DNA of 63,998 nt, the filler included, from Malassezia furfur (lineage: Eukaryota), in the NCBI GenBank assembly GCA_052055015.1. It is 6 parts of 6 records of this genome, joined end to end, with 100 filler letters (N's around TTAATTAATTAA, not from the genome) between each part and the next. Parts side by side here need not be neighbours in the genome. Positions count along the whole stretch, not along the records: positions 11,664 to 23,161 come from JBQJIT010000358.1; positions 23,262 to 34,687 come from JBQJIT010000359.1; positions 34,788 to 46,199 come from JBQJIT010000360.1; positions 46,300 to 57,580 come from JBQJIT010000361.1; positions 57,681 to 63,998 come from JBQJIT010000549.1; 1 more part is not named here. One strand, written 5' to 3'. Numbering within the stretch: the first letter of the stretch is position 1; every line of letters begins with the position of its first letter. Both the position numbers and the translations under genes were made by a program. The notes beneath the pieces are model-generated. The model was not told where the DNA came from and made no database searches. It saw nothing but the letters and a program-made list of their open reading frames with translations. Positions 1-63,998 of this stretch are shown here, piece by piece.

Positions 1-2282
1 GCGCCGGGCGCGCCGTCGTGCAGCGCCGCCTCCCACGCGACGAGGTCGAGCGCGTCGTACGCGCGGCGGATGGCGACGCGGTCGATCTTGGCCGACGACG
101 TGCGCGGGAAGGCGGGCAGGATGAGGAAGTGGTTCGGCACCATGTACGACGGGAGCAGCGCCTGCACGCGTGTGCGCAGCGCGGCGGCGAGCGCGCGAGC
201 CTCGGCGTCCTGCCGCACGCCGATCGGCTCGGGCACCGGCGCGTCCTCCGCGGCGCGCGCCACGACAAAGCTCACGATGCGCGGCTCGTCGTCCGGCCCG
301 GGGAGCGCGACGGTGTCTGCGTCGCGCACGCGGTCGTCGGCCGTCTTGACCGCCGCATTGATCTCCAGGAGCTCGATGCGCACGCCGTTGATCTTGACCT
401 GGTCGTCGTTGCGCCCGAGGTACTCGAGCTGCCCGTCCCACAGGCAGCGCGCGAGGTCGCCCGTGTGGTACACGCGGCCGAGCGTCGGATGCGCGACAAA
501 CTTGTCGCGCGTCTTGTCGTCGTCGCCGATGTAGCCGCGCGCGAGCTGCGGGCCGCCGAGCAGCAGCTCGCCGATCGCGCCGCGCGGCGCGATCTGTCCG
601 TCGCGGTCGACGACGACCGTGAGCCCGGTCGGGAACGTGTACCCGATGTTGTGCGCCTTGTACGTGTCGCCGTGCGGCACGGTATGCATCGTGATCGAGA
701 GCGTCGCCTCCGCCGGGCCGTAGATGTTGACCAGCGTGCACGCCTGCGACCACTCGTCGGCGACCGCCTGCGACAGCTTCTCGCCGCCGTTGATGAGCAC
801 ACGCATCGAGGGGATCGCCGCGCGCGGCACCATCGCCGACACCGCCGGCGTGAAGAGCGTGTGCGTCACCTCGAGCGCGCGCGCGACCGGCGCGAGGTGG
901 TTGAGCAGGAGCGCGAGCGGCGCAAAGCACACCGTGCCGGCGTGCGCCCAGGTGTAGAAGATGTCGAAGATGGACAGGTCAAACACGTACGCGGCAAACT
1001 GCAGGTACCGCAGCTGCCCCGGCACGCGCGCCGCAAACGTCGTCGGCACCGCGTCGCACAGCGCACGCATGCCCTGCACGGCCGCGCGGTGCGCGATGCC
1101 GACCGCCTTCGGCAGGCCGGTCGTCCCGCTCGTCCAGATCTTGTACGCGAGTCGGTCGGGCGACGCACGGAACGCCGAGCGGCGCGGCTCGGTGAACGGC
1201 GTGTGTGGCGTGCGGGGGACGGCGTCGAGGTGCACGGCGTCCATGTGCGCGGGCGCGACCTCTGCGACCGCGTCGGCGCCCGCGCCGGCCACCAGCACTA
1301 CGCGCGCGCGCGACTTTTCGAGGAGCGCCGCCTGCCGTGCGGCGGGCCACGCCTCGTCGATCGGGCACCACGCGGCGCCCGCCTTGAGCACACCGAGGAT
1401 CGCCGCGTACATGTCGAGCGTCTTGGGCATGCACAGCGCGACGATCTCGTCGTCGTCGTCGCTTGCGCACGCATAGCCCACGCCGAGCGTCCAGAGCTGC
1501 TGCGCAATGGCCTCGGCGCGCGCGTTGAGCGCCGCATAGCTCAGCTCGTCGGTGTGCTCGAGCGTCGTGCGGCACGCGAGCGCGGGCGTGTCCGGCATCT
1601 CGCGCACGCGGCGCCCAAACTGGTCCTCGAGGCGCTCGGCCTCCACACCGCCCGGGCCCATATCGGTGTGCAGCACGACGGGGTGCGGGTGTGTGAGCGA
1701 GGAGTAGGTCAGCGACGCGAGCGCCGTGTGCGGCGGCGCGCCCTGCAGCAGCGCACGGAGCACCGCGTGCATCTGCGCGAGCATCAGCTGCGCCGACGCC
1801 TCGATGTGCACGGCCGACGACGCCGCCAGCGTCAGCGCCAGGTCGTCGCCGTGCGCGCTGCGGTGTGCGTACACGACGAGCGTTGTGCGGTCGTCGCGCG
1901 GCGCGAGCGCATCGAGCGGCGCGTCTGGCGCGCACACGAGCGCGTACGTGCCCTGTGCTGTGCCCGCTGGGGCGGCGCGCAGCTGCGCCGATATCGCGGC
2001 GATGGCTTCGAACGCCGTCGCGGCGCCGCGCACGACGAGCTCGCACGTGTGCTCTGCCGTATAATCAAAAGCGACCTCTTCAATCTCGTGCAAGAGGTAG
2101 GCACGCAGCACGTAGCCGAACGCGGCGGCCACCAGGGTGCCTGGCGCCGCGTCGTGCTGTTTTTCGACGGCCTCCAAGTCCGCGCGGCGGATCCGCGCGC
2201 TGAGCGTCGTGCGCTCGAACGCGTCGCGCTCCGGCGCGCGTACGCGGAGGCCCGTCACGTCTGGGAACGGTACTCGCGCCAT
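1..2282 (-). CDS. NRPS, N-terminal part (partial C-like region plus first adenylation domain), ferrichrome-type siderophore synthetase-like; runs off the window edge
   Basis: Hand translation from ATG 2282 (MARVPFPDV...) stays open to position 1. It is absent from the ORF track. A-domain cores: YKIWTSGTTGLPK (A3), FDLS (A4), NIYGPAE (A5), GELLLGGPQLARGY (A6), YHTGDL (A7), GRNDDQVKINGVRIELLEI (A8), LPSYMVP (A9), PRTSSAKIDR (A10). NRPS call is firm; the siderophore subclass is inferred. Confidence 0.88.
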   Translation of the reverse strand, partial: MARVPFPDVTGLRVRAPERDAFERTTLSARIRRADLEAVEKQHDAAPGTLVAAAFGYVLRAYLLHEIEEVAFDYTAEHTCELVVRGAATAFEAIAAISAQLRAAPAGTAQGTYALVCAPDAPLDALAPRDDRTTLVVYAHRSAHGDDLALTLAASSAVHIEASAQLMLAQMHAVLRALLQGAPPHTALASLTYSSLTHPHPVVLHTDMGPGGVEAERLEDQFGRRVREMPDTPALACRTTLEHTDELSYAALNARAEAIAQQLWTLGVGYACASDDDDEIVALCMPKTLDMYAAILGVLKAGAAWCPIDEAWPAARQAALLEKSRARVVLVAGAGADAVAEVAPAHMDAVHLDAVPRTPHTPFTEPRRSAFRASPDRLAYKIWTSGTTGLPKAVGIAHRAAVQGMRALCDAVPTTFAARVPGQLRYLQFAAYVFDLSIFDIFYTWAHAGTVCFAPLALLLNHLAPVARALEVTHTLFTPAVSAMVPRAAIPSMRVLINGGEKLSQAVADEWSQACTLVNIYGPAEATLSITMHTVPHGDTYKAHNIGYTFPTGLTVVVDRDGQIAPRGAIGELLLGGPQLARGYIGDDDKTRDKFVAHPTLGRVYHTGDLARCLWDGQLEYLGRNDDQVKINGVRIELLEINAAVKTADDRVRDADTVALPGPDDEPRIVSFVVARAAEDAPVPEPIGVRQDAEARALAAALRTRVQALLPSYMVPNHFLILPAFPRTSSAKIDRVAIRRAYDALDLVAWEAALHDGAPG

Positions 2283-2704
2283 GGCCTCGTCCCAACGCGT
2301 GGACACACCGTTCTTCGCAAACGACGCAGCGAGGCACTTTGCACGCGGACGGACGCGTGCGCGAAGCGTCTTGGCATCAGTGATCCATCTCGGCCGAGGG
2401 GACCGTGCGCGGGGGCGGGGCATCTGATTGAAGCGCGCCCCCGCGCCACCGCGAAACGCCGCCGCATCGTGCGCCAACGACTGGTTGGCGGCCCATCGAT
2501 AAAAAAAAAAAAACCCGATCGGATCTTCCCTCGCGCATGTCGGACCTGGCGCGGCCGGAAGAACGCCAGGGTCATCGGACGCTCGGCGCACGTTTTTTTT
2601 CTTACGCGGCGCCGTGCATCTGAGGAGTGCCGCCTCCCCTCCCTGGCTGTGCCAAACGCTGCAGTGCCTTTCCTCGCACGCTTGGGGTGTCTTGCACACT
2701 GGCC
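2283..2704. promoter_or_regulatory. Divergent NRPS/ABC promoter with GATA-like elements
   Basis: ATCTGATTG at 2422-2430 and ATCGATAA at 2495-2502, followed by an A13 tract. These resemble the ATCWGATAA consensus of fungal iron-responsive GATA repressors. Confidence 0.4.
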
Positions 2705-5700
2705 ATGTCCTGGACGCAGCGCAGCCGCGCGTGGATCGCCGCGCGGCGGCCGTCGGCGAGCTACCTGCGTCTCTTCCACAACCTGGAGCGCACCGACTGG
2801 GCGCTGATCATCATCGGCACGCTCGCGGCGATCGCAGCGGGCGTGCCGCTGCCCGTGATCGGTGTGCTGTTCGGCAAAATGCTCGACCAGTTCAACGAGC
2901 AGGTGTGCGACGCCCAGAGTGGCATGCAGGACACCGACCACTTTCTCGACCTCGTTGCGGACCACGTCATCGACATCATCGCCGTCGCATCGGCCAACTT
3001 TGCGCTCATCTGGATCTACACGAGCTGCTGGTCGGCGTTTGGCGAGCGGGTCGTGCGCCGCCTGCGCGAGGCATACGTCCGCTCGCTCCTCGCGCAGGAC
3101 ATGTCGTTCTTTGACACACTGCAGCCCGGCGCAGTCAACACGCATCTGAGCGCGGACCTGCTCGCGGTGCAGAACGGCACGAGCGAAAAGGTGGGCATCC
3201 TGCTTGCGTCGCTCGCCTACTTTGTCGCGTCGTACGTCGTGGCCTTCTGGATGCTGCCGGTGCTCGCCGCGCAGCTCATCTGTCTCGTGCCCGCGCTGCT
3301 GATCATCTCGCTCGTGGGCGCACACCTCGGCTCGCGCTTCACTGCGCGCTCCTCGGCGGAGCTCGCGGACGCGACCGGCCTCGCGACCGAGATCATGACG
3401 CACCTGCGCGTCGTCCAGGCCTTCGACGCCCTCCGGCCGCTGCGCGTCGTGTACCACGGCTACCTGCGGCGCGCGCGCAAGAGCGGCTACTACCGCGCGC
3501 TCGCGGCTGCCGTGATGCTCGGGTTCCTCTTCTTCGTGGCGTACAGCGCGAATGCGCTCGCGTTCCACAGCGGCTCGCGCCTCGTGACCGACCGCATGCG
3601 CGACCCCGACGAGGACCCGAGCGGGACGGTGGGCGCGGTGTATACAGTCATCTTTCTGCTGCTCGACGCGTCGTTTGTCGTGGGGCAGATCGCGCCGTAC
3701 CTGCAGGCGTTTTCGTCCGCGGGCGGCGCGGGTAACCGCCTGTTTGAAGTGGTGCACCACACGCCCGCGATCGACGCGAGCGGCACGGGGGGCCGCACCG
3801 TGCCGGACGAGCTGCTCGGCTTCGAGCTGCGCGACGTGCGCTTTGCGTACCCCGCGCGCCCCGAGGCGTTTGTGCTCGACGGCGCGACACTCACGATCGG
3901 CGCGGGGCAGCGTGTGGGCATCTGCGGCACGAGCGGCAGCGGCAAGAGCACGGTCGCGGCGCTGCTGCAGCGCTTCTACGACCCCGCCGAGGGCAGCATC
4001 ACACTGCACGACGGCACGCCGCTCGACGAGCTGAGCCTGCCGTGGCTGCGCGCGCAGATGGGCTACGTCGGGCAAGACGCGGTGCTCGCCGACTGCACGG
4101 TGCTCGAAAACATTGCGCACGGGCTGCTGGACAGCCCGAAGCACGCCGAGCTGCAGCCTGCGCTGCTTTACCTGTCGCGCTATGCGCTGCACGACTCGCT
4201 CGCCGACGGCTGGCTCGATGCGGCGGATGAGGAGTACCGCGGCGCCTTGCACGAGGTGGTGCGCCTCGTGGAAGAGGCGGCGCGCGCGGCGCATGCACAC
4301 ACCTTTATCGAGGCGCTCCCGAACGGCTACCGCACGCACGTCGGCCACGCCGCGCACACGCTCTCGGGCGGGCAAAAACAGCGCATTGCGCTCGCGCGCG
4401 CCATCATCAAGAAGCCGCGCGTGCTGCTGCTCGACGAGGCGACCGCCGCACTCGACTCGCACAGCGAGCTGGCGGTGCAGGCGGCGCTCGACGGGATGGA
4501 AGAGCCGCGCACGACGATCGCGATCGCGCACCGCCTCGCGACCATCAAGCACTACGACCAGATCATTGTCATGGCGCACGGCCGCGTCGTCGAGCAGGGC
4601 ACGCATGACGAGCTGCTCGCCAAGCAGGGCCTCTACGCGGACCTTGCCGCGGCGCAGCTCGACGAGAGCATCGGGAGCGGCAGCGACGACGATGCGTCGT
4701 CGCTCGACGACGACGCGATGATGCACGAGCCGATCGAGAACAGCGTGTTCAACGACACGCACGAGGTCGGTAAGGTGGTGCACCCCGTCGAGTCGGCCAC
4801 GGCGCCGGTGCACGAGTCGCACTCGCTCCCCGAGAAGCCCGCCGAGATCGTGCCGCAGCTGTCGCACGGCCAGACGCTGCGCCGCCTCGCGCGGTACACG
4901 GCGCCGTCGTGGCCGTTTTGGGTCGTGGGCCTCGGCGCGAGCGCGGTGATCGGCGGGGCGTACTCGGGCGAGGCGGTGCTGTTTGGCCACGTCGTCCAGG
5001 CGCTCAACCCGTGCCAGTCGCCGGACCGCGTCGAGTCGCGCGCGGATCTGTTTGCGCTGTTCTTCTTCATCCTGGCGCTGATCGAGCTGGTTGCGTACTT
5101 TTTGAGCGGCGCGTCGCTCGGCGTCGTCGCCGAGAGCCTGCTGCTGCGCGTGCGCAAGCAGATCGTCGAGGTGCTTGCCGCGCAGCGGCTCGTGTGGTAC
5201 GAGACGCGGCACGCATCGCCGTCGGCGATGATCGCCGAGCTTGTCGCAGACACGAGCAACCTCGGCGGGCTGACGAGCACCGTGATCGGCACCATCTTCA
5301 GCATCCTCGTCAACCTCGTCGCTGGCATTGTGCTTGCGCACGCGGTCGCATGGCGCATCGCGATCGTCATCCTCGCCACCGTGCCGATCCTGCTCGTGTC
5401 GGGCTACCTGCGGCTCAAGGTGCTCGCCGAGTTCCAGCGGCGGCACGAGACGGTGTACGCTAAGTCGACGTTGATCGCCGTCGACGCCGCGCAGGACATC
5501 CAGACGGTCGCGGCGCTGCGCCGCGAGAACGACGTGCTCCAGCTGTTCCAGTACGCGCTCGAGAAGCCGTACCACGAGAGCCTGCGGCACATTGTGATCG
5601 GCAACGTGTTTCTCGCGGTGTCGCTGAGCATCTCCTACTTCATCTACGGCTTTGCGTACTGGTGGGGCTCGCGCAACGTCGCCGAGGGGCGGTACTCGCA

Positions 5701-6772
5701 GGTGGCCTTCTTCACCGTGCTGCCAGCGCTGCTCTTTTCCGCGCAGACCAGCGGGCAGCTGCTCGCGTTTGGGCCAGACTTGAGCAAGGCGCAGGTCTCT
5801 GCCGGGCACCTCTTCTCGATCCTCGAGTACGCCAAGATCCCCCGCGAGCACGTCGTGCCCGGCGATGCCGACGAGAAGGGCGACGAGAAGGCGGAGGGCG
5901 GTGCGGCCGCCGCGGACCTCGAGCTCGGCGCGAAGCGCACGGGCCATGCCGTGGCGGACGTCGTGCCGCGGACGCCGCTGCCCGTGACGTTTGACCGGGT
6001 GTGCTTTACGTACGCGCAGCGGCTCGACCCCGCGCTGCGCGACGTGAGTTTTGAGGTGCCGGCCGGCGCGTTTGTTGCGCTGATCGGCGAGAGCGGCTCG
6101 GGCAAGTCGACGTGCCTGAGCCTGATTGAAAATCTATACACGCCGAGCCACGGCGCGGTGCGCGTGGGTGGAAAGCAGACCACGGCGGTGACCACGACCG
6201 AGCTGCGCGAGGGCATGGCGATCGTGCCGCAGGACGCGATGCTCTTCCACGGCACGGTGGCGTTCAACGTGGCGCTCGGACTGGACGATCCCATGTCGTC
6301 GACGGCGGTGCCCCAGTCTCCTCGCTCTGTACATACTTCCTCTGGCGAGGTGGACCCCCGCATTGTCCAGGCGTGCAAGGATGCCAACATCCACGATGTA
6401 ATCGAGGCCATGCCCGACGGATACCAGACCGATGTCGGGCCGGGCGGATCGCACCTGTCGGGCGGCCAGCGCCAGCGCCTGGCGATTGCGCGTGCGCTGG
6501 TGCGGCGCCCCCGGCTGCTGCTGCTTGACGAGCCGACGTCGGCGATGGATGCCACGAGCGAGCAGGCGTTCCAAAACACGCTCGAGGAGCTGCAGCGCTC
6601 GCACGCGTGCACGATCATCACCGTGGCGCACCGCATGCGCACGATCCGCATGGCGGACCACATTGTGCTCTTCTCGCACGGGCGCATCGTTGCGCGCGGC
6701 ACGCACGCCGAGCTGATGCAGCACTGTGCGGCGTACCGCACGATGGTGTCCCACCAGTCCGTAGCGCAGTAG
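2705..6772 (+). CDS. Full-length ABCB/MDR-type ABC transporter (TMD-NBD)2
   Basis: Two Walker A motifs (GTSGSGKS, GESGSGKS), signatures LSGGQKQR and LSGGQRQR, Walker B LLLDE, AHR switch motifs, two TM blocks; intronless. Confidence 0.95.
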   Translation: MSWTQRSRAWIAARRPSASYLRLFHNLERTDWALIIIGTLAAIAAGVPLPVIGVLFGKMLDQFNEQVCDAQSGMQDTDHFLDLVADHVIDIIAVASANFALIWIYTSCWSAFGERVVRRLREAYVRSLLAQDMSFFDTLQPGAVNTHLSADLLAVQNGTSEKVGILLASLAYFVASYVVAFWMLPVLAAQLICLVPALLIISLVGAHLGSRFTARSSAELADATGLATEIMTHLRVVQAFDALRPLRVVYHGYLRRARKSGYYRALAAAVMLGFLFFVAYSANALAFHSGSRLVTDRMRDPDEDPSGTVGAVYTVIFLLLDASFVVGQIAPYLQAFSSAGGAGNRLFEVVHHTPAIDASGTGGRTVPDELLGFELRDVRFAYPARPEAFVLDGATLTIGAGQRVGICGTSGSGKSTVAALLQRFYDPAEGSITLHDGTPLDELSLPWLRAQMGYVGQDAVLADCTVLENIAHGLLDSPKHAELQPALLYLSRYALHDSLADGWLDAADEEYRGALHEVVRLVEEAARAAHAHTFIEALPNGYRTHVGHAAHTLSGGQKQRIALARAIIKKPRVLLLDEATAALDSHSELAVQAALDGMEEPRTTIAIAHRLATIKHYDQIIVMAHGRVVEQGTHDELLAKQGLYADLAAAQLDESIGSGSDDDASSLDDDAMMHEPIENSVFNDTHEVGKVVHPVESATAPVHESHSLPEKPAEIVPQLSHGQTLRRLARYTAPSWPFWVVGLGASAVIGGAYSGEAVLFGHVVQALNPCQSPDRVESRADLFALFFFILALIELVAYFLSGASLGVVAESLLLRVRKQIVEVLAAQRLVWYETRHASPSAMIAELVADTSNLGGLTSTVIGTIFSILVNLVAGIVLAHAVAWRIAIVILATVPILLVSGYLRLKVLAEFQRRHETVYAKSTLIAVDAAQDIQTVAALRRENDVLQLFQYALEKPYHESLRHIVIGNVFLAVSLSISYFIYGFAYWWGSRNVAEGRYSQVAFFTVLPALLFSAQTSGQLLAFGPDLSKAQVSAGHLFSILEYAKIPREHVVPGDADEKGDEKAEGGAAAADLELGAKRTGHAVADVVPRTPLPVTFDRVCFTYAQRLDPALRDVSFEVPAGAFVALIGESGSGKSTCLSLIENLYTPSHGAVRVGGKQTTAVTTTELREGMAIVPQDAMLFHGTVAFNVALGLDDPMSSTAVPQSPRSVHTSSGEVDPRIVQACKDANIHDVIEAMPDGYQTDVGPGGSHLSGGQRQRLAIARALVRRPRLLLLDEPTSAMDATSEQAFQNTLEELQRSHACTIITVAHRMRTIRMADHIVLFSHGRIVARGTHAELMQHCAAYRTMVSHQSVAQ

Positions 6773-6786
6773 CCAGCTCTACGGGT

Positions 6787-8505
6787 CTATGTGTTGTCGG
6801 CGCGCTCCGGGCGCAGGTAGCGCTGGTACACCTTGTTGTCGGTCTCCTCGTAGTACGCGTAGCCGAGCTTGGCGAGGAACTCGTCAAATTTGGCCTCGGT
6901 GTGCTTCGGCACCTGGATGCCCGCGAGCACCTTGGCGACGTCGCCGCCCTGGTTGCGGTAGTGGAACAGGGACAAGTTCCACCCCGCGTCGATCATCTCG
7001 AGGAACTTGCGCAACGCGCCGGGGCGCTCGGGGAACTCGAAGCGGAACATGCGCTCGTCCGGCACGTCCTCGCGCCCGCCGATCAGGTAGCGCGCGTGCG
7101 ACTTGACAAAGTCGTCGTCGGTGATGTCGACCGCAGGCATGCCGTCGCTCCGGAGGCCCTCGATGATGCCCTCCAGCTCGAGGTCGCGCAGCGACTGCAC
7201 GGGCGGCGCCGGCTCCGCGCTCGCCACCACGGGGTTCTTGCGCGTGGGGATCGTGCCGTTGAGCATGACCGATGCAAAGATCAGCGCCGTCTTCGCGCCG
7301 CTGTAGCGGTACGAGAACTCGGTGACGTCGCGCGGCATGATGTGCTGGTAGAGCTTCATGAAGCTGCCCGGCACATCCGGGATCTCGATCGAGAGCAGCG
7401 CCTCCTTCTGCTCACCGTACTCGGCGCGCTCCGCGACGAAGCGCAGGCGGCTAAAGTTCATGTTGGCGCCGCTCACCACCGCGATGAAGCGCTTGCCGGA
7501 GCCGGTGGCGCCCGTCATGGCGACGTAACGCTTCATGCCCGCGACCGCCAGCGCGCCCGCCGGCTCGGTGACGGAGCGCGTGTCCTCAAACACGTCCTTG
7601 ATCGCGGCGCAGATCTCGTCGTTCGACACGCGCACCACGCCATCGCACTGCTCGTGGCACACGCGGAAGCACTCGCCGCCCACAACGCGCACCGCTGTGC
7701 CGTCCGAGAAGAGGCCGACCTCGTCGAGCGTCACGCGCTCGCCCTTGGTGAGGCTGCGCGCGAGCGCGTCCGCATCGAACGTCTCGACGCCGATCACCTT
7801 GACGTGCGGCGGCGCGATGCGCTTGATGTATGCTGCGATGCCGCTCAGCAGCCCGCCGCCGCCGACCGCGCAGAACACGGCGTCGACGTTGGAAAAGTCC
7901 GCCTGCGAGCACAGCTCGACGCCGACGGTGCCCTGGCCCGCGATCACGAGCGGGTGGTCGAACGGCGGGACGATGGTCAGGCCGTAGCTCGCCGCGAGGC
8001 GCGCACACTCCGCCTTGGCCTCGTCAAAGTTCTGGCCGTGGAAGACGACCTTGGCGCCGAGGCGCTGTACGTTCTCCCACTTGATACTCGGTGTGCCGCG
8101 CGGCATCACGATCGTACATGGGATCGAGAGGTGCGCGCCGGCGAGCGCGACGCCCTGTGCGTGGTTGCCGGCGCTGCACGCAATGACGCCCTTCCACTTT
8201 TGCGTGTCGGGCAGCTGGCGCATCATGTTGTACGCGCCGCGCAGCTTGAAGCTGAACACGGGCTGCAGATCCTCGCGCTTCAGCAGCATCTCGCACCCCA
8301 GCCGGTTCGAGAGGCGCGTCGCGGGCTGCAGCGGCGTCTGCTTCACGAGGTCGTACAGGTGCGCGCCGAGCGTCATGCGCAGGTAGTCCGGCGACCCGTC
8401 GGGCAGCCGGTGGTGCGCGGGCAGGTCCGCGTACAGCGCGGCATACTCGTCGGAGTGTGGTAGTGCGTGTGGCGTGTGCGGCACCCAGGCGTCCGCAGAA
8501 CTCAT
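6787..8505 (-). CDS. ILV1: Biosynthetic threonine dehydratase
   Basis: KREDLQPVFSFKLRGAYN (PLP lysine), SAGNHAQG, GGGGL, SGAN and C-terminal regulatory repeats (FEFPERPGAL). Confidence 0.95.
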   Translation of the reverse strand: MSSADAWVPHTPHALPHSDEYAALYADLPAHHRLPDGSPDYLRMTLGAHLYDLVKQTPLQPATRLSNRLGCEMLLKREDLQPVFSFKLRGAYNMMRQLPDTQKWKGVIACSAGNHAQGVALAGAHLSIPCTIVMPRGTPSIKWENVQRLGAKVVFHGQNFDEAKAECARLAASYGLTIVPPFDHPLVIAGQGTVGVELCSQADFSNVDAVFCAVGGGGLLSGIAAYIKRIAPPHVKVIGVETFDADALARSLTKGERVTLDEVGLFSDGTAVRVVGGECFRVCHEQCDGVVRVSNDEICAAIKDVFEDTRSVTEPAGALAVAGMKRYVAMTGATGSGKRFIAVVSGANMNFSRLRFVAERAEYGEQKEALLSIEIPDVPGSFMKLYQHIMPRDVTEFSYRYSGAKTALIFASVMLNGTIPTRKNPVVASAEPAPPVQSLRDLELEGIIEGLRSDGMPAVDITDDDFVKSHARYLIGGREDVPDERMFRFEFPERPGALRKFLEMIDAGWNLSLFHYRNQGGDVAKVLAGIQVPKHTEAKFDEFLAKLGYAYYEETDNKVYQRYLRPERADNT

Positions 8506-8573
8506 CGAAGAAGACGCTGAGCGTCGCGGCGTCCGGCTCCCTCCACCCGGCGGCCCCAGTTTTCGCCTCCACC

Positions 8574-10346
8574 ATGCGCAAGCAGCGCGGCGCACCGAAA
8601 AAAACGGCGCGCGCGGCGGCGCCTGCGGAGGGCAAGCGGCCCTCTGCGCTGCCGCGCCGCGGGCGCATCGCGTGCGCCAAGCAGTCGAATGCGGACCTGC
8701 TGCAGCTCGACCGCGTCGCCGAGGACGCGCCCGCGGGCGCGGATGACGCCGCGGACGAGGCGCTTACCGCCCGCACGCGCCTTGCGCAGCTGACCGAGCG
8801 CGATAACAGCCTGAAGGCGTACATGAAGGAGCTGCGCAAGGTGCTCGAGCACGCGGACGTGATCCTTGAGGTGCTCGACGTGCGCGACCCGCTCGGGTGC
8901 CGCGCGTATGCCCTCGAGCGCGAGGCGCAGCGCCAGGGCAAGCGCATTGTGCTCATCCTGAACAAGATCGACCTGGTGCCCGCGTCGAACACGCGCGCGT
9001 GGCTCGCGTACCTGCGGCACGAGTTCCCCACCCTGCCGTTCAAGGCATCCACGCAGCAGCAGCGCACGCACCTCGGCCAGGGCCCCGCACTCGTTGTGCC
9101 GAGCGCCGACTCGGACGCGACGCTGGCGAACGGCGCCGAGGCCGCCGGCACCAAGGCGATCCTGCAGCTGATCAAGAACTACTCGCGCAACCTGAACCTC
9201 AAGTCGAGCATCACGGTCGGCACGATCGGCGCGCCGAACGTCGGCAAGTCGAGCCTGATCAACTCGCTGAAGCGCTCGCGCGTATGTAGCGTTGCGGCCA
9301 CGCCGGGGCACACCAAGGTCGTACAGGGCGTCATGCTCGACCGGCAGGTGCGCCTGCTCGACAGCCCCGGCATCGTGTTCACCGACGCGAACGCGCCGCC
9401 GGGCGCGTCGCCGGACGAGGTGTGTGCGGCCGCCGAGGCGGCGCTGCTGCGCAACGTGCTCAAGGTCGAGCTGGTCCCCGACCCGATCGAGCCCGTGCAG
9501 GCGATCCTGAACCGCATCGATCCGCAGTACCTCGCGGACGTATACCAGCTGCCCGCGCTGCCGTCGCGCGACGCCTCCGACTTTTTGCTGCGCGTCGCGT
9601 ACCAAAAGGGGCGCATCACCAAGGGCGCGCTGCCGGACCTCGACGGGACCGCACGCACCGTGCTGCACGACTGGAACACGGGCAAGATCAAGTACCACAC
9701 CGACCCGCCCGCGAAGCCGCCGGCGCACATCACGCAGCGCAAGGCGACGGCGCTCGCGACCGAGGCGCCGCAGGCCGACGAGGCGGCGGTCGTCACGTCG
9801 TTTGGCGAGGCGTTTGATCTCGCGGGGCTGCTCGGCGAGGCGGACGCCGAGGCGCTCGGCGGCGACGGGAGCTACTCGCCGCCTGCCGCGCCGGCTCCGC
9901 GGCGCGCTCGGGTGCCGGAGCCGATGGCGGCCGAGCCGGACACGAGCCTCGGCAAGCATGCGCGCGACTCGGACGAGGAGTCGGAGGACGACGCGGACGA
10001 TTTCCGCCCTGCGCGCGCGCGTGCGGCGCCGGGCGGCAATGCGTTTGCGGCGCTCATGCAGGATGACGCGTCGGAGGAGGAGGAGGAGGAAGCGCCGGCG
10101 CCCAAGCCGCCGGCCGCCAAGAAGAGCAAGCCCGATGTGCAGTTTGCCGAGGCGGAGCGCGAGGCGATGGCGACGCCGCGCGGCAAGCAGCGGCGCAAGG
10201 CACGCAAGGAGAAGAAGCGCCGTGCGGGCCTGGACGTGCACATGGACGTGCTGATGGACCTGCAGGGCACTGCGGACGCCGAGGGCGGCGCCGCGGGCGG
10301 CGACGCGGACGCGGACGCCGCCTCGGCCTCCGAGGAGGAACTTTAG
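8574..10346 (+). CDS. NUG1: Nucleolar circularly permuted GTPase (Nug1/Grn1/GNL3 family)
   Basis: LEVLDVRDPLG, G4 NKID before G1 GAPNVGKSS, G2 TPGHT, G3 DSPG. Confidence 0.88.
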   Translation: MRKQRGAPKKTARAAAPAEGKRPSALPRRGRIACAKQSNADLLQLDRVAEDAPAGADDAADEALTARTRLAQLTERDNSLKAYMKELRKVLEHADVILEVLDVRDPLGCRAYALEREAQRQGKRIVLILNKIDLVPASNTRAWLAYLRHEFPTLPFKASTQQQRTHLGQGPALVVPSADSDATLANGAEAAGTKAILQLIKNYSRNLNLKSSITVGTIGAPNVGKSSLINSLKRSRVCSVAATPGHTKVVQGVMLDRQVRLLDSPGIVFTDANAPPGASPDEVCAAAEAALLRNVLKVELVPDPIEPVQAILNRIDPQYLADVYQLPALPSRDASDFLLRVAYQKGRITKGALPDLDGTARTVLHDWNTGKIKYHTDPPAKPPAHITQRKATALATEAPQADEAAVVTSFGEAFDLAGLLGEADAEALGGDGSYSPPAAPAPRRARVPEPMAAEPDTSLGKHARDSDEESEDDADDFRPARARAAPGGNAFAALMQDDASEEEEEEAPAPKPPAAKKSKPDVQFAEAEREAMATPRGKQRRKARKEKKRRAGLDVHMDVLMDLQGTADAEGGAAGGDADADAASASEEEL

Positions 10347-10370
10347 TTGCATAGGGAATCATGACTATGT

Positions 10371-11563
10371 CTATTCGGTGCGTGACTTCTTTGCGTCCGT
10401 CTCGGGGGTCGCCGACGCCTTGCGCTTCAGCGGCTCCTCCTTGGTATGCCCCACGAGCTTGGCAAAGATGGCGCGCAGCTTCTCTGGCTTGACCTTTTTC
10501 GGCCAGAAGAACGAGGAAAAGGCCCAGAGGTGCTCGTACCACTTTTGCTGCCGCGCCTTGGGCAGGTCGGCAAACTTGGTCGCGATCAGGTGGTCAATGT
10601 GCCCGCCGATCGCCGAAAGGCACTCTTTGAGCGTGGCGACTTTTGTGTCGCGGTCGAGGTGCTCGGTGTGGTCCTTGAGCGTCTTGAGCTGCTTCTTGCA
10701 CGGGCGCATGAGCTCCTTGCACGCCAGCTCGTCCATGGACGCATACCCCTCGTCCTCCTCCGAGTCCGACGAGTACTGCGCGGCGCTCCGCTTGCTCGAC
10801 TCGGACACCTTGCGCGAGGCGCTCGACGACCGTGCCTTTTTGTGCGGTGCGTGCGTCGGCGCAGGCTCGGCGGTGCCCTTGGCGCCGATCGCCTCGCGCA
10901 GCACCTTCAGCAGGTAGTCGCCGCGGCGCACGAGGTGGATGGCGTTGGGGATGGGCCGCGACTTGCCCGCGCCCGTCTTTTGCTTGGCGTCGTCGTCGGC
11001 GTGCTCGTCTTTGGCGTCGGCAGAGCGCTTGCCCTCCTCGAGGAAAAAGTGCCCCTGCAGCCGCAGCTCGGGGTCCGCCTCGATCTGCTCCCAGGAGCCA
11101 AAGCCGTGGCGCCAGATGCCGATGAGCAAACGCGAGTCCTCCTCGATGCCCCACGTGCAGTGCCAGTTGAGCGTGCTCTTCAGCGAGTCGACCGGGATGC
11201 GCCACTGCAGCGGGTCGTCCGCGGCCTCGAGCACGTCGGCGAGCAGGTGCAGCTCGTTGTGCCGGATGAGGAGCGTCTCGGCATTGATGTTGTTGATGCC
11301 GCGGTAGTTGATCAGCACCGCGCGCTGCCGCAGCGCCGACGTGATCTCCTCGCCGCGCTCCTGCTTGCCGCGGATAAACGCGTGGTGCTCGGCGAGCTTC
11401 TCCTCCGCGAGCGACACCAGCTCGTCGGACGCCTGGAGGAGCACCGCGCGGTTCTTGTCCTGCAGCTTGCCCTCGGCGACGATCACGTCGTAGCGGTAGC
11501 GGATATCTCCCCAGCGCTGGATGCCGCGCAGCAGCACACGCAGGTCGCGCTCCTTGAGCTCGA
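10371..11563 (-). CDS. CHD1: Chd1/Hrp-type chromatin remodeller, C-terminal fragment (SANT-SLIDE plus C-terminal helical domain)
   Basis: WGIEEDSRLLIGIWRHGFGSWEQI, HLVRRGDYLL, CKELMRPCKKQL...LWAFSSFFWP; truncated by the gap. Confidence 0.88.
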
Positions 11564-11663
11564 NNNNNNNNNNNNNNNNNNNNNNNNNNNNNNNNNNNNN
11601 NNNNNNNTTAATTAATTAANNNNNNNNNNNNNNNNNNNNNNNNNNNNNNNNNNNNNNNNNNNN
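11564..11663. other. Artificial contig spacer
   Basis: 100-nt N run with central TTAATTAATTAA (stops in all six frames). Confidence 0.98.
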
Positions 11664-12053
11664 CAATTGTAGACTACTCCAAAATTACCTGCCCTAGGTT
11701 GACTCTGCGCAAACGCATGAATACCTTGTAGAGCAGAATATAATGGAAAGAACTCATATATTTGGGCGCACTATGGCATTGAAACGTATGGTAACGGCGT
11801 TTGCAGATGAACAAAACAATGGCCCGATGGCATCGTGATTTCGGAAGGGTGCAGATGGGATCATTTGCGGGGCCCAATGGCCTTGATGACGCGTACTAAG
11901 AAACAGGGTAAATCATCCGCAACTCCAGCCAGATTAACGAGCAATGTCTGCAACACAAGATGTGCTGGAAGAACTAGAGGATGGGGACTTTACAGTAATA
12001 TCAGCAGCCGTGAATGTCAGTGCCCCGCGCTCAAAAATTGCACAGGTGGCTAA

Positions 12054-12668
12054 TTAATAGCCTTGGCCATACCCTGCACCGCCCTGCGGGGGCTGGTGTG
12101 GCGGGTAGTTTTGCGCGGGTGCGCCGTAAGGCTGCTGACCGTACGCGGCATAATTGGCCTGCTGAGCAGGGTACGCCGCCTGAGGGGCGGGGTAGCCAGC
12201 AGGCTGTGCCCCGTAAGGCTGCTGCTGGTAGGCGGCATAGCCAGCCTGCTGGCCATAACCAAAGTTGGGCGGCTGCGCACCGACTGATGTGTTAGTGTGA
12301 CATGAAAGGACATGCGTACCGAATGCGCCGTAGCCACCCTGCGCGGCACCATAGGCACCCGCGCCGTAACCGCCGGTGAGGCCACTGTAGCCCAGGTTAG
12401 CGCCGCTCATGCCGCCCATCGGAGGACGGGAGTTGGCCATGTTGACGCGGATGCGGCGGCCATCGAGCTCTTGCTCGTTCAGAGCAGCGATCGCAGCATC
12501 AGCCTCCTGTTGCGTCATGAACGTAACGAAGCCGAAGCCACGCGAGCGACCCGTGTCGCGGTCCTTCATCACGATGTAGTCCGTGAGCTGGCCGTAGGGG
12601 CTGAACGCGTGTGCAAGACCATCATCGGTCGTGTTCCAGCTCAAGTTTCCGACGTAAACTTTAGCCAT
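12054..12668 (-). CDS. Glycine-rich RRM RNA-binding protein
   Basis: RNP2 VYVGNL, RNP1 RGFGFVTF, G/Y/Q-rich tail; 36-nt intron at 12284-12319 (GTACGC...CTAAC...CAG). Confidence 0.9.
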   Translation of the reverse strand: MAKVYVGNLSWNTTDDGLAHAFSPYGQLTDYIVMKDRDTGRSRGFGFVTFMTQQEADAAIAALNEQELDGRRIRVNMANSRPPMGGMSGANLGYSGLTGGYGAGAYGAAQGGYGAFGTHVLSCHTNTSVGAQPPNFGYGQQAGYAAYQQQPYGAQPAGYPAPQAAYPAQQANYAAYGQQPYGAPAQNYPPHQPPQGGAGYGQGY

Positions 12669-13490
12669 GCTAGATTGTGAACGAGAACGTTAAGAGAAGA
12701 TTCTTTGGAGTAGGGAAGCGAATCCAAACTGAAGGCGATCGATGCGCGCGAGAAGAGGGCGACACCACAAACACAAGACACGAAAGCAGAAACGAACCAG
12801 AAGTCGTCACACTAGCGCCACAACCCTTTCTACAAGCTTGGAATGATAGCGGAGCCACGACGATCAGTTAGTTGCCAAGGTCAAGGTCAAGCTTTGCCCC
12901 ACCCGCCCGGGGACCACATGGCTCGCGTCCCCGCCGCCTATCACGCCGGCCGACAAGCCTGGGCCCCCGCTTTAGTCAGGGTCGTGCGCACACAGGCCCG
13001 TGGAATGGGCCACGTGGGTTAGATCGGGAGATGAATGCTGCGGTGGCTCGGGCGTTCATGTGCCGCCACCGCTCCTAGCAGGTGGATGTTGCCGATATGC
13101 GTCGAGTTGCGTCTAGTGGCGCAAACATGGCCCGTCCATTAAGTCAGCGAGTGAATAGCGTTGCGTGCGAGAATTTCTACGCCGAATAATATCGCAAATG
13201 GAACCCTGGTCATCGAGCCCTGGCCGTGCAAAGGTATGTGCCACAATTAGGGGCAGGTTCTAGCACGTGCTGGACTGGTTCCTGATTCGCTGGTGTGGCG
13301 TGTTGTCGTCGGAGTTGCACACGCGTTTTTAGAGCTTGGAAACGTAGGCAGTTGGAACAAGACTCGGTGTACCACGCGTATCGCACCGTACCTCTCCTTT
13401 TCTATCGACCCCGGTGTGACGCCTGGCTTTGCGTAGCACATACACACTCGTGGTGTGCGCTCAGGGTTACCTTAGATGGTCCATTTTACG

Positions 13491-16202
13491 ATGAAGTGTT
13501 TATATTCGGCAGTGGTGCTCTCACTCGTCTTGTGCGGCTGTGCTAGCGCGCAACAGACAGATGGGAAACCACTGACCTACAAGATCGTTCAGCAAGATTC
13601 GCTGGCATCGGCTATGATGCTTGGTCTTGCGGACGAGAACACCGCATTCATTCTCGACAAGGTCGAGGGCAATAAGAAACTGACCAACACGGGCAAGCCG
13701 ACGTGGTCTTCGTTGGTGAACCTCACCGACTTCAGCATGAAGGGTCTGGATGCGGCCACGAACCCCTTCTGTGCCGCGGGCATGACGCTTGGTAACGGCA
13801 CCTATATTGTCGTTGGTGGTAACAAGGCCGTTTCGTACGGTGGCGGTACTCCTCAGGGCGGTGACACCGGGCCTTACGCACCTTACCATGACCAGGATGG
13901 TCGCCGCGTGGTTCGCATTATGGAACCCGCGGACAACTCGGGCGATCTGCAGTGGATCGACCAGTATAACAGCCCGAACCAGATGGACTCGGAGCGGTGG
14001 TACCCTGGTATTGAGGGCCTCGCGGACGGTTCGGTGGTGATCATTGGTGGTGCGACGAGCGGTGGCTACATTAACCGCAACTACCCCAATGTCGACCCAG
14101 TTTATGAGACGACGACACCAAACCCGCCGGACGGCAACTGGGCGCAGGGCGGTGCGAATCCGTCGTACGAGTTCTGGCCCCCTACGAACAAGCCCCAGCC
14201 GGCCAAGTCGCAATTCATGATCAAAACGAGCGGTTTGAACATGTACCCCCACACCTATCTCATGCCCTCAGGCAAGATTTTCATGCAAGCCAACTACAGC
14301 ACGACCCTGTGGGACCCGTATGGCAATACGGAAGAGGACTTGCCGGACATGCCGGGCCAAATTGTTCGCGTATACCCTGCGTCGGCCGCGACGGCCATGC
14401 TTCCCTTGACGCCTGCGAATAACTACACGCCCACGATTCTCTTCTGTGGTGGCTCGACGGCTTCGGACGAGCAGTGGGGTAACTACACTGCGCCCAACAT
14501 CAACATGTACCACCACTCGGCCAACACCGAGTGCCACTCGATCACGCCCGAGAAGAGCGATGGCAGCGCTGCGGACAATGTGGACTACGTGCACGAAGAG
14601 GACCTCCCCGAGGGTCGCTCGATGGGCCAGTTCATCCACCTTCCTGACGGAACGATGGTCATTGTGAACGGTGCCGAGAAGGGTACGGCCGGTTACGGTA
14701 ACACCACCTGGAACCAGGTGCAGGACACGAACGGCAACAAGGTGTACCTCGAGGGCTTTGCGCAGAACCCCACGTACCGCCCCGTGGTGTATGACCCGAC
14801 GCAGCCGCAGGGCAAGCGCCTGGTCTACGAAGGTTTCGGCAACTCGACCATTGCGCGTCTGTACCACTCGTCGGCGATCCTCATCCCCGACGGTTCGGTG
14901 CTTGTGGCGGGCTCGAACCCCCACAACGACGTGGAGACGAACGTGCCGCAGAACCTCAACTCGAAGTACCAGGGCTTCAACACGACCTACGAGCTGGAGC
15001 AGTGGTACCCGAAGTACTACTTTGAGCCGCGCCCGCCGGTGAACAATGTGCCGAAGTACATCAAGTACGGAGGTGACCCCTTCAACGTCACGGTCCCTGC
15101 GAGCTTCATGGGCAAGCAGGCGAACCAGCTCGCGAACCGGACGCAGGTGTTTGTCATCCGTCCCGGTTTCTCGACGCACGCCGTCAACTTTGGTCAGCGC
15201 TCGCTGCAGCTTGACCTCTCGTACGAGGTGCAGGACAGCGGCGATGTGACGTTCATTGTGAACCCGATGCCCACCAACCAGAACATCTTTGTGCCCGGCC
15301 CCGCGCTGTTCTTCGTGACGGTCAACGGTGTGCCGAGCATGGGCAAGATGGTGATGATCGGTGGCGAGAACAAGGGTCTGGTGCCGTTCACGATCAAGTC
15401 GGGCGATACGCCGCCGCCGCTGCCCAAGCCGGTTAACAACCCCAAGTTTGATGCGAAGGTCAGCCAGTCGGCGGCAACGGTCGGTAACTCGAACTCGGGC
15501 AACCACAGCTCGTTGTCGGGTGGTGCGATCGCCGGTATCGTGATTGGTATCGTGGCTGGTGTGATGCTGGCGCTGGCAGGTCTGCTCCTGTACCTGCGCA
15601 AGCGCCGGCGTACGGGCGTCAGCAGCAGCAAATACGCTGCGCTTGGCAACAACCGCAACGCACCGCCCGCGCAGCGCACGGCGCAGTCGGGCGGGCTGGG
15701 TGCGATGCCGTGGGCGAGCCAGACCACTGAAAGTCTGCGCCCCGACCAGACGTTGGACGAGTCGCGGATCAGCATGATGCAGGGCAACGACTCGCACGCG
15801 TCGTTCCACGACCCGAACGATACGTTTGGCCAGCACCATCCGATGGGCTCGTATGCGACGCTGCCCGCGAGCAACAGCCAGAGCAAGATCCTGCCGCAGG
15901 AGCCGCAATACACCGACAACATTCCGATCAACGAAATCTCGCGGAACCAAGCGTGGCCGGTGGCGCCGAGCACTACCTCGACGGGCTTTGCCTCCCCGCC
16001 AGGCCCGGTGCTGTACCCCAACACGGCGCAGGACCCGCAGCGCATGAACACAGCGAGTCCTACACCCTTCGCAGCACCTCTGCCGTCGTCCGCATCTCAC
16101 ACCTCGCACCTGACTGGCCCTCGTGAGATGCCGGTGCGTTCCAACCTGCAGCAACACCTGAACCTGTCCAACCAGGATGCTGGCAACATCCGCCCCATCT
16201 GA
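13491..16202 (+). CDS. glo1: Membrane-anchored glyoxal oxidase / AA5_1 copper-radical oxidase (Ustilago Glo1-like)
   Basis: Signal peptide; active-site motifs NPFCAAG, RWYP, RLYHS, GFSTH; TM helix GAIAGIVIGIVAGVMLALAGLLLYL followed by RKRRR. Alternative start at 13476. Confidence 0.88.
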   Translation: MKCLYSAVVLSLVLCGCASAQQTDGKPLTYKIVQQDSLASAMMLGLADENTAFILDKVEGNKKLTNTGKPTWSSLVNLTDFSMKGLDAATNPFCAAGMTLGNGTYIVVGGNKAVSYGGGTPQGGDTGPYAPYHDQDGRRVVRIMEPADNSGDLQWIDQYNSPNQMDSERWYPGIEGLADGSVVIIGGATSGGYINRNYPNVDPVYETTTPNPPDGNWAQGGANPSYEFWPPTNKPQPAKSQFMIKTSGLNMYPHTYLMPSGKIFMQANYSTTLWDPYGNTEEDLPDMPGQIVRVYPASAATAMLPLTPANNYTPTILFCGGSTASDEQWGNYTAPNINMYHHSANTECHSITPEKSDGSAADNVDYVHEEDLPEGRSMGQFIHLPDGTMVIVNGAEKGTAGYGNTTWNQVQDTNGNKVYLEGFAQNPTYRPVVYDPTQPQGKRLVYEGFGNSTIARLYHSSAILIPDGSVLVAGSNPHNDVETNVPQNLNSKYQGFNTTYELEQWYPKYYFEPRPPVNNVPKYIKYGGDPFNVTVPASFMGKQANQLANRTQVFVIRPGFSTHAVNFGQRSLQLDLSYEVQDSGDVTFIVNPMPTNQNIFVPGPALFFVTVNGVPSMGKMVMIGGENKGLVPFTIKSGDTPPPLPKPVNNPKFDAKVSQSAATVGNSNSGNHSSLSGGAIAGIVIGIVAGVMLALAGLLLYLRKRRRTGVSSSKYAALGNNRNAPPAQRTAQSGGLGAMPWASQTTESLRPDQTLDESRISMMQGNDSHASFHDPNDTFGQHHPMGSYATLPASNSQSKILPQEPQYTDNIPINEISRNQAWPVAPSTTSTGFASPPGPVLYPNTAQDPQRMNTASPTPFAAPLPSSASHTSHLTGPREMPVRSNLQQHLNLSNQDAGNIRPI

Positions 16203-16331
16203 ACGTGGACATGATGCCCTCTTTATGCGATGATCTGGTAGTAAAACCACCACTGTTTCGTCTATGATTAGCAGGTTGCACAATGATAGACAATCGAGAA
16301 ATAAGACACTAAAAAAAAGATGTCGGGCATG

Positions 16332-17501
16332 CTAGAGATCGTACTGGACAAGAAGGCCACGCACTACTTCGTACGTCAAGAACGAAGTACCCATCGAGGG
16401 CGCGACCTTTAGCAGGTTGGGAATCAGACCGTAGTAGAGGCCCTTGACTCCGCTACGGCGCACAATGTTGCGGATGGCATCGATCCCGCCTGGGTGAGTT
16501 GCATGGGACGTACTTTTGTCTTGGTAGCCGAGGTTGGAGTTGGTCATGCCTGCCACCTGCATCCGGCGGCGGATGACATCCAGTGGGTATGTAAGGGTCT
16601 GGCTTATTGCCCCCGCCCATGCACCACACACGAGCTTCATGAGTGCGCCGGGCGGTGTGCCGTCGGCGTCGGTAAAGAAGGTGCGCGCATGCTCGTAGAA
16701 ATAAAAGTTGAAGGCAACATAGGGGGCAACACCCTGTGGTGAGAAATAGCCAGTACGCACCATGCTGGTCGGCACGCATCCACGATACAGCCCACGCAAC
16801 CCGCCCTCTTCGCGGTACACTTTGGCGGTCATTTCGACCACGCCGGGCACGTGGAGAGGACCGTGTGGCCGACCGGAGTGCTCAATTTGGTATAGCGACG
16901 CGGACGCAATCGAGATACGTGAGCGCACAAGATCCAGCGGGTATGTTGAAACCACACTGGCAATACCCGCAGTGGCACCCGCAACGAGCTGCACCAGCCC
17001 CTTGTGCTTGGTCTCGGTGTGCTCGGTGCGCTCGGTCCTGCCCAGAATGGTCTCGACGGCGACCGGGTGCGAAAGCCATCCCTTCACAGCCTCGTAGGTG
17101 GTGAACTGGACGGCACTGTACGGTGCAATGCGCAGGCAGTTGATCCCGTTTCCCCGCATGAATCCCTTGAAGCCCTCTTCGCGCCAGATGCGGCTCAAGC
17201 CGTTCCAGACGCCCGAATAGGCATGTTTTTCGCCCTTGACCGGCGTCGGCTGGACTTGCCTGGGTAAGTGAGGAAACACACATGATGACTGGGTAAGCAA
17301 AGGACACCTACTTTTCAGCCGCTCCAGCGGACTCACGACCGTCCGGCTCGCGGCACCGGCAGCGCCGCCTGCGATAAACGTAGACCACTGGAATGCGCTG
17401 CCCGACTCCTCTGGAGTTGTCTGCTCCGAGTTTTGTGTTGGCATGGGAGACCGATTGGGTACTTCGGTGCGCTGTTCTGCTGGGTCGTGTCTAGTGTGCA
17501 T
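16332..17501 (-). CDS. Mitochondrial carrier (SLC25; YPR011C/SLC25A42-like)
   Basis: Three carrier motifs: PLERLKIIMQ (after splicing), PLDLVRSR, PLDVIRRRMQ. Introns at 17289-17311, 17260-17281, 16734-16760, 16490-16513. Alternative start at 17444. Confidence 0.9.
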   Translation of the reverse strand: MHTRHDPAEQRTEVPNRSPMPTQNSEQTTPEESGSAFQWSTFIAGGAAGAASRTVVSPLERLKSRCPLLTQSSCVFPHLPRQVQPTPVKGEKHAYSGVWNGLSRIWREEGFKGFMRGNGINCLRIAPYSAVQFTTYEAVKGWLSHPVAVETILGRTERTEHTETKHKGLVQLVAGATAGIASVVSTYPLDLVRSRISIASASLYQIEHSGRPHGPLHVPGVVEMTAKVYREEGGLRGLYRGCVPTSMVRTGYFSPQGVAPYVAFNFYFYEHARTFFTDADGTPPGALMKLVCGAWAGAISQTLTYPLDVIRRRMQVAGMTNSNLGYQDKSTSHATHPGGIDAIRNIVRRSGVKGLYYGLIPNLLKVAPSMGTSFLTYEVVRGLLVQYDL

Positions 17502-17636
17502 GCGTCATGCCGCGCCGCCGTGGAGCGTCAAGGAGCTGGTAGCCGGCGCGTTGCGTGCGAAGAAGCTATTGTATTCGGTGCTGATTGGTGGACCCACACA
17601 GCGACGCGAGCTTAGTCATCGGGGGACTGCGGGGTG

Positions 17637-20600
17637 CTACGAAAAGCCCTTCCAGAGCGACGAGCCGCCGCTCTCCTCGGACTTGGCGGAGGTCAGGTCC
17701 GAAGAGATAACGCGGTGCACATAGCAGAGCTGGGTCAGCAAGCAAAAAACGTACGTAGTCGACGTAGCTCATCGCGTCGTTGTTCTGGTCCTCGACGAGG
17801 TTGTTGGCGAGTTCCACTTCCACTGCGGTCAGTCTTGGGCTCGGCATACGTACTCCCGTCGCGGTTTTGGCGCGCGATGATCACTTGGAGCGTCGGCTTG
17901 CAGCGCTGTGCGGCAAAGCCTGCAATCATGCTGCGCACCTGCTTGGACAGTTTCGTCGGCAGGTTCGGCAAGCTGGTCATGCGCGGATCGAGTTCGTCCA
18001 GCGAGCCGACGCCGTACAGGTCCTCCAGCAGCTTCGGCGAGACCTGGGCGCCGAGCCAGAGCAGGCACCACTCGCCGTTCTCCAGGAGGTAGGCGCCATG
18101 CGGCTCCATGCGCGCATAGCTCGGGCGCATCAGGTGCGGGCACTCGGTGATCTTCAGCAGCGCGTCCTCCTCGGCCTGCTTCTCGGGCGAGAGGCCCTCG
18201 CGCGGCACCACCGGCTCGCCGTCTGTGGGCGCGAGGCGGTGCAGCGCGACCATGCGTGGGTACAGCAGCGCCATGGTCGACCCGACGCTCAGGCCAAGGA
18301 GCAGGCGGATGAAGTACACACGCACGTCCGACGTCACGTTCCCGCCCTTGATGGCCTTGTTCTTGATCAGCGCAAGGATGTAAAGCGGGAACAGCTTGAA
18401 GCTCTCTGGCAGGATGAGCTGCCCTGCGCTCGTCGACGACGCGCAGTTGCGGCGGTACGCGGTGAGGATGGCAACACACTTGGACGTGAGGTAGCTCCGC
18501 ACGTCCTTGAGCGACTTGGTGTGCGCCAGCGTGACGGCCTCCTTGGCGTAGAACGCCATGGCGCTGTCCATGTCGGCATACCGGAACACGTTGCCGAGCG
18601 CCGCAGTGACTGGCACGGCCATGGTATGCACACGCACGCGGCGCTCGCCCGTAGCGGTGGTGTACAAAACGGCGCACTGGAAGTAGGCCTCCTGCGACTC
18701 GTCCAGCTTGCCGTCGTGCTTGACAAGCGCGGTGAGCGCCTTGTCCGCGTCCCACGTGCCGAGCTCGAGGTCGGTGAGCGAGTGTGGGTGGAAGTTGCCG
18801 TAGTGCTTCGCGATGCGGAGCCCGGTGGAGCAGCGGATGCGCATCGTGACGTTGTGCGCCGTCTCACGCAGCACGGTGCGCTGCACCTCGGCAATGACGC
18901 GCGCGCCGTCGCGCACCGGGTCGAAGCGGGGGTGGAAGAACACCTCGCCGCCGGTCTCGGCGGTCATGTGCCCGATCGTCGCAACGTCAATGTACTGGCT
19001 CGGGAAGAAGAAGGTGTTGACGCCGACGCCCGCGAGCGCAAATTCCTCGCCCATCTGCCGGTAGAAGGCGTCCTGCACACCGAACAGGTTCTTTTCGCTG
19101 TCCGTGCCGTACAGCTTGGTGTCCTCACGGTGCTTGAGCTTGCCGGGGCCCACCGTCGGGATGGTCGACAAAAACAGGTTGAGCTGTCCGCCGACCGCAG
19201 CGAGCGTCGCCTCCGCGGCCCGCAGTGCGGAACCGAGCGCCGCCTCGGACGAGGTGGTGTTGGCAAAGTTGGCCGGCAGGTCGCGCAGCAACGACTCGAT
19301 CACCGAGCGCGACGCCCACGGGTCGACAAGTAGGCCGCTCGAGATCGGGATAAAGGGGTCCGCAATGTCCGCCATGACCATCATCTGCGCCTGGCCCAGC
19401 TCAGGGTCCAGGCTGTAAAAGTGCAGCGCCTGGTCAAACGTCAAGAAGCCCACGCGGCTGCCGGGCGGCAAACCAAAGCCGGGGCTGGCATCGGTCGGCG
19501 CACCCTCGGCGGGGCCATAGAGCGCCTCGCGGATCGCCTGGCAACACACCTGCAGCGCGCCGCACCGGACCGCACTGAAGCTCACATCGATCACGAAGAA
19601 GTAGGTCAGCGGACGCGGCGCCCGCACGGTCGTCTGGCCCTTGCCGAGGTTCAGCGTGCCGAGCGCCGCCTCGCCCGCGGCCTTGGCGGCCCGCGCCGCC
19701 GACTTGGTCGCCGGGTCGTCGGTGTCGTTCGCGAGGTTGTCCGCCATGCGCTCGACGCTCTCCTGCATGCGGGACGGCGTGGTGAGTTGCAGCGTGCTGG
19801 CTCCCAGCACACCCACGGGCGTCGGCAGCATGTGCGACACGTCGAGTGACGTCTGCACCGCCCAGTACTCGGTCGGCACGGGGAAGTCGACCGAGCCGTG
19901 CGTCAGTTCGGGGCGCTGCTCCAGATCCACACGCCGCCCAGAAATGTCCAGGTTGCAGAAGTAGTCCGGCGCCACGTCCGTCGCGTTCCCACACAGGCTG
20001 CAGATCCACTTCATGCCACCCTCCACAAACAGGCACCACGGGTTGATGTACCCGCGGCACCGCTTGCATCGCGGCGGGCCGGTCTCACCCATCTGCGCAA
20101 GCGGCACGGCAGCTTCGTCGGCACGCAGCTGCGCAAACGGTTGCACTGTGAGCGCGATCGGCAGCTTCGACGTGGCGGCAACCTCGTCGGTAGTCGGTAC
20201 ACAGTAGGTCGTCAGCCGCATAAACTTCGGCGAGCAGTTCCCTTGATCGATCGCCGCAAAGTTGGTCGTGCTCAGTGGCAGCCCTTCACGGCTGCACGTG
20301 CCAAAGAACTCGTGGTTGAAGAACTGCTGGTCAGCATACTGCGCATCCACGGGCGCAGGGATCTGGTCGGGGTCGATCTTGGGTCGCGCACCCTGCCCCG
20401 GTGCGCCCATCCCAGACACGGGCGCACTCTGTGCCGTAGGCATCCCCGGCGCACCGCCCATAGCAGTGCCGGTGCCCGCGGCCTGTGGCAGTGCGTTCGG
20501 CGGCATCCCCGGCGCGCGTGCCGCATTCGGCGGCATCACACCACCGTTCTGCGCAGCGAGCGCCGCCCGGTTCGCCATCAGCTGCGCCTGCGAAATGGCA

Positions 20601-21367
20601 TTGCGTTGCCCGGGAATCTGATCGAGCGCAGTGTCCATATCCATGTCCCCCGTGCTGCCGGTCGGCGTGTATGCCGTGTTGGCGGGACCGCGCGCAGCCG
20701 CAGGGTCCTGCTGCCACGCAGCCTGCGGCGGCGGCGGACGTGCCGTGACGTCGTTCCAGCCAGACGAAGCCGGCGCTGCATCCTGGTGGTAGGCACGCGC
20801 GGCACGCTTCGAGCGCGCCGGACCCATCGGCGGGCGCACGGGCGGCGCAGAAGGCGTCCTGGGCGCCGAAGGCGTGCCCGGCGCGGACGGCGTACCCACC
20901 GCCATGCGGTTCATCCCGCTCTCCAGACCCGTCTGTGCCGTGCCAGGACGACTTCCAGGCGCGGGCGAGCGTGCAGGAGGGCGCGGCGAACGCGGCGGCA
21001 GCGGTGTACCCGCACCAGGTGGACGCGGAGACCGAGGAGGCAGCGGTGCACCGGCGCCGGTGGCGCCCGCCGCAGGAGGGCGCGGCGAGCGCGGAGGCAT
21101 CGGCGCAGTGGGCGGGCGCGGCGAACGCGCCTGCGGCATCGGGCTGCGGCTCGGGTTCGCCACGCGTGGGTTCATCGTAGACGCAGCAGTGCCAGCAGCG
21201 GGGCGCATCGCCGGCGCGCCCGCAGCCGCTGGTGGCCGCACGGCTTGAGCGCCGTTCGGACGAACAGCCGGAGGGCGAACGCCTAGAGGTGAGACGGACA
21301 TGGACGACATACCCTGCGCGGGTGGGCGAGGCGAAGGCCCCCGCATCATAGGAGGACGTGAGTCCAT
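17637..21367 (-). CDS. SEC24: COPII coat subunit Sec24 family (Sec24C/D, Sfb3-like)
   Basis: Pro-rich N-terminus, Zn finger RCKRCRGYINP...WICSLC, trunk FVIDVS, GQLILPESFKLFP. Introns 17823-17853 and 17730-17754 restore the ending SYVDYLCYVHR. Confidence 0.92.
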
Positions 21368-21541
21368 GGTGACACAAGAAACGGCAAGAGTAAGCCGGTT
21401 CGAGTGGAATGCACCTAGGCGCACAAGACGTCGTCGCCTAAGACAAACACTCACGAAGCCTCGCCGCGTGGCCGCCCACTTCGGCCGACAGCGGGCCACG
21501 TCGCCGCGCCCACTTTGCGCGTTGACGCGGTTTCACGAAGC

Positions 21542-23131
21542 ATGCCGCGTCTGATTCTGGTCCGGCACGGCATTACAGAGTGGTCCAAGGATGGGAAGCA
21601 TACGGGCCGCACAGATATCCCGCTGCTCACAGAAGGTCTCGTGGAGGCCGAAGCATTCGGGAAACAGCTCGTCGGGCGAGGCCCGGAGGCGGTGATCGAC
21701 CTCGACGCGATGCACCGCCTGGTGCGCAGCCCGCGTCTGCGCTGCAAGCAGACCACCGATGCTGTTTTTGGCTCAGAGGAAGAGCGCAAGCAAAAGCACC
21801 TTCCTGATGTCCTGGTGGACGACGACCTGCGCGAATGGGACTACGGCGCGTACGAAGGTGTCAAGACGAAGGACATTCAGAAGACGCGCCCGGGCTGGGA
21901 CGTGTTCCGCGACGGCTGCCCCGACAGCGAGACCGACCCTAACCAGCCAGGAGAGCTGCCTGAGCAAGTCGGTGCACGCGCCGACCGCGTCTTGGCACGC
22001 GTGCGCAAGTTCCACGAGGAAAACCACAACGTGGTCCTTGTGACACACGGCCACTTCAGTCGCGTGCTCATCGCACGCTACCTGCGCCAGCCCGTTCAGT
22101 CTGGCGCCTTGTTTGACATGGAGACTACTGGCGTGGCAATCCTGGACTACGCGCATCATTCGCTGGACGAACCGGTCCTCAAAGCCATGTTCTCGCCCAA
22201 GCTCTACCCACACACGCCAAGCACGGGCCACGAAGAATTGCAATACCTCAACCTTGTTGCGAACGTTATTCGCAATGGCAACGTGCGCCAAGACCGCACC
22301 GGCACGGGCACGCGTGCGTTGTTTGCGCCGCGCTCTACGCTCAAATTTAGCTTGCGTAACAACACGCTGCCACTGCTCACCACCAAACGCGTATTTTTCC
22401 GCGGCGTGCTCGAAGAGCTTCTGTGGTTTATTTCAGGCAACACGGATGCTAACTGGCTGGCGGAGCGCAACGTGCACATCTGGGATGGTAATGGCTCTGC
22501 TGAATTCCTCGCGAGCCGCGGGCTCGGACACCGCCGTCCGGGCGACTTGGGTCCGGTATATGGTTTCCAATGGCGGCACTTCGGCGCCAAATACGTTGAT
22601 GCCGACACTGACTACACGGGACAGGGTGTCGACCAGCTGGCGCAGGTCATTCATCAAATCAAGACGAATCCCACGGACCGCCGCATTCTGCTCTCTGCAT
22701 GGAACCCACCTGACATGCCACTCATGGCCTTGCCGCCCTGTCACATTCTTTGCCAATTCTTCGTTACCCCGCCGACCCTTGAGGAGGCGGCGGCAGGGCG
22801 CAAGCCGCAGCTCTCGTGCCAGATGTACCAGCGCTCGTGCGATCTGGGCTTGGGCGTGCCCTTCAACATTGCGAGCTACGCGCTACTCACCCACCTCATT
22901 GCGCACGTCACGGGATGTGAGGCGGCCGAATTCACGCTGGCCATGGGTGACGCTCACGTGTACCTCGACCATATCGAGCCGCTGCAGCAGCAGCTGATGC
23001 GCGAGCCTCGGGCCTTCCCCACAATTCAAATTAAGCGGGACGTGAGCAACATTGACGATTTCCGAGCGGACGACTTCGAGGTCATTGGCTATCAGCCGCA
23101 CGGCAAAATTGACATGCGCATGAGCGTGTGA
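21542..23131 (+). CDS. CDC21: Fusion: histidine phosphatase (PGM family, Shb17-like) plus thymidylate synthase
   Basis: N-domain [42 protein letters not shown]-domain [55 protein letters not shown]. One intronless ORF. The symbol refers to the TS part. Confidence 0.92.
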
Positions 23132-23161
23132 TACACATAGGCATTCCCCGCATGGCATCCT

Positions 23162-23261
23162 NNNNNNNNNNNNNNNNNNNNNNNNNNNNNNNNNNNNNNN
23201 NNNNNTTAATTAATTAANNNNNNNNNNNNNNNNNNNNNNNNNNNNNNNNNNNNNNNNNNNN
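23162..23261. other. Artificial contig spacer
   Basis: N run with TTAATTAATTAA. Confidence 0.98.
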
Positions 23262-24475
23262 CACGCACGCCCGCCGCCGCGTCGGCGCGCACCGAGGACG
23301 CCGACTTGGCCCGTGCGATTGCGCTCTCCTTGCAAGACGCCGCGCCGAACGCCACACGCGACGCACCGCCGCCCACGGGCGTCACGGCGGGGCGCGTCGC
23401 CGAGGGCACCGATGAGGACGACCCCGACCTGGCCGCCGCGATCGCCGCGAGCCTGCGCGATCTGCCGCCTGAGCCGATCGCACGCGAGGCGCCGGCCGCC
23501 CTGTCGATGCACGGCTCGGCGGGGACGCCGGCGCGCAGCGTCGCGGGTGACGCGAGTCGATCGGCGCCCACGGGCGTGCCGCTGCGCCCGTCGTTGGAGC
23601 TGGACGTGCGCGATATCGACAATGTGCTCACCTTCTCCCAGACGGTGCTGCAGCCACATGCGCCGTGGAAGGCACGCATTGCGCAGCAGGGCATGCCGCG
23701 GCCCGTGCAAAACATGTACGAAAAGGCCGCGACGTCGCGCGTGCGCGTGGTACGCAACCTCGACGAGGGCACACACCGGCTGCGTGACCTGGCGGCGATG
23801 CATGATCAGCTGTCCGAGGCCGTGCGTATGTACGATCGGCTGCTCGACGCGCAAATTGGGGGGCCGCGCGGCGCCGTGCAGGATGCACCCACGCGTGTGG
23901 CCGGAGGAGCGCATGCAGGAGCGCCCTCCGCCGCGCTCTATGCGCCGTCCGCGCCTCCCGACCCATACGCCGCTGAGCCCCACGCCGCAAGGTATACCCC
24001 GTCGGTGCCGAGCGCCGCGCCCTATGCTCCCTCGGCTCCCTCGGCTCCCCCTGCTCCGTTGTATGCGCCTTCGGCGCCGGCCATGCCGCGCGCCGCGCCG
24101 TATGCTCCTTCGGCGCCGGACACGCTGTATGCTCCCACGGCGCCCCCTGCCCTCGCGGCGCTAAGCGCGCCGTCGCATACCCCCTCGGCGCCGAGCGCCC
24201 CTCTCGAGTATGGTCCGTCGGCGCCGTACGCACCCTCGGCGCCGCCCGAGACCGCGTCTGTGCCCTCGGCGCCGGCGCTGTCGATGCCGTCCGCACCGAC
24301 ACACGTCCCCAGCGCGCCGCCGAACCCCCTCGGGTCGGAGCGCGCGCATGATACCCCCCGCGCGCATGTGGAGCCCACGTCCCCCCCTGTATATGCCGGC
24401 TCCCGTGCGTCGCCGCACCCGCCGGACGCCCCCTCGCGTGCCGAGCGTGACGAACCTCTGCTGATTGATTTGTAG
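23262..24475 (+). CDS. VPS27: ESCRT-0 subunit Vps27/HRS, C-terminal part
   Basis: Two UIMs (EDADLARAIALSLQD, EDDPDLAAAIAASLRD), GAT-like helix (MHDQLSEAVRMYDRLLD), PSAP array, terminal clathrin box LLIDL. Confidence 0.85.
23938..24322 (+). repeat. Degenerate coding repeat (YA)PSAP in Vps27
   Basis: 13 P[S/T]AP motifs counted in the translation. Confidence 0.8.
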
Positions 24476-24550
24476 TGGGAAATGGGCGAATTTGTTGATA
24501 TGGTGGAGGTCCCCGGTACGCCGCTTCCCAACTTCTAGTGCATCGCGAGC

Positions 24551-26031
24551 ATGGCGCCGAACACGGTCGCAGTGGTGGGTGCAGGCCCCGTAGGATGCCT
24601 GACGGCCATCGGGTTTGCCGAGCGTGGCTACGATGTGGCGCTGTACGAGAGTCAGCCCGAGTCGGCGTTCACGAAGCAGCCCACGTCGTCGCAGCGGAGC
24701 ATCAACCTCGCCGTGTCCGTGCGCGGCATCACGGCGCTGCGTGCCGTGGGCGGTGCCGGCGACGACCAGCACCCGTCGATCGCCGACAGGGTGCTGTCCG
24801 AGGCCGTGCCGATGTCGGCGCGCATGATCCACGTGCACGACGGCGACGGCCACGTCCGCCTCGACCGGCAGCCCTACAGCACCAAGGGCGAGGTGCGTGG
24901 GAAGGCTGACGCAGTGTATCTACTCGTTTGAGCGTGCCAAGCTGAACTGGATGCTGCTCCAGCAGGCCGCCGAGCACCCCCGCGTGCAGCTCTACTTTCA
25001 GCACACGCTCGTGCATGTGCACCGTGCGCCGGACGACGACGAGGTCCAACTCGTGTTCCGTGTGCCGGACCGCATGGAGCCCGCGCGGTACGTATGCTTG
25101 GAGCTGACGCAGTGCCACCTATGCATTGGTGGCCGCGTGCGACGGTGTGCATTCGGCGGTGCGGACCAAGGTCGCGCCGCTCGCGCGCATCAACACCGTG
25201 CAAGAGTACATCGACTCGGGCTACGTCGAGCTGCGTGTGCCGCCGGGCAAGTCGGACTCGCTGTCGCCCGCGTGGCAGCTGTCCGTGTCGTGCCTGCACA
25301 TCTGGCCGCGACACGACTACATGCTGATTGCGTTGCCGAACGTCGACGGGTCGTTTACCTCGACGCTCTTTGCGCCGTTCCGCGTGTTTGCCGAGCACTG
25401 CCGCGACCGGGCGTCCGCGCTGGCCTTCTTCCGCGCCAACTTCCCCGATGCGCTCGCGGTGATGGATGCGGACGAGCTGGTCGAGCATCTCACGTCGCGC
25501 ATGCCGAGCTCGCTCGGCAGCGTGCAGTGCACGCCGATGCACGCGGGCTCCTCGGTCGTCTTGCTGGGGGATGCGGCGCACGGCATGGTGCCGTTCTACG
25601 GACAGGGCCTCAACTGCGGCCTCGAGGACGTGCGTGTCTTTTTCGAGGAGCTGGACGCCGCGCTTGCGGCGCACGGCAAGCTGCCCGACGCCCAAGGCGT
25701 GGCACTGCGCAACTACACGGCACACCGCACCGCCGATGTGCGTGCCATCCAGCTGCTCGCCCAGGAGAACTACACCGAGATGCGCAGCAAGGTCGTCCGC
25801 CGCGACTACCAGCTGCGCAAGTGGCTTGACGGCGTGCTGTCGCGCACGCTGCCCCCCGGCGCGTGGAAGAGTCTGTACGAGATGGTGACGTTTTCCAACA
25901 TGGGCTATGCGACGGCACGGTGCACCGAGCTACGGCAGCAGCGCATCCTGCGCGACACCCTCTCGGCGGTGGGCCTCACGCTTTTGTGGGGTGCGTCGTG
26001 GGCGGTGTACCGTGCGTGTCGGTCTGCGTAG
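24551..26031 (+). CDS. BNA4: Kynurenine 3-monooxygenase
   Basis: GAGPVG, RSINLA, CDG, LHIWPR, GDAAHGMVPFYGQGLNCGLED. Introns 24893-24914 (22 nt) and 25088-25112 (25 nt) join the three frames. Confidence 0.93.
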
Positions 26032-29000
26032 ACGGGGCGGCCGCGTTGCCGCCGCCGCCCAGCATGGGTACCTGCGCTAGGAGCCCCGAGGTGATGGACG
26101 CCATCGCGTCCAGCACACGGCTGCCCGTCGTCTCGCGCGGCGCTTCGTAGCGGATCTCGAAGAGCTTGGCATGGGTTTCGGTAAAGAGCCCGCTGCGTGA
26201 GTGTCGAAACGTACATGCGGAGGCCGGAGAGGAAGACGAGGCCGAATACGTAGCTTGTCAGCCACATGCTGCTCTGTGCCGTCCACACAAAGGGGTGTGC
26301 CACTGGGTAAGCATGCGCGACGTACACAGCTCGGTCGGCTGCAGCGCCACCTCGGCAGGCTTTTGCTCGCGCAGGAACGCCAAAACGCGCTCGTCGGGGT
26401 TGTTGCTGTTCGTCACTTCCGGCTGAGCACAGTATGCATTCACGCGCGGCACGAGATCGTCGAGTACGGCGCGCAGCGTGCGAATGTCCAGTGCGCGGTG
26501 CCAAGCATCGAACCACGCGGCGGTCGGCACGAACCCGTTCTTGCCGACGGTGCGGGCGATCTCCTCGAGGCCGGCGTCCGTGGGCGGCGTCAGGGGCACA
26601 GCCGTGGGCACTGTCGCCGCGGCGTCCGGAGCATCGGCCTGCGGGGCCGGCGCCTCCTCCAGCGGCTCGGGCTTGGCGGGCGCCTCCTCCGGCGGCGCTG
26701 CCTTATCCTTGGCCGGCAGCTCAGCCTGGGCGCCGGTGCTTACCGCATCGCCGAGGTCTGTGTCGAGTGGCGCTGCATCGCTGGCGCCGGGCGCCGCGTG
26801 CTCCGCGCCCAGTGGCTCGGCGACCTCGGGCGTAGCGGCGGCAGGCTCGTGGCTCGCTGCCTTGGCCTGAGTCGGGGTGTCTTCTGTGCTCTCTGCGCCG
26901 GCAGTCGGCGCCGCTTCTGCCTCGCGGGGCGCGTCGGCCGGCGCACCGTTGGCAGGCGCGGGTGCTGCAGGCGCGTCGACCGGCACCTGGGCTTCCTGCG
27001 GCGCGCTAGGGAGCGGTTTGGCCGCGCTGGCCTGTGCCTCGCCCCGTGCCCGCTCGCGCTGCTTCTGTACGTACTCGAGCGCCGCCGGGAAGGTTAGCGT
27101 CTCGAGCCGCTCAATGACCGGGGCCGAGCGCACGAGGACGTACACGACGTTGGCGTTCGTCGCGAACTGGTCGCGCACCATGCGCGTAAAGGCATCGAGC
27201 AGGATCGCGATGAGCCGCGGATGTTGCTCGCTGGCAAGCAAGAATCGTGGCGAGGCGAGCTGCTGCAGCATCTGCTCGAGCCGCGCCGCGGACGACAGGG
27301 ACAAGTTGCGCCAGAACGGAGCGGTGTTGTCGAGGATGAGCAGCAGCGCGGTGTACATTGGTGCCATGAGTCCTGCGCTGCGTGTGAGAAGCACAAACAC
27401 GCTTTCGATCAGCGCATCCATCGCGACCGAGCCCGTGAGGCGCAAGAGGCGCGTTGGCACCGTGAGGTCTGCGGCGCTCTGCAGGCTTGTCAGGTGCACA
27501 CAGAACGTGCGGTCGCTCGTGAGGTCCTGCAACACAAACAGGGCGAGCTGCGCCTGCGCCAAGGACGGCGGCGCGTCTTTGTTGGTGAGCGCGACGTACA
27601 GCAGCCAGGAGAGTATGTCGAGGCTCAACTGGCGGTTGCCCACGATGTAGTTGCGGAAGTGCGCATTGTGGCGCAGCAAAAGCCAAAGGATCACGAGGAT
27701 CTCGGAGACATGCTCCTCGCATGCCTTGACAAACAGGCTGCCCGATGCCGCGCCCAGCTCAAACGGCCCGCGCGTGTGTGTCATGGCGAGGTGGAACATC
27801 TTGGCGGTGCCGGTCGCGAGGAACGCAAAGTCGCTCACGCGGTACAGCTTGGTCATGTAAAAGAGGAACAGGTTGCGCTGCTCGGTGCCGACCAGACCGC
27901 TCGTGTCCGGCGGCTCGTAGGTGAGCAGCGCACAGAGCGTTTGGAGGCACAGCGAGGTGAGTGCGTCGCGCTGCGGGTCGGCGGCCGAGGTGAGCGGCAT
28001 CCAGTGGTCGCCCTGGCTGTAGTTTGCCACGGTGTTCAGCAGGCTGCACAAGAACGACAACACGACGGGGCGCTCGAGCGCACATGCGACGTACTCGCGC
28101 GCGTGTTGGTGCCCGGCGCGTGGCTCGTCAGGCGCCGTGTAGATCGGCTTGGAGAGCAGCGCGACGAGCAGGCGGAGCACCTCAATGCGGTGATCGAGGT
28201 GCCGCGCCGTGGTACCCTGCAAATCCACCGTGCACCCAATGCCCGACTCCCAGATGGTAAAGTGCACGCGGCTGATGTCATTGCTCGTCGTCGAGTTGAG
28301 CTGCTCGTCGGTCCACGGCATCGTGAAGCCCGAGTGAAAGAGCAGGTCGAGCAGCGTGTTGAGCAGCGCATGCCCCGTCATCACCGGCTCCCCCGCGGCG
28401 TCCGCACCCGAGCCTGGCGCCATGGCCGCGAGGGGATCCTGCGTCGACAGATCGCCCTCGTCGCCGTCGGAAATGATGAATTGGTCGCTGGCCTTCGCGT
28501 CTGTCTCCTCCGCGGGCGTCTCCTTGGTGGGCGACGGCCGCCCGCGCTCGTTGCGCAGGAACCGCGTACGCGGCAGCGGCGTCCACAGCGTGCGCTGCTC
28601 GAGGTCGTCAATGTCGCTATCCTCACGCTTGCGCGGCGTGCTTTCGTAGATCACCGGGACCACGCGCATCAACACACGACAGCAGTTGAGTGCCTCGCGC
28701 ACGCGGTTGCGCGCATCGACGGGCCGTGGGGGCGCGGTGCTCGCGAACAGTGCGCTGAAGCCGCCGGGGTTGTACGGCGGCACCGGCGCAAAGTGGGTGT
28801 CGTCCACCAGGCTCTCGAGGTGCAGCGTGAGCACCTCTACGAGCGTCACGATGTTTTCTGGTGCCTCGTCGGCGGCGCGTCGCAGCTCGGGAACGGTGAG
28901 CGTCGCGCACACTTCCTCCGCCGAATCGAACACGGTGGTGAACTGCACCCAGTACCGGTGATCCGCCGCGGCGATGTGTCGCTCGCTATACAGGCGCGGA

Positions 29001-29080
29001 ATCCCGCTTTCTTTGGAGGTCTTAAACACATGCTTGGCGGTGTCGTCGCCGAAGAGCAACCGTGCGGGGTACGCCAGCAT
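25976..29080 (-). CDS. HID1/Ecm30-family Golgi protein
   Basis: LNCCRVLMRVVP, LLFHSGFT, IWESGIG, LCSLLN. Introns 26303-26325 and 26193-26214 give the C-terminus FVWT...WLTSYVFG...GLFTETHAKLFEI; stop at 25976-25978. Confidence 0.85.
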
Positions 29081-29139
29081 CGTCGTGCACGCCGAGCGAC
29101 CGTGCGGCGGCGGCCGTTTACGTCAGCAATTCAGCTACC

Positions 29140-29556
29140 ATGGCGACGTTGGCGCGCCGTGTCGACAAGACGGATCCGCGCAATGCAGGCGCAGTGCGTC
29201 CTTTGACGATGCCTGTGGCCTGGATCAAGGACGAGAGTCTCACCTACGAGACGCTGCTGAGCGGCATTACGTAGGTGCCGAGGTGCTGACGCAGGCTGTT
29301 TGCCTCGATGTCGATCATTTCGCCCTTCCCTGACGCAACGTCCCTCGCGGTGATGCTCGGCGTTGCACAGATCATCAACATCAAGCCGCACGCGCCCATG
29401 AAGGACTCCAAGGACCTGTCGTCGAACGCGTACGCGAGCTTCCTGTACGTGCCCTACCCTAACCTTCCAGGTTCACGCTGGTGATCACTGTGTTTATCGC
29501 TATGCGCAAGGTACTTGGTCACTCCCCGTACACTAACGCAGCTCATTGTCGTGTAG
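29140..29556 (+). CDS. Small multi-TM protein, possible Asterix/WDR83OS (PAT complex) homolog
   Basis: Four exons (introns 29271-29294, 29445-29470, 29511-29541) give about 110 aa with an N-terminal DPR..AVRP and about three hydrophobic segments. Family assigned by resemblance only. Confidence 0.6.
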
Positions 29557-29722
29557 CCTATCTTCTACCCATAGCCGCTCCATTCTGCTGCGCACAGCCG
29601 GCCTCCGCGCCGCTTGCCGCGATCTTCGTGCCGGGCCCCGCAGTCTGCGCACGTGATCAACCAGGGCTGGGACGTGCGATGCAAGGCGGTCCCCGGCGAG
29701 CAGCGAATTCCTGATTGCAACG

Positions 29723-30335
29723 ATGGCCTTCACGTCGGTCCACAACCAGGAAGATCAGTCGTATCTCATCGCGTTCCGCAGCCTGCTTGGTACGTGCACA
29801 TATACTCATATACAGGTGCGCAAGTCGCTAGTGTGGCTGCGACGCCGACGTACTTTGTGCACGCCATCCGCAAAGGCTCGTTCCGTCTGCGTGGGCTTGC
29901 CCGGTACAAGTAGGTTGTGCCACTTACACAGCATCGCTGTTCCGCTGATTGGCGCCGTGATTGGTGGTGCTGGCGGCTGGATCGAGGGCTCGCAGCTCTC
30001 GCCCGCCGTGCTGGCCCGCCGCGTGAGCGACTCTCGTCTGGACGTGGCGCGCGTACGTATTCCTTCCGGTGTCTGACCTACAGGCCCGTCGTGATGACTA
30101 CCAGCTGATTGGTAGCGTTGTGGGTGCGCTGACGCTCCCTGCCCTGTTCCGTATGTGCCGTTCGCTGACCTCAGTGCGCCGTGTGGGTCTTGTTACTGGC
30201 ATGCTTGGCGGTGCTGGTCTCGGTAGTGCCGTGGGTGTGCTTACCTTCTACGGCAAGGGCTACTTGCACGAGAACAAGCCGCTGCTCCCCGCGACGGGAG
30301 AGAAGCCGATCCCTGAGCAGGACATCCCCAAGTAA
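29723..30335 (+). CDS. Hypothetical small Gly-rich membrane protein
   Basis: Five exons (introns 29790-29815, 29910-29931, 30053-30083, 30151-30174) splice into one frame with GxxxG-rich helices. Confidence 0.7.
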
Positions 30336-30483
30336 GTAGTCCGCACCCTGCGCTCCATGGTACATAGCGCTTGCTTTTCTTTTCTTGGCAACGTAAGCGA
30401 TTGGTTGAAGAGCCTATTCGTGACTACGGTACGCGGTTGAGGGCAGAGGGTCCCCCCATGCTGGGGCGCCGGTCTTGTCGAGG

Positions 30484-33400
30484 CTAGCTCTGGTCTGCCC
30501 GAGCCGAGGGGGGCGCATTCGACGCAGTCTGGCTCTCCGACGAGTCCGCCGTCCTGGGCGTCTTGGACGGCGGTGCGTCGGCCTCCTTGGCACTTGGCTC
30601 GGCCGCGCCTTTCGCCTCCTTTGCGGCCAAGGTGGGGTCGCGCGGCAGCCCATTCTCCCCTTCGTCCTTGTCGGTATCGCTGTTGCTGTCGAGGGCCCAG
30701 TCCTCTTCGTCCTCGTCGGTGGGCCCGAAGTTCTTGAGCGTGACGTGGTCGTGTTCCTCCTCTGGCTGGGCCTCTTCCGGCACGGAGGGAGCACCTGTGG
30801 TCGAGTCCACCTTTTGACCCTGCGCGTTGTTCATACCGCCGCTCATCTCGGTGTTGAGTTGTTCGCGGGTGTCCTCGGTGACCTTGGTTGCCTGGCGCTT
30901 GGGCCGCTTGTCGAGCGCCGTGCGCATGAAGTGGCGGGCGCTCTGGAGCGCCTTGCGGCTCGCGTCGAGGAACAGGAAGAATTGGAAGACGTGCACGCAG
31001 TCCTCGTAGATTTCGTGGCGCACGGGCACGCCTGCGAGCGTACACTTGTGGGCGAACAGGATGTTTTCGTCGCGCAACACCTCTGCGTCGCCCGTCTGGA
31101 TCAGGAGCGGTGGAAGTTCGTGCATATCCCCAAACAAGGGGCTGACGTATGGGTGGGTGAGGTACTTGTCAAAGTTGGGGCCCAAGTAGGCGGCGACGGG
31201 GTGCATGTGGTCGCCGTTGTTGGGCCGCGGCAGGTAGTCAAAGTCCTTGTTGGTCTCCCACGAGTCGCACGACAGCGTCAGGTCGACCCACGGGCTAAAC
31301 AGAATGGCACCGCCCGGCATGGCAAACTTGTTGTCGCGCAGGTACATCATAAGCCCAATTGCCAAACCGCCGCCCGCACTGTCAGCCGCCAGCACAATGT
31401 TGGCCGGCGGGATGTGCAGGTCGTCGGTCAGGCGGAACCACGCGGCGACGCAGTCGAGCAGAGCGCCCGGGAAGATGGAATCAGGCGCGAGGCGGTAGTT
31501 GATGCAAAACACACGGCACTCGCAGTATTTGCTCAGCGCGATGGTCAGTGGCCGGTGCGTGATGGCCGACATGACGAAGTAGGCACCGCCGTGGATATAC
31601 AAGATGACGCGCTCCTTGTCCGAGCGCTTGCCCGACTGCCACTCGCTCTGCAGTCGGCGCCACGTCTGCTTGCCGACGATCCATTCACCGGTCAGCTCGC
31701 GTTTCCCGTTCTCTTTGGCATCGTCGTCCGCCAACATCCCGGGGAGACTGCGGCGCTTTACACGGAAGGTGACCGGCGTCACCAGGCCATCCTCGGGCAC
31801 CGGCAGGAAGCGCGCAAGGTCAAACACTTTTTGCAGCAGCGGTACCGTGGTCAGGTCGGTGTGCTTGGAGATCTCGCGGATGGTCTTGGTGAGCACCGAC
31901 ATCTCGACGCCCCACGACTTCTTGGGTGGGCCGTAGATCGCGTGCGAGGCAATGATGCCGCCGATCGACAGGCCCTGGTTGAGCAGCGTCGGGACCATCT
32001 TGACGGCCTTTTGCAGCGTCGTGCTGCTATTCGGCTTTACCTCGATACTTGGGTCCACTCGCGAAAAAGACGGGCGCTTCGCGGTACGGTAGTGTTCAAG
32101 CAGCTCATTGAGCACCTCGGCGGTCTTGGTCTCCTTTTGCGGCTGCGAACCGGAGGCCGATTCGCGGATATAATGGCGCGTGTACGACAATGGCGCCCGC
32201 TGCGATTCGCCGCTCTTCGCGACCTTGCTGCCGTTCCCAGGCACAGGCCTGGATGCATCCGACGTACGAGGCGTCGGTTCTTCGCGCGCCTTGCCCTTGT
32301 CTGTGATCGACGTAGAGACGCGTTGCGAGAATCCATTCAGCTCGTCTTTGAAGTCCCGTAAAAATCGACCCATGCGCTGCTCGCTCTCGGGCGAGCAGGT
32401 CTGCCGCTGGCTGCGCACGCGCTTGACTTCCTCCATGCGCTCAATCTGGATAGCGAGGTTGTCGGTATCGTCGACTTTGGTCGACGACACCGACGTCTCC
32501 AGCGCGCGCTTGAGCGGCGGAATGTGCTCGTGTTCGGCGTGCGAAGTGCCCACCTGCGCAATCCAGGGGTGTTCGAGCGCTTCTTGCGCTGTCATGCGCT
32601 CGCTCCGATCACACAGGCATTTCCGCACAAAGTCTTTCGCCACATCGCTCTTGTCTGCCCAGTACTTTTCGTCAAACTTGTAGTCGAACGAAATGATCTT
32701 CTGAAAGAGGGTCTGCACATCGGTGGAGTAGAACGGCGTGTAGCCCGAGAGAAGCGCAAACACAATCACACCCACCGACCACACATCCACGAGCCCATTG
32801 TAGCCCACGCCCAGCAGCACTTCGGGCGCGACATATTGCGGCGAACCACACGCCGTGAGCATCATTCCCTCGTCGGGCATGATTTTGGCCAGCCCAAAGT
32901 CGGAGATGACGATCTGGGTGAGCGCGGGCCAACATACATGGTTAATACTGTCCTTTGCCATAAGAAGAATGTTTTCCGGTTTCAAGTCACGGTGCACAAT
33001 CTTATTTTGGTGGAGATACACGACCCCGCGCAGGATCTCGCGTGTGACAAATCCAGCATCGTGCTCATTGTAGCTCACGCGCTTCACGATGCTGTCAAAC
33101 AGTTCGCCACCCTCACAGAGGTCGGTGATCATGAACAGGGCTTCTTCGGTTTCAAAGACATCCCAAAGCCGGAGGCTGACAGTCAGGACACCCACGCCTC
33201 GCAACGTACATGTTAGGATGGTGCAGCTGTAACAAAATTTTGATCTCGTCGCGCGCCTGCCGTGCCGGAAGGACTTCCGCGTTCACATGGTGTCCCTGTC
33301 CGGCGCTCAGTGGTTTCCGCGCAATGATCTTCACAGCACGCCGCGTATTCGTCTCCTTGTGCACACATACACGGACGACGGCAAAGGTGCCAAAACCGAG

Positions 33401-33608
33401 GGTCTCGCTGGTCATGGTATATTTTTCCTCCAAGGCCTTGGGAGGCTCCGGCTGGCCATCGGAGGTGAGCTGCAGGGTAAGAAGGACGCATGAGGCGACA
33501 TACGTTTTGGAACCAGTGGCTGAACCACTATAATATGCTGTTAGCTATGTTCCTCGCTTCCCAAGACACCAAGGGGCGTACCTTTAATGGGTTCTCCGAC
33601 GCCGACAT
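30484..33608 (-). CDS. Fusion: CaMK1/Cmk-like Ser/Thr kinase plus HSL/GDXG-family alpha/beta hydrolase
   Basis: Kinase: LGFGTFAVV, AVK, HRDLKPEN, DFG, CGSPQYVAPE. Hydrolase: HGGAY, ADSAGG, DAEVLRDE, HVFQ. Four 5' introns (including 33176-33209 and 32914-32937); no stop between the domains. Confidence 0.85.
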
Positions 33609-33967
33609 GGCCGAAATGGACGGTGTCTCACGGATCCATTCACCGGCTAGTGCCAGAACCCCAGACTGGTTGGGCGAGATGTGACTAAGCAGCCCTATGT
33701 TTAGTCATACCAGATATCGACAGGGATCCCTGGGCAAGCGAATCCGGGGATGCACAATCCCTGCGCACGGATGAAAAATGCACGTGCATTGGCTGCACCA
33801 AGCGAGGCAAGCGGGGATAATGTACAACTTCCGGCTGCTACAACAGGTCCGCACCGAAGCATTCGACGCTTGGAACACACAGTACTAAATAGTATACCCA
33901 CAGCCATCGCCTGGCGGGCCTGCAACTAGGCAAAAAAGGCGCAATTTCCAAGTCGTCGCCGGTGGTA

Positions 33968-34568
33968 TTAGATGACCGGCTCCCAGCTCACGCCACATCC
34001 ACACCCGCTCCCCTTCGCCTGTGGGTTATCCTTGATGGCAAACTGGCTTCCAATCAGTTCCGTGACATAGTCAATGGTACTTCCACGGACAAGCCCGAGC
34101 GAGAAGCTGTCCACGACAATACGCGAACCATTGTCCTCGAAAACGCTGCAATTAGTTAGTCGGGACGTACAAATCATCGTCATCGTACTTGTTGGTAATT
34201 TCCAACTTGTACATGTAGCCGTGGCAGCCTCCGGGCTCGACAATGATGCGCAACGCCGTCTTTGGATCGTTGTCACTTTCCGCCACGGCCTTGATCTTGT
34301 TAATGGCACGCTCGGTGAGGTGCACCAGTGGTGGGTCACCTTCCAAGACCGACTCGTCCTCGGGGTGCTCTGGCTTGGACACGAGCGTCGAGATGGTGCG
34401 CAGTGGTTGCAGTGCCAACCGGAGTGCCCGAGAGAGTGTGGTAGTATATGAAGTCTGTTGCGTGAGGCGCGGTAGTTGTGCGCTAGCCACAGTGGCACGC
34501 ACGCTGTACGCACGGCTCGGCTGTGCGAGCCGAAGCGCGCGACGCACACCAAGACGCGCCGCGGTCAT
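33968..34568 (-). CDS. ISA2: Mitochondrial Fe-S assembly protein Isa2
   Basis: Basic presequence, GGCHG, ELIGSQF, GCGCGVSW; 25-nt intron at 34146-34170. Confidence 0.92.
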
Positions 34569-34605
34569 CGTGAGGCGGACAGGAACGGACGCCACCGACG
34601 GTGGC

Positions 34606-34626
34606 TTGCCACGTGGTCCACGTGAT
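34606..34626. promoter_or_regulatory. Tandem CACGTG (E-/G-box) element upstream of ISA2
   Basis: TTGCCACGTGGTCCACGTGAT; 20/21 identical to 61183-61203. Confidence 0.55.
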
Positions 34627-34687
34627 CCGGCCTCGGCTGCGGCGTGCAGTTTTAGTGGATGGGCGAAGAAGCGCGAATCGGCACCGA

Positions 34688-34787
34688 NNNNNNNNNNNNN
34701 NNNNNNNNNNNNNNNNNNNNNNNNNNNNNNNTTAATTAATTAANNNNNNNNNNNNNNNNNNNNNNNNNNNNNNNNNNNNNNNNNNNN
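34688..34787. other. Artificial contig spacer
   Basis: N run with TTAATTAATTAA. Confidence 0.98.
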
Positions 34788-34789
34788 TC

Positions 34790-34873
34790 CTCGGCCCGGG
34801 CGCCTTCCAGAACCGCCTGCTCACCACCGGCGGCGACGTCGGCGCCCACGCCACCGGCGGCCTCTTTGCCTAA
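34790..34873 (+). CDS. Probable 3' end of an unidentified gene
   Basis: LGPGAFQNRLLTTGGDVGAHATGGLFA* with typical GC3 codons, followed by AATAAA. Confidence 0.4.
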   Translation, partial: LGPGAFQNRLLTTGGDVGAHATGGLFA

Positions 34874-34910
34874 ATAAATAGCCCGCGTATCCCCCACCAA
34901 CCGTTCCGCT

Positions 34911-36425
34911 CTACGTCGCGCCCAGCGCCGGCGCCGGCGCATCGCGCTCGAGCGCCGCGACCAGCTCGTCCCACCGCGCCGCCTGCGCACGATACAGCTC
35001 CATGTGCCCCTGCGCATAGCGCTGCAGCAGCGCATGCACCTCGCGCCGCCGCCCCAGCGTGTACACGCGGTGCTCCTGCAGCACGTGCTCGTTGAGCGCC
35101 AGCGCCTGGTCGTGCGCCGCACGCACCGCGCCGTTCAGCTCGTCGATGCGCGCGTCGAGCCGCTCAAGCCGCTCGATGCGCGCCTGCTCCTCGTCCACGC
35201 CCAGCACCTTGTCGAACGTCGAGCGCACATAGCCCCGCACGCCCGTCCCGCGGATGTTGCCGCCGCGCGCCGCGCCGCGCCCAAGCGCGTCGAGGCGGTC
35301 GCGCTCCGCGACCTCGTGCGCGAGGTAGTCGGTGAGCCCCTCAAAGTCGAGCTGCTTGCTCTCGCGCAGCCGCAGGGGCGCCTGGTGCGCGTGCGCATAC
35401 GCCTGCTGCGAGTGCAGCTGCGTCAGCACCGCGTCGGTGCACTGCGCGGTGAAGCGCGCGTGCTCGGCGCCCGCGCTGCGCAGCGCCGCGGCGGTGTGCA
35501 TCAGCGCGGGCGCCATGCCGCTCTCGAGCACCGCAAGCTCGTCGAGTGCCGTCGCCACGTCGTCGTAGTCGGTCGCCAGATCTTCAGTCGATGCGCCAAG
35601 GGAGGTTGCGTACAGTTCGTCAAAGGCAGCCACTTCACGCAGGCGTAAGTCATCTCGCTCTCGCATCGAAAGGGGTGCCGCACGCCATGGACCCGCATAC
35701 GTACCTGAAACGTGCGTGCGGTTGCGCAGCAGCACGCGCCGCAGCTGCGCCTCGTCTTCGTCCTCGCGCGCGAGCGCCGCCTGGATCGCGACGAACCGCG
35801 CGTCGGGCTTGCGCACCTTGGCGAACGCGTTGAGCACCGTGTCGCTCACCTGCTCAAGCAGGCTGTGCGGCGCCGCCGCCGCGTGCACGCTGTCGTCGCC
35901 GTCGCGCGCCACGGGACGGCCCGTGTGGGTATGCATGTCGATGTGCTGCGTGAGCGGCGCGCCACGTACCCACTCCTCCGACGCGAGAAACTGGCGCAGG
36001 ACCGTTGCGCGCTGCAGCGTCGGGTGCCGGCACACGCGCTCGAGGAAGAGCTGCAGCTCGCCGAGCCGCTTCTGTACAAACGCCTCGCTGAACCGGTCGC
36101 CAATCAGGTATCCGATCCGCCGCTTCTCGGGCAGCGGCGGCACGATGCACGCCGGGAACTCTTTCACCAGCGTGTCGTGCAGAAACACAAAGTCTTGGAA
36201 GCGCCGCCGCGTCTGCAGCCGCGCGTGCCGAAAGTGGGGCAGCGTCGTCTCGGCCCGCACGCCGTACGACACGTACGTCTCGCGCGCATGCGCGCCCGCC
36301 GCGCCGTCCGCACCTGCGCCCGGCTTCTCGGTGCGCGGATCACACACGCACACGCGTAGCTCGCCGTGCCATGCCGGCGCCGCGCCCTCGGCGCCGTCGA
36401 CCCCCGCTGCGCCGTCGGGGTGCAT
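34911..36425 (-). CDS. SNX4: Sorting nexin 4 (PX-BAR)
   Basis: RRFQDFVFL, PPLPEK, HPTLQR, KVRKPD, KQLDFEGLTDYL. Intron 35946-35969 and a probable longer one at 35582-35704. Confidence 0.9.
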   Translation of the reverse strand: MHPDGAAGVDGAEGAAPAWHGELRVCVCDPRTEKPGAGADGAAGAHARETYVSYGVRAETTLPHFRHARLQTRRRFQDFVFLHDTLVKEFPACIVPPLPEKRRIGYLIGDRFSEAFVQKRLGELQLFLERVCRHPTLQRATVLRQFLASEEWVRGAPLTQHIDMHTHTGRPVARDGDDSVHAAAAPHSLLEQVSDTVLNAFAKVRKPDARFVAIQAALAREDEDEAQLRRVLLRNRTHVSGTYAGPWRAAPLSMRERDDLRLREVAAFDELYATSLGASTEDLATDYDDVATALDELAVLESGMAPALMHTAAALRSAGAEHARFTAQCTDAVLTQLHSQQAYAHAHQAPLRLRESKQLDFEGLTDYLAHEVAERDRLDALGRGAARGGNIRGTGVRGYVRSTFDKVLGVDEEQARIERLERLDARIDELNGAVRAAHDQALALNEHVLQEHRVYTLGRRREVHALLQRYAQGHMELYRAQAARWDELVAALERDAPAPALGAT

Positions 36426-36502
36426 CGCCGTGGCCGCAACGCTGCGCGACCCGCCCAGCGCTTAACGCCCCGACACCCCACCCACGTGCGCGCCTTGGCA
36501 CC

Positions 36503-37040
36503 ATGACGCTGCCGTACGTCGTTGACGCACAGACGAGCCTCTCGCCCGCCGAGCTCCAGGTGCTGCATGACCAGTACGACACCGAGGCGGCCGCGGGGCA
36601 CATCACCACCCAGACCAAGTTCAACTATGCGTGGGCGCTGATCAAGAGCCAGGACCGCCAGCAGATGCTCCAGGGCGTCGCGCTCCTCACCGGTACGCAC
36701 ACGCGCACGCCACTCACACCAGACATCTACCGCACCGACCCGCCGCGGCGGCGCGAGTGCCTGTACTACCTCTCGCTCGGGCACTACAAACTGTCCAACT
36801 TTGACGAGGCCAAGCGCTTCAACAGTACGTGCACGTGCTCACACCCAGGCCTGCTCCTCGAGCGCGAGCCAAACAACCTGCAGGCCCAGAGCCTGAACGC
36901 GCTCATCGAGAAGGGGATCGCTCGGGGTACGTGCACACCGCTCACACACAGAGGGATACATCGGCATGGCCCTCCTCGGCGGCGCAGCCACCGTCGCGGG
37001 CGTCCTCGTCACATCGCTCCTCCGGAGGGGCCGTAGGTAG
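36503..37040 (+). CDS. FIS1: Mitochondrial fission protein Fis1
   Basis: QTKFNYAWALIKS, RRRECLYYL, EPNNLQA, C-terminal tail anchor. Introns 36693-36722, 36825-36848, 36927-36951. Confidence 0.93.
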
Positions 37041-37066
37041 ATGGTGGAAACAAAACGATCGGCATC

Positions 37067-38024
37067 TTAGCCTTGGAACATAATGCCCTTGGCCTGCGCC
37101 TCGGAGCGCCCGCCACTCGCAAAGCCCGTGCCTTCGCGCACGATCGCAATCACGTCGTCGCTCTTGCGCACGCGCTCGCTGCACTCGGGGCACGCCACCG
37201 CCTCGTCGTGCCGCGCGAGCGGCGCGTGCACGAGCTCCTTCGTGCACGACGAGCACAGCACATGCCCACACTTGCGCAGCACGTACACCTGCGCCGTGAG
37301 CGGCAGCTCTTTTTTGCAGCTCGGACAGTAGTGCTGCGTCTGGGTATCCACGGTCCGCGTGCCAAAGTGCACCGGCACCAGTCCTTTCATCGTGAGCTTG
37401 TGCGGCTTCTCCGAGCCGGCAATGCACAGCGTCGTCGACGGCCGGTCGTCCTTGGCCAGCTCACGCAGCGTATCCGCCTCGACCTCGGGCGCCATGCTCG
37501 GCAGCCAGAACGCGGGGTTCGCTGCACCGGGCTTAGCCGCGTCGGTCCGCGCGTGCTTTGACACGTCGTCCGCCGCAGACTCGTCGTCACGCTTGCGCTT
37601 CGCGGCCTCGTGCGGCAGCGCATTCGACGCCTCCTCGAACGCCGCGATCCGCCGCTGCTCGGCGCGCGCGGCCGCCTCGGCCTCCTCCTCGCTCTGGCGC
37701 TGCGCGAGCTCGGCGCGCCGCTTGGAGTGTTCTGTGAGCTGCTTCTTTTGCGTGACGAGGTCCGACAGAATGCACTCCTGCATGGTCAGCGTGCGCCACG
37801 CACCTTGCAAAAGACGTGGCCCTGTGCACAGCACACGGGCCGCTGCGCGTCCTGCAGGCACAGGCAGCACGCGTAGAACGCGCGCATGCTTTCGACCGTC
37901 AGCCGGAGCTTGCGCGAGCCCCAGCGGTCCTTGAGCATTCTATGTATAAATCGGCGCACACATACTGATATTCGGCATACGTAAAGTGCCCGGACGCCGT
38001 ATTGTGCTTCGAATGCCGCGCCAT
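37067..38024 (-). CDS. NOSIP-like RING/U-box protein
   Basis: MARHSKHNTA..FTYAE, CCLCLQ, CPSC...CGHVLC...CPEC, EGTGFASGG. Introns 37940-37965 and 37778-37803. Confidence 0.85.
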
Positions 38025-38286
38025 GGTGCACGACGCTGGCGCGTGCGTGCGCGTATAGGAATTATGTGGATCGGCGGCGGCAGCGGCGGCGGCGGCGGCG
38101 TAGGCGGAAGAGGAAGTATGCGGTGGGCCAGCAAATCCCATCCGTGCGGTTTGCAAGCAAGCAAAAAAGCGTGCCGCGGCCAAGGCCGCGGGTCGACCGT
38201 ACGGCGCGATCGCAGCGCCTCTGCTTGCGCTACCGGCGTATCGCGTGCATCCACAGCAAGTCTCGACTAGATTCCTCCTACGTAGC

Positions 38287-38798
38287 TCAATGGTCGCCCT
38301 CGCCGGCCTCCTTCTTCATCGAAAACGCGGACCACTGGCCGGGCGGCGCAGGGACTTCGAGCGGCTCGTATCTGTAGGTTAGCACAACATCCACAACGCG
38401 TCCACGTACGGCTTCCAGTCGATCATCTTGGCAGCGAGGTTCAGCTCGTCGTCCGCCTGGATCAGGAGCTCCTCGACGATACCGCCGTCGATCTTGTCGG
38501 TGACCGTCTTGATGGCGTGCTCGCTGAAGCTCGGGTCCTTCGTCGCCCTCTCGTTCATCGCGGCACGGACAATGTCCAGGCGGCCCTGCGTGACGGCCTC
38601 GGCAGACTGGCGGTACACGGCCGACTCCGGGAGTGCCTTGAGCACCTGCAGCGTGCGGGTATACTTTTGCTCGAGCACAGGCAGCGGGTTCGGGTGCACT
38701 TCGATGCCGGCCAGACCCGTCGAGGTCTTGGTGCGCAAGTACAGGGGCGCGGCCTGCGCCGCGGACGAAACCTGGCGCACAAGGCGAGTCGCAAACAT
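38287..38798 (-). CDS. NDUFA5: Complex I accessory subunit NDUFA5
   Basis: TGLAGIEVHPNP, LPESAVYRQS, GIVEELLIQADDEL, WKPYEPL...PPGQW; intron 38372-38409. Confidence 0.9.
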
Positions 38799-38951
38799 CA
38801 CGATCGGGGCAGGAGGCAGGCCGCGGCCTCCGCCGTCGCCTTCCGGTCATCCTCGGCCGAACCTCCACCGCGGCGGCTCCACACGGCGTGCGCGCACGAG
38901 GTTTTGTTCTGGTGCATACGCAGCCGCTCTGCATCTGGGTGCTTGGGGGCG

Positions 38952-40547
38952 ATGATGCCGCGTGACGCGCCGCACGGTAGGTCCTCCAGCGCTTATCCTC
39001 CAGACTATCCGCCGCCAATGCCACCACCCGTGGGTGAGCATGCGGGGCTTTCCGCCCACAACCCCTACTATGCATACACCGCACCCCCGCCGTCCGAGCC
39101 GATCTACCCGCCTTATCGACCCAGGCGTGTACAGCCCAACGGCGAGCCCCACGGCGCACCGCCGTACGCAATGCATGAGCCGCCGATGGCGGTGCACCCC
39201 GCGTCGCCGCCCATGCGGTATGCACCCGAGCCGATGGACTACATGCTGCCCCCCCGCGGCGGCCCCGACGTGCTGCCGCCGCCGATGCACGACGATCTCG
39301 CGCGCCCGCCGATGCTGCCGATGCACGACGTGCCGATGCACATGGAGCCCGCGATGCACCTGCCGCCGCGCACACGCGAGCGTGCGCCGGCGCACGCAGC
39401 ACCGGTGCCTGTGCCAATGCCGCCGTCGCCGCGTCGGGTGCATGCGAGTGTGCACTCGCGCTCGCACCCGCGGCGCTCGGTGCCGCTTGCCGGCCCGAAC
39501 GGCGAGATGGTGAGCTCTTCGGCGTCGAAGCGCGACCGGAAGCGCAAAGAGGTGCTCGAGCGCCTCGAGCGGACGCACTGGGAGGGCCTCGAGAACCGCG
39601 ACGCCGTCTTCCACGAGGCGTACGTCGCGCTCACGTCCATGTACCACGCGCTGCTCACGCACCCCACGCATGTGCGCGAGTTTGCGATCGCGATGGCCGA
39701 CCGCACGCTGGAGCGCGACGCGGCGCTGCGCGAGGTCGCTTTGTACCACGCGTTCCGTCTGGAGCGCAGCCAGAATACGTTCGCTGCGGAGCGTACCAAG
39801 GTGGACGACGAGGCGCGGCTCGCGAAGCGCAGTGTGCGCGACAAGCTGCTGCACGTCATCGAGGACCGCAAGCGCCGCCTGCGCGAGGAAAAAGAGGGCG
39901 GCGAGTTTGCGGCCGACTTCTTGCTGGAGCCGTCGCAACGGCAGCACTCGACGCGGCAGCTGCGCAACAAGGGCGCGGCGGCGGCCACGCCTGCGCTGTC
40001 GCTCGCGCGGCACAGCGCGCTGCACCTCGACGACGAGGGCGAGGGCAGTACGCATGCGCTGAGCACCGCTGTGGCACAGCTGCTGCACTGGAGCGAGCTG
40101 GACGCCTCGGCGGCGATCGCGGCCGCGAGCGCGCAGGGCGGCGATACGCGCGCACTGCCAATCACCGTCGCGAATGGCGAGACGGTCAACATGTCGCTGC
40201 ACGAGGTGTTTGCGTCGCATGCGTCGCTGCTCGCCGGCGTGAATCTGTCCATGGCGGCGGCGGCTGCGAACGCGGCGGCGAACGCGTCCAAGAACAAGAA
40301 AAAGGGTGCGAAGCCATCGCACGCACAGGTGCTCGCGAACGCCGAGCGCACGCTGCACGCCGACGAGGACGAGTCGCAGACCGGCGCTGGGCCACTGCCC
40401 ACGACGCCCTTCCTGAGCACGGGCGGCGGCCGCCTCCGCTGGGACACGGCCAAGTGCCTGAGCCAGCTGACGGGGGCCAAGGACATCGAGGTCGAGTCGG
40501 ACCTGATCAACATCCACAAGATTGGCAACAAGCGGCGGCGCAGGTAG
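38952..40547 (+). CDS. Sds3-like (Rpd3L/Sin3 complex) protein
   Basis: Pro/Met-rich N-terminus, SKRDRKRKEVLERL followed by a coiled coil, C-terminal GAKDIEVESDL; possible 27-nt intron at 38977-39003. Confidence 0.65.
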   Translation: MMPRDAPHGRSSSAYPPDYPPPMPPPVGEHAGLSAHNPYYAYTAPPPSEPIYPPYRPRRVQPNGEPHGAPPYAMHEPPMAVHPASPPMRYAPEPMDYMLPPRGGPDVLPPPMHDDLARPPMLPMHDVPMHMEPAMHLPPRTRERAPAHAAPVPVPMPPSPRRVHASVHSRSHPRRSVPLAGPNGEMVSSSASKRDRKRKEVLERLERTHWEGLENRDAVFHEAYVALTSMYHALLTHPTHVREFAIAMADRTLERDAALREVALYHAFRLERSQNTFAAERTKVDDEARLAKRSVRDKLLHVIEDRKRRLREEKEGGEFAADFLLEPSQRQHSTRQLRNKGAAAATPALSLARHSALHLDDEGEGSTHALSTAVAQLLHWSELDASAAIAAASAQGGDTRALPITVANGETVNMSLHEVFASHASLLAGVNLSMAAAAANAAANASKNKKKGAKPSHAQVLANAERTLHADEDESQTGAGPLPTTPFLSTGGGRLRWDTAKCLSQLTGAKDIEVESDLINIHKIGNKRRRR

Positions 40548-40595
40548 TCTCCAGAGCACGTTTCTTTACAGTACAATACATCGTCCGTCTATTCA

Positions 40596-42026
40596 TTATG
40601 CCTCGGCAACCGTCCCCGCAGCACGCAGCCGCGCAAGAAGCACCTCGGGCGCGCCATCGCCCAGCGTGTCGGCGCCGACGGTGTAGCGCACGCGCGCCGA
40701 GGCGAGGCCGTTGAAGTTGGACGCAGCACACAGCGTGTAGGCGCCCATCCCCTCATACACAAGCCAGTCGCCGACGTTGAGTGCGCGCGGCAGGTGCGTC
40801 ATCCGCAGAATGCAGTCCATGCTGTCGCACGTCGGACCCCACACGCTGCACGCCCACTTGTCCGCCAGGCGCGCGTCCGGCGCCGCATCGTCGCCGTACA
40901 CAATCTCTCGGCCGAGCGACAGAACCTTCGGCTCGACGTGCTGGTGGTCGAAGATGAGGCAGTTGAACGCGCCATAGGTGCCGTTGTTCTGGTAATACAT
41001 CGCCTCGGGCTTGGGCTCAACGGCGGCCACGTTGTCCTCGTCGCCGCTGCTCACGCGCCGCGCAATGATGTTCGTCGCGAGCGAGAAGGCGCGCTGCACA
41101 AAGTAGCGGCCGGGCTCGGCAATGATGCGCAGGCCGTTGGGCAGGCCCGCGACGCGCGTGCCGCCCGGCGCAAACTGCTCGTCCGAGAAGTGCTCGGCGA
41201 TGGCCGAGCGGAGCACGGCAGCGATCGCGGTGAAGTTGTCGTGCTCGAAGCCGCCGCCGACGTCGAGCAGGTCGAACTGGTAGCCCAGCTCGGCACCGAC
41301 GTCGAACGCGTAGCGCGCACGCACCACTGCGTCACGGAACGCCTCGGGGTCCGTGCACCCGGAGCCGACGTGGAACGACACGCCGACCACATCGAGGTCG
41401 AGCTCCTTGGCCCGCTCCAGCAGCCGCCGGGCGTCCTTGAGCGGCGCGCCAAACTTGATCCCGAGCTGGCACACGCTCTTGGAGTCATCGGTGAGAACGC
41501 GCAAGACGAGCTTGCACGTGGGGTGGAAGCGCTTCATTTTGTCGAGTTCGTCGAGGTTGTCAAAGGTCGTCAGCCCGACGTTTTGCTGAGCGGCGCGGCG
41601 CACAAACGACGACGCCTTGCACGGGTTTGCGTAGATGATGCGCGACGGCGGCAGGCCGAGGTCGAGCATCTGCTGGATCTCGCCGTTCGACGCACAATCG
41701 AAGCCCGTGCCGAGCGCCGCAAGAAGCTGCAGCACCATCGGCTCGGGGTTGCACTTCACCGCATAGAACGGAATAATGTGCGGCAGCTCACGGCGCCACA
41801 GCATGTACTGCCGGTAGATCTGCGCGAGGTCTGCCACGAAGAAGGCATTTTCGCCGTCCGCCTCACAGGCGTCGACGTCAATGGCGTCGAGGACCGCACG
41901 CAGCTGCTGCACGGTGGTCCCGGCGTAAATCTCGTCGCCGAGATTGCTCTTGGCGATCGGGAAGCATGCCTGCTCCTCAGCGTCGTCCGGCGGCGGCGTA
42001 AGCACACGAGCGCTGGCAAAGGACAT
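40596..42026 (-). CDS. SPE1: Ornithine decarboxylase
   Basis: PFYAVKCN, FDCAS, IIYANPCK, SFHVGSG, LDVGGG, AEPGRY, WGPTCD. Confidence 0.93.
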   Translation of the reverse strand: MSFASARVLTPPPDDAEEQACFPIAKSNLGDEIYAGTTVQQLRAVLDAIDVDACEADGENAFFVADLAQIYRQYMLWRRELPHIIPFYAVKCNPEPMVLQLLAALGTGFDCASNGEIQQMLDLGLPPSRIIYANPCKASSFVRRAAQQNVGLTTFDNLDELDKMKRFHPTCKLVLRVLTDDSKSVCQLGIKFGAPLKDARRLLERAKELDLDVVGVSFHVGSGCTDPEAFRDAVVRARYAFDVGAELGYQFDLLDVGGGFEHDNFTAIAAVLRSAIAEHFSDEQFAPGGTRVAGLPNGLRIIAEPGRYFVQRAFSLATNIIARRVSSGDEDNVAAVEPKPEAMYYQNNGTYGAFNCLIFDHQHVEPKVLSLGREIVYGDDAAPDARLADKWACSVWGPTCDSMDCILRMTHLPRALNVGDWLVYEGMGAYTLCAASNFNGLASARVRYTVGADTLGDGAPEVLLARLRAAGTVAEA

Positions 42027-42194
42027 CGACAAACGCGCGGCGGTCCCGTCCCAGTCGTATCGCACGGCACAAAAAAACCGAAGAAAAAAAACCAGGGTCG
42101 CCGCCGGTGGCACTAGGGTACCGCAGCAAAACGCCACGTGGCTACGACGTCTTCCCCAGACCGCGCCGCGACGATTTCGCCAGGCCTGGTTGCC

Positions 42195-44336
42195 ATGTCG
42201 CGCGCCGCGAAGCGCGAGCCGGCCGCACGGCCAAGCACATCCGAGGCAGAAAAACGTAAGACGGACGAGATGCAAGAGACACAGAGCAAGCCGGCCAACT
42301 CGCCGCCCAAAAAGAAACAGTCTACGCGCCGCAAAGTGAACATGGCGTGCATTTACTGCCGCCGGAGCCATATGACCTGCGACGAGAACCGGCCATGCCA
42401 GCGCTGGTACGTTGGACCCCACCGCCACTCACACACAGCGTTAAGCGCGTCATTGGGCACCTGTGCCGCGACGAAGTGACACAGCCCACGGGCGGCGCCG
42501 CACGGCATCGCAACACGCGCAAACCCGCCGAGCCGCAACCGATCGCCACACCACCGCTCTTCCACAAGGCGCCCAGCACGAACGGGACACAGGATATTCA
42601 TCCACATGAGCTCAACGTGTCGCCCGCGCCGGGCGTCAACATGGCGCGCCTCGACCACGACCTGACCAACAGTCAGACCTTCTCGCAGGACCCTTTGAGC
42701 GCGTCGCGGCTCGGCTCCGCGTACGCCTCGACGGCCGGGTCGCAGTTCGGCATGGCCCCGCAATTCCGCGCGGCGCAGGACGTGTCGCTCGTGCCGCCAG
42801 ACAAGGCGCGCGTCATGGACCCCAATCTATCGCTCTTCCGGCCGATGCCTTCGCTGCCGTCGTCCACGAACGGCGCACCGGCCAACATGGAGGCGGTCGA
42901 CGTGCCGCCTTCGCACGCCCCCATGGGCGCGGCGCCCGGGCCCGCACGCGCAGGCGACCTGCAGGGCGCCCAGCTCGGCGGCACTGCCTGGCTCGGCCTC
43001 GGCGGAGGACCTGGACGGGCAAGCATTGCGGGCGACTCGGGCGGCGGCGGCGAGCTGAACATCCTGAGCGAGTTCCTCGAGTCGCTCGACGATACCACGC
43101 CGTGGTATGCGGCAGGCGATAAGCCGGGCGCGCCGTCCGCCGACCCACTCGGCTTTCCGTTCCAGGCAGATACGGCGCCAGGCACGCTGGACAGTGGGAT
43201 GCAGCGCGGCACAGGTACCCACAACCTGCTGGCGACGCCGCCGTCGATGATGGAGCACGACGCGATGGGCCTCGACACGGAAGGCACGGGGCTCGGCGAC
43301 CCCGGCCACAGCCTGTCGCTCCTGTCGCCGTCCAAGACGATGACGCCGCGGCAAATACCGCTGCACGAGTATGTGCATGGCGGCATGCACGACGACCACG
43401 ACAAGTCCGATTCAAAGACACCGAGCCATGCGTCCGATCCGTACCCCCCGCTGCTCGCGCGCGATGCATCCAAGACGGAGCGGTTCCTGCTGACGGCCGC
43501 CGACCAGACGGACGGAAGCCGCGACGAGCGGCTGCGCAAGGTGATTCAGGCCAAGTGTGAGGCGGGTCTCTTGCGCCCCTACAACCACGTGAATGGCTAC
43601 GCGCGGCTGAACCGCTGGATGGAACACAACGTTTCGGCGTCGTCACGGCGGCGCATCCTCAAGCCGCTGAGCGTATTCCGCCCCGTCTTTTACTCGATCG
43701 CCAAGAAACTCACGCAGTACGACCTGATCTACATTGAGGAGGCGTTTGAGCGGCTCCTGCTCGATTACGACCGCGTGTTCAGCATTCAGAGCATCCCTGC
43801 GTGTCTGTGGCGGCGCACGGGCGAGATTTACAAGGGGAACAAGGAGTTTGCGGACCTCGTGGGGGTCTCGATCGAGTCGCTGCGCGAGGGCCGTCTGTGC
43901 ATCTACGAGCTGATGGCCGAGGAGAGCGCGGTGAACTACTGGGAAAAGTACGGCTCGGTGTCGTTCGACCCGAGTCAAAAAGCGGTGCTGACGATGTGCA
44001 AGCTACGGACGAGGAACGCGGGTGTGGCGCACACCAATGCCGCGGCGTCCAGCACCACTGCTGCGCCGGCGGCGGGCGGCGAAGGCAAGGACGCGCCCGG
44101 CGACGAGCCGACGTCGGAGGCGCGCGGCGCTGAGGGCGATGCGTCCGAGACAGCTGCGCCCGCGGCCAAGGATGCGGCGCCGTGCATTACGTGTTGCTTC
44201 AGCTTCACGATCCGGCGAGACAAGTGGAATGTACGTGGGAGGAGTGACTAACGAGCTAGATTCCTACGATGATTGTGGGCGTACGTGGGCCGCGCGCGAC
44301 TGACCGCAGAACTTTCTGCCGACCCATTCGGCGTAA
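42195..44336 (+). CDS. Zn2Cys6/PAS transcription factor, Rds2/AcuM family
   Basis: ACIYCRRSHMTCDENRPCQRCVKRVIGHLC, FLLTAAD, PACLWRRTGEI, CCFSFTIRRD..IPTMIVGNFLP. Introns 42407-42438, 44231-44259, 44281-44309. Confidence 0.88.
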
Positions 44337-44668
44337 GGGCGGCGGCGACGCCAGAACGAGTGTCGCCGTCACCTGCAAGAGTGCTGTAAGGAGTGTGGAG
44401 GAACGAATGAGATTGTGCCATAGTTCTGCAAAAGCCTCCACTTGTATGCAACGCACCGCGTCGCGCAGCTGCGGAGTGTGGCCCCTAGCGGCACGCGCGT
44501 CTGAAGCGCGCGGAGCGAGCCCCTTGGCGGGAAAGGGTTGCGCGCGCTGCGACAAAACCACCGAAGTCGGCGATCCTCAGCGTGCCCGTCCAGACCGGTG
44601 TGTGAAGTACACCGGGTGTCCGTCCTTCTTTTGATTACGGGCAACGCTGCGGTCTGGTTTCTCCAACG

Positions 44669-46199
44669 ATGATCTCGCAGCAACCGACGGCGGCTGCGCC
44701 GCCGTCCCAAAAATTGTCGCGCCCGGCAGCGGCGCTACGCTCTGTCGCTCACCCGCTGCAGGCCGCGACGAATACGTTTGGCGGGCGCAAGCGTGGTAGC
44801 GACGCGCCCTCGCTCTTCGATAAGCGGCCGCAGACGTCTACCACACGCCCCGACCGCACCACCGTCGTTCATACCTCCGTGCCGCCCACGAGCGCCGCGG
44901 GCGGCCAACGTAGCGCAGCGCAGGGGACACGCGCGCGCGCCGCACCGCCGCTGAGCAACGCCGTGGTCGCGCCCGCCGCTGCACAGCGCCCGCCGACGCG
45001 GCTGGAGCGCGAAAAGAAGCGGCACTACAACGACCCCGCCAACGTCGGCCCCTGGAAGCTCGGCAAGCTGATCGGGCAGGGCGCCTCGGGGCGTGTGCGC
45101 CATGCGGTGCACGAGCGCACGCAGCAGCATGCGGCGGTCAAGATCATCCCCAAGCAGATGCTGATCAACAGCCGCATGAGCCTGCGCGACCTGAGCGCCA
45201 AGCAGGACAAGCTCACGCTGGGCATCGAGCGCGAGATTGTCATCATGAAGCTCATCGAGCACCCCAACCTGCTGGGGCTGTGGGACGTGTACGAGACGAG
45301 CAAGGAGCTGTACCTTGTGATGGAGTACGTTGCGGGCGGCGAGCTGTTCGACTACCTCGTGGCGCGCGGCCGCCTGCGCTCCGACGAGGCGCGCAACTAC
45401 TTCCGCCAGGTGATCTTTGGTATCGGCTACTGCCACATGTTTAGCATCTGCCACCGCGACCTCAAGCCCGAGAACCTGCTCCTGGATGGCTCGCGGCAGA
45501 CGGTCAAGGTCGCCGACTTTGGCATGGCCGCGCTGCAGCCCATGGAGAAGATGCTCGAGACGAGCTGCGGCAGTCCGCACTATGCCTCGCCCGAGATCGT
45601 GAGCGGCAAGTCGTACGACGGCACCACCAGCGACATTTGGAGCTGTGGTATCATTCTTTTCGCGCTGCTCTGCGGCCGCCTGCCGTTCGACGACCCCAAC
45701 ATCCAGACGCTGCTCAGCAAGGTGCGGACGGGCAAGTTCAACATGCCCGAGTACCTCGAGCCGGACGCCAAGGACCTCATCTGGCGCATGCTCGAGGTCG
45801 ACCCCCGCCGCCGCGCGACGATGGCCGAGATCTGTGCGCACCCCTGGTTCACGAACCACGGCACCCTCTCGTCCGAGAACCCCGTCTCGGCGCCGCTCGA
45901 TGCGTTCAGCCCCGAGCCAGTGAACCTGGCCGAGATCGATCCCGACATCCTCGGCAACCTGAGCACGCTCTGGCCCGAGTTGTCGCACGAGCAGATCATC
46001 CGTCGCCTGCTCGAGCCGAACGAGAACTGGCAAAAGACGTTCTACTCGCTGCTTGTGCACCACCGCGAGAACCACGGCACAGACGACGAGGACGACGAAG
46101 AGGACGAGGACGAGGACGAGGAGATGGAGGAGGACGAGGCGCCGGCGCCGACCGGTGCGCCGGCGGCACTGCCGGCGCCAGCGTCGCCCGCCGTCGCCC
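44669..46199 (+). CDS. Nim1-family kinase (Hsl1/Gin4/Cdr2-like), 5' part
   Basis: VGPWKLGKLIGQGASGRV, GIEREIVIMKLIEHPN, DFGMAALQ, LETSCGSPHYASPE; truncated by the gap. Confidence 0.88.
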
Positions 46200-46299
46200 N
46201 NNNNNNNNNNNNNNNNNNNNNNNNNNNNNNNNNNNNNNNNNNNTTAATTAATTAANNNNNNNNNNNNNNNNNNNNNNNNNNNNNNNNNNNNNNNNNNNN
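46200..46299. other. Artificial contig spacer
   Basis: N run with TTAATTAATTAA. Confidence 0.98.
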
Positions 46300-46300
46300 C

Positions 46301-46462
46301 CCGCGCAGCTCGCACACGCGCGGCGGGCGCGGCGGGCGCAGCTCGGCGGCGCGCAAGGAGGCCAAAAAAGCCAAGGCCGAGGCGCAGTCGCCGGCGGCCG
46401 AGGCGCCGCACGACACGCGCCCGGCGACCAACGGCGCAGATACCAAGGCGGGCGACGCGTAG
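46301..46462 (+). CDS. Probable 3' end of an unidentified gene
   Basis: Open frame ...RGGRGGRSSAARKEAKKAKAE...KAGDA* at the contig start. Confidence 0.35.
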   Translation, partial: PRSSHTRGGRGGRSSAARKEAKKAKAEAQSPAAEAPHDTRPATNGADTKAGDA

Positions 46463-46553
46463 CGGCCGTAGGATGTATGTATGGATGATGAAGCGATTGA
46501 TCTATGTGGGAGTGGGCGCCAGGGGCAGCGCGGCGCGGCACGCGTCCCGACGC

Positions 46554-49500
46554 CTAGCGGCGGCGCAGCAGGCCCTTGGGCTTGAGCAGCTGGGTCGAGG
46601 TGGCGACGAGCGACTTGGGCTGCGGGATCGGCTCGCCGTTCACCTCCGGATCGAGCCAGTCGGGCAGCTTGGAAATCAGCAGCTCGCGGAACATGGGCAG
46701 CAGCCGGCGCGTGTAGTCCAGCGTCGGCGGGCGCACATCCGCGCGCGGCTTCCCCAGACGGTGCTCGTCCGAGGGCGGCTCCGCACGCAGCCCCTGGCCG
46801 AGCGGGTCGCGCACGTCGAAAAAGGCCCAGGGGACGTGCTCGCGCTCGCCGCCGCGCACGGCGTCGCACGCGCCGTCGTCGGGCGCGACGCCCTCCTTTT
46901 CGAGGAGCTCGAGAAAGAGGCCGTCGACGTCCTCGACGGCCTCGCGCATCGAGTCCGACGGAAGCGACTCGCGCCACAGCCCGGTGGGCCCCGGCTGCAC
47001 CGCGAGCAGGAAATTTTTGCGGAACTCGAGCTCGCGGCGGATCTTGCGCCAGCGGCTCCACGCGGTGAGCTCGTCCATCTCGCGCAGGATGTGGTCGACG
47101 TCACTGGCCGACAGCCGCTGGTCCTGGAGCATCTCGTCGAGGTTCACCTCGACGTTCTCCGCGCTGCGGTCGGCCGGGTGCGCCGGGTCGGTGGTCGAGA
47201 GCGACATAAAGTCGCACCCCATCTGGCACCACTCCCAGAGCGGCTTGGCCACCGGGGCGCACTCGTGCACAAAGAAGTAGATGAATTCATGGTGTTTGTT
47301 GGCAAGGTCGATCCAGCGCTCCGCGCTGTTGTCCGTATTTTTGCGCACCTGGATCATGTCGTCGATGAGCTTTTGCAGGTCGCCCAGCCGCCCGCTCAGG
47401 TCGGCGACCGACGCAATGTCGCGGATCGCGTCGTAGAACACGATCTGCAGCCCGTCCTTGATCGTGTTCACCACCACGCTCGAGCTGAGCAGGGCCGCAA
47501 ACTTTTCGCGGTCGCGCTTGTTGAGCTGCTCGCGCAGGAGCAGCTTGAGCAGCGCAAACATGCGCGCCTTGGACGCGTCGCCCACCGACACGCCCCACCC
47601 GGGGATCGGCGGAGTGTCCTTGCCGCGCGGCGTCGTGCGCGGGTACGCCAAATCGGGGTTCGTGCGGTACGGCGACGCGGCGTACGCGCGCTGCAGGTCG
47701 AGGACGTGCGCACGCAGGCCGGCCTCGAGGCGGGGCTCGCGGTCCGAGAGCAGGATCGTGGTGAGCAGGTCGTTGCCTGACTCGTCCGCGAGGCGCTCCA
47801 TGCGCTCCGTCTCGTGCGCGGTTTTGTGGCGCACGTACGCCTCGATCTTTTGCATGAGCGCCGGCTCGCTGATCTCCTTGCGCAGCGGCTCGATGTAGTC
47901 GCGCTGGATCGACGAGATGCCGCGCGACACGACGTAGCCCACGATGCGCTGGAAGAGCGACTTGGTGCCCGCCGGCTGTGCCAGCAGCAGCGAGAGCATC
48001 ATCTGGATCATGACCTGCGCGTTGGCGATCTTGAGGATCTGGCGCGCTGGCCAGTAGGGGAACAGCATGTGCACCACGCGCACAAAGTTGAACAGCGAGT
48101 CTGCCGACGGCGAGTCGACAAACAGCCAGCGCATCACGAGCGCAATGTGGATGCGCACCCACTCCTCGGCGTTCTGCAGGTGCGGCGGGAGGTTGTTGAC
48201 GTTGGACACGGCGAGGTACTCGATGATCTCCTCCAAGCCCGTCTCCTGCTCAATGATCGTCTCCTTGAACGCGCTAAAGTCACCCTGCACACGTTGCGAC
48301 TCGTGTCCGGCGGCGACCCATGCGTCAAGCTCCTCGCCGTAAAACAGGCTGTCAATCAGCCTGTAGTCGGCTTCCGTCAGCTGGTATGGGCGGTCCAGGC
48401 CGCGCTTGACGGTGCCCGCGCCCCACGCCTTGCCAACACCCCACGTCTCGGTGCCCGGCTCGCCAATGCCCGGGCCACGCAGCTCGTCGGGGCCACGCAC
48501 ACCAAAGCCACGCGCAAAGAACAGGCCGAGGTACTGCGTGCCGACGAGCGACAGCATGTGCGTCAGCACCAGCTCGCTGCGCTCGCGCGACGTCGACATC
48601 GCGTCCGCGGTGAACGCATCGTTGAGGCGCTGGATACGCTTGCGGTAGAACGCGAGCGGCGCATTCGCCAGGCCAGGGAAGTGGCGCAGATGTACGTGGA
48701 ACATGTGCCGCAAGAGCAGCGGCTCGTGCTGCGCATCGATCGCGCCTTGCGACATCTGCGTAGCGGCGCCCTTCTTCTTCGACCAGAACGCCAGCTCGCG
48801 GCGTCGGCTCTGCTGCACGCCCATGCTCTCGCTCGTAAAGGGGTATCCGTACTGCGCGAGGATACCAGGGTGCCCAAAGTCGAGGAACTCTTGCTGCATC
48901 TGCATCATCACGAGCGACTTGAGCAGGCCGTGCCGCTGCTCGGGCGTGAGCAGCACCTCCTCGGCGTCCTCACGCCGGCGGAACGGCGTCACGGCCAACA
49001 GGCGCTTTTGCTTGCGGTCCATCTCGGCCAGTTCGCGCTGGCGCTCCTGTTCGCGCACCGCCGCGAGCGCCTCGGTCTTTTGCATCTCGCGCTGCCGCTG
49101 CGCAGCCAGCTTGCTGTCGCGCTTCTCGGCCGCCCTGCGCTCGCGCGCGTCCTGCTTGCGCTGACGCTCAGCCAAGGCCTGCTCCTTGGCCGCCGCCTTG
49201 CGCTGTGCCTCGGCCTCCTTGGCCTCGGCCTTGGCACGCGCAACACGCGCCTTGGCCTCGGCACGCGTCTCGTTTGCGAGCCGGCGCGTCTCGAGCTTTT
49301 CTTCGGCGGCGCGCTGCTTTGCCTCGGTGCGCTCCTGGATCGCACGCACACGAGCGTCCGCTTTTTCCTGTGCCGCACGCATCCGCTCTTCGTCGTTGCC
49401 GGGGCGGAAGGAACGGATGGTCGGCGCACGGCTGCGGCCAAGCAGAGGCACGGCCGCAAAGAACCGGCGCGACGACCCCGCAATCGACATCGGCGGGCTC

Positions 49501-50477
49501 TTGGCGGCGCGCGGCGCCGACGTACGCTCGCCCGGGAAGCCAGCCTCGGACGGCGGCGCGCCGATGCGCTCCACTGGATCCACAAGGCGCTTCGACCCGC
49601 TGCGCTCCAGCGACGCACGCCCGGGGCGGCCTAGGTCGGCCGACATACGCTTGGGCGCATGCGTCGGCTTGGCTTCGCTGGGCGCGTCAAAGAACGACTC
49701 GGACTTGACGCGGCGCATCTCGCCACGCTCGCGCGGCACACGCTTCGTTGCTGCACCCGTCGAGGTGTCACGCGAGTGACGGTGTTCGCGCGGCGCGCGC
49801 GTCTCTGTACCAGCCAGAGACGGCGACGCGGCGCGGCGTTCTTCACGGGGGCGCCGCCTGCGGCGCATCTTACTCTCATCGTCTCCGGCAGCCGCTTGGC
49901 GCGCGGCGCGGCGCTCCTCGCGCACAGGGCGCCCGGCCGACGACGCCGTCGGCACCTTGCGCCTGTGCGCACGCCGCTTTTCATCGGTGGTATGTGTGTC
50001 ACTCTTCTTTTTGCGCGTGCGCTTGCGCTCCTCGTCCGCGTTAACCGTGGGCGTCATGCCCACCATGTCATCCGCGAGTGCACGCTCGCGCTCCCGCATT
50101 TGCGAGGACGGGCGCCCCAGGCGCGAAGCCGAACGCGAGTGCGGGCGCGCGTCCTCGGTGGCCGACGCGTAGTGGGCCATAGAGGAGTCCGCACGCGAGC
50201 GGGGGCGCGCAATGTCGCTCGGAACGATCGAGGCGTTGTCGCGCCGCATCGAGTGGCGCTTGCTGAGGGCACTTTCCCGCCCCGTCATACTCCTGCGGCG
50301 GTCATGGCGCGAGGAAGAACGGGGGTACCCCATCTCGCTCGTGCCCTCGGCGTCTGCGAACACATCAGAGGCCCTGCTCTGTGGTCGCGAGCGCGAGAAC
50401 CGCGCCTCTGAGTCGCCGCCTTCGCTCGCCGTGCGAGAATAACGGCGCCTTCGCGATTCACTCGTGCCGCGCAACAT
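46554..50477 (-). CDS. PX-associated (PXB)/DUF3818-like protein with a long Arg/Ser-rich N-terminus
   Basis: LTPEQRHGLLK...YGYPF...HLRHFPGL; LF..VHMLFPY...ILKIAN...LLAQPAGTKSLFQR; intronless. Confidence 0.65.
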   Translation of the reverse strand: MLRGTSESRRRRYSRTASEGGDSEARFSRSRPQSRASDVFADAEGTSEMGYPRSSSRHDRRRSMTGRESALSKRHSMRRDNASIVPSDIARPRSRADSSMAHYASATEDARPHSRSASRLGRPSSQMRERERALADDMVGMTPTVNADEERKRTRKKKSDTHTTDEKRRAHRRKVPTASSAGRPVREERRAARQAAAGDDESKMRRRRRPREERRAASPSLAGTETRAPREHRHSRDTSTGAATKRVPRERGEMRRVKSESFFDAPSEAKPTHAPKRMSADLGRPGRASLERSGSKRLVDPVERIGAPPSEAGFPGERTSAPRAAKSPPMSIAGSSRRFFAAVPLLGRSRAPTIRSFRPGNDEERMRAAQEKADARVRAIQERTEAKQRAAEEKLETRRLANETRAEAKARVARAKAEAKEAEAQRKAAAKEQALAERQRKQDARERRAAEKRDSKLAAQRQREMQKTEALAAVREQERQRELAEMDRKQKRLLAVTPFRRREDAEEVLLTPEQRHGLLKSLVMMQMQQEFLDFGHPGILAQYGYPFTSESMGVQQSRRRELAFWSKKKGAATQMSQGAIDAQHEPLLLRHMFHVHLRHFPGLANAPLAFYRKRIQRLNDAFTADAMSTSRERSELVLTHMLSLVGTQYLGLFFARGFGVRGPDELRGPGIGEPGTETWGVGKAWGAGTVKRGLDRPYQLTEADYRLIDSLFYGEELDAWVAAGHESQRVQGDFSAFKETIIEQETGLEEIIEYLAVSNVNNLPPHLQNAEEWVRIHIALVMRWLFVDSPSADSLFNFVRVVHMLFPYWPARQILKIANAQVMIQMMLSLLLAQPAGTKSLFQRIVGYVVSRGISSIQRDYIEPLRKEISEPALMQKIEAYVRHKTAHETERMERLADESGNDLLTTILLSDREPRLEAGLRAHVLDLQRAYAASPYRTNPDLAYPRTTPRGKDTPPIPGWGVSVGDASKARMFALLKLLLREQLNKRDREKFAALLSSSVVVNTIKDGLQIVFYDAIRDIASVADLSGRLGDLQKLIDDMIQVRKNTDNSAERWIDLANKHHEFIYFFVHECAPVAKPLWEWCQMGCDFMSLSTTDPAHPADRSAENVEVNLDEMLQDQRLSASDVDHILREMDELTAWSRWRKIRRELEFRKNFLLAVQPGPTGLWRESLPSDSMREAVEDVDGLFLELLEKEGVAPDDGACDAVRGGEREHVPWAFFDVRDPLGQGLRAEPPSDEHRLGKPRADVRPPTLDYTRRLLPMFRELLISKLPDWLDPEVNGEPIPQPKSLVATSTQLLKPKGLLRRR

Positions 50478-50553
50478 CTCGCACCGGGGCAAGGAAGAGA
50501 AGGTTGCTGCAAGGCACGCGGTACTTTATGGGGCCTGTCTTGGCTTACCTAAG

Positions 50554-52043
50554 CTATTGTTGGGGATCAGCCGACTGCAAGTAGGGCTTAAGCTGCGGGG
50601 TAGTTAGTCATCCGGGGTCGCGTGGATGCGAGCACGTACCTTCTGCAACCGGCGGCCGGCCTCGGCAATCTGGTTGTCTTTGCAGAAGGCAAAACGAATG
50701 TAGTTCTCTCCGACATGCGCATTCTCGTCCGAATAGAACGCAGTGACAGGGATAGCGACCACATCACACACTTTCCCCAGGAACCAGCACATTTGGTAGT
50801 CACGAGGCTTCTTGCGCACCTCGTCGGGGAAGGGGAAGTCGGCGGGGATCTGGATGCGCGACGCATCAACCAGCACGAAGTAGGAACCGTGCGGCACAGA
50901 GTAGGGCAGCTGTAATGAATCCAGCGCATCAAACAGTTCCTGTCGCCGCGCCTCATAGTGTTCCCTCTGCGTCTCAAAGAAGCGGTGCGCGCTCGCCTGC
51001 TCGAGCCCGATCGCTGAGCCTTCCTGGGACGCGGAGTTGACGCTAAACGTGATGCGCACGTGTGCGGCCATCGCTGGCGCAACGAGGTGGGGGGCGCCCA
51101 CAATCCAACCCACGCGCCAGCCCGTGCACGAGAACGTCTTGCCCGCGCTACCAATCGTCAGCGTGCGCTCCCACATGCCCTCGATCGATGCAATGCGGAT
51201 GTGCTCCTGGCCGTCAAAGGTCAAGCAATCGTACACCTCGTCGGCAATGACCAAGATGTCGTACTTAATGCACAGTTGCGCGAGCCGCTGCAGTTCGGCG
51301 AGCGAACACACCTTGCCAATCGGGTTGTATGGCGTGTTGAGGAAGAGCGCCTTGGCGCGCGGGCTCGCGAGTTTTTGCTCCAACAACTCCCAGTCAAACT
51401 GCCACTCGTTCGCCGAGGGGCGCTGCTCCTTGCTGGAGGGAGGGATCATGGGCACATAGATAGGCACGCCGCCGTTGAAGCTGGCCTCGCACACGTACTG
51501 GTCAAAGAAGGGCTCAAACATGATCACCTCGTCTCCCTCCTCGAGGAAGCCCGCGAGCGACGAGTACATGGCCTCATTCGCACCGGCGGTAATCACCATT
51601 TCTGTCTCGGTGTTGAGTGGTACACCGAGGTCTGGGCGCTGTGCAGGCATGCCAGCGTCATCCAGCCGCACGACTCCGGCGGAAAGGTCGGTGTCCTCCG
51701 GCGGCTTGTGGAAGGACTGTGAATAAACGTCGCGCACCGCGGCGCGCAGGCGAGGACGCCCCCGCGCGTGCGAGTAGTGGTGCAGCTCGACACGCTCATG
51801 CATTTCTTTGGTCAGCTCATCCAGAATGAACGCCGGCGGCTTCCAGTTCATGAACCCTTGCCCGAGGTTCACCGCGGTCGGGAACACCATCGGGTTGAAA
51901 AAGGTCCATACATCCACCCCGCGCGCCAATTCGGGCTGGACACGCGGCGCGGGGCTGTTGAGGAATCGCGTAGGCTTATTCCACGAGCTCATGGCACGTA
52001 TCAAGGACTGGGAGGGGTGTATCCGTGATGGCCGAAGAGTCAT
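50554..52043 (-). CDS. BNA3: Kynurenine aminotransferase (class I PLP aminotransferase)
   Basis: VNLGQGF, ITAGANE, EPFFDQY, LNTPYNPIGK, DEVY, GSAGKTFSCTGWRVGW, IRFAFCK; intron 50593-50639. Alternative start at 51992. Confidence 0.88.
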
Positions 52044-52130
52044 AGGCGCGAGGAGAGGGATACGCCGCCGTCAACCAATTAAACTTAGCTGCGTACGAGT
52101 TATCTAGCGCGATTGCGCCATCTTCGCCCG

Positions 52131-53487
52131 ATGCAATCGGGCATGGTGCACGGTCCTCCCATGCTTCGACGGCCCTGCAGTGTTGCGCTCGGGTGTGTGC
52201 GCGGCGTGCACACTACAGCGCCGGTCGCGCGGCTCTGGCCGCGGCCACGCCTGATGCCACGCCGGCGCGTGTTCGATAAAAATGATACCCCGTCGCTGCT
52301 GGCTACTCAGCGTGTGAGTGCCGAAATCGCAGTGACGCGGCCTCCGATCGGTCGCGCCATCTTCTTCTTTGGCGCCGTGAGCGTGCTGGCGTTTGGCGGG
52401 TGCGCTGCATGGTCGGTGAGCAAGACCGAGTGTCTTGTACAGAATGGGTCGGCCTCGCTGTGGTCGCCCATGACCAACTTTTTTGCAGACCAGTACGACG
52501 CAAAACGGCTCAACGAAGCCGACCGCACCGCGCAGTTTGAACGGTCCAATGCGCGCCTCCTTCGCCTTGCGCGCACACTACGGGGCCTCCCTGAGTTTGT
52601 GCGCGAGCCCATTCTGCGCGTGTCACTGGCGGTGACCGAATGGTACACCGAGCTGCCAGCGTACCAACAGGCAGCGGTGCCTGTCGTGGCTCTGAACACG
52701 GGCGTGTTTACTGCCTGGCTGCTTGCGCCGCGCCTTGGATTTTCCCGATTCATGCAGCGGTACTTTACGGCGCGCCCAGCCTCCGGTCAGGTCCTAACCA
52801 TGCTCACATCCGTGTTCAGTCACAAGGCGCCGGCCCACTTTTTGTTCAACAACCTCGCGCTATGGTCGGTGGGGGCCAGCGCGCTTACGGCCCTCGCCGT
52901 GCAGCAAGTGTGGCGCAGCCGCAAGCAAAGTGTGCCGGATGCCAACCCCACGCCGCAGTTCCTTGCGTTCTTTGTCACGGCGGGCACGTTCGCGTCGCTC
53001 GCGAGCCATCTAGTGACCGCTGCGCGTTGGCGTTTGGCATCGACGATTTTGCGTGACGCTACGCGCGCGCTGCCCCGTGCATCCACCTCGGTGCGTGCGC
53101 AACTGCACGCGACTACCCGCGTTGCGAGTGCTGCATTGATGCAGCTCGCGCAGCGCGCGAGCCTTGGTTCGAGCGGCGCGATTTATGCGGCGTTTGTACT
53201 GTCGGCGTGCGCCTATCCGCAGGCGAGCATCAGTATTATGTTTCTGCCATTCACGGCGATCCCCATCCAATGGGGCATGGCAGGGTACGTCGTTCATCTG
53301 ACACAGACTCGTTCTGTTGGACGTGATTGGGCTCGTGCGTGGCTGGCGCGTGTTTGATCATGTTGCGCATCTCGGCGGCGCACTGTTCGGCCTCTTCTAC
53401 TATGTATACGGCGCAGCGATCTGGAACGCTGCCAAGCGCCAGGTGGCCCAGTTCCGGCATGGCAAGCCTGGGCCCCAGTACGCGTAA
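52131..53487 (+). CDS. PCP1: Mitochondrial rhomboid protease Pcp1/PARL
   Basis: SVFSH...HFLFN, SLGSSGA (catalytic Ser). The 22-nt intron at 53285-53306 is needed to reach FDHVAHLGG (catalytic His). Alternative start at 52161. Confidence 0.88.
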
Positions 53488-54051
53488 TCACGCAAACCGG
53501 CGAATCGCTGCAAGCTCGTTCAGGAGCGACTCGAGCTGCGCTTCGTCCTTGCTGGCGAGTCTGTGTGAGAGCGATCCACATACGTAGGAATCAACGTGCG
53601 TGCCTCGTCCACGTCCGACACGGCCAGGTTCGCAAGCTGTGCCATCTCGAACTGCGTGAGTTGGAGGCCCTTGTCGTCGGACACGGTGCCGTCCAGGTCG
53701 GGTTGCGCCGCGTGTTTGATCAGCAGCCTGGGTCAGCGCAACACGAGACGTACGCGCGCACTTCACGGATGGTCGACTGTTCCTTGTACCGGCTGAACTC
53801 GTCGACGTATTCCTTGGTCTTTTGCGCGACACTGTGTGAGTGGGATGCACGTACGCTGTGCCCTGGGTGTCGCCCTCCATCGTTTCGCCTGGGCGCGAAA
53901 AGAAGAGGAACACCTCGGAGATGAGCAGGCACCCAGCGTCCTGGAATTCTGTGTGAGGCACACACCACGTACCTGGTCCTAACCGACCCTGACTCGCGTC
54001 TTCCACTTCGACATTGCCGCGGCGTCGCCGCTGGAACGCCGGCACGGACAT
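53488..54051 (-). CDS. RPB4: RNA polymerase II subunit Rpb4
   Basis: EDA..RLGPEF...CLLISEV, KTKEYVDEFSRY, FEMAQLANL, EARTLIPTL. Introns 53949-53972, 53832-53854, 53728-53753, 53561-53583. Confidence 0.92.
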   Translation of the reverse strand: MSVPAFQRRRRGNVEVEDASQGRLGPGTWCVPHTEFQDAGCLLISEVFLFFSRPGETMEGDTQGTAYVHPTHTVSRKRPRNTSTSSAGTRNSRPSVKCARTSRVALTQAADQTRGATRPGRHRVRRQGPPTHAVRDGTACEPGRVGRGRGTHVDSYVCGSLSHRLASKDEAQLESLLNELAAIRRFA

Positions 54052-54085
54052 GATGGACAGAGCGACGGCGAATTTCCTCCACACG

Positions 54086-55122
54086 ATGGCGGACGCCGGC
54101 GCTGCGGACGCGCGCGCCGCGCGCGACGCGCCAATGGAGCTGGAGACGAGCGGCGCGTATTCGCTGCTCTACACGCTCTATGGGCACACGCGGTCCGTCG
54201 CCAGTGTCGTGTTTTCGCCGGACGGGGAGCAGCTGGTGTCTGCTGGCGCCGATCGGCAACTGCAGATCTGGTCGACGCGGACAGGCCGGTTGCTGCACAC
54301 GCTCGCGGGTCATGACGGTGGTGTGAACAGCGTGTGCTGGACGCGCGACGGCAAACATGTTGCCAGTGCATCGGACGATCGTACCGTGCGTGTTTGGGAG
54401 GTGGAAAAGGCGCGACTGGTGTATACGTTTACGGATCATACGTCCTATGTCTTTTGTGTCGCGTGCCATCCGCAGAGCACGCTGCTGGTCAGCGGAGGCT
54501 TTGACGAGACGATCCGGCTGTGGGATCTGCAGCGTGGGACATGTCACCGTACGATCTCGGCGCATTCCGAGGCCGTGACCGATGTCGACTTTAGTCGCGA
54601 CGGGACGATGATCGCCTCGTGCTCGTACGACGGTCTGATGTATGTGTGGGTGTGACTGACGCAGTCGTCTATGGGATACGAGCTCGGGGCACTGTCTGCG
54701 CACGCTGCAGCACAGCGACCAGGCGCCGCTCGTATCTGTGCGCTTTTCGCCGTCGTCGCTGCAGCTGTTGGCCATGTCGCTCGACAGCGCGGTGCGTCTC
54801 TGGGACCTGGCCAACGCGCGCGTGCTGAAGACCTATACGGGTCATGTGAATACAAAATACGCGGGTACCGCGCTCTTTGCGTACCTGCCGTCCGCCGCGC
54901 TGCCCCAGACGCTTGTCGTCGCGCCGAGCGAGAGCCGCGAGATATACCTATGGGATCTACAAACGAAGCGGGTCATTCAAAAACTCGCTGGGCACCGCGA
55001 TGCCGTTGCTGCGATTGCGGTACGTGTGCTGGCTGACGCAGGTGCATCCCACGCTGCCCGTGCTGGCCTCAGCGGGCCTCGAGCAAGACGCGTCCATACG
55101 GCTTTGGGTGTATAGCACGTGA
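54086..55122 (+). CDS. SWD3: WD40 protein, WDR5/Swd3-like
   Basis: ASASDDRTVRVW, LVSGGFDETIRLWD, AHSEAVT.VDF, SCSYDGLIRLWD, KTYTGHVN.KY. Introns 54640-54664 and 55020-55041. Confidence 0.85.
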
Positions 55123-55164
55123 CCAACGCGTCGCGCGTCGCCTCGCGTTGTGCGTTGTGTCGGC

Positions 55165-57580
55165 ATGGCGACGGTGCGACGCACGCAGGGTGCACGCCCT
55201 CCCCGCGTCGTGTCGGCGAGCGGTGCGCATCCCGCGCATCGGGTTGCGCCACGCGCAGCGTCGGCGAGCCATGCAGAATGCCGGCGCGGCGGAGAGGCGA
55301 ACATGAAAGTCGTCGTGCGCATTCGGTGCGTGTGTGCCGTCCAACTGACGCAGGGGCACGGCGGCCGATGGGGCGAATGTGCTGCAGACGACAGGGCCGC
55401 GTGGGAGCCAGGTGCATGTCGATGCGGACATGCCGAGTGCCGCATCGCACCTGCCCACGCTTGGCACGCAGCAGGGCAGTGGGCGGTCCAAGACGTATAC
55501 CTTTGACCATGTGTTCAGTGCGGAGGCGGACCAAGGGATGGTGTACCAGGACGTGGTGAGCGGTGTGCTGGACGAGGTGCTGCTCGGATACAACTGCACG
55601 GTGTTTGCGTACGGGCAGACGGGCACGGGCAAAACGTACGTGGTGTGGGGCGCTGACGCAGGCATACGATGGAGGGCGACCTGGCGTCGTACATGGGCAC
55701 CTTCGCGCCCGATGCGGGCATTATCCCGCGCACCCTGTTCCGTCTGTTCCATGTGCTGCGGGCGCGGACGGACGAGTTCAGCGTGCACATGTCGTTTGTC
55801 GAGCTCTACAACGAGGAGCTGCGGGACCTGCTCAGTGCCGAGAGCCCCACGCCGCTGCAGACCAGTGCGCTGCGCATGTACGAGGACAAGCACAAAGGGG
55901 TTGTGCTGCAGGGCCTGGAAGAGATCCCGCTCACGAGCGCCGAGCACGGATTGCGGCTTCTGCGCCGCGGGAGCCAGAAGCGGCACATTGCTGCGACGCG
56001 GTGCAACGAGAGCTCGAGCCGGTCGCACTGCGTGTTCACGCTGCATGTGCACGTCAAAGAGACGGGCGCGCGCGGTGAGGAGGTGCTGCGCACCGGCAAG
56101 CTGAACCTGGTGGACCTGGCGGGCTCGGAAAACATTGGGCGCAGCGGCGCCGAGAACAAACGCGCGCGCGAGGCAGGCATGATCAACCAGAGCCTGCTCA
56201 CGCTCGGGCGGGTGATCAACGCGCTGGTCGACGGCCAGGCGCACATCCCGTACCGCGAGTCGCGCCTGACGCGCCTGCTGCAGGACTCGCTGGGCGGGCG
56301 GACCAAGACGTGCATCATTGCGACCGTGTCGGACGACCGTGCGAATCTGGAAGAGACACTGTCGACGCTCGACTATGCGTCGCGCGCCAAGTCAATCAAG
56401 AACCGCCCCGAGCTGAACCAGCGCATGGCGCGTGCCGCGCTCATCCACGAGTACGTCGCCGAGATCGACCGCCTGCGTGCCGACTTGACGGCGACGCGCG
56501 AGAAAAACGGCGTGTACGTCGACGCGGACAACTGGGCACGCCTCGAGGCGGAGCGGGGCGAGCAGGCCAAGACGATCGACGAGCTGCGCCGCGCCAACGA
56601 GGTCGCGCAGAGCAAGCTCGCGAGCATGCACGAGCAGCTCGAGCAGAACACGCAGCTGCTCACGCAGCGCGACGCGGAGTGGAGCGCCGCCGAGACGCGG
56701 CATGCGGCGCGCATCGCCGAGGTCGAGGCGTCGCTGCAGCAGGTCACGCAGCTCTCCGGCGCGCTGCAGGAAGAGACGCGTCTGCACCGCGCGCGCGCAC
56801 GCAACGAGCAGCGCCTGTACGACCTCGCCGCGTCGCTGCACCGCGCCGCGAACGCGTCGTCGAGCGACATGGATGCGCTGCATGCCAAGCTCGAGCGCCG
56901 CGCCGCGAGCGAGGCCGAGGCGCGTGCGTCGCTCGCGCTCTTCTACGAGCAGATCGAGGGCGTGTGCGCCGCAGCGGACCGCGAGCCCACGGCGCTGCAC
57001 ACGAGCCGCGACGTGCTGCAGCGCGCCGTGCACGCCGAGCTCGAGCGCCTCGCACATGCGCTCGACGCGGCGCCCGAGGTGCCGGCGCGCGCGCTCGACG
57101 CCGTGCGCCGCGCGTTTGCGCAGCTCGAAAGCGAGCACGCCACGCTCGTGCAGTCGCTGCAGAGCGAGCTGCGCGAGGCCCACACGCGCCACGTCGACGC
57201 TGTGCACGCCGCCGCCACGCTTGTGCAGCACGTCGACCGGCGCGTCGGCGCGCTGGGCGAGCGCATGGACGCCCTCCAGCAGCACACACACGCGGCGTCG
57301 CACGCCGAGGTACAGCGTGCGACGCAGCACACCGAGCGCCTTGCGGCGCTCCTCGCGCAGGAGCACGAGCAGACGCACGAGCTGCGCCGGCGCGTGCTGG
57401 GCGTCGTCGATGCGTTTGACGCGGAGCGCGAGACGCGCTTCGCGCAGGCGACGCAGGCCGCCCACGCCGAGCTCGCGGCGACGAAGCGCAGCGTCGCCGA
57501 CGCGCGCCGCGTGCACACCGAGCACCATGCGGCGCTCGCGGCCGAGCGCGACGCGCTTGCGGCCGAGGCGCGGTGGGACG
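55165..57580 (+). CDS. Kinesin-5 (BimC/Cut7) motor, 5' part
   Basis: [61 protein letters not shown]. Introns 55326-55353 and 55636-55661. Confidence 0.92.
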
Positions 57581-57680
57581 NNNNNNNNNNNNNNNNNNNN
57601 NNNNNNNNNNNNNNNNNNNNNNNNTTAATTAATTAANNNNNNNNNNNNNNNNNNNNNNNNNNNNNNNNNNNNNNNNNNNN
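57581..57680. other. Artificial contig spacer
   Basis: N run with TTAATTAATTAA. Confidence 0.98.
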
Positions 57681-58249
57681 GCCGGCTCCGCGGCCATCTC
57701 GGACGCCGACGCCGTGCCTACGCTCGCGGCAGGGGCGTCGACGTGCACCGTAATGGTCGCCTCGCGGGCGGCGTGCACTTGGAATGCACGGAAGTCCTCG
57801 TTATCATCGAGATCAATGTACGTGCCATCGGGCGCAACATACGAGAGGCCGATGGCGACGTCGTGGGGAATACGGTATTTCTGTGCAACCATTTGGCGCA
57901 CGCTGGCCAGGGTAAACCCGGCGTCGAGGACGCGGTCGAACGCCTTACCGAACGGCGCACGGAACGCGACGATCGTCTTCCATGCCGACGTACTCAGGTC
58001 GCCGCCGGGCGCCGATAGCATCGACACGTTGGGATCGATCAGCGCGCGGTGTCGCGGCTTTTTCCGCTTCTGGGAGCCAGATTGGGATGGGGTGTTGTTC
58101 TGCGTCGGTGGATCGGTGCGCACCGAGACGGGCGTCGCAGGCGACTTGTGCTTGCGCTTGCCAGCAGCGTGGGGGGCGTACGGCGCATTCGGCTCGCTGG
58201 TCTTGCCAGCCTCGGACCCCGCAGACATGGGCGCGACGGGCGTGGACAT
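57681..58249 (-). CDS. Hypothetical protein with NLS-like stretches and a PB1-like segment, 5' part
   Basis: KRKHK, KRKKPR; LSYVAPDGTYIDLDDNEDF resembles the PB1 acidic (OPCA) motif; truncated by the gap. Confidence 0.5.
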
Positions 58250-58496
58250 CGGGGCTTGCGTCCAGATCCACAAATCCACACACCGGGCCCGAAACACACG
58301 CTACCACGTGACCGCGCGCGGCAGGGACGTGCGCTTCCAGCATGGTTGGGCGTGCGCATTGCCAAGGCGTGCGAGCCCGTAGACACTGGATTTAGCCGTA
58401 CGCTGTGAATGTGTGCGTACTTCACAGTGCTGCAGAGGGAGTACCGTCGTTCTAGGAGGCATCAGTCCATAGGCTATGTACACAACGGTAGGCCGA

Positions 58497-58927
58497 TCAG
58501 AAATCGACCGTGCGGCCACCGAACGCCCACTCCGACTTCCAGCGCAGCGGATCCTTCTTGGGACCACCGATCTCGCCCGTCTCAGGGTTTGTGTCGCCCT
58601 CAAAGTCCGCGCCAGGCCCTTGCAGCGCGTCGGGGTGTATGTTCACCGGATTGCCCTCCTCATCCTCAGTCACGAACGACGACTTGTCTGAACACGTTAG
58701 CAAAGCAACCTACTCTGGTTCTCGCGGACGAGGCGCTCAAACTCGAGCTGTTCCTCCTTCGGCAGCGGTGGCGGCCCTGCGCGCTGGAACGGATTATCAG
58801 AGTCGGAGCGCCGCACGATCGTCGTCATCAGGGTGCGCCGCGCCAACGCAGGTGTCATTACATTCCGAGGCATGCACACCCGGTGCGCACTGTGCGCGAA
58901 GCGAAGCGCCGTCATTGATCTCGTCAT
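58497..58927 (-). CDS. SDH8: Succinate dehydrogenase assembly factor 4
   Basis: GPPPLPKEEQLEFE, FEGDTNPETGEIGGPK.DPLR...W..GGRTVDF; intron 58688-58713. Confidence 0.88.
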
Positions 58928-58973
58928 GGTTCGTTAGGCAGGTATCAATCAAGTGGAGGCTCCACGCCACCGG

Positions 58974-61133
58974 CTACAGACAATGCGCTGGGCGCGCACG
59001 TGGAGGGCGAGGCGACGCGCGCGCGGCCGGCAGGCGCCCGGACGCGCCAACGCGCCCTGCGGGGCTCGCGGGCATTGGCGCGCGGGGAATAGGTGCACGC
59101 GCAGCCTCAGGGCGCGTGAGCGCTGTGCGTGCGCCCTCTGGCCGTAGAAGCGACGACCGGCGCCGCCGCTGCTGGGCAAACGAGATGCGCTGCCGCTGGG
59201 CGACCGGCACATTTTCCTGCTCACGCCCGACCGCAGGTGCCACGGCCTGCCGGCCCTTGGCGGGCCCGGGAACAAGCTGCGGGGCATCGCCGGGTGCCTC
59301 GTCGTCAACTGGGCGTGCCAAGGCGTCGAGGGGCACGCGCGTGACCCGTTTCAGGAAGGGCGACGGGCGCTCATCCTCGCTCACTAGGTGCCACTGCGGG
59401 TCCTGTGCGAGCAGACGCTCGCTCGGCGCCGGCGCTGATGCCGCACATGCCGGCTTGGTGGGTGTATCGAGTCCCGCAAGCACGCGGGTCGGCATGGGCG
59501 AGGCGGCGCTCTCGGCCTCAGGCAGGCTCTGTACGCGCCAGATCGTCGAGGCGTCCTTCATCGAGCAGTCGGACACGTCCGCCACGGCTTTCTGCTCAAT
59601 GTGCCGCAGGCGCGCAAGCGCCGGCAGCACAGGTGGCGCCGCGGCACGCTCGGCTGTCTCGCCCTCGTCGGACGCCTGATCCTCCCATTCGTCGGAGGGC
59701 GGCGTGTTGACGGACGGCGCACCGTCGACCGGGAGCATCGGCGTACCCTCGTCGGACGTACACCCTTTGGACATGCGGCGCGCGGTGCGTGGCGTGACCC
59801 GCAGCGGCAGCCGCCCTGGCATGGCTGGCCCGTCACTGAGGCGCCGCGCCGCTGCCTCGTCGCGCTGGGAAAGCTGCGCCTGCAGTGCCGCAATGTGGGC
59901 GTCTTTCTGGGCGAGTGTGTCTTGCAGCTGGACGCGTTCGCCGTGATACCAGTGCTCGTAGCGTTGCGTGAGCTCGGCCTGCATCGCCGCACACGCCTCT
60001 TCACGCTGCTGTACCTGAGCCTGCTGCGCCTCGAGCGCCCGCTCACGCTCCTCGACGTGCGCAGAAGTGCCCGCGTGCTCGAGCGCCGACTCGCGCGCCT
60101 GCACGGCCTGCTCGCGCGCCCCGACCGCGGCGGCCCGCGCCTCGACCTGCTCGCGCTCGCGTTGCACTTTGCGGTGCAGCTGCCCAAGCTCGTGCATGCG
60201 GCACGCCCACTTGATCTGGCGTACCTGGAGTAGCTGCCGCGTTGTGGGCCGGCGGCGGTGGTCGAGCTGGAGCATTGCGTTGACCGCGTCCTGCAGGTCG
60301 CGCGAGTAGGCGCGCGGCAGGGAGGGCACGACACCCTGCTTGATTTTCCGCGTGAGCTCCGCCTGGTTCGCGGCATCGAATGGCGGCGAGAGGGCACACA
60401 GCTCGTATACGATGCACCCGAGGGCCCAGATATCCGACTTGATGTCGTACTGCTGTCCCGATGCGAGCTCGGGGCTCATATAGTACGGCGTGCCGACGTA
60501 GGTGTTGGCGAACGCCTGTGCGGCGATCTGCTTGCTCAACCCAAAGTCGCCGAGCTTCACGTTCTGGTCCACGTCCAAGAACACGTTTTCGGGCTTCAAG
60601 TCCCGGTGCAGGATGGCGTGTGCGGTGCCGCGCGTTGTGCCGACGGCCGTATTGGGCGGCGCGCGGTAGTGGCACGCCTCGAGCGCCGCGGTCATCTGTG
60701 CAAAGTACGTCCACACTGTGTCTTCCGGGAGATGCGTGCGTGTGCGCCGGCACCGCTTGATGATGGTGCCGAGGTCGCCGCCCTCGCACAGCTCCATGAC
60801 AATGTAGAGAATGCTGGCGATGTCAGTGCCTCGTGCAGCCACTTACCCGTTCTCTGTATCCACATAACGCTCTTCGTAGCGCACCACGTTCTCATGGTGC
60901 AGCGTGCGCAGGATGTTCACCTCGGAGACGATGTGTTTGCGATCGCGCTCGTTCATGCGTTCGAAGTTGAGCTCCTTGCGCGCGAACAGGGCGCCGTCGG
61001 ATTTGCGCCGCACCTTGCGGATGAGCCCAAACGTGCCGCTGCCGATCACATCAAGTGCCTCGTATCCCTCAAGCACGTATGCCGACGCGGCGGAGGTCCG
61101 CCGGTCCGTCGCCCCGCTCGCGGCGTTCCGCAT
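58974..61133 (-). CDS. NimA/Kin3-family kinase with coiled-coil tail
   Basis: IGSGTFGLIRKVRR, ARKELNF, EVNIL, ILHRDLKPENVFL, DFGLSK, TYVGTPYYMSPE; intron 60814-60846. Confidence 0.92.
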
Positions 61134-61182
61134 GCCCACGACCACGAACAAACCAACACCCGCCGCCGGAGTAGGTGTTACT

Positions 61183-61203
61183 TTGCCACGTGGTGCACGT
61201 GAT
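61183..61203. promoter_or_regulatory. Tandem CACGTG element in the NimA/TBC divergent promoter
   Basis: TTGCCACGTGGTGCACGTGAT. Confidence 0.55.
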
Positions 61204-61399
61204 GACGCGACGCGTTGTGGATCGGCGCCAGCAATCTGGAGCCGCGCGCGCCGGGGGAGGCGCCCGACCTAATTTAATTCACGGCGCTGTTTGCGTGAAA
61301 TTCTATTCGCGCGCGGCCACTCCCTTGTTCCGATTGCGCGAATTCAAGCGAGGCGCTGGGGTACCTGGTTAGCGCGGACGGGCGATTGAACACATCGTC

Positions 61400-63940
61400 A
61401 TGGACGCGTACTCGCAGCGCGAGTGGTCGCGCTTTGCGATCGAGGAGGGCGGCGTCGGCACCTGCGTCGTGCAGCGCGACCTCGTCGACGACGGCTCGGG
61501 GCTGCTGACCTGCAGCGCGGGCGACACCGTCGTGGGTCTGTGCCGCATGTCGGCCGCCCCCGGCACCGAGGACCGCGGCGAGTATCTCTGGGCCTACCGT
61601 GCGGGCGCGCTTGGATTCGTGCCCTTCCACGACCTGGCGGTCCCGCATGCGCTGGGCAATCCCGGCGTGATCGCCGTCAATGCGGCGAGCGACGATGCCA
61701 TCGCGCCGCTTGACTCCCTATACATCAACGAGACGATGCGCGTGACGCGGCATCCCGGCGAGCGCGCGAGCACAGCGACAGCGCCTCCGTCGCCGCCCGC
61801 ACAGCAGCTCCAAACACCGCTCGCGTCGCAGTTTGCTGCCGACCAGCTGGCGACGCCGCGTGCGCCGCACGGCACGTGGGGAGACGCAAGTCACGTCGAG
61901 ACATGGGCTGGGCCGAGCGACTCGCTCGCGGCGCTGCGGACGCCCGACTCCGGGCGCGATACGCCGCCGGTCGGCACGGCGATCGATGCGTCAACGGGTG
62001 CGGGGCTGGACGCGCCGTTTGAGCTGGAAGACGCGTCACCGGCGCAGGCGATCTCCGAGGGGCAGGACGTGCCGACGCGTGCGACGCCGCGCAAGAGCCA
62101 GTACCGCCCGATGTCGATCCGCGAGAGTATGCTGTCACGTCAGGATGCGGCATCGCCCGACAGCGACGAGGTGTGGGGCGATTATGTACAGGGCCGCGAT
62201 CCGACCATGTCGATCTACGACGCCTACTTCCGCCCGTCGATGTACTTTGCCGCGATTGAGATGGACGACGCCTCGCGGAGCGCTCAGCCCACCTCGCCCA
62301 GCGACACCCCGCGAGCACCCGTCGCGGAGAGCGAAGTGTCATTCGACGTGAGCGTTGAGAGCGGCAGCTCGCTCGGCGAGCGCGGCGTCGACACCATGCT
62401 GCCGCCCGCGCAGGGCACGGACAAGAACCGCCTGTTGAACATGGCGTGGAGCGACGCGGGGGACTCCTCGTCCCTTTTGACGTCGCAGCGCGACTCGGGC
62501 AGCTCGTTCACGCAGAGCAGCATCGAGGTGCCGATCGCCGCGATGGAGGGCATGCGCGTCGGCAGCGCGCGCGATGCGGCGGCACTGCGCGCCGTCACGC
62601 CGCAGGACGAGGTCGCGAGCGATGCATCCCACAGCCCCCGCGGCGCGGAGCGCTATGCGCGGCTGCGCACAAGTACCGACCGGCCCTGGACGTCGGTGGT
62701 GACGAGTCCGCCGCGCGGCGCCAAGGCGATGCCGACGTCGCCGTCCAAGAGCATACTGCGTTGGTCGCCGCAGCGGCGTGCGCAGCGCGACGCGAACCTG
62801 GCCGACGACCGCGCCGAGACACGCAGCATGACGCCGTCGCACTCCTCCAGCAGCCTGTTCAGCTCGCCGCGCTCCAAGCTGTCGCAGGACCTGACGCGCA
62901 GCCCCCCCAAGAGCGAGGCGGCGCTCTTCCAGCGCTGGACGACACTGCTCACCGACCGCGGCAGCAGTTCGCGCACGCGGAAAAAGGCGCAGCAGCTCGT
63001 CGAGGTCGGCGTACCCGCAGCGCTGCGTGGCCGCGTGTGGCTGTTGCTCGCGGACAAGTATATGAATGTGCAGCCGGGCGTGTTTGCCGAGCTGTGCCAG
63101 CGCGCGCGCAAGGCGGCGATGAATCCGGAGCGTTATGCGTTTGCGCAGCTCATCGAGCAGGACCTCGCACAGTGCTTCCCGGTGCAGAAGCCGTTCCGCG
63201 GCGTGGATGGGTCGACGCGCGAGGACATCCGCCGGATCCTGTATGCATACGCCTACCACAACCCCGACGTGGGGTACACCGAGGGCATGTGCCTGCTCGT
63301 CGGGCTGCTCCTCACGCACATCCGCGTCGAGGACGCGTTTTGGCTGCTCGATGCGATTGTGCTGCACTATGGCCTGCAGCGGTGCTACGTCGGGAAGATG
63401 GAGCAGCTGCACGAGGACAATGTCGTGGTCGACGAGCTGCTCCGCCTCACCGACGAGGCCGTGTACCAGCGGCTGCAGGACTTGCGGATTGAGCCGATCA
63501 TGTTCCTCCCCGGCTGGATCCTGCCCCTGTTTGTGCGCACGCTGCCATGGCCGACGCTGCTGCGGTTCTGGGACCTGTTCTTGAGCCAGGGTTACGCATT
63601 TGTGCTGCGCACCGCCGTCGCCGTCATCCAGCTGACGCGCGCGACACTACTCAACACGCGCATCTGCCCAGGGCGCGCCGAGACGCTGTGCCAGCTCGTT
63701 TTTCTCGCCTCGCCGCCGCTCACGCCCGACCGTGTGCTCGAGTATACGCGCACACTGCCGATCACTGACAAGGAACTCGCGAAGATGCAGCGCAACGCTG
63801 CCAAGCTGGTACGCCAGACCGGGCCGACCGACACCCCGATCGAGGGGAAGGACGCGCCGCGTCCCACCGCGCTGCAAGGCAAACCAGTGTCGCGCGGGAC
63901 GATCCGTATGCTTTCCGGCCGGAGAAAGACACGTTCATAG
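61400..63940 (+). CDS. TBC (Rab-GAP) domain protein with N-terminal SH3-like segment; catalytic fingers substituted
   Basis: GVPAALRGRVW, IEQDLAQCFP, VGYTEGM, EDAFWLL, LFVRTLPW..LLRFWDLFL. Confidence 0.85.
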   Translation: MDAYSQREWSRFAIEEGGVGTCVVQRDLVDDGSGLLTCSAGDTVVGLCRMSAAPGTEDRGEYLWAYRAGALGFVPFHDLAVPHALGNPGVIAVNAASDDAIAPLDSLYINETMRVTRHPGERASTATAPPSPPAQQLQTPLASQFAADQLATPRAPHGTWGDASHVETWAGPSDSLAALRTPDSGRDTPPVGTAIDASTGAGLDAPFELEDASPAQAISEGQDVPTRATPRKSQYRPMSIRESMLSRQDAASPDSDEVWGDYVQGRDPTMSIYDAYFRPSMYFAAIEMDDASRSAQPTSPSDTPRAPVAESEVSFDVSVESGSSLGERGVDTMLPPAQGTDKNRLLNMAWSDAGDSSSLLTSQRDSGSSFTQSSIEVPIAAMEGMRVGSARDAAALRAVTPQDEVASDASHSPRGAERYARLRTSTDRPWTSVVTSPPRGAKAMPTSPSKSILRWSPQRRAQRDANLADDRAETRSMTPSHSSSSLFSSPRSKLSQDLTRSPPKSEAALFQRWTTLLTDRGSSSRTRKKAQQLVEVGVPAALRGRVWLLLADKYMNVQPGVFAELCQRARKAAMNPERYAFAQLIEQDLAQCFPVQKPFRGVDGSTREDIRRILYAYAYHNPDVGYTEGMCLLVGLLLTHIRVEDAFWLLDAIVLHYGLQRCYVGKMEQLHEDNVVVDELLRLTDEAVYQRLQDLRIEPIMFLPGWILPLFVRTLPWPTLLRFWDLFLSQGYAFVLRTAVAVIQLTRATLLNTRICPGRAETLCQLVFLASPPLTPDRVLEYTRTLPITDKELAKMQRNAAKLVRQTGPTDTPIEGKDAPRPTALQGKPVSRGTIRMLSGRRKTRS

Positions 63941-63944
63941 AGGG

Positions 63945-63998
<54 letters not shown>
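63945..63998 (+). repeat. Terminal poly(A) run
   Basis: 54 consecutive A to the window end, starting 4 nt after the TBC stop. Confidence 0.9.

Follow-up and report, generated by a model that had tools for sequence, protein, structure and literature searches.

Ultra-short introns of Malassezia furfur and a lower length limit near 21 nucleotides

How short a spliceosomal intron can become, and what causes the limit, is an open question, and most work on it has used organisms with which experiments are difficult. The stretch of DNA analysed here (the window; 63,998 nucleotides of Malassezia furfur in six pieces joined by N-linkers) raises this question, having been described in an initial annotation as carrying about 45 introns, mostly of 22-33 nt, with a floor at 22 nt. 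Comparisons of sequences, reading frames and lengths indicate that the introns are real, mostly 21-30 nt long, with lengths crowding at an abrupt minimum near 21 nt and rare cases of 20 nt.

Introns of the window

The curated list contains 46 introns, located on five of the pieces and ranging from 22 to 47 nt with a median of 26 nt (Table 1). The size range first described was borne out, as 41 of them fall within 22-33 nt. Six measure 22 nt, and all six, including the two on the minus strand (17260-17281 and 26193-26214), lie where the initial annotation placed them, run from GT to AG and contain a CTNAC branch motif. A scan of the window for donor, branch and YAG returned 8, 7, 8, 6 and 7 matches at 22, 23, 24, 25 and 26 nt, against 0.5-1.0 matches per length in 20 Markov shuffles of the same DNA.

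Excision restores the reading frame of conserved proteins, as judged by profile, orthologue and human-protein comparisons. The claim that many introns are obligatory for the frame held for the rhomboid, kynurenine monooxygenase (BNA4), WDR5, kinesin and mitochondrial carrier genes; in RPB4 the Pfam support was weaker. Across two introns and the 7-nt microexon of the carrier gene (17260-17311), the Mito_carr profile score rose from 30 to 35. The introns 26193-26214 and 29910-29931 are validated by orthologues that lack them.

Candidates of 15-21 nt in the window turned out to be nested donors within longer introns or coding sequence. Among the rejected segments are 27378-27398 (a 21-nt gene-finder call, coding for HID1), 36514-36532 (the coding start of FIS1) and 51717-51737 (21 nt, in an aminotransferase frame). 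The gene finder used in the analysis itself made false calls in the window, 27378-27398 and 16599-16631, and falsely fused the WDR5-like and kinesin genes.

Table 1. Introns of the window and one microexon, with the evidence for each
Feature	Gene	Position	Strand	Evidence
36-nt intron	glycine-rich RRM gene	12284..12319	-	gene model; other subgenome keeps ends, 8 internal differences
24-nt intron	mitochondrial carrier	16490..16513	-	subgenome comparison, profile and carrier-gene evidence
27-nt intron	mitochondrial carrier	16734..16760	-	gene model, subgenome comparison
22-nt intron	mitochondrial carrier	17260..17281	-	weak GTGTGT donor here, GTACGT in other subgenome
7-nt microexon between 23-nt and 22-nt introns	mitochondrial carrier	17282..17288	-	kept in other subgenome; completes carrier motif
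23-nt intron	mitochondrial carrier	17289..17311	-	22 nt in other subgenome
25-nt intron	long gene 17637-20914 (presumably Sec24-like)	17730..17754	-	gene model, subgenome comparison
31-nt intron	long gene 17637-20914	17823..17853	-	gene model, subgenome comparison; nested donor would give 27 nt
30-nt probable intron	upstream of modelled start of gene 17637-20914	21283..21312	-	motif and other subgenome only; outside gene model
22-nt intron	kynurenine 3-monooxygenase (BNA4)	24893..24914	+	excised junction colinear with homologues
25-nt intron	kynurenine 3-monooxygenase (BNA4)	25088..25112	+	junction identical to public P0001
22-nt intron	HID1-family gene	26193..26214	-	spliced tail aligns to P0129-P0132 and intronless orthologues in L137, L138, L140
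23-nt intron	HID1-family gene	26303..26325	-	spliced tail aligns to P0129-P0132 and intronless orthologues in L137, L138, L140
24-nt intron	small uncharacterised gene	29271..29294	+	same position in 5/5 syntenic loci, 35-39 nt there
26-nt intron		29445..29470	+	same position in 5/5 syntenic loci, 31-34 nt there
31-nt intron		29511..29541	+	same position in 5/5 syntenic loci, 27-34 nt there
26-nt intron	uncharacterised gene 29723-30335	29790..29815	+	same position in 5/5 loci, 32-42 nt; agrees with P0136
22-nt intron	gene 29723-30335	29910..29931	+	absent from 5/5 orthologues, aligned gap-free; P0138 matches spliced junction
31-nt intron	gene 29723-30335	30053..30083	+	orthologue and public-protein comparison
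24-nt intron	gene 29723-30335	30151..30174	+	orthologue and public-protein comparison
24-nt intron	protein kinase	32914..32937	-	absent from 5/5 orthologues
34-nt intron	protein kinase	33176..33209	-	Pkinase profile 59 to 62; orthologue comparison
34-nt intron	protein kinase	33470..33503	-	same position in L137 (27 nt) and L140 (49 nt)
25-nt intron	Fe-S assembly gene	34146..34170	-	profile 57 to 60; same position in 5/5 loci, 24-38 nt
24-nt intron	PX-domain gene	35946..35969	-	22 nt in other subgenome
30-nt intron	FIS1	36693..36722	+	28 nt in other subgenome; profile search
24-nt intron	FIS1	36825..36848	+	22 nt in other subgenome; profile 24 to 27
25-nt intron	FIS1	36927..36951	+	gene model, subgenome comparison
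26-nt intron	NOSIP-like gene	37778..37803	-	25 nt in other subgenome
26-nt intron	NOSIP-like gene	37940..37965	-	opens frame to upstream ATG; subgenome comparison
38-nt intron	NDUFA5	38372..38409	-	gene model, subgenome comparison
27-nt probable intron		38977..39003	+	subgenome comparison; low gene-model score
32-nt intron	Zn-cluster gene	42407..42438	+	25 nt in other subgenome; profile search
29-nt intron	Zn-cluster gene	44231..44259	+	subgenome comparison
29-nt intron		44281..44309	+	31 nt in other subgenome
47-nt intron	aminotransferase-like gene	50593..50639	-	gene model and motif only
22-nt intron	rhomboid protease	53285..53306	+	Rhomboid profile 99 to 107; histidine segment in last exon; subgenome comparison
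23-nt intron	RPB4	53561..53583	-	gene model, subgenome comparison
26-nt intron	RPB4	53728..53753	-	profile, subgenome comparison
23-nt intron	RPB4	53832..53854	-	gene model, subgenome comparison
24-nt intron	RPB4	53949..53972	-	gene model, subgenome comparison
25-nt intron	WDR5-like gene	54640..54664	+	WDR5 profile 159 to 161; subgenome comparison
22-nt intron	WDR5-like gene	55020..55041	+	WDR5 profile 272 to 275; 21 nt in other subgenome
28-nt intron	kinesin	55326..55353	+	26 nt in other subgenome; nested donor could give 22 nt
26-nt intron, adjoins P-loop	kinesin	55636..55661	+	Kinesin profile 88 to 90; subgenome comparison
26-nt intron	DUF1674 gene	58688..58713	-	gene model, subgenome comparison
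33-nt intron	protein kinase	60814..60846	-	Pkinase profile 70 to 73; subgenome comparison

Lengths and spacing across the genome

The source assembly holds two subgenomes. Lengths outside the window were taken from 800 kb of its 13.68 Mb, drawn from the largest contigs and split into a training and a held-out part; the sample contains 9 subgenome pairs, so that some introns are counted twice. The 468 introns modelled there have a median of 24 nt, a mode of 23 nt and a long upper tail, and 411 of them are 30 nt or shorter. Motif matches up to 20 nt numbered 11 versus about 11 expected and rose to 59 at 21 nt, 74 at 22 nt and 108 at 23 nt, in scans that were built on strong-motif introns and may miss shorter ones with weak or non-canonical signals. 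The cliff of the training part was repeated in the held-out part, with 5 matches versus 5.5 expected at 14-20 nt and 24 versus 1.8 at 21 nt. Counts bearing on a counter-selection of introns of 3n length were mixed, as 24-mers fell short of expectation (51 versus 69) and 21-mers did not (56 versus 47). The floor of 22 nt first proposed has to be lowered, since introns of 21 nt occur frequently outside the window (51 of the 468), one 20-nt intron is supported and the other-subgenome copy of 55020-55041 measures 21 nt. Only four modelled introns are shorter than 21 nt: the 20-nt one, which falls between residues 276 and 277 of human PPIL4 and is carried by both subgenomes, was validated, and those of 16, 17 and 18 nt are unsupported.

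It is highly improbable that assembly errors or coding sequence account for the shortest segments, the in-frame 21-mers in particular. An in-frame stop is missing from 33 of the 51 modelled 21-nt introns, and one 21-nt call in the window did prove coding; the other 18, however, carry a stop, and the stop-bearing 21-nt intron of RAD51 constitutes an exact 7-residue insertion between consecutive residues of the human protein. When 48 of 84 listed exon pieces beside introns no longer than 21 nt were compared with Pfam, most pairs gave no information, whereas seven junctions, from five genes, did. SNF2, Mob1 and RAD51 were continuous across their 21-nt introns, as was GWT1 across three, and the stopless ones in SNF2, Mob1 and GWT1 lie between consecutive profile positions. 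A PDB search across the 21-nt intron of a homeodomain gene gave no match. Carriage by both subgenomes with diverged spacers and a 16-fold motif excess at 21 nt also argue against coding sequence or error.

The second subgenome shows which parts of the introns are constrained. GT and AG are kept in 87 of 87 intron pairs, none of which was seen to include an intron below 21 nt, and positions 1, 2, 5, -1 and -2 are unchanged in the 66 pairs of equal length. The branch A is altered in 2% of pairs, and spacers diverge by 35%, versus 4.7, 2.2 and 26% at codon positions 1 to 3. Length differs in 21 of the 87 pairs, in 19 of these by non-multiples of 3. The window copy is the longer in 7 of 8 length-different pairs and the GC-richer in 7 of 8 alignments. 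As to 21-nt introns the window is an unusual sample, with none among 46 versus 51 of 468 elsewhere (chance about 0.5%). Subgenome bias leaves this gap unexplained, because the other copies hold only one 21-nt intron in 29.

Donors are a strong hexamer, mostly GTACGT, GTATGT or GTAGGT, followed by a free spacer, the CTNAC branch and YAG. The bases from branch A+1 to the YAG (C 278, G 195, A 117, T 73) agree with the annotated lack of a polypyrimidine tract. In both samples, the branch A was found at intron position 15 in 3 cases versus 2 expected and at position 16 in 75 versus 6, and its distance to the intron end was 4 nt in 4 cases versus 8 expected and 5 nt in 311 versus 2. Positions 10-15 pooled gave 28 matches versus about 17 expected; several of these 28, which were checked in part, are tandem branch motifs in longer introns. 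As judged from these counts, the floor consists of two distances, the branch A lying at position 16 or beyond and the intron ending at least 5 nt past it. The usual minimum is thus 16 + 5 = 21 nt, and the rare one 16 + 4 = 20 nt. The signals do not appear eroded, donor hexamer and CTNAC being retained in scans that, being motif-built, under-sample weak-signal introns. No report of a 21-nt floor or of the 16 + 5 geometry was found in the literature.

Origin of the limit

The introns are best read as ordinary major-class (U2-type) introns of M. furfur, worn down by genome compaction to a spacing limit, with a probability of roughly 0.85. They run from GT to AG with G at +5, their CTNAC is able to pair with U2, and their removal restores the frame. 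Each intron would be recognised as one unit through its donor, by U1 and then U6, and its branch site, by the GUAGUA of U2, and the 3' end would be the nearest YAG that can be reached from the branch, picked largely by distance. Deletions would shorten the spacer freely until the lariat loop reaches 16 nt, and would then be removed by selection. Since a 21-mer leaves only about four bases between the donor hexamer and the U2 branch helix, the floor is most likely steric, and it points to the smallest spacing that the splicing machinery of M. furfur accepts.

A tentative alternative, with odds well short of even, is that the spliceosome has been specifically remodelled through loss or truncation of U2AF, SF3b/RES, METTL16 or the U1 snRNA fold, and that the 16 + 5 geometry and the scarcity of A at donor +4 stem from this and not from erosion alone. 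The four or so free bases speak for it: in humans, SF3b occupies about 25 nt on the upstream side of the branch, and the spacing required by model spliceosomes is far longer. The donor has A at +4 in only 6 of 287 sites, which resembles the move from +4A to other bases that accompanies the loss of METTL16 in Saccharomycotina (bioRxiv 2023.05.04.539401). The Rfam search for U1 snRNA was also empty in M. furfur, but it was empty in every control genome too and hence shows no absence. A U1 pattern search gave 10 matches versus 6 in the reversed control; none of the six tested matched Rfam, and the fold of the most promising one is not more stable than those of its shuffles (z -0.99).

Against remodelling, U2 and U6 were found with canonical branch-pairing region (GUAGUA) and ACAGAGA box, and U1-70K (gene models of 355-364 aa that include the RRM) and Slu7 (431 aa) are each present in two copies; Stentor, moreover, has the complete set of snRNAs and yet splices introns of 15-16 nt (PMC9505925). 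Compensating U2 or U6 changes for the unusual donor, a 5-nt tail caused by the absence of Slu7, and loss of U1-70K were discarded on these grounds. A reduced spliceosome lacking the U1 snRNP and many core proteins does not fit the two proteins tested, which leave room for smaller losses. The spliceosome adapted to minimal introns that the initial annotation had postulated is thus not apparent in U2, U6, U1-70K and Slu7, all canonical or intact; the odds that spliceosomal proteins are altered to allow such short introns are about even.

Related introns and consequences for M. furfur

With most introns at 30 nt or less and a hard lower bound at 21 nt, M. furfur belongs with the tiny-intron lineages; Paramecium introns reportedly measure 20-33 nt. 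A hard threshold is shared with Stentor (15-16 nt), Mikrocytos (16-17 nt) and the chlorarachniophyte nucleomorph (18-21 nt), and a model of deletion bias acting against such a threshold fits M. furfur (PMC9505925, PMC10245619). Stentor has the same 5-nt tail after the branch A (PMC9505925), with a lariat loop of 10-11 nt versus at least 16 nt here. Unlike in these three, lengths in M. furfur have a long upper tail instead of one or two values, and its introns are rich in GC and retain the whole branch consensus. Myxobolid and dicyemid introns are alike in their median of 22-27 nt, lack of a polypyrimidine tract and canonical U2, but their signals are reduced to GTa and AG (PMC13644364), whereas M. 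furfur fits a six-base donor and a five-base branch motif within 21 nt. Encephalitozoon cuniculi has introns of 22-76 nt with GT-AG ends and strict donor and branch motifs; it differs in holding about 37 introns and a much reduced spliceosome in which no U1 snRNA was identified (PMC3629993), whereas in M. furfur introns number roughly one per gene and both U1-70K and Slu7 are retained.

Within the genus, introns of about 30 nt, missed or stretched by automated annotation, are documented in M. sympodialis and M. restricta alike (PMC5389616, PMC9241646, PMC6473144). M. sympodialis has 5350, 99% of them supported by RNA-seq, with a mean of 30 bp (PMC5389616, length distribution in its figure S8); in M. 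restricta the median is 30 with an annotation minimum of 15-20 nt. The ultra-short introns stand, and the surprise first attached to them was overstated, short Malassezia introns as such being already in print (PMC5389616, PMC9241646, PMC6473144, PMC7426719). That the 21-23-nt peak is the ordinary state of the genus, masked by annotation cut-offs and in no way particular to M. furfur, has a chance somewhat below even. The curated mean in M. sympodialis versus 50-65 bp in automated sets, the M. restricta median under a low cut-off and the motif matches of 21-25 nt in metagenome locus L137 favour it. However, at the five intron positions common to the window (24-31 nt) and all five syntenic metagenome loci, the orthologous introns (24-42 nt) are longer in 21 of 25 comparisons, and the M. 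furfur median is 24 nt. Its mode of 23 nt and cliff at 21 nt also set it apart from the published Malassezia figures, which in the accessible parts of those reports are means or medians, given without floor or branch geometry.

The prediction that gene finders would mis-annotate this genome was confirmed in public M. furfur proteins, some of which are wrong because introns pile up at such short lengths. P0001, P0121 and P0136 are correct at four introns of 24-31 nt and each wrong at one of 22 or 23 nt: P0001 lacks six residues at 24893-24914, P0121 reads into 26303-26325 and stops, and P0136 lacks two residues at 29910-29931. With 224 of the 468 modelled introns at 23 nt or less and all three checked proteins damaged, many public models may be truncated or trimmed.

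Genetic tools for M. furfur have been published (review PMC7426719), and since the limit resolves into a distance of 16 nt and one of 5 nt, both measurable, it can be probed there one base at a time. A more specific proposal, less likely than not as a whole, is that M. furfur splices thousands of introns in which about four free bases part a complete donor from a complete branch helix, with a spliceosome that retains the U1 snRNP and the second-step factors but in which U1/U6 and U2-SF3b alternate on the RNA in an altered way, METTL16 or U2AF function being possibly lost. If so, no other dikaryan fungus would have common introns as short as these, which match or undercut the minimum of E. cuniculi, and M. 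furfur, which as a dikaryan yeast can be both cultured and transformed, would become a laboratory model for the handling of a 16-nt lariat.

Short introns of the window

Coherent proteins were obtained from the six N-linked pieces of the window with a purpose-written small gene finder that applies zero length penalty from 14 to 35 nt. The introns reported in the initial annotation proved to be real and well counted, and its six 22-nt segments are all present, each with GT...AG and a CTNAC motif. The curated list comprises 46 introns of 22-47 nt (median 26), 41 of them 22-33 nt long. Scanning the window for the motif yielded 8, 7, 8, 6 and 7 matches at 22, 23, 24, 25 and 26 nt; Markov shuffles yielded 0.5-1.0 matches per length over that range.

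Coordinates of probable introns and other features of the window
Feature	Coordinates	Strand
Probable-only intron	21283-21312	
Probable-only intron	38977-39003	
Probable-only intron	50593-50639	
Microexon (7 nt)	17282-17288	-
ORF (530 codons)	21542-23131	+
Kynurenine monooxygenase	24551-26031	+
HID1	25976-29080	-

The microexon, flanked by 23-nt and 22-nt introns, supplies part of a mitochondrial-carrier motif, and the other subgenome has retained it. The ORF seemingly holds two enzyme-like parts in one frame, presumably a phosphoglycerate-mutase-like part joined to a predicted thymidylate synthase. The models of the monooxygenase and HID1 genes share about 55 bases at their 3' ends.

Four independent lines of evidence support the introns and, at the level of sequence, suggest their excision from RNA. 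Among high-scoring introns of the window and the genome sample that are paired between the two subgenomes, GT and AG are kept in 87/87 pairs, and length differs in 21, in 19 of these by non-multiples of three. Spacers diverge by 35%, versus 4.7, 2.2 and 26% at first, second and third codon positions; donor positions 1, 2 and 5 and the AG show zero changes, and the branch A has changed in 2%. When 52 exon pieces, many without a family, were submitted to Pfam, the WDR5 profile continued from 272 to 275 across 55020-55041, and the kinesin and rhomboid profiles continued across their junctions from 88 to 90 and from 99 to 107. Without 24893-24914 the monooxygenase lines up colinearly with its homologues in Malassezia and other fungi. 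Moreover, five syntenic metagenome loci (L137-L141) contain orthologues of five window genes. Six intron positions are common to window and loci. Another seven of the window's introns, with the 22-mers at 26193 and 29910 among them, are missing from the loci, and at these seven the spliced window proteins align uninterrupted with the orthologues.

The length floor and its two distances

The floor of 22 nt proposed in the initial annotation was not borne out, since introns reach 21 nt and rarely 20. For the sample, 80 segments of 10 kb each were drawn from large contigs (800 kb, 5.8% of the assembly) and scanned with the branch A allowed from position 10 and the tail from 4 nt. At 14-20 nt there were 11 motif matches versus about 11 expected, and at 21, 22, 23, 24 and 25 nt there were 59, 74, 108, 52 and 65 versus 2-4 expected for every one of these lengths. 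In the held-out half by itself, the count was 5 versus 5.5 expected at 14-20 nt, and 24, 45 and 57 at 21, 22 and 23 nt. Gene models contributed 468 high-scoring introns from 788 calls (median 24 nt), 51 at 21 nt and 4 shorter. As the sample contains nine subgenome pairs (69 kb aligned), some of its introns are counted twice. The lack of 21-mers among the 46 window introns has a chance probability of about 0.5%.

Relative to human RAD51, one 21-nt segment is an exact seven-residue insertion with a stop, and in SNF2, Mob1 and GWT1 (three times) the profile resumes at the very next position past a 21-nt segment. Window intron 55020-55041 has a 21-nt counterpart in the other subgenome; of the nine pairs in which a 21-nt intron occurs, eight have that length in both subgenomes, and none includes a shorter copy. 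A 20-nt intron in the sampled stretch L099 (5122-5141), 20 nt in each subgenome, maps to the boundary of residues 276 and 277 of human PPIL4. In the 800-kb sample 24-nt introns number 51 versus 69 expected under independent spacing, a deficit that may reflect selection against introns that keep the frame; among 21-mers there is no comparable shortfall.

In strict 21-mers of the first sample the branch A is at position 16, with 5 nt to the end, in 32/32. Over the 800 kb, position 15 gave 3 matches versus 2 expected and position 16 gave 75 versus 6; tails of 4 nt gave 4 versus 8, and tails of 5 nt 311 versus 2. Branch positions 10-15 pooled are somewhat over chance (28 versus 17 expected), partly owing to tandem branch motifs. 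Donors (n=436) are GTACGT (223), GTATGT (70), GTAGGT (61), GTGCGT (35) and only 4 times GTAAGT, acceptors (n=436) CAG (398), TAG (31) and AAG (7), and no U-rich tract was found in the introns of the pair and sample set. A at donor +4 is rare (6/287 sites in stretches L046-L085 and L090-L129), which may, as a lead only, recall the METTL16-loss pattern of Saccharomycotina; the accessible text of bioRxiv 2023.05.04.539401 describes a METTL16-linked +4 shift there and does not mention Malassezia.

Relatives, second copies and public proteins

Two window proteins are 100% identical to Malassezia furfur records over the searched part, other Malassezia species coming next. In the assembly (13.68 Mb, 1856 contigs) four window pieces recur as second copies with 85-92% identity; the accessible part of PMC4634964 describes doubled M. 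furfur assemblies of hybrid origin. For piece 23262-34687 a search of the assembly for a second-subgenome copy yielded nothing beyond a 75% match over 0.7 kb, reflecting either a collapsed assembly or the loss of one copy.

At five positions common to the window and 5/5 metagenome loci, the window introns measure 24, 25, 26, 26 and 31 nt and their orthologues 24-42 nt, the latter longer in 21/25 comparisons, which, on this small sample, ranks the introns of M. furfur among the shorter ones even for a genus with short introns. The presence/absence differences across 26193-33209 mean that introns were recently lost or gained within the genus. One Fe-S gene intron occurs in 5/5 loci and is missing in the window. 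Tblastn gave no match to kynurenine monooxygenase, beside HID1, in the L137-L141 loci, which span the interval 24551-26031; this suggests its loss in those species.

Public protein records were checked for three genes, not as a survey. Six conserved residues are missing from P0001 where the 22-nt monooxygenase intron lies, P0121 reads into the 23-nt HID1 intron and then stops, and P0136 is two residues short at 29910-29931; between them, these records are correct at introns of 24, 25, 26 and 31 nt. HID1 records from four other Malassezia species (P0122, P0125, P0127, P0128) share the end point of P0121. The predicted proteins P0004 and P0137 read through tiny introns (in-frame or retained), leaving short V-R...L-T-Q-like inserts that could serve for mining tiny introns from protein databases.

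A proposed model for the minimum

The donor is paired first by U1 and afterwards by the U6 ACAGAGA box, and U2 pairs with the branch region from five bases before the A to one after, so that about 4 unpaired bases are left in a 21-mer. Comparison of the sequences establishes the signal content and two minimum distances, above which the spacer drifts freely. The intron would be defined as a single unit, its 3' site would be picked chiefly by how far it lies from the branch, and the intron could lose bases until the lariat loop measured 16 nt. This proposal is the deletion-bias-against-threshold model, as presented in the accessible part of PMC10245619. Stentor has the same 5-nt tail, but a lariat loop of 10-11 nt (PMC9505925, accessible part) versus a predicted 16 nt or more in M. 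furfur.

A remodelled spliceosome in M. furfur is the less probable reading, and the parts looked for gave no direct evidence of it. The U2 and U6 snRNAs are canonical, and Slu7 and U1-70K each have two whole-looking copies. The search of the assembly for U1 snRNA found none, and the same search likewise gave none in control genomes. A candidate U1 locus (L130, G000:C54:20350-20600, - strand) has a U1-like 5' start and an Sm-like site some 165 nt further along; it had no Rfam match, and its folding is not unusual.

In the accessible parts of the literature, M. sympodialis has 5350 curated introns (mean 30 bp, RNA-seq support 99%) and automated sets of 50-65 bp (PMC5389616, whose figure S8 may show the minimum length), and M. 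restricta a median of 30, annotated with a minimum of 20, later 15 (PMC9241646, PMC6473144). The review PMC7426719 calls Malassezia introns "very short", E. cuniculi introns span 22-76 nt (PMC3629993), and PMC13644364 (2026, on tiny animal introns) gives ciliates, microsporidia and dicyemids as known exceptions, with Malassezia unnamed. The accessible parts of PMC8476143, PMC3560662 and PMC11649378 state no minimum for Malassezia, and no published report of a 21-nt floor or of the branch geometry was found in the genus by a search covering little of the subscription literature. The short introns are a real feature of a known kind, already published for the genus, to which the abruptness of the floor and its resolution into two distances add an apparently unpublished, testable detail.
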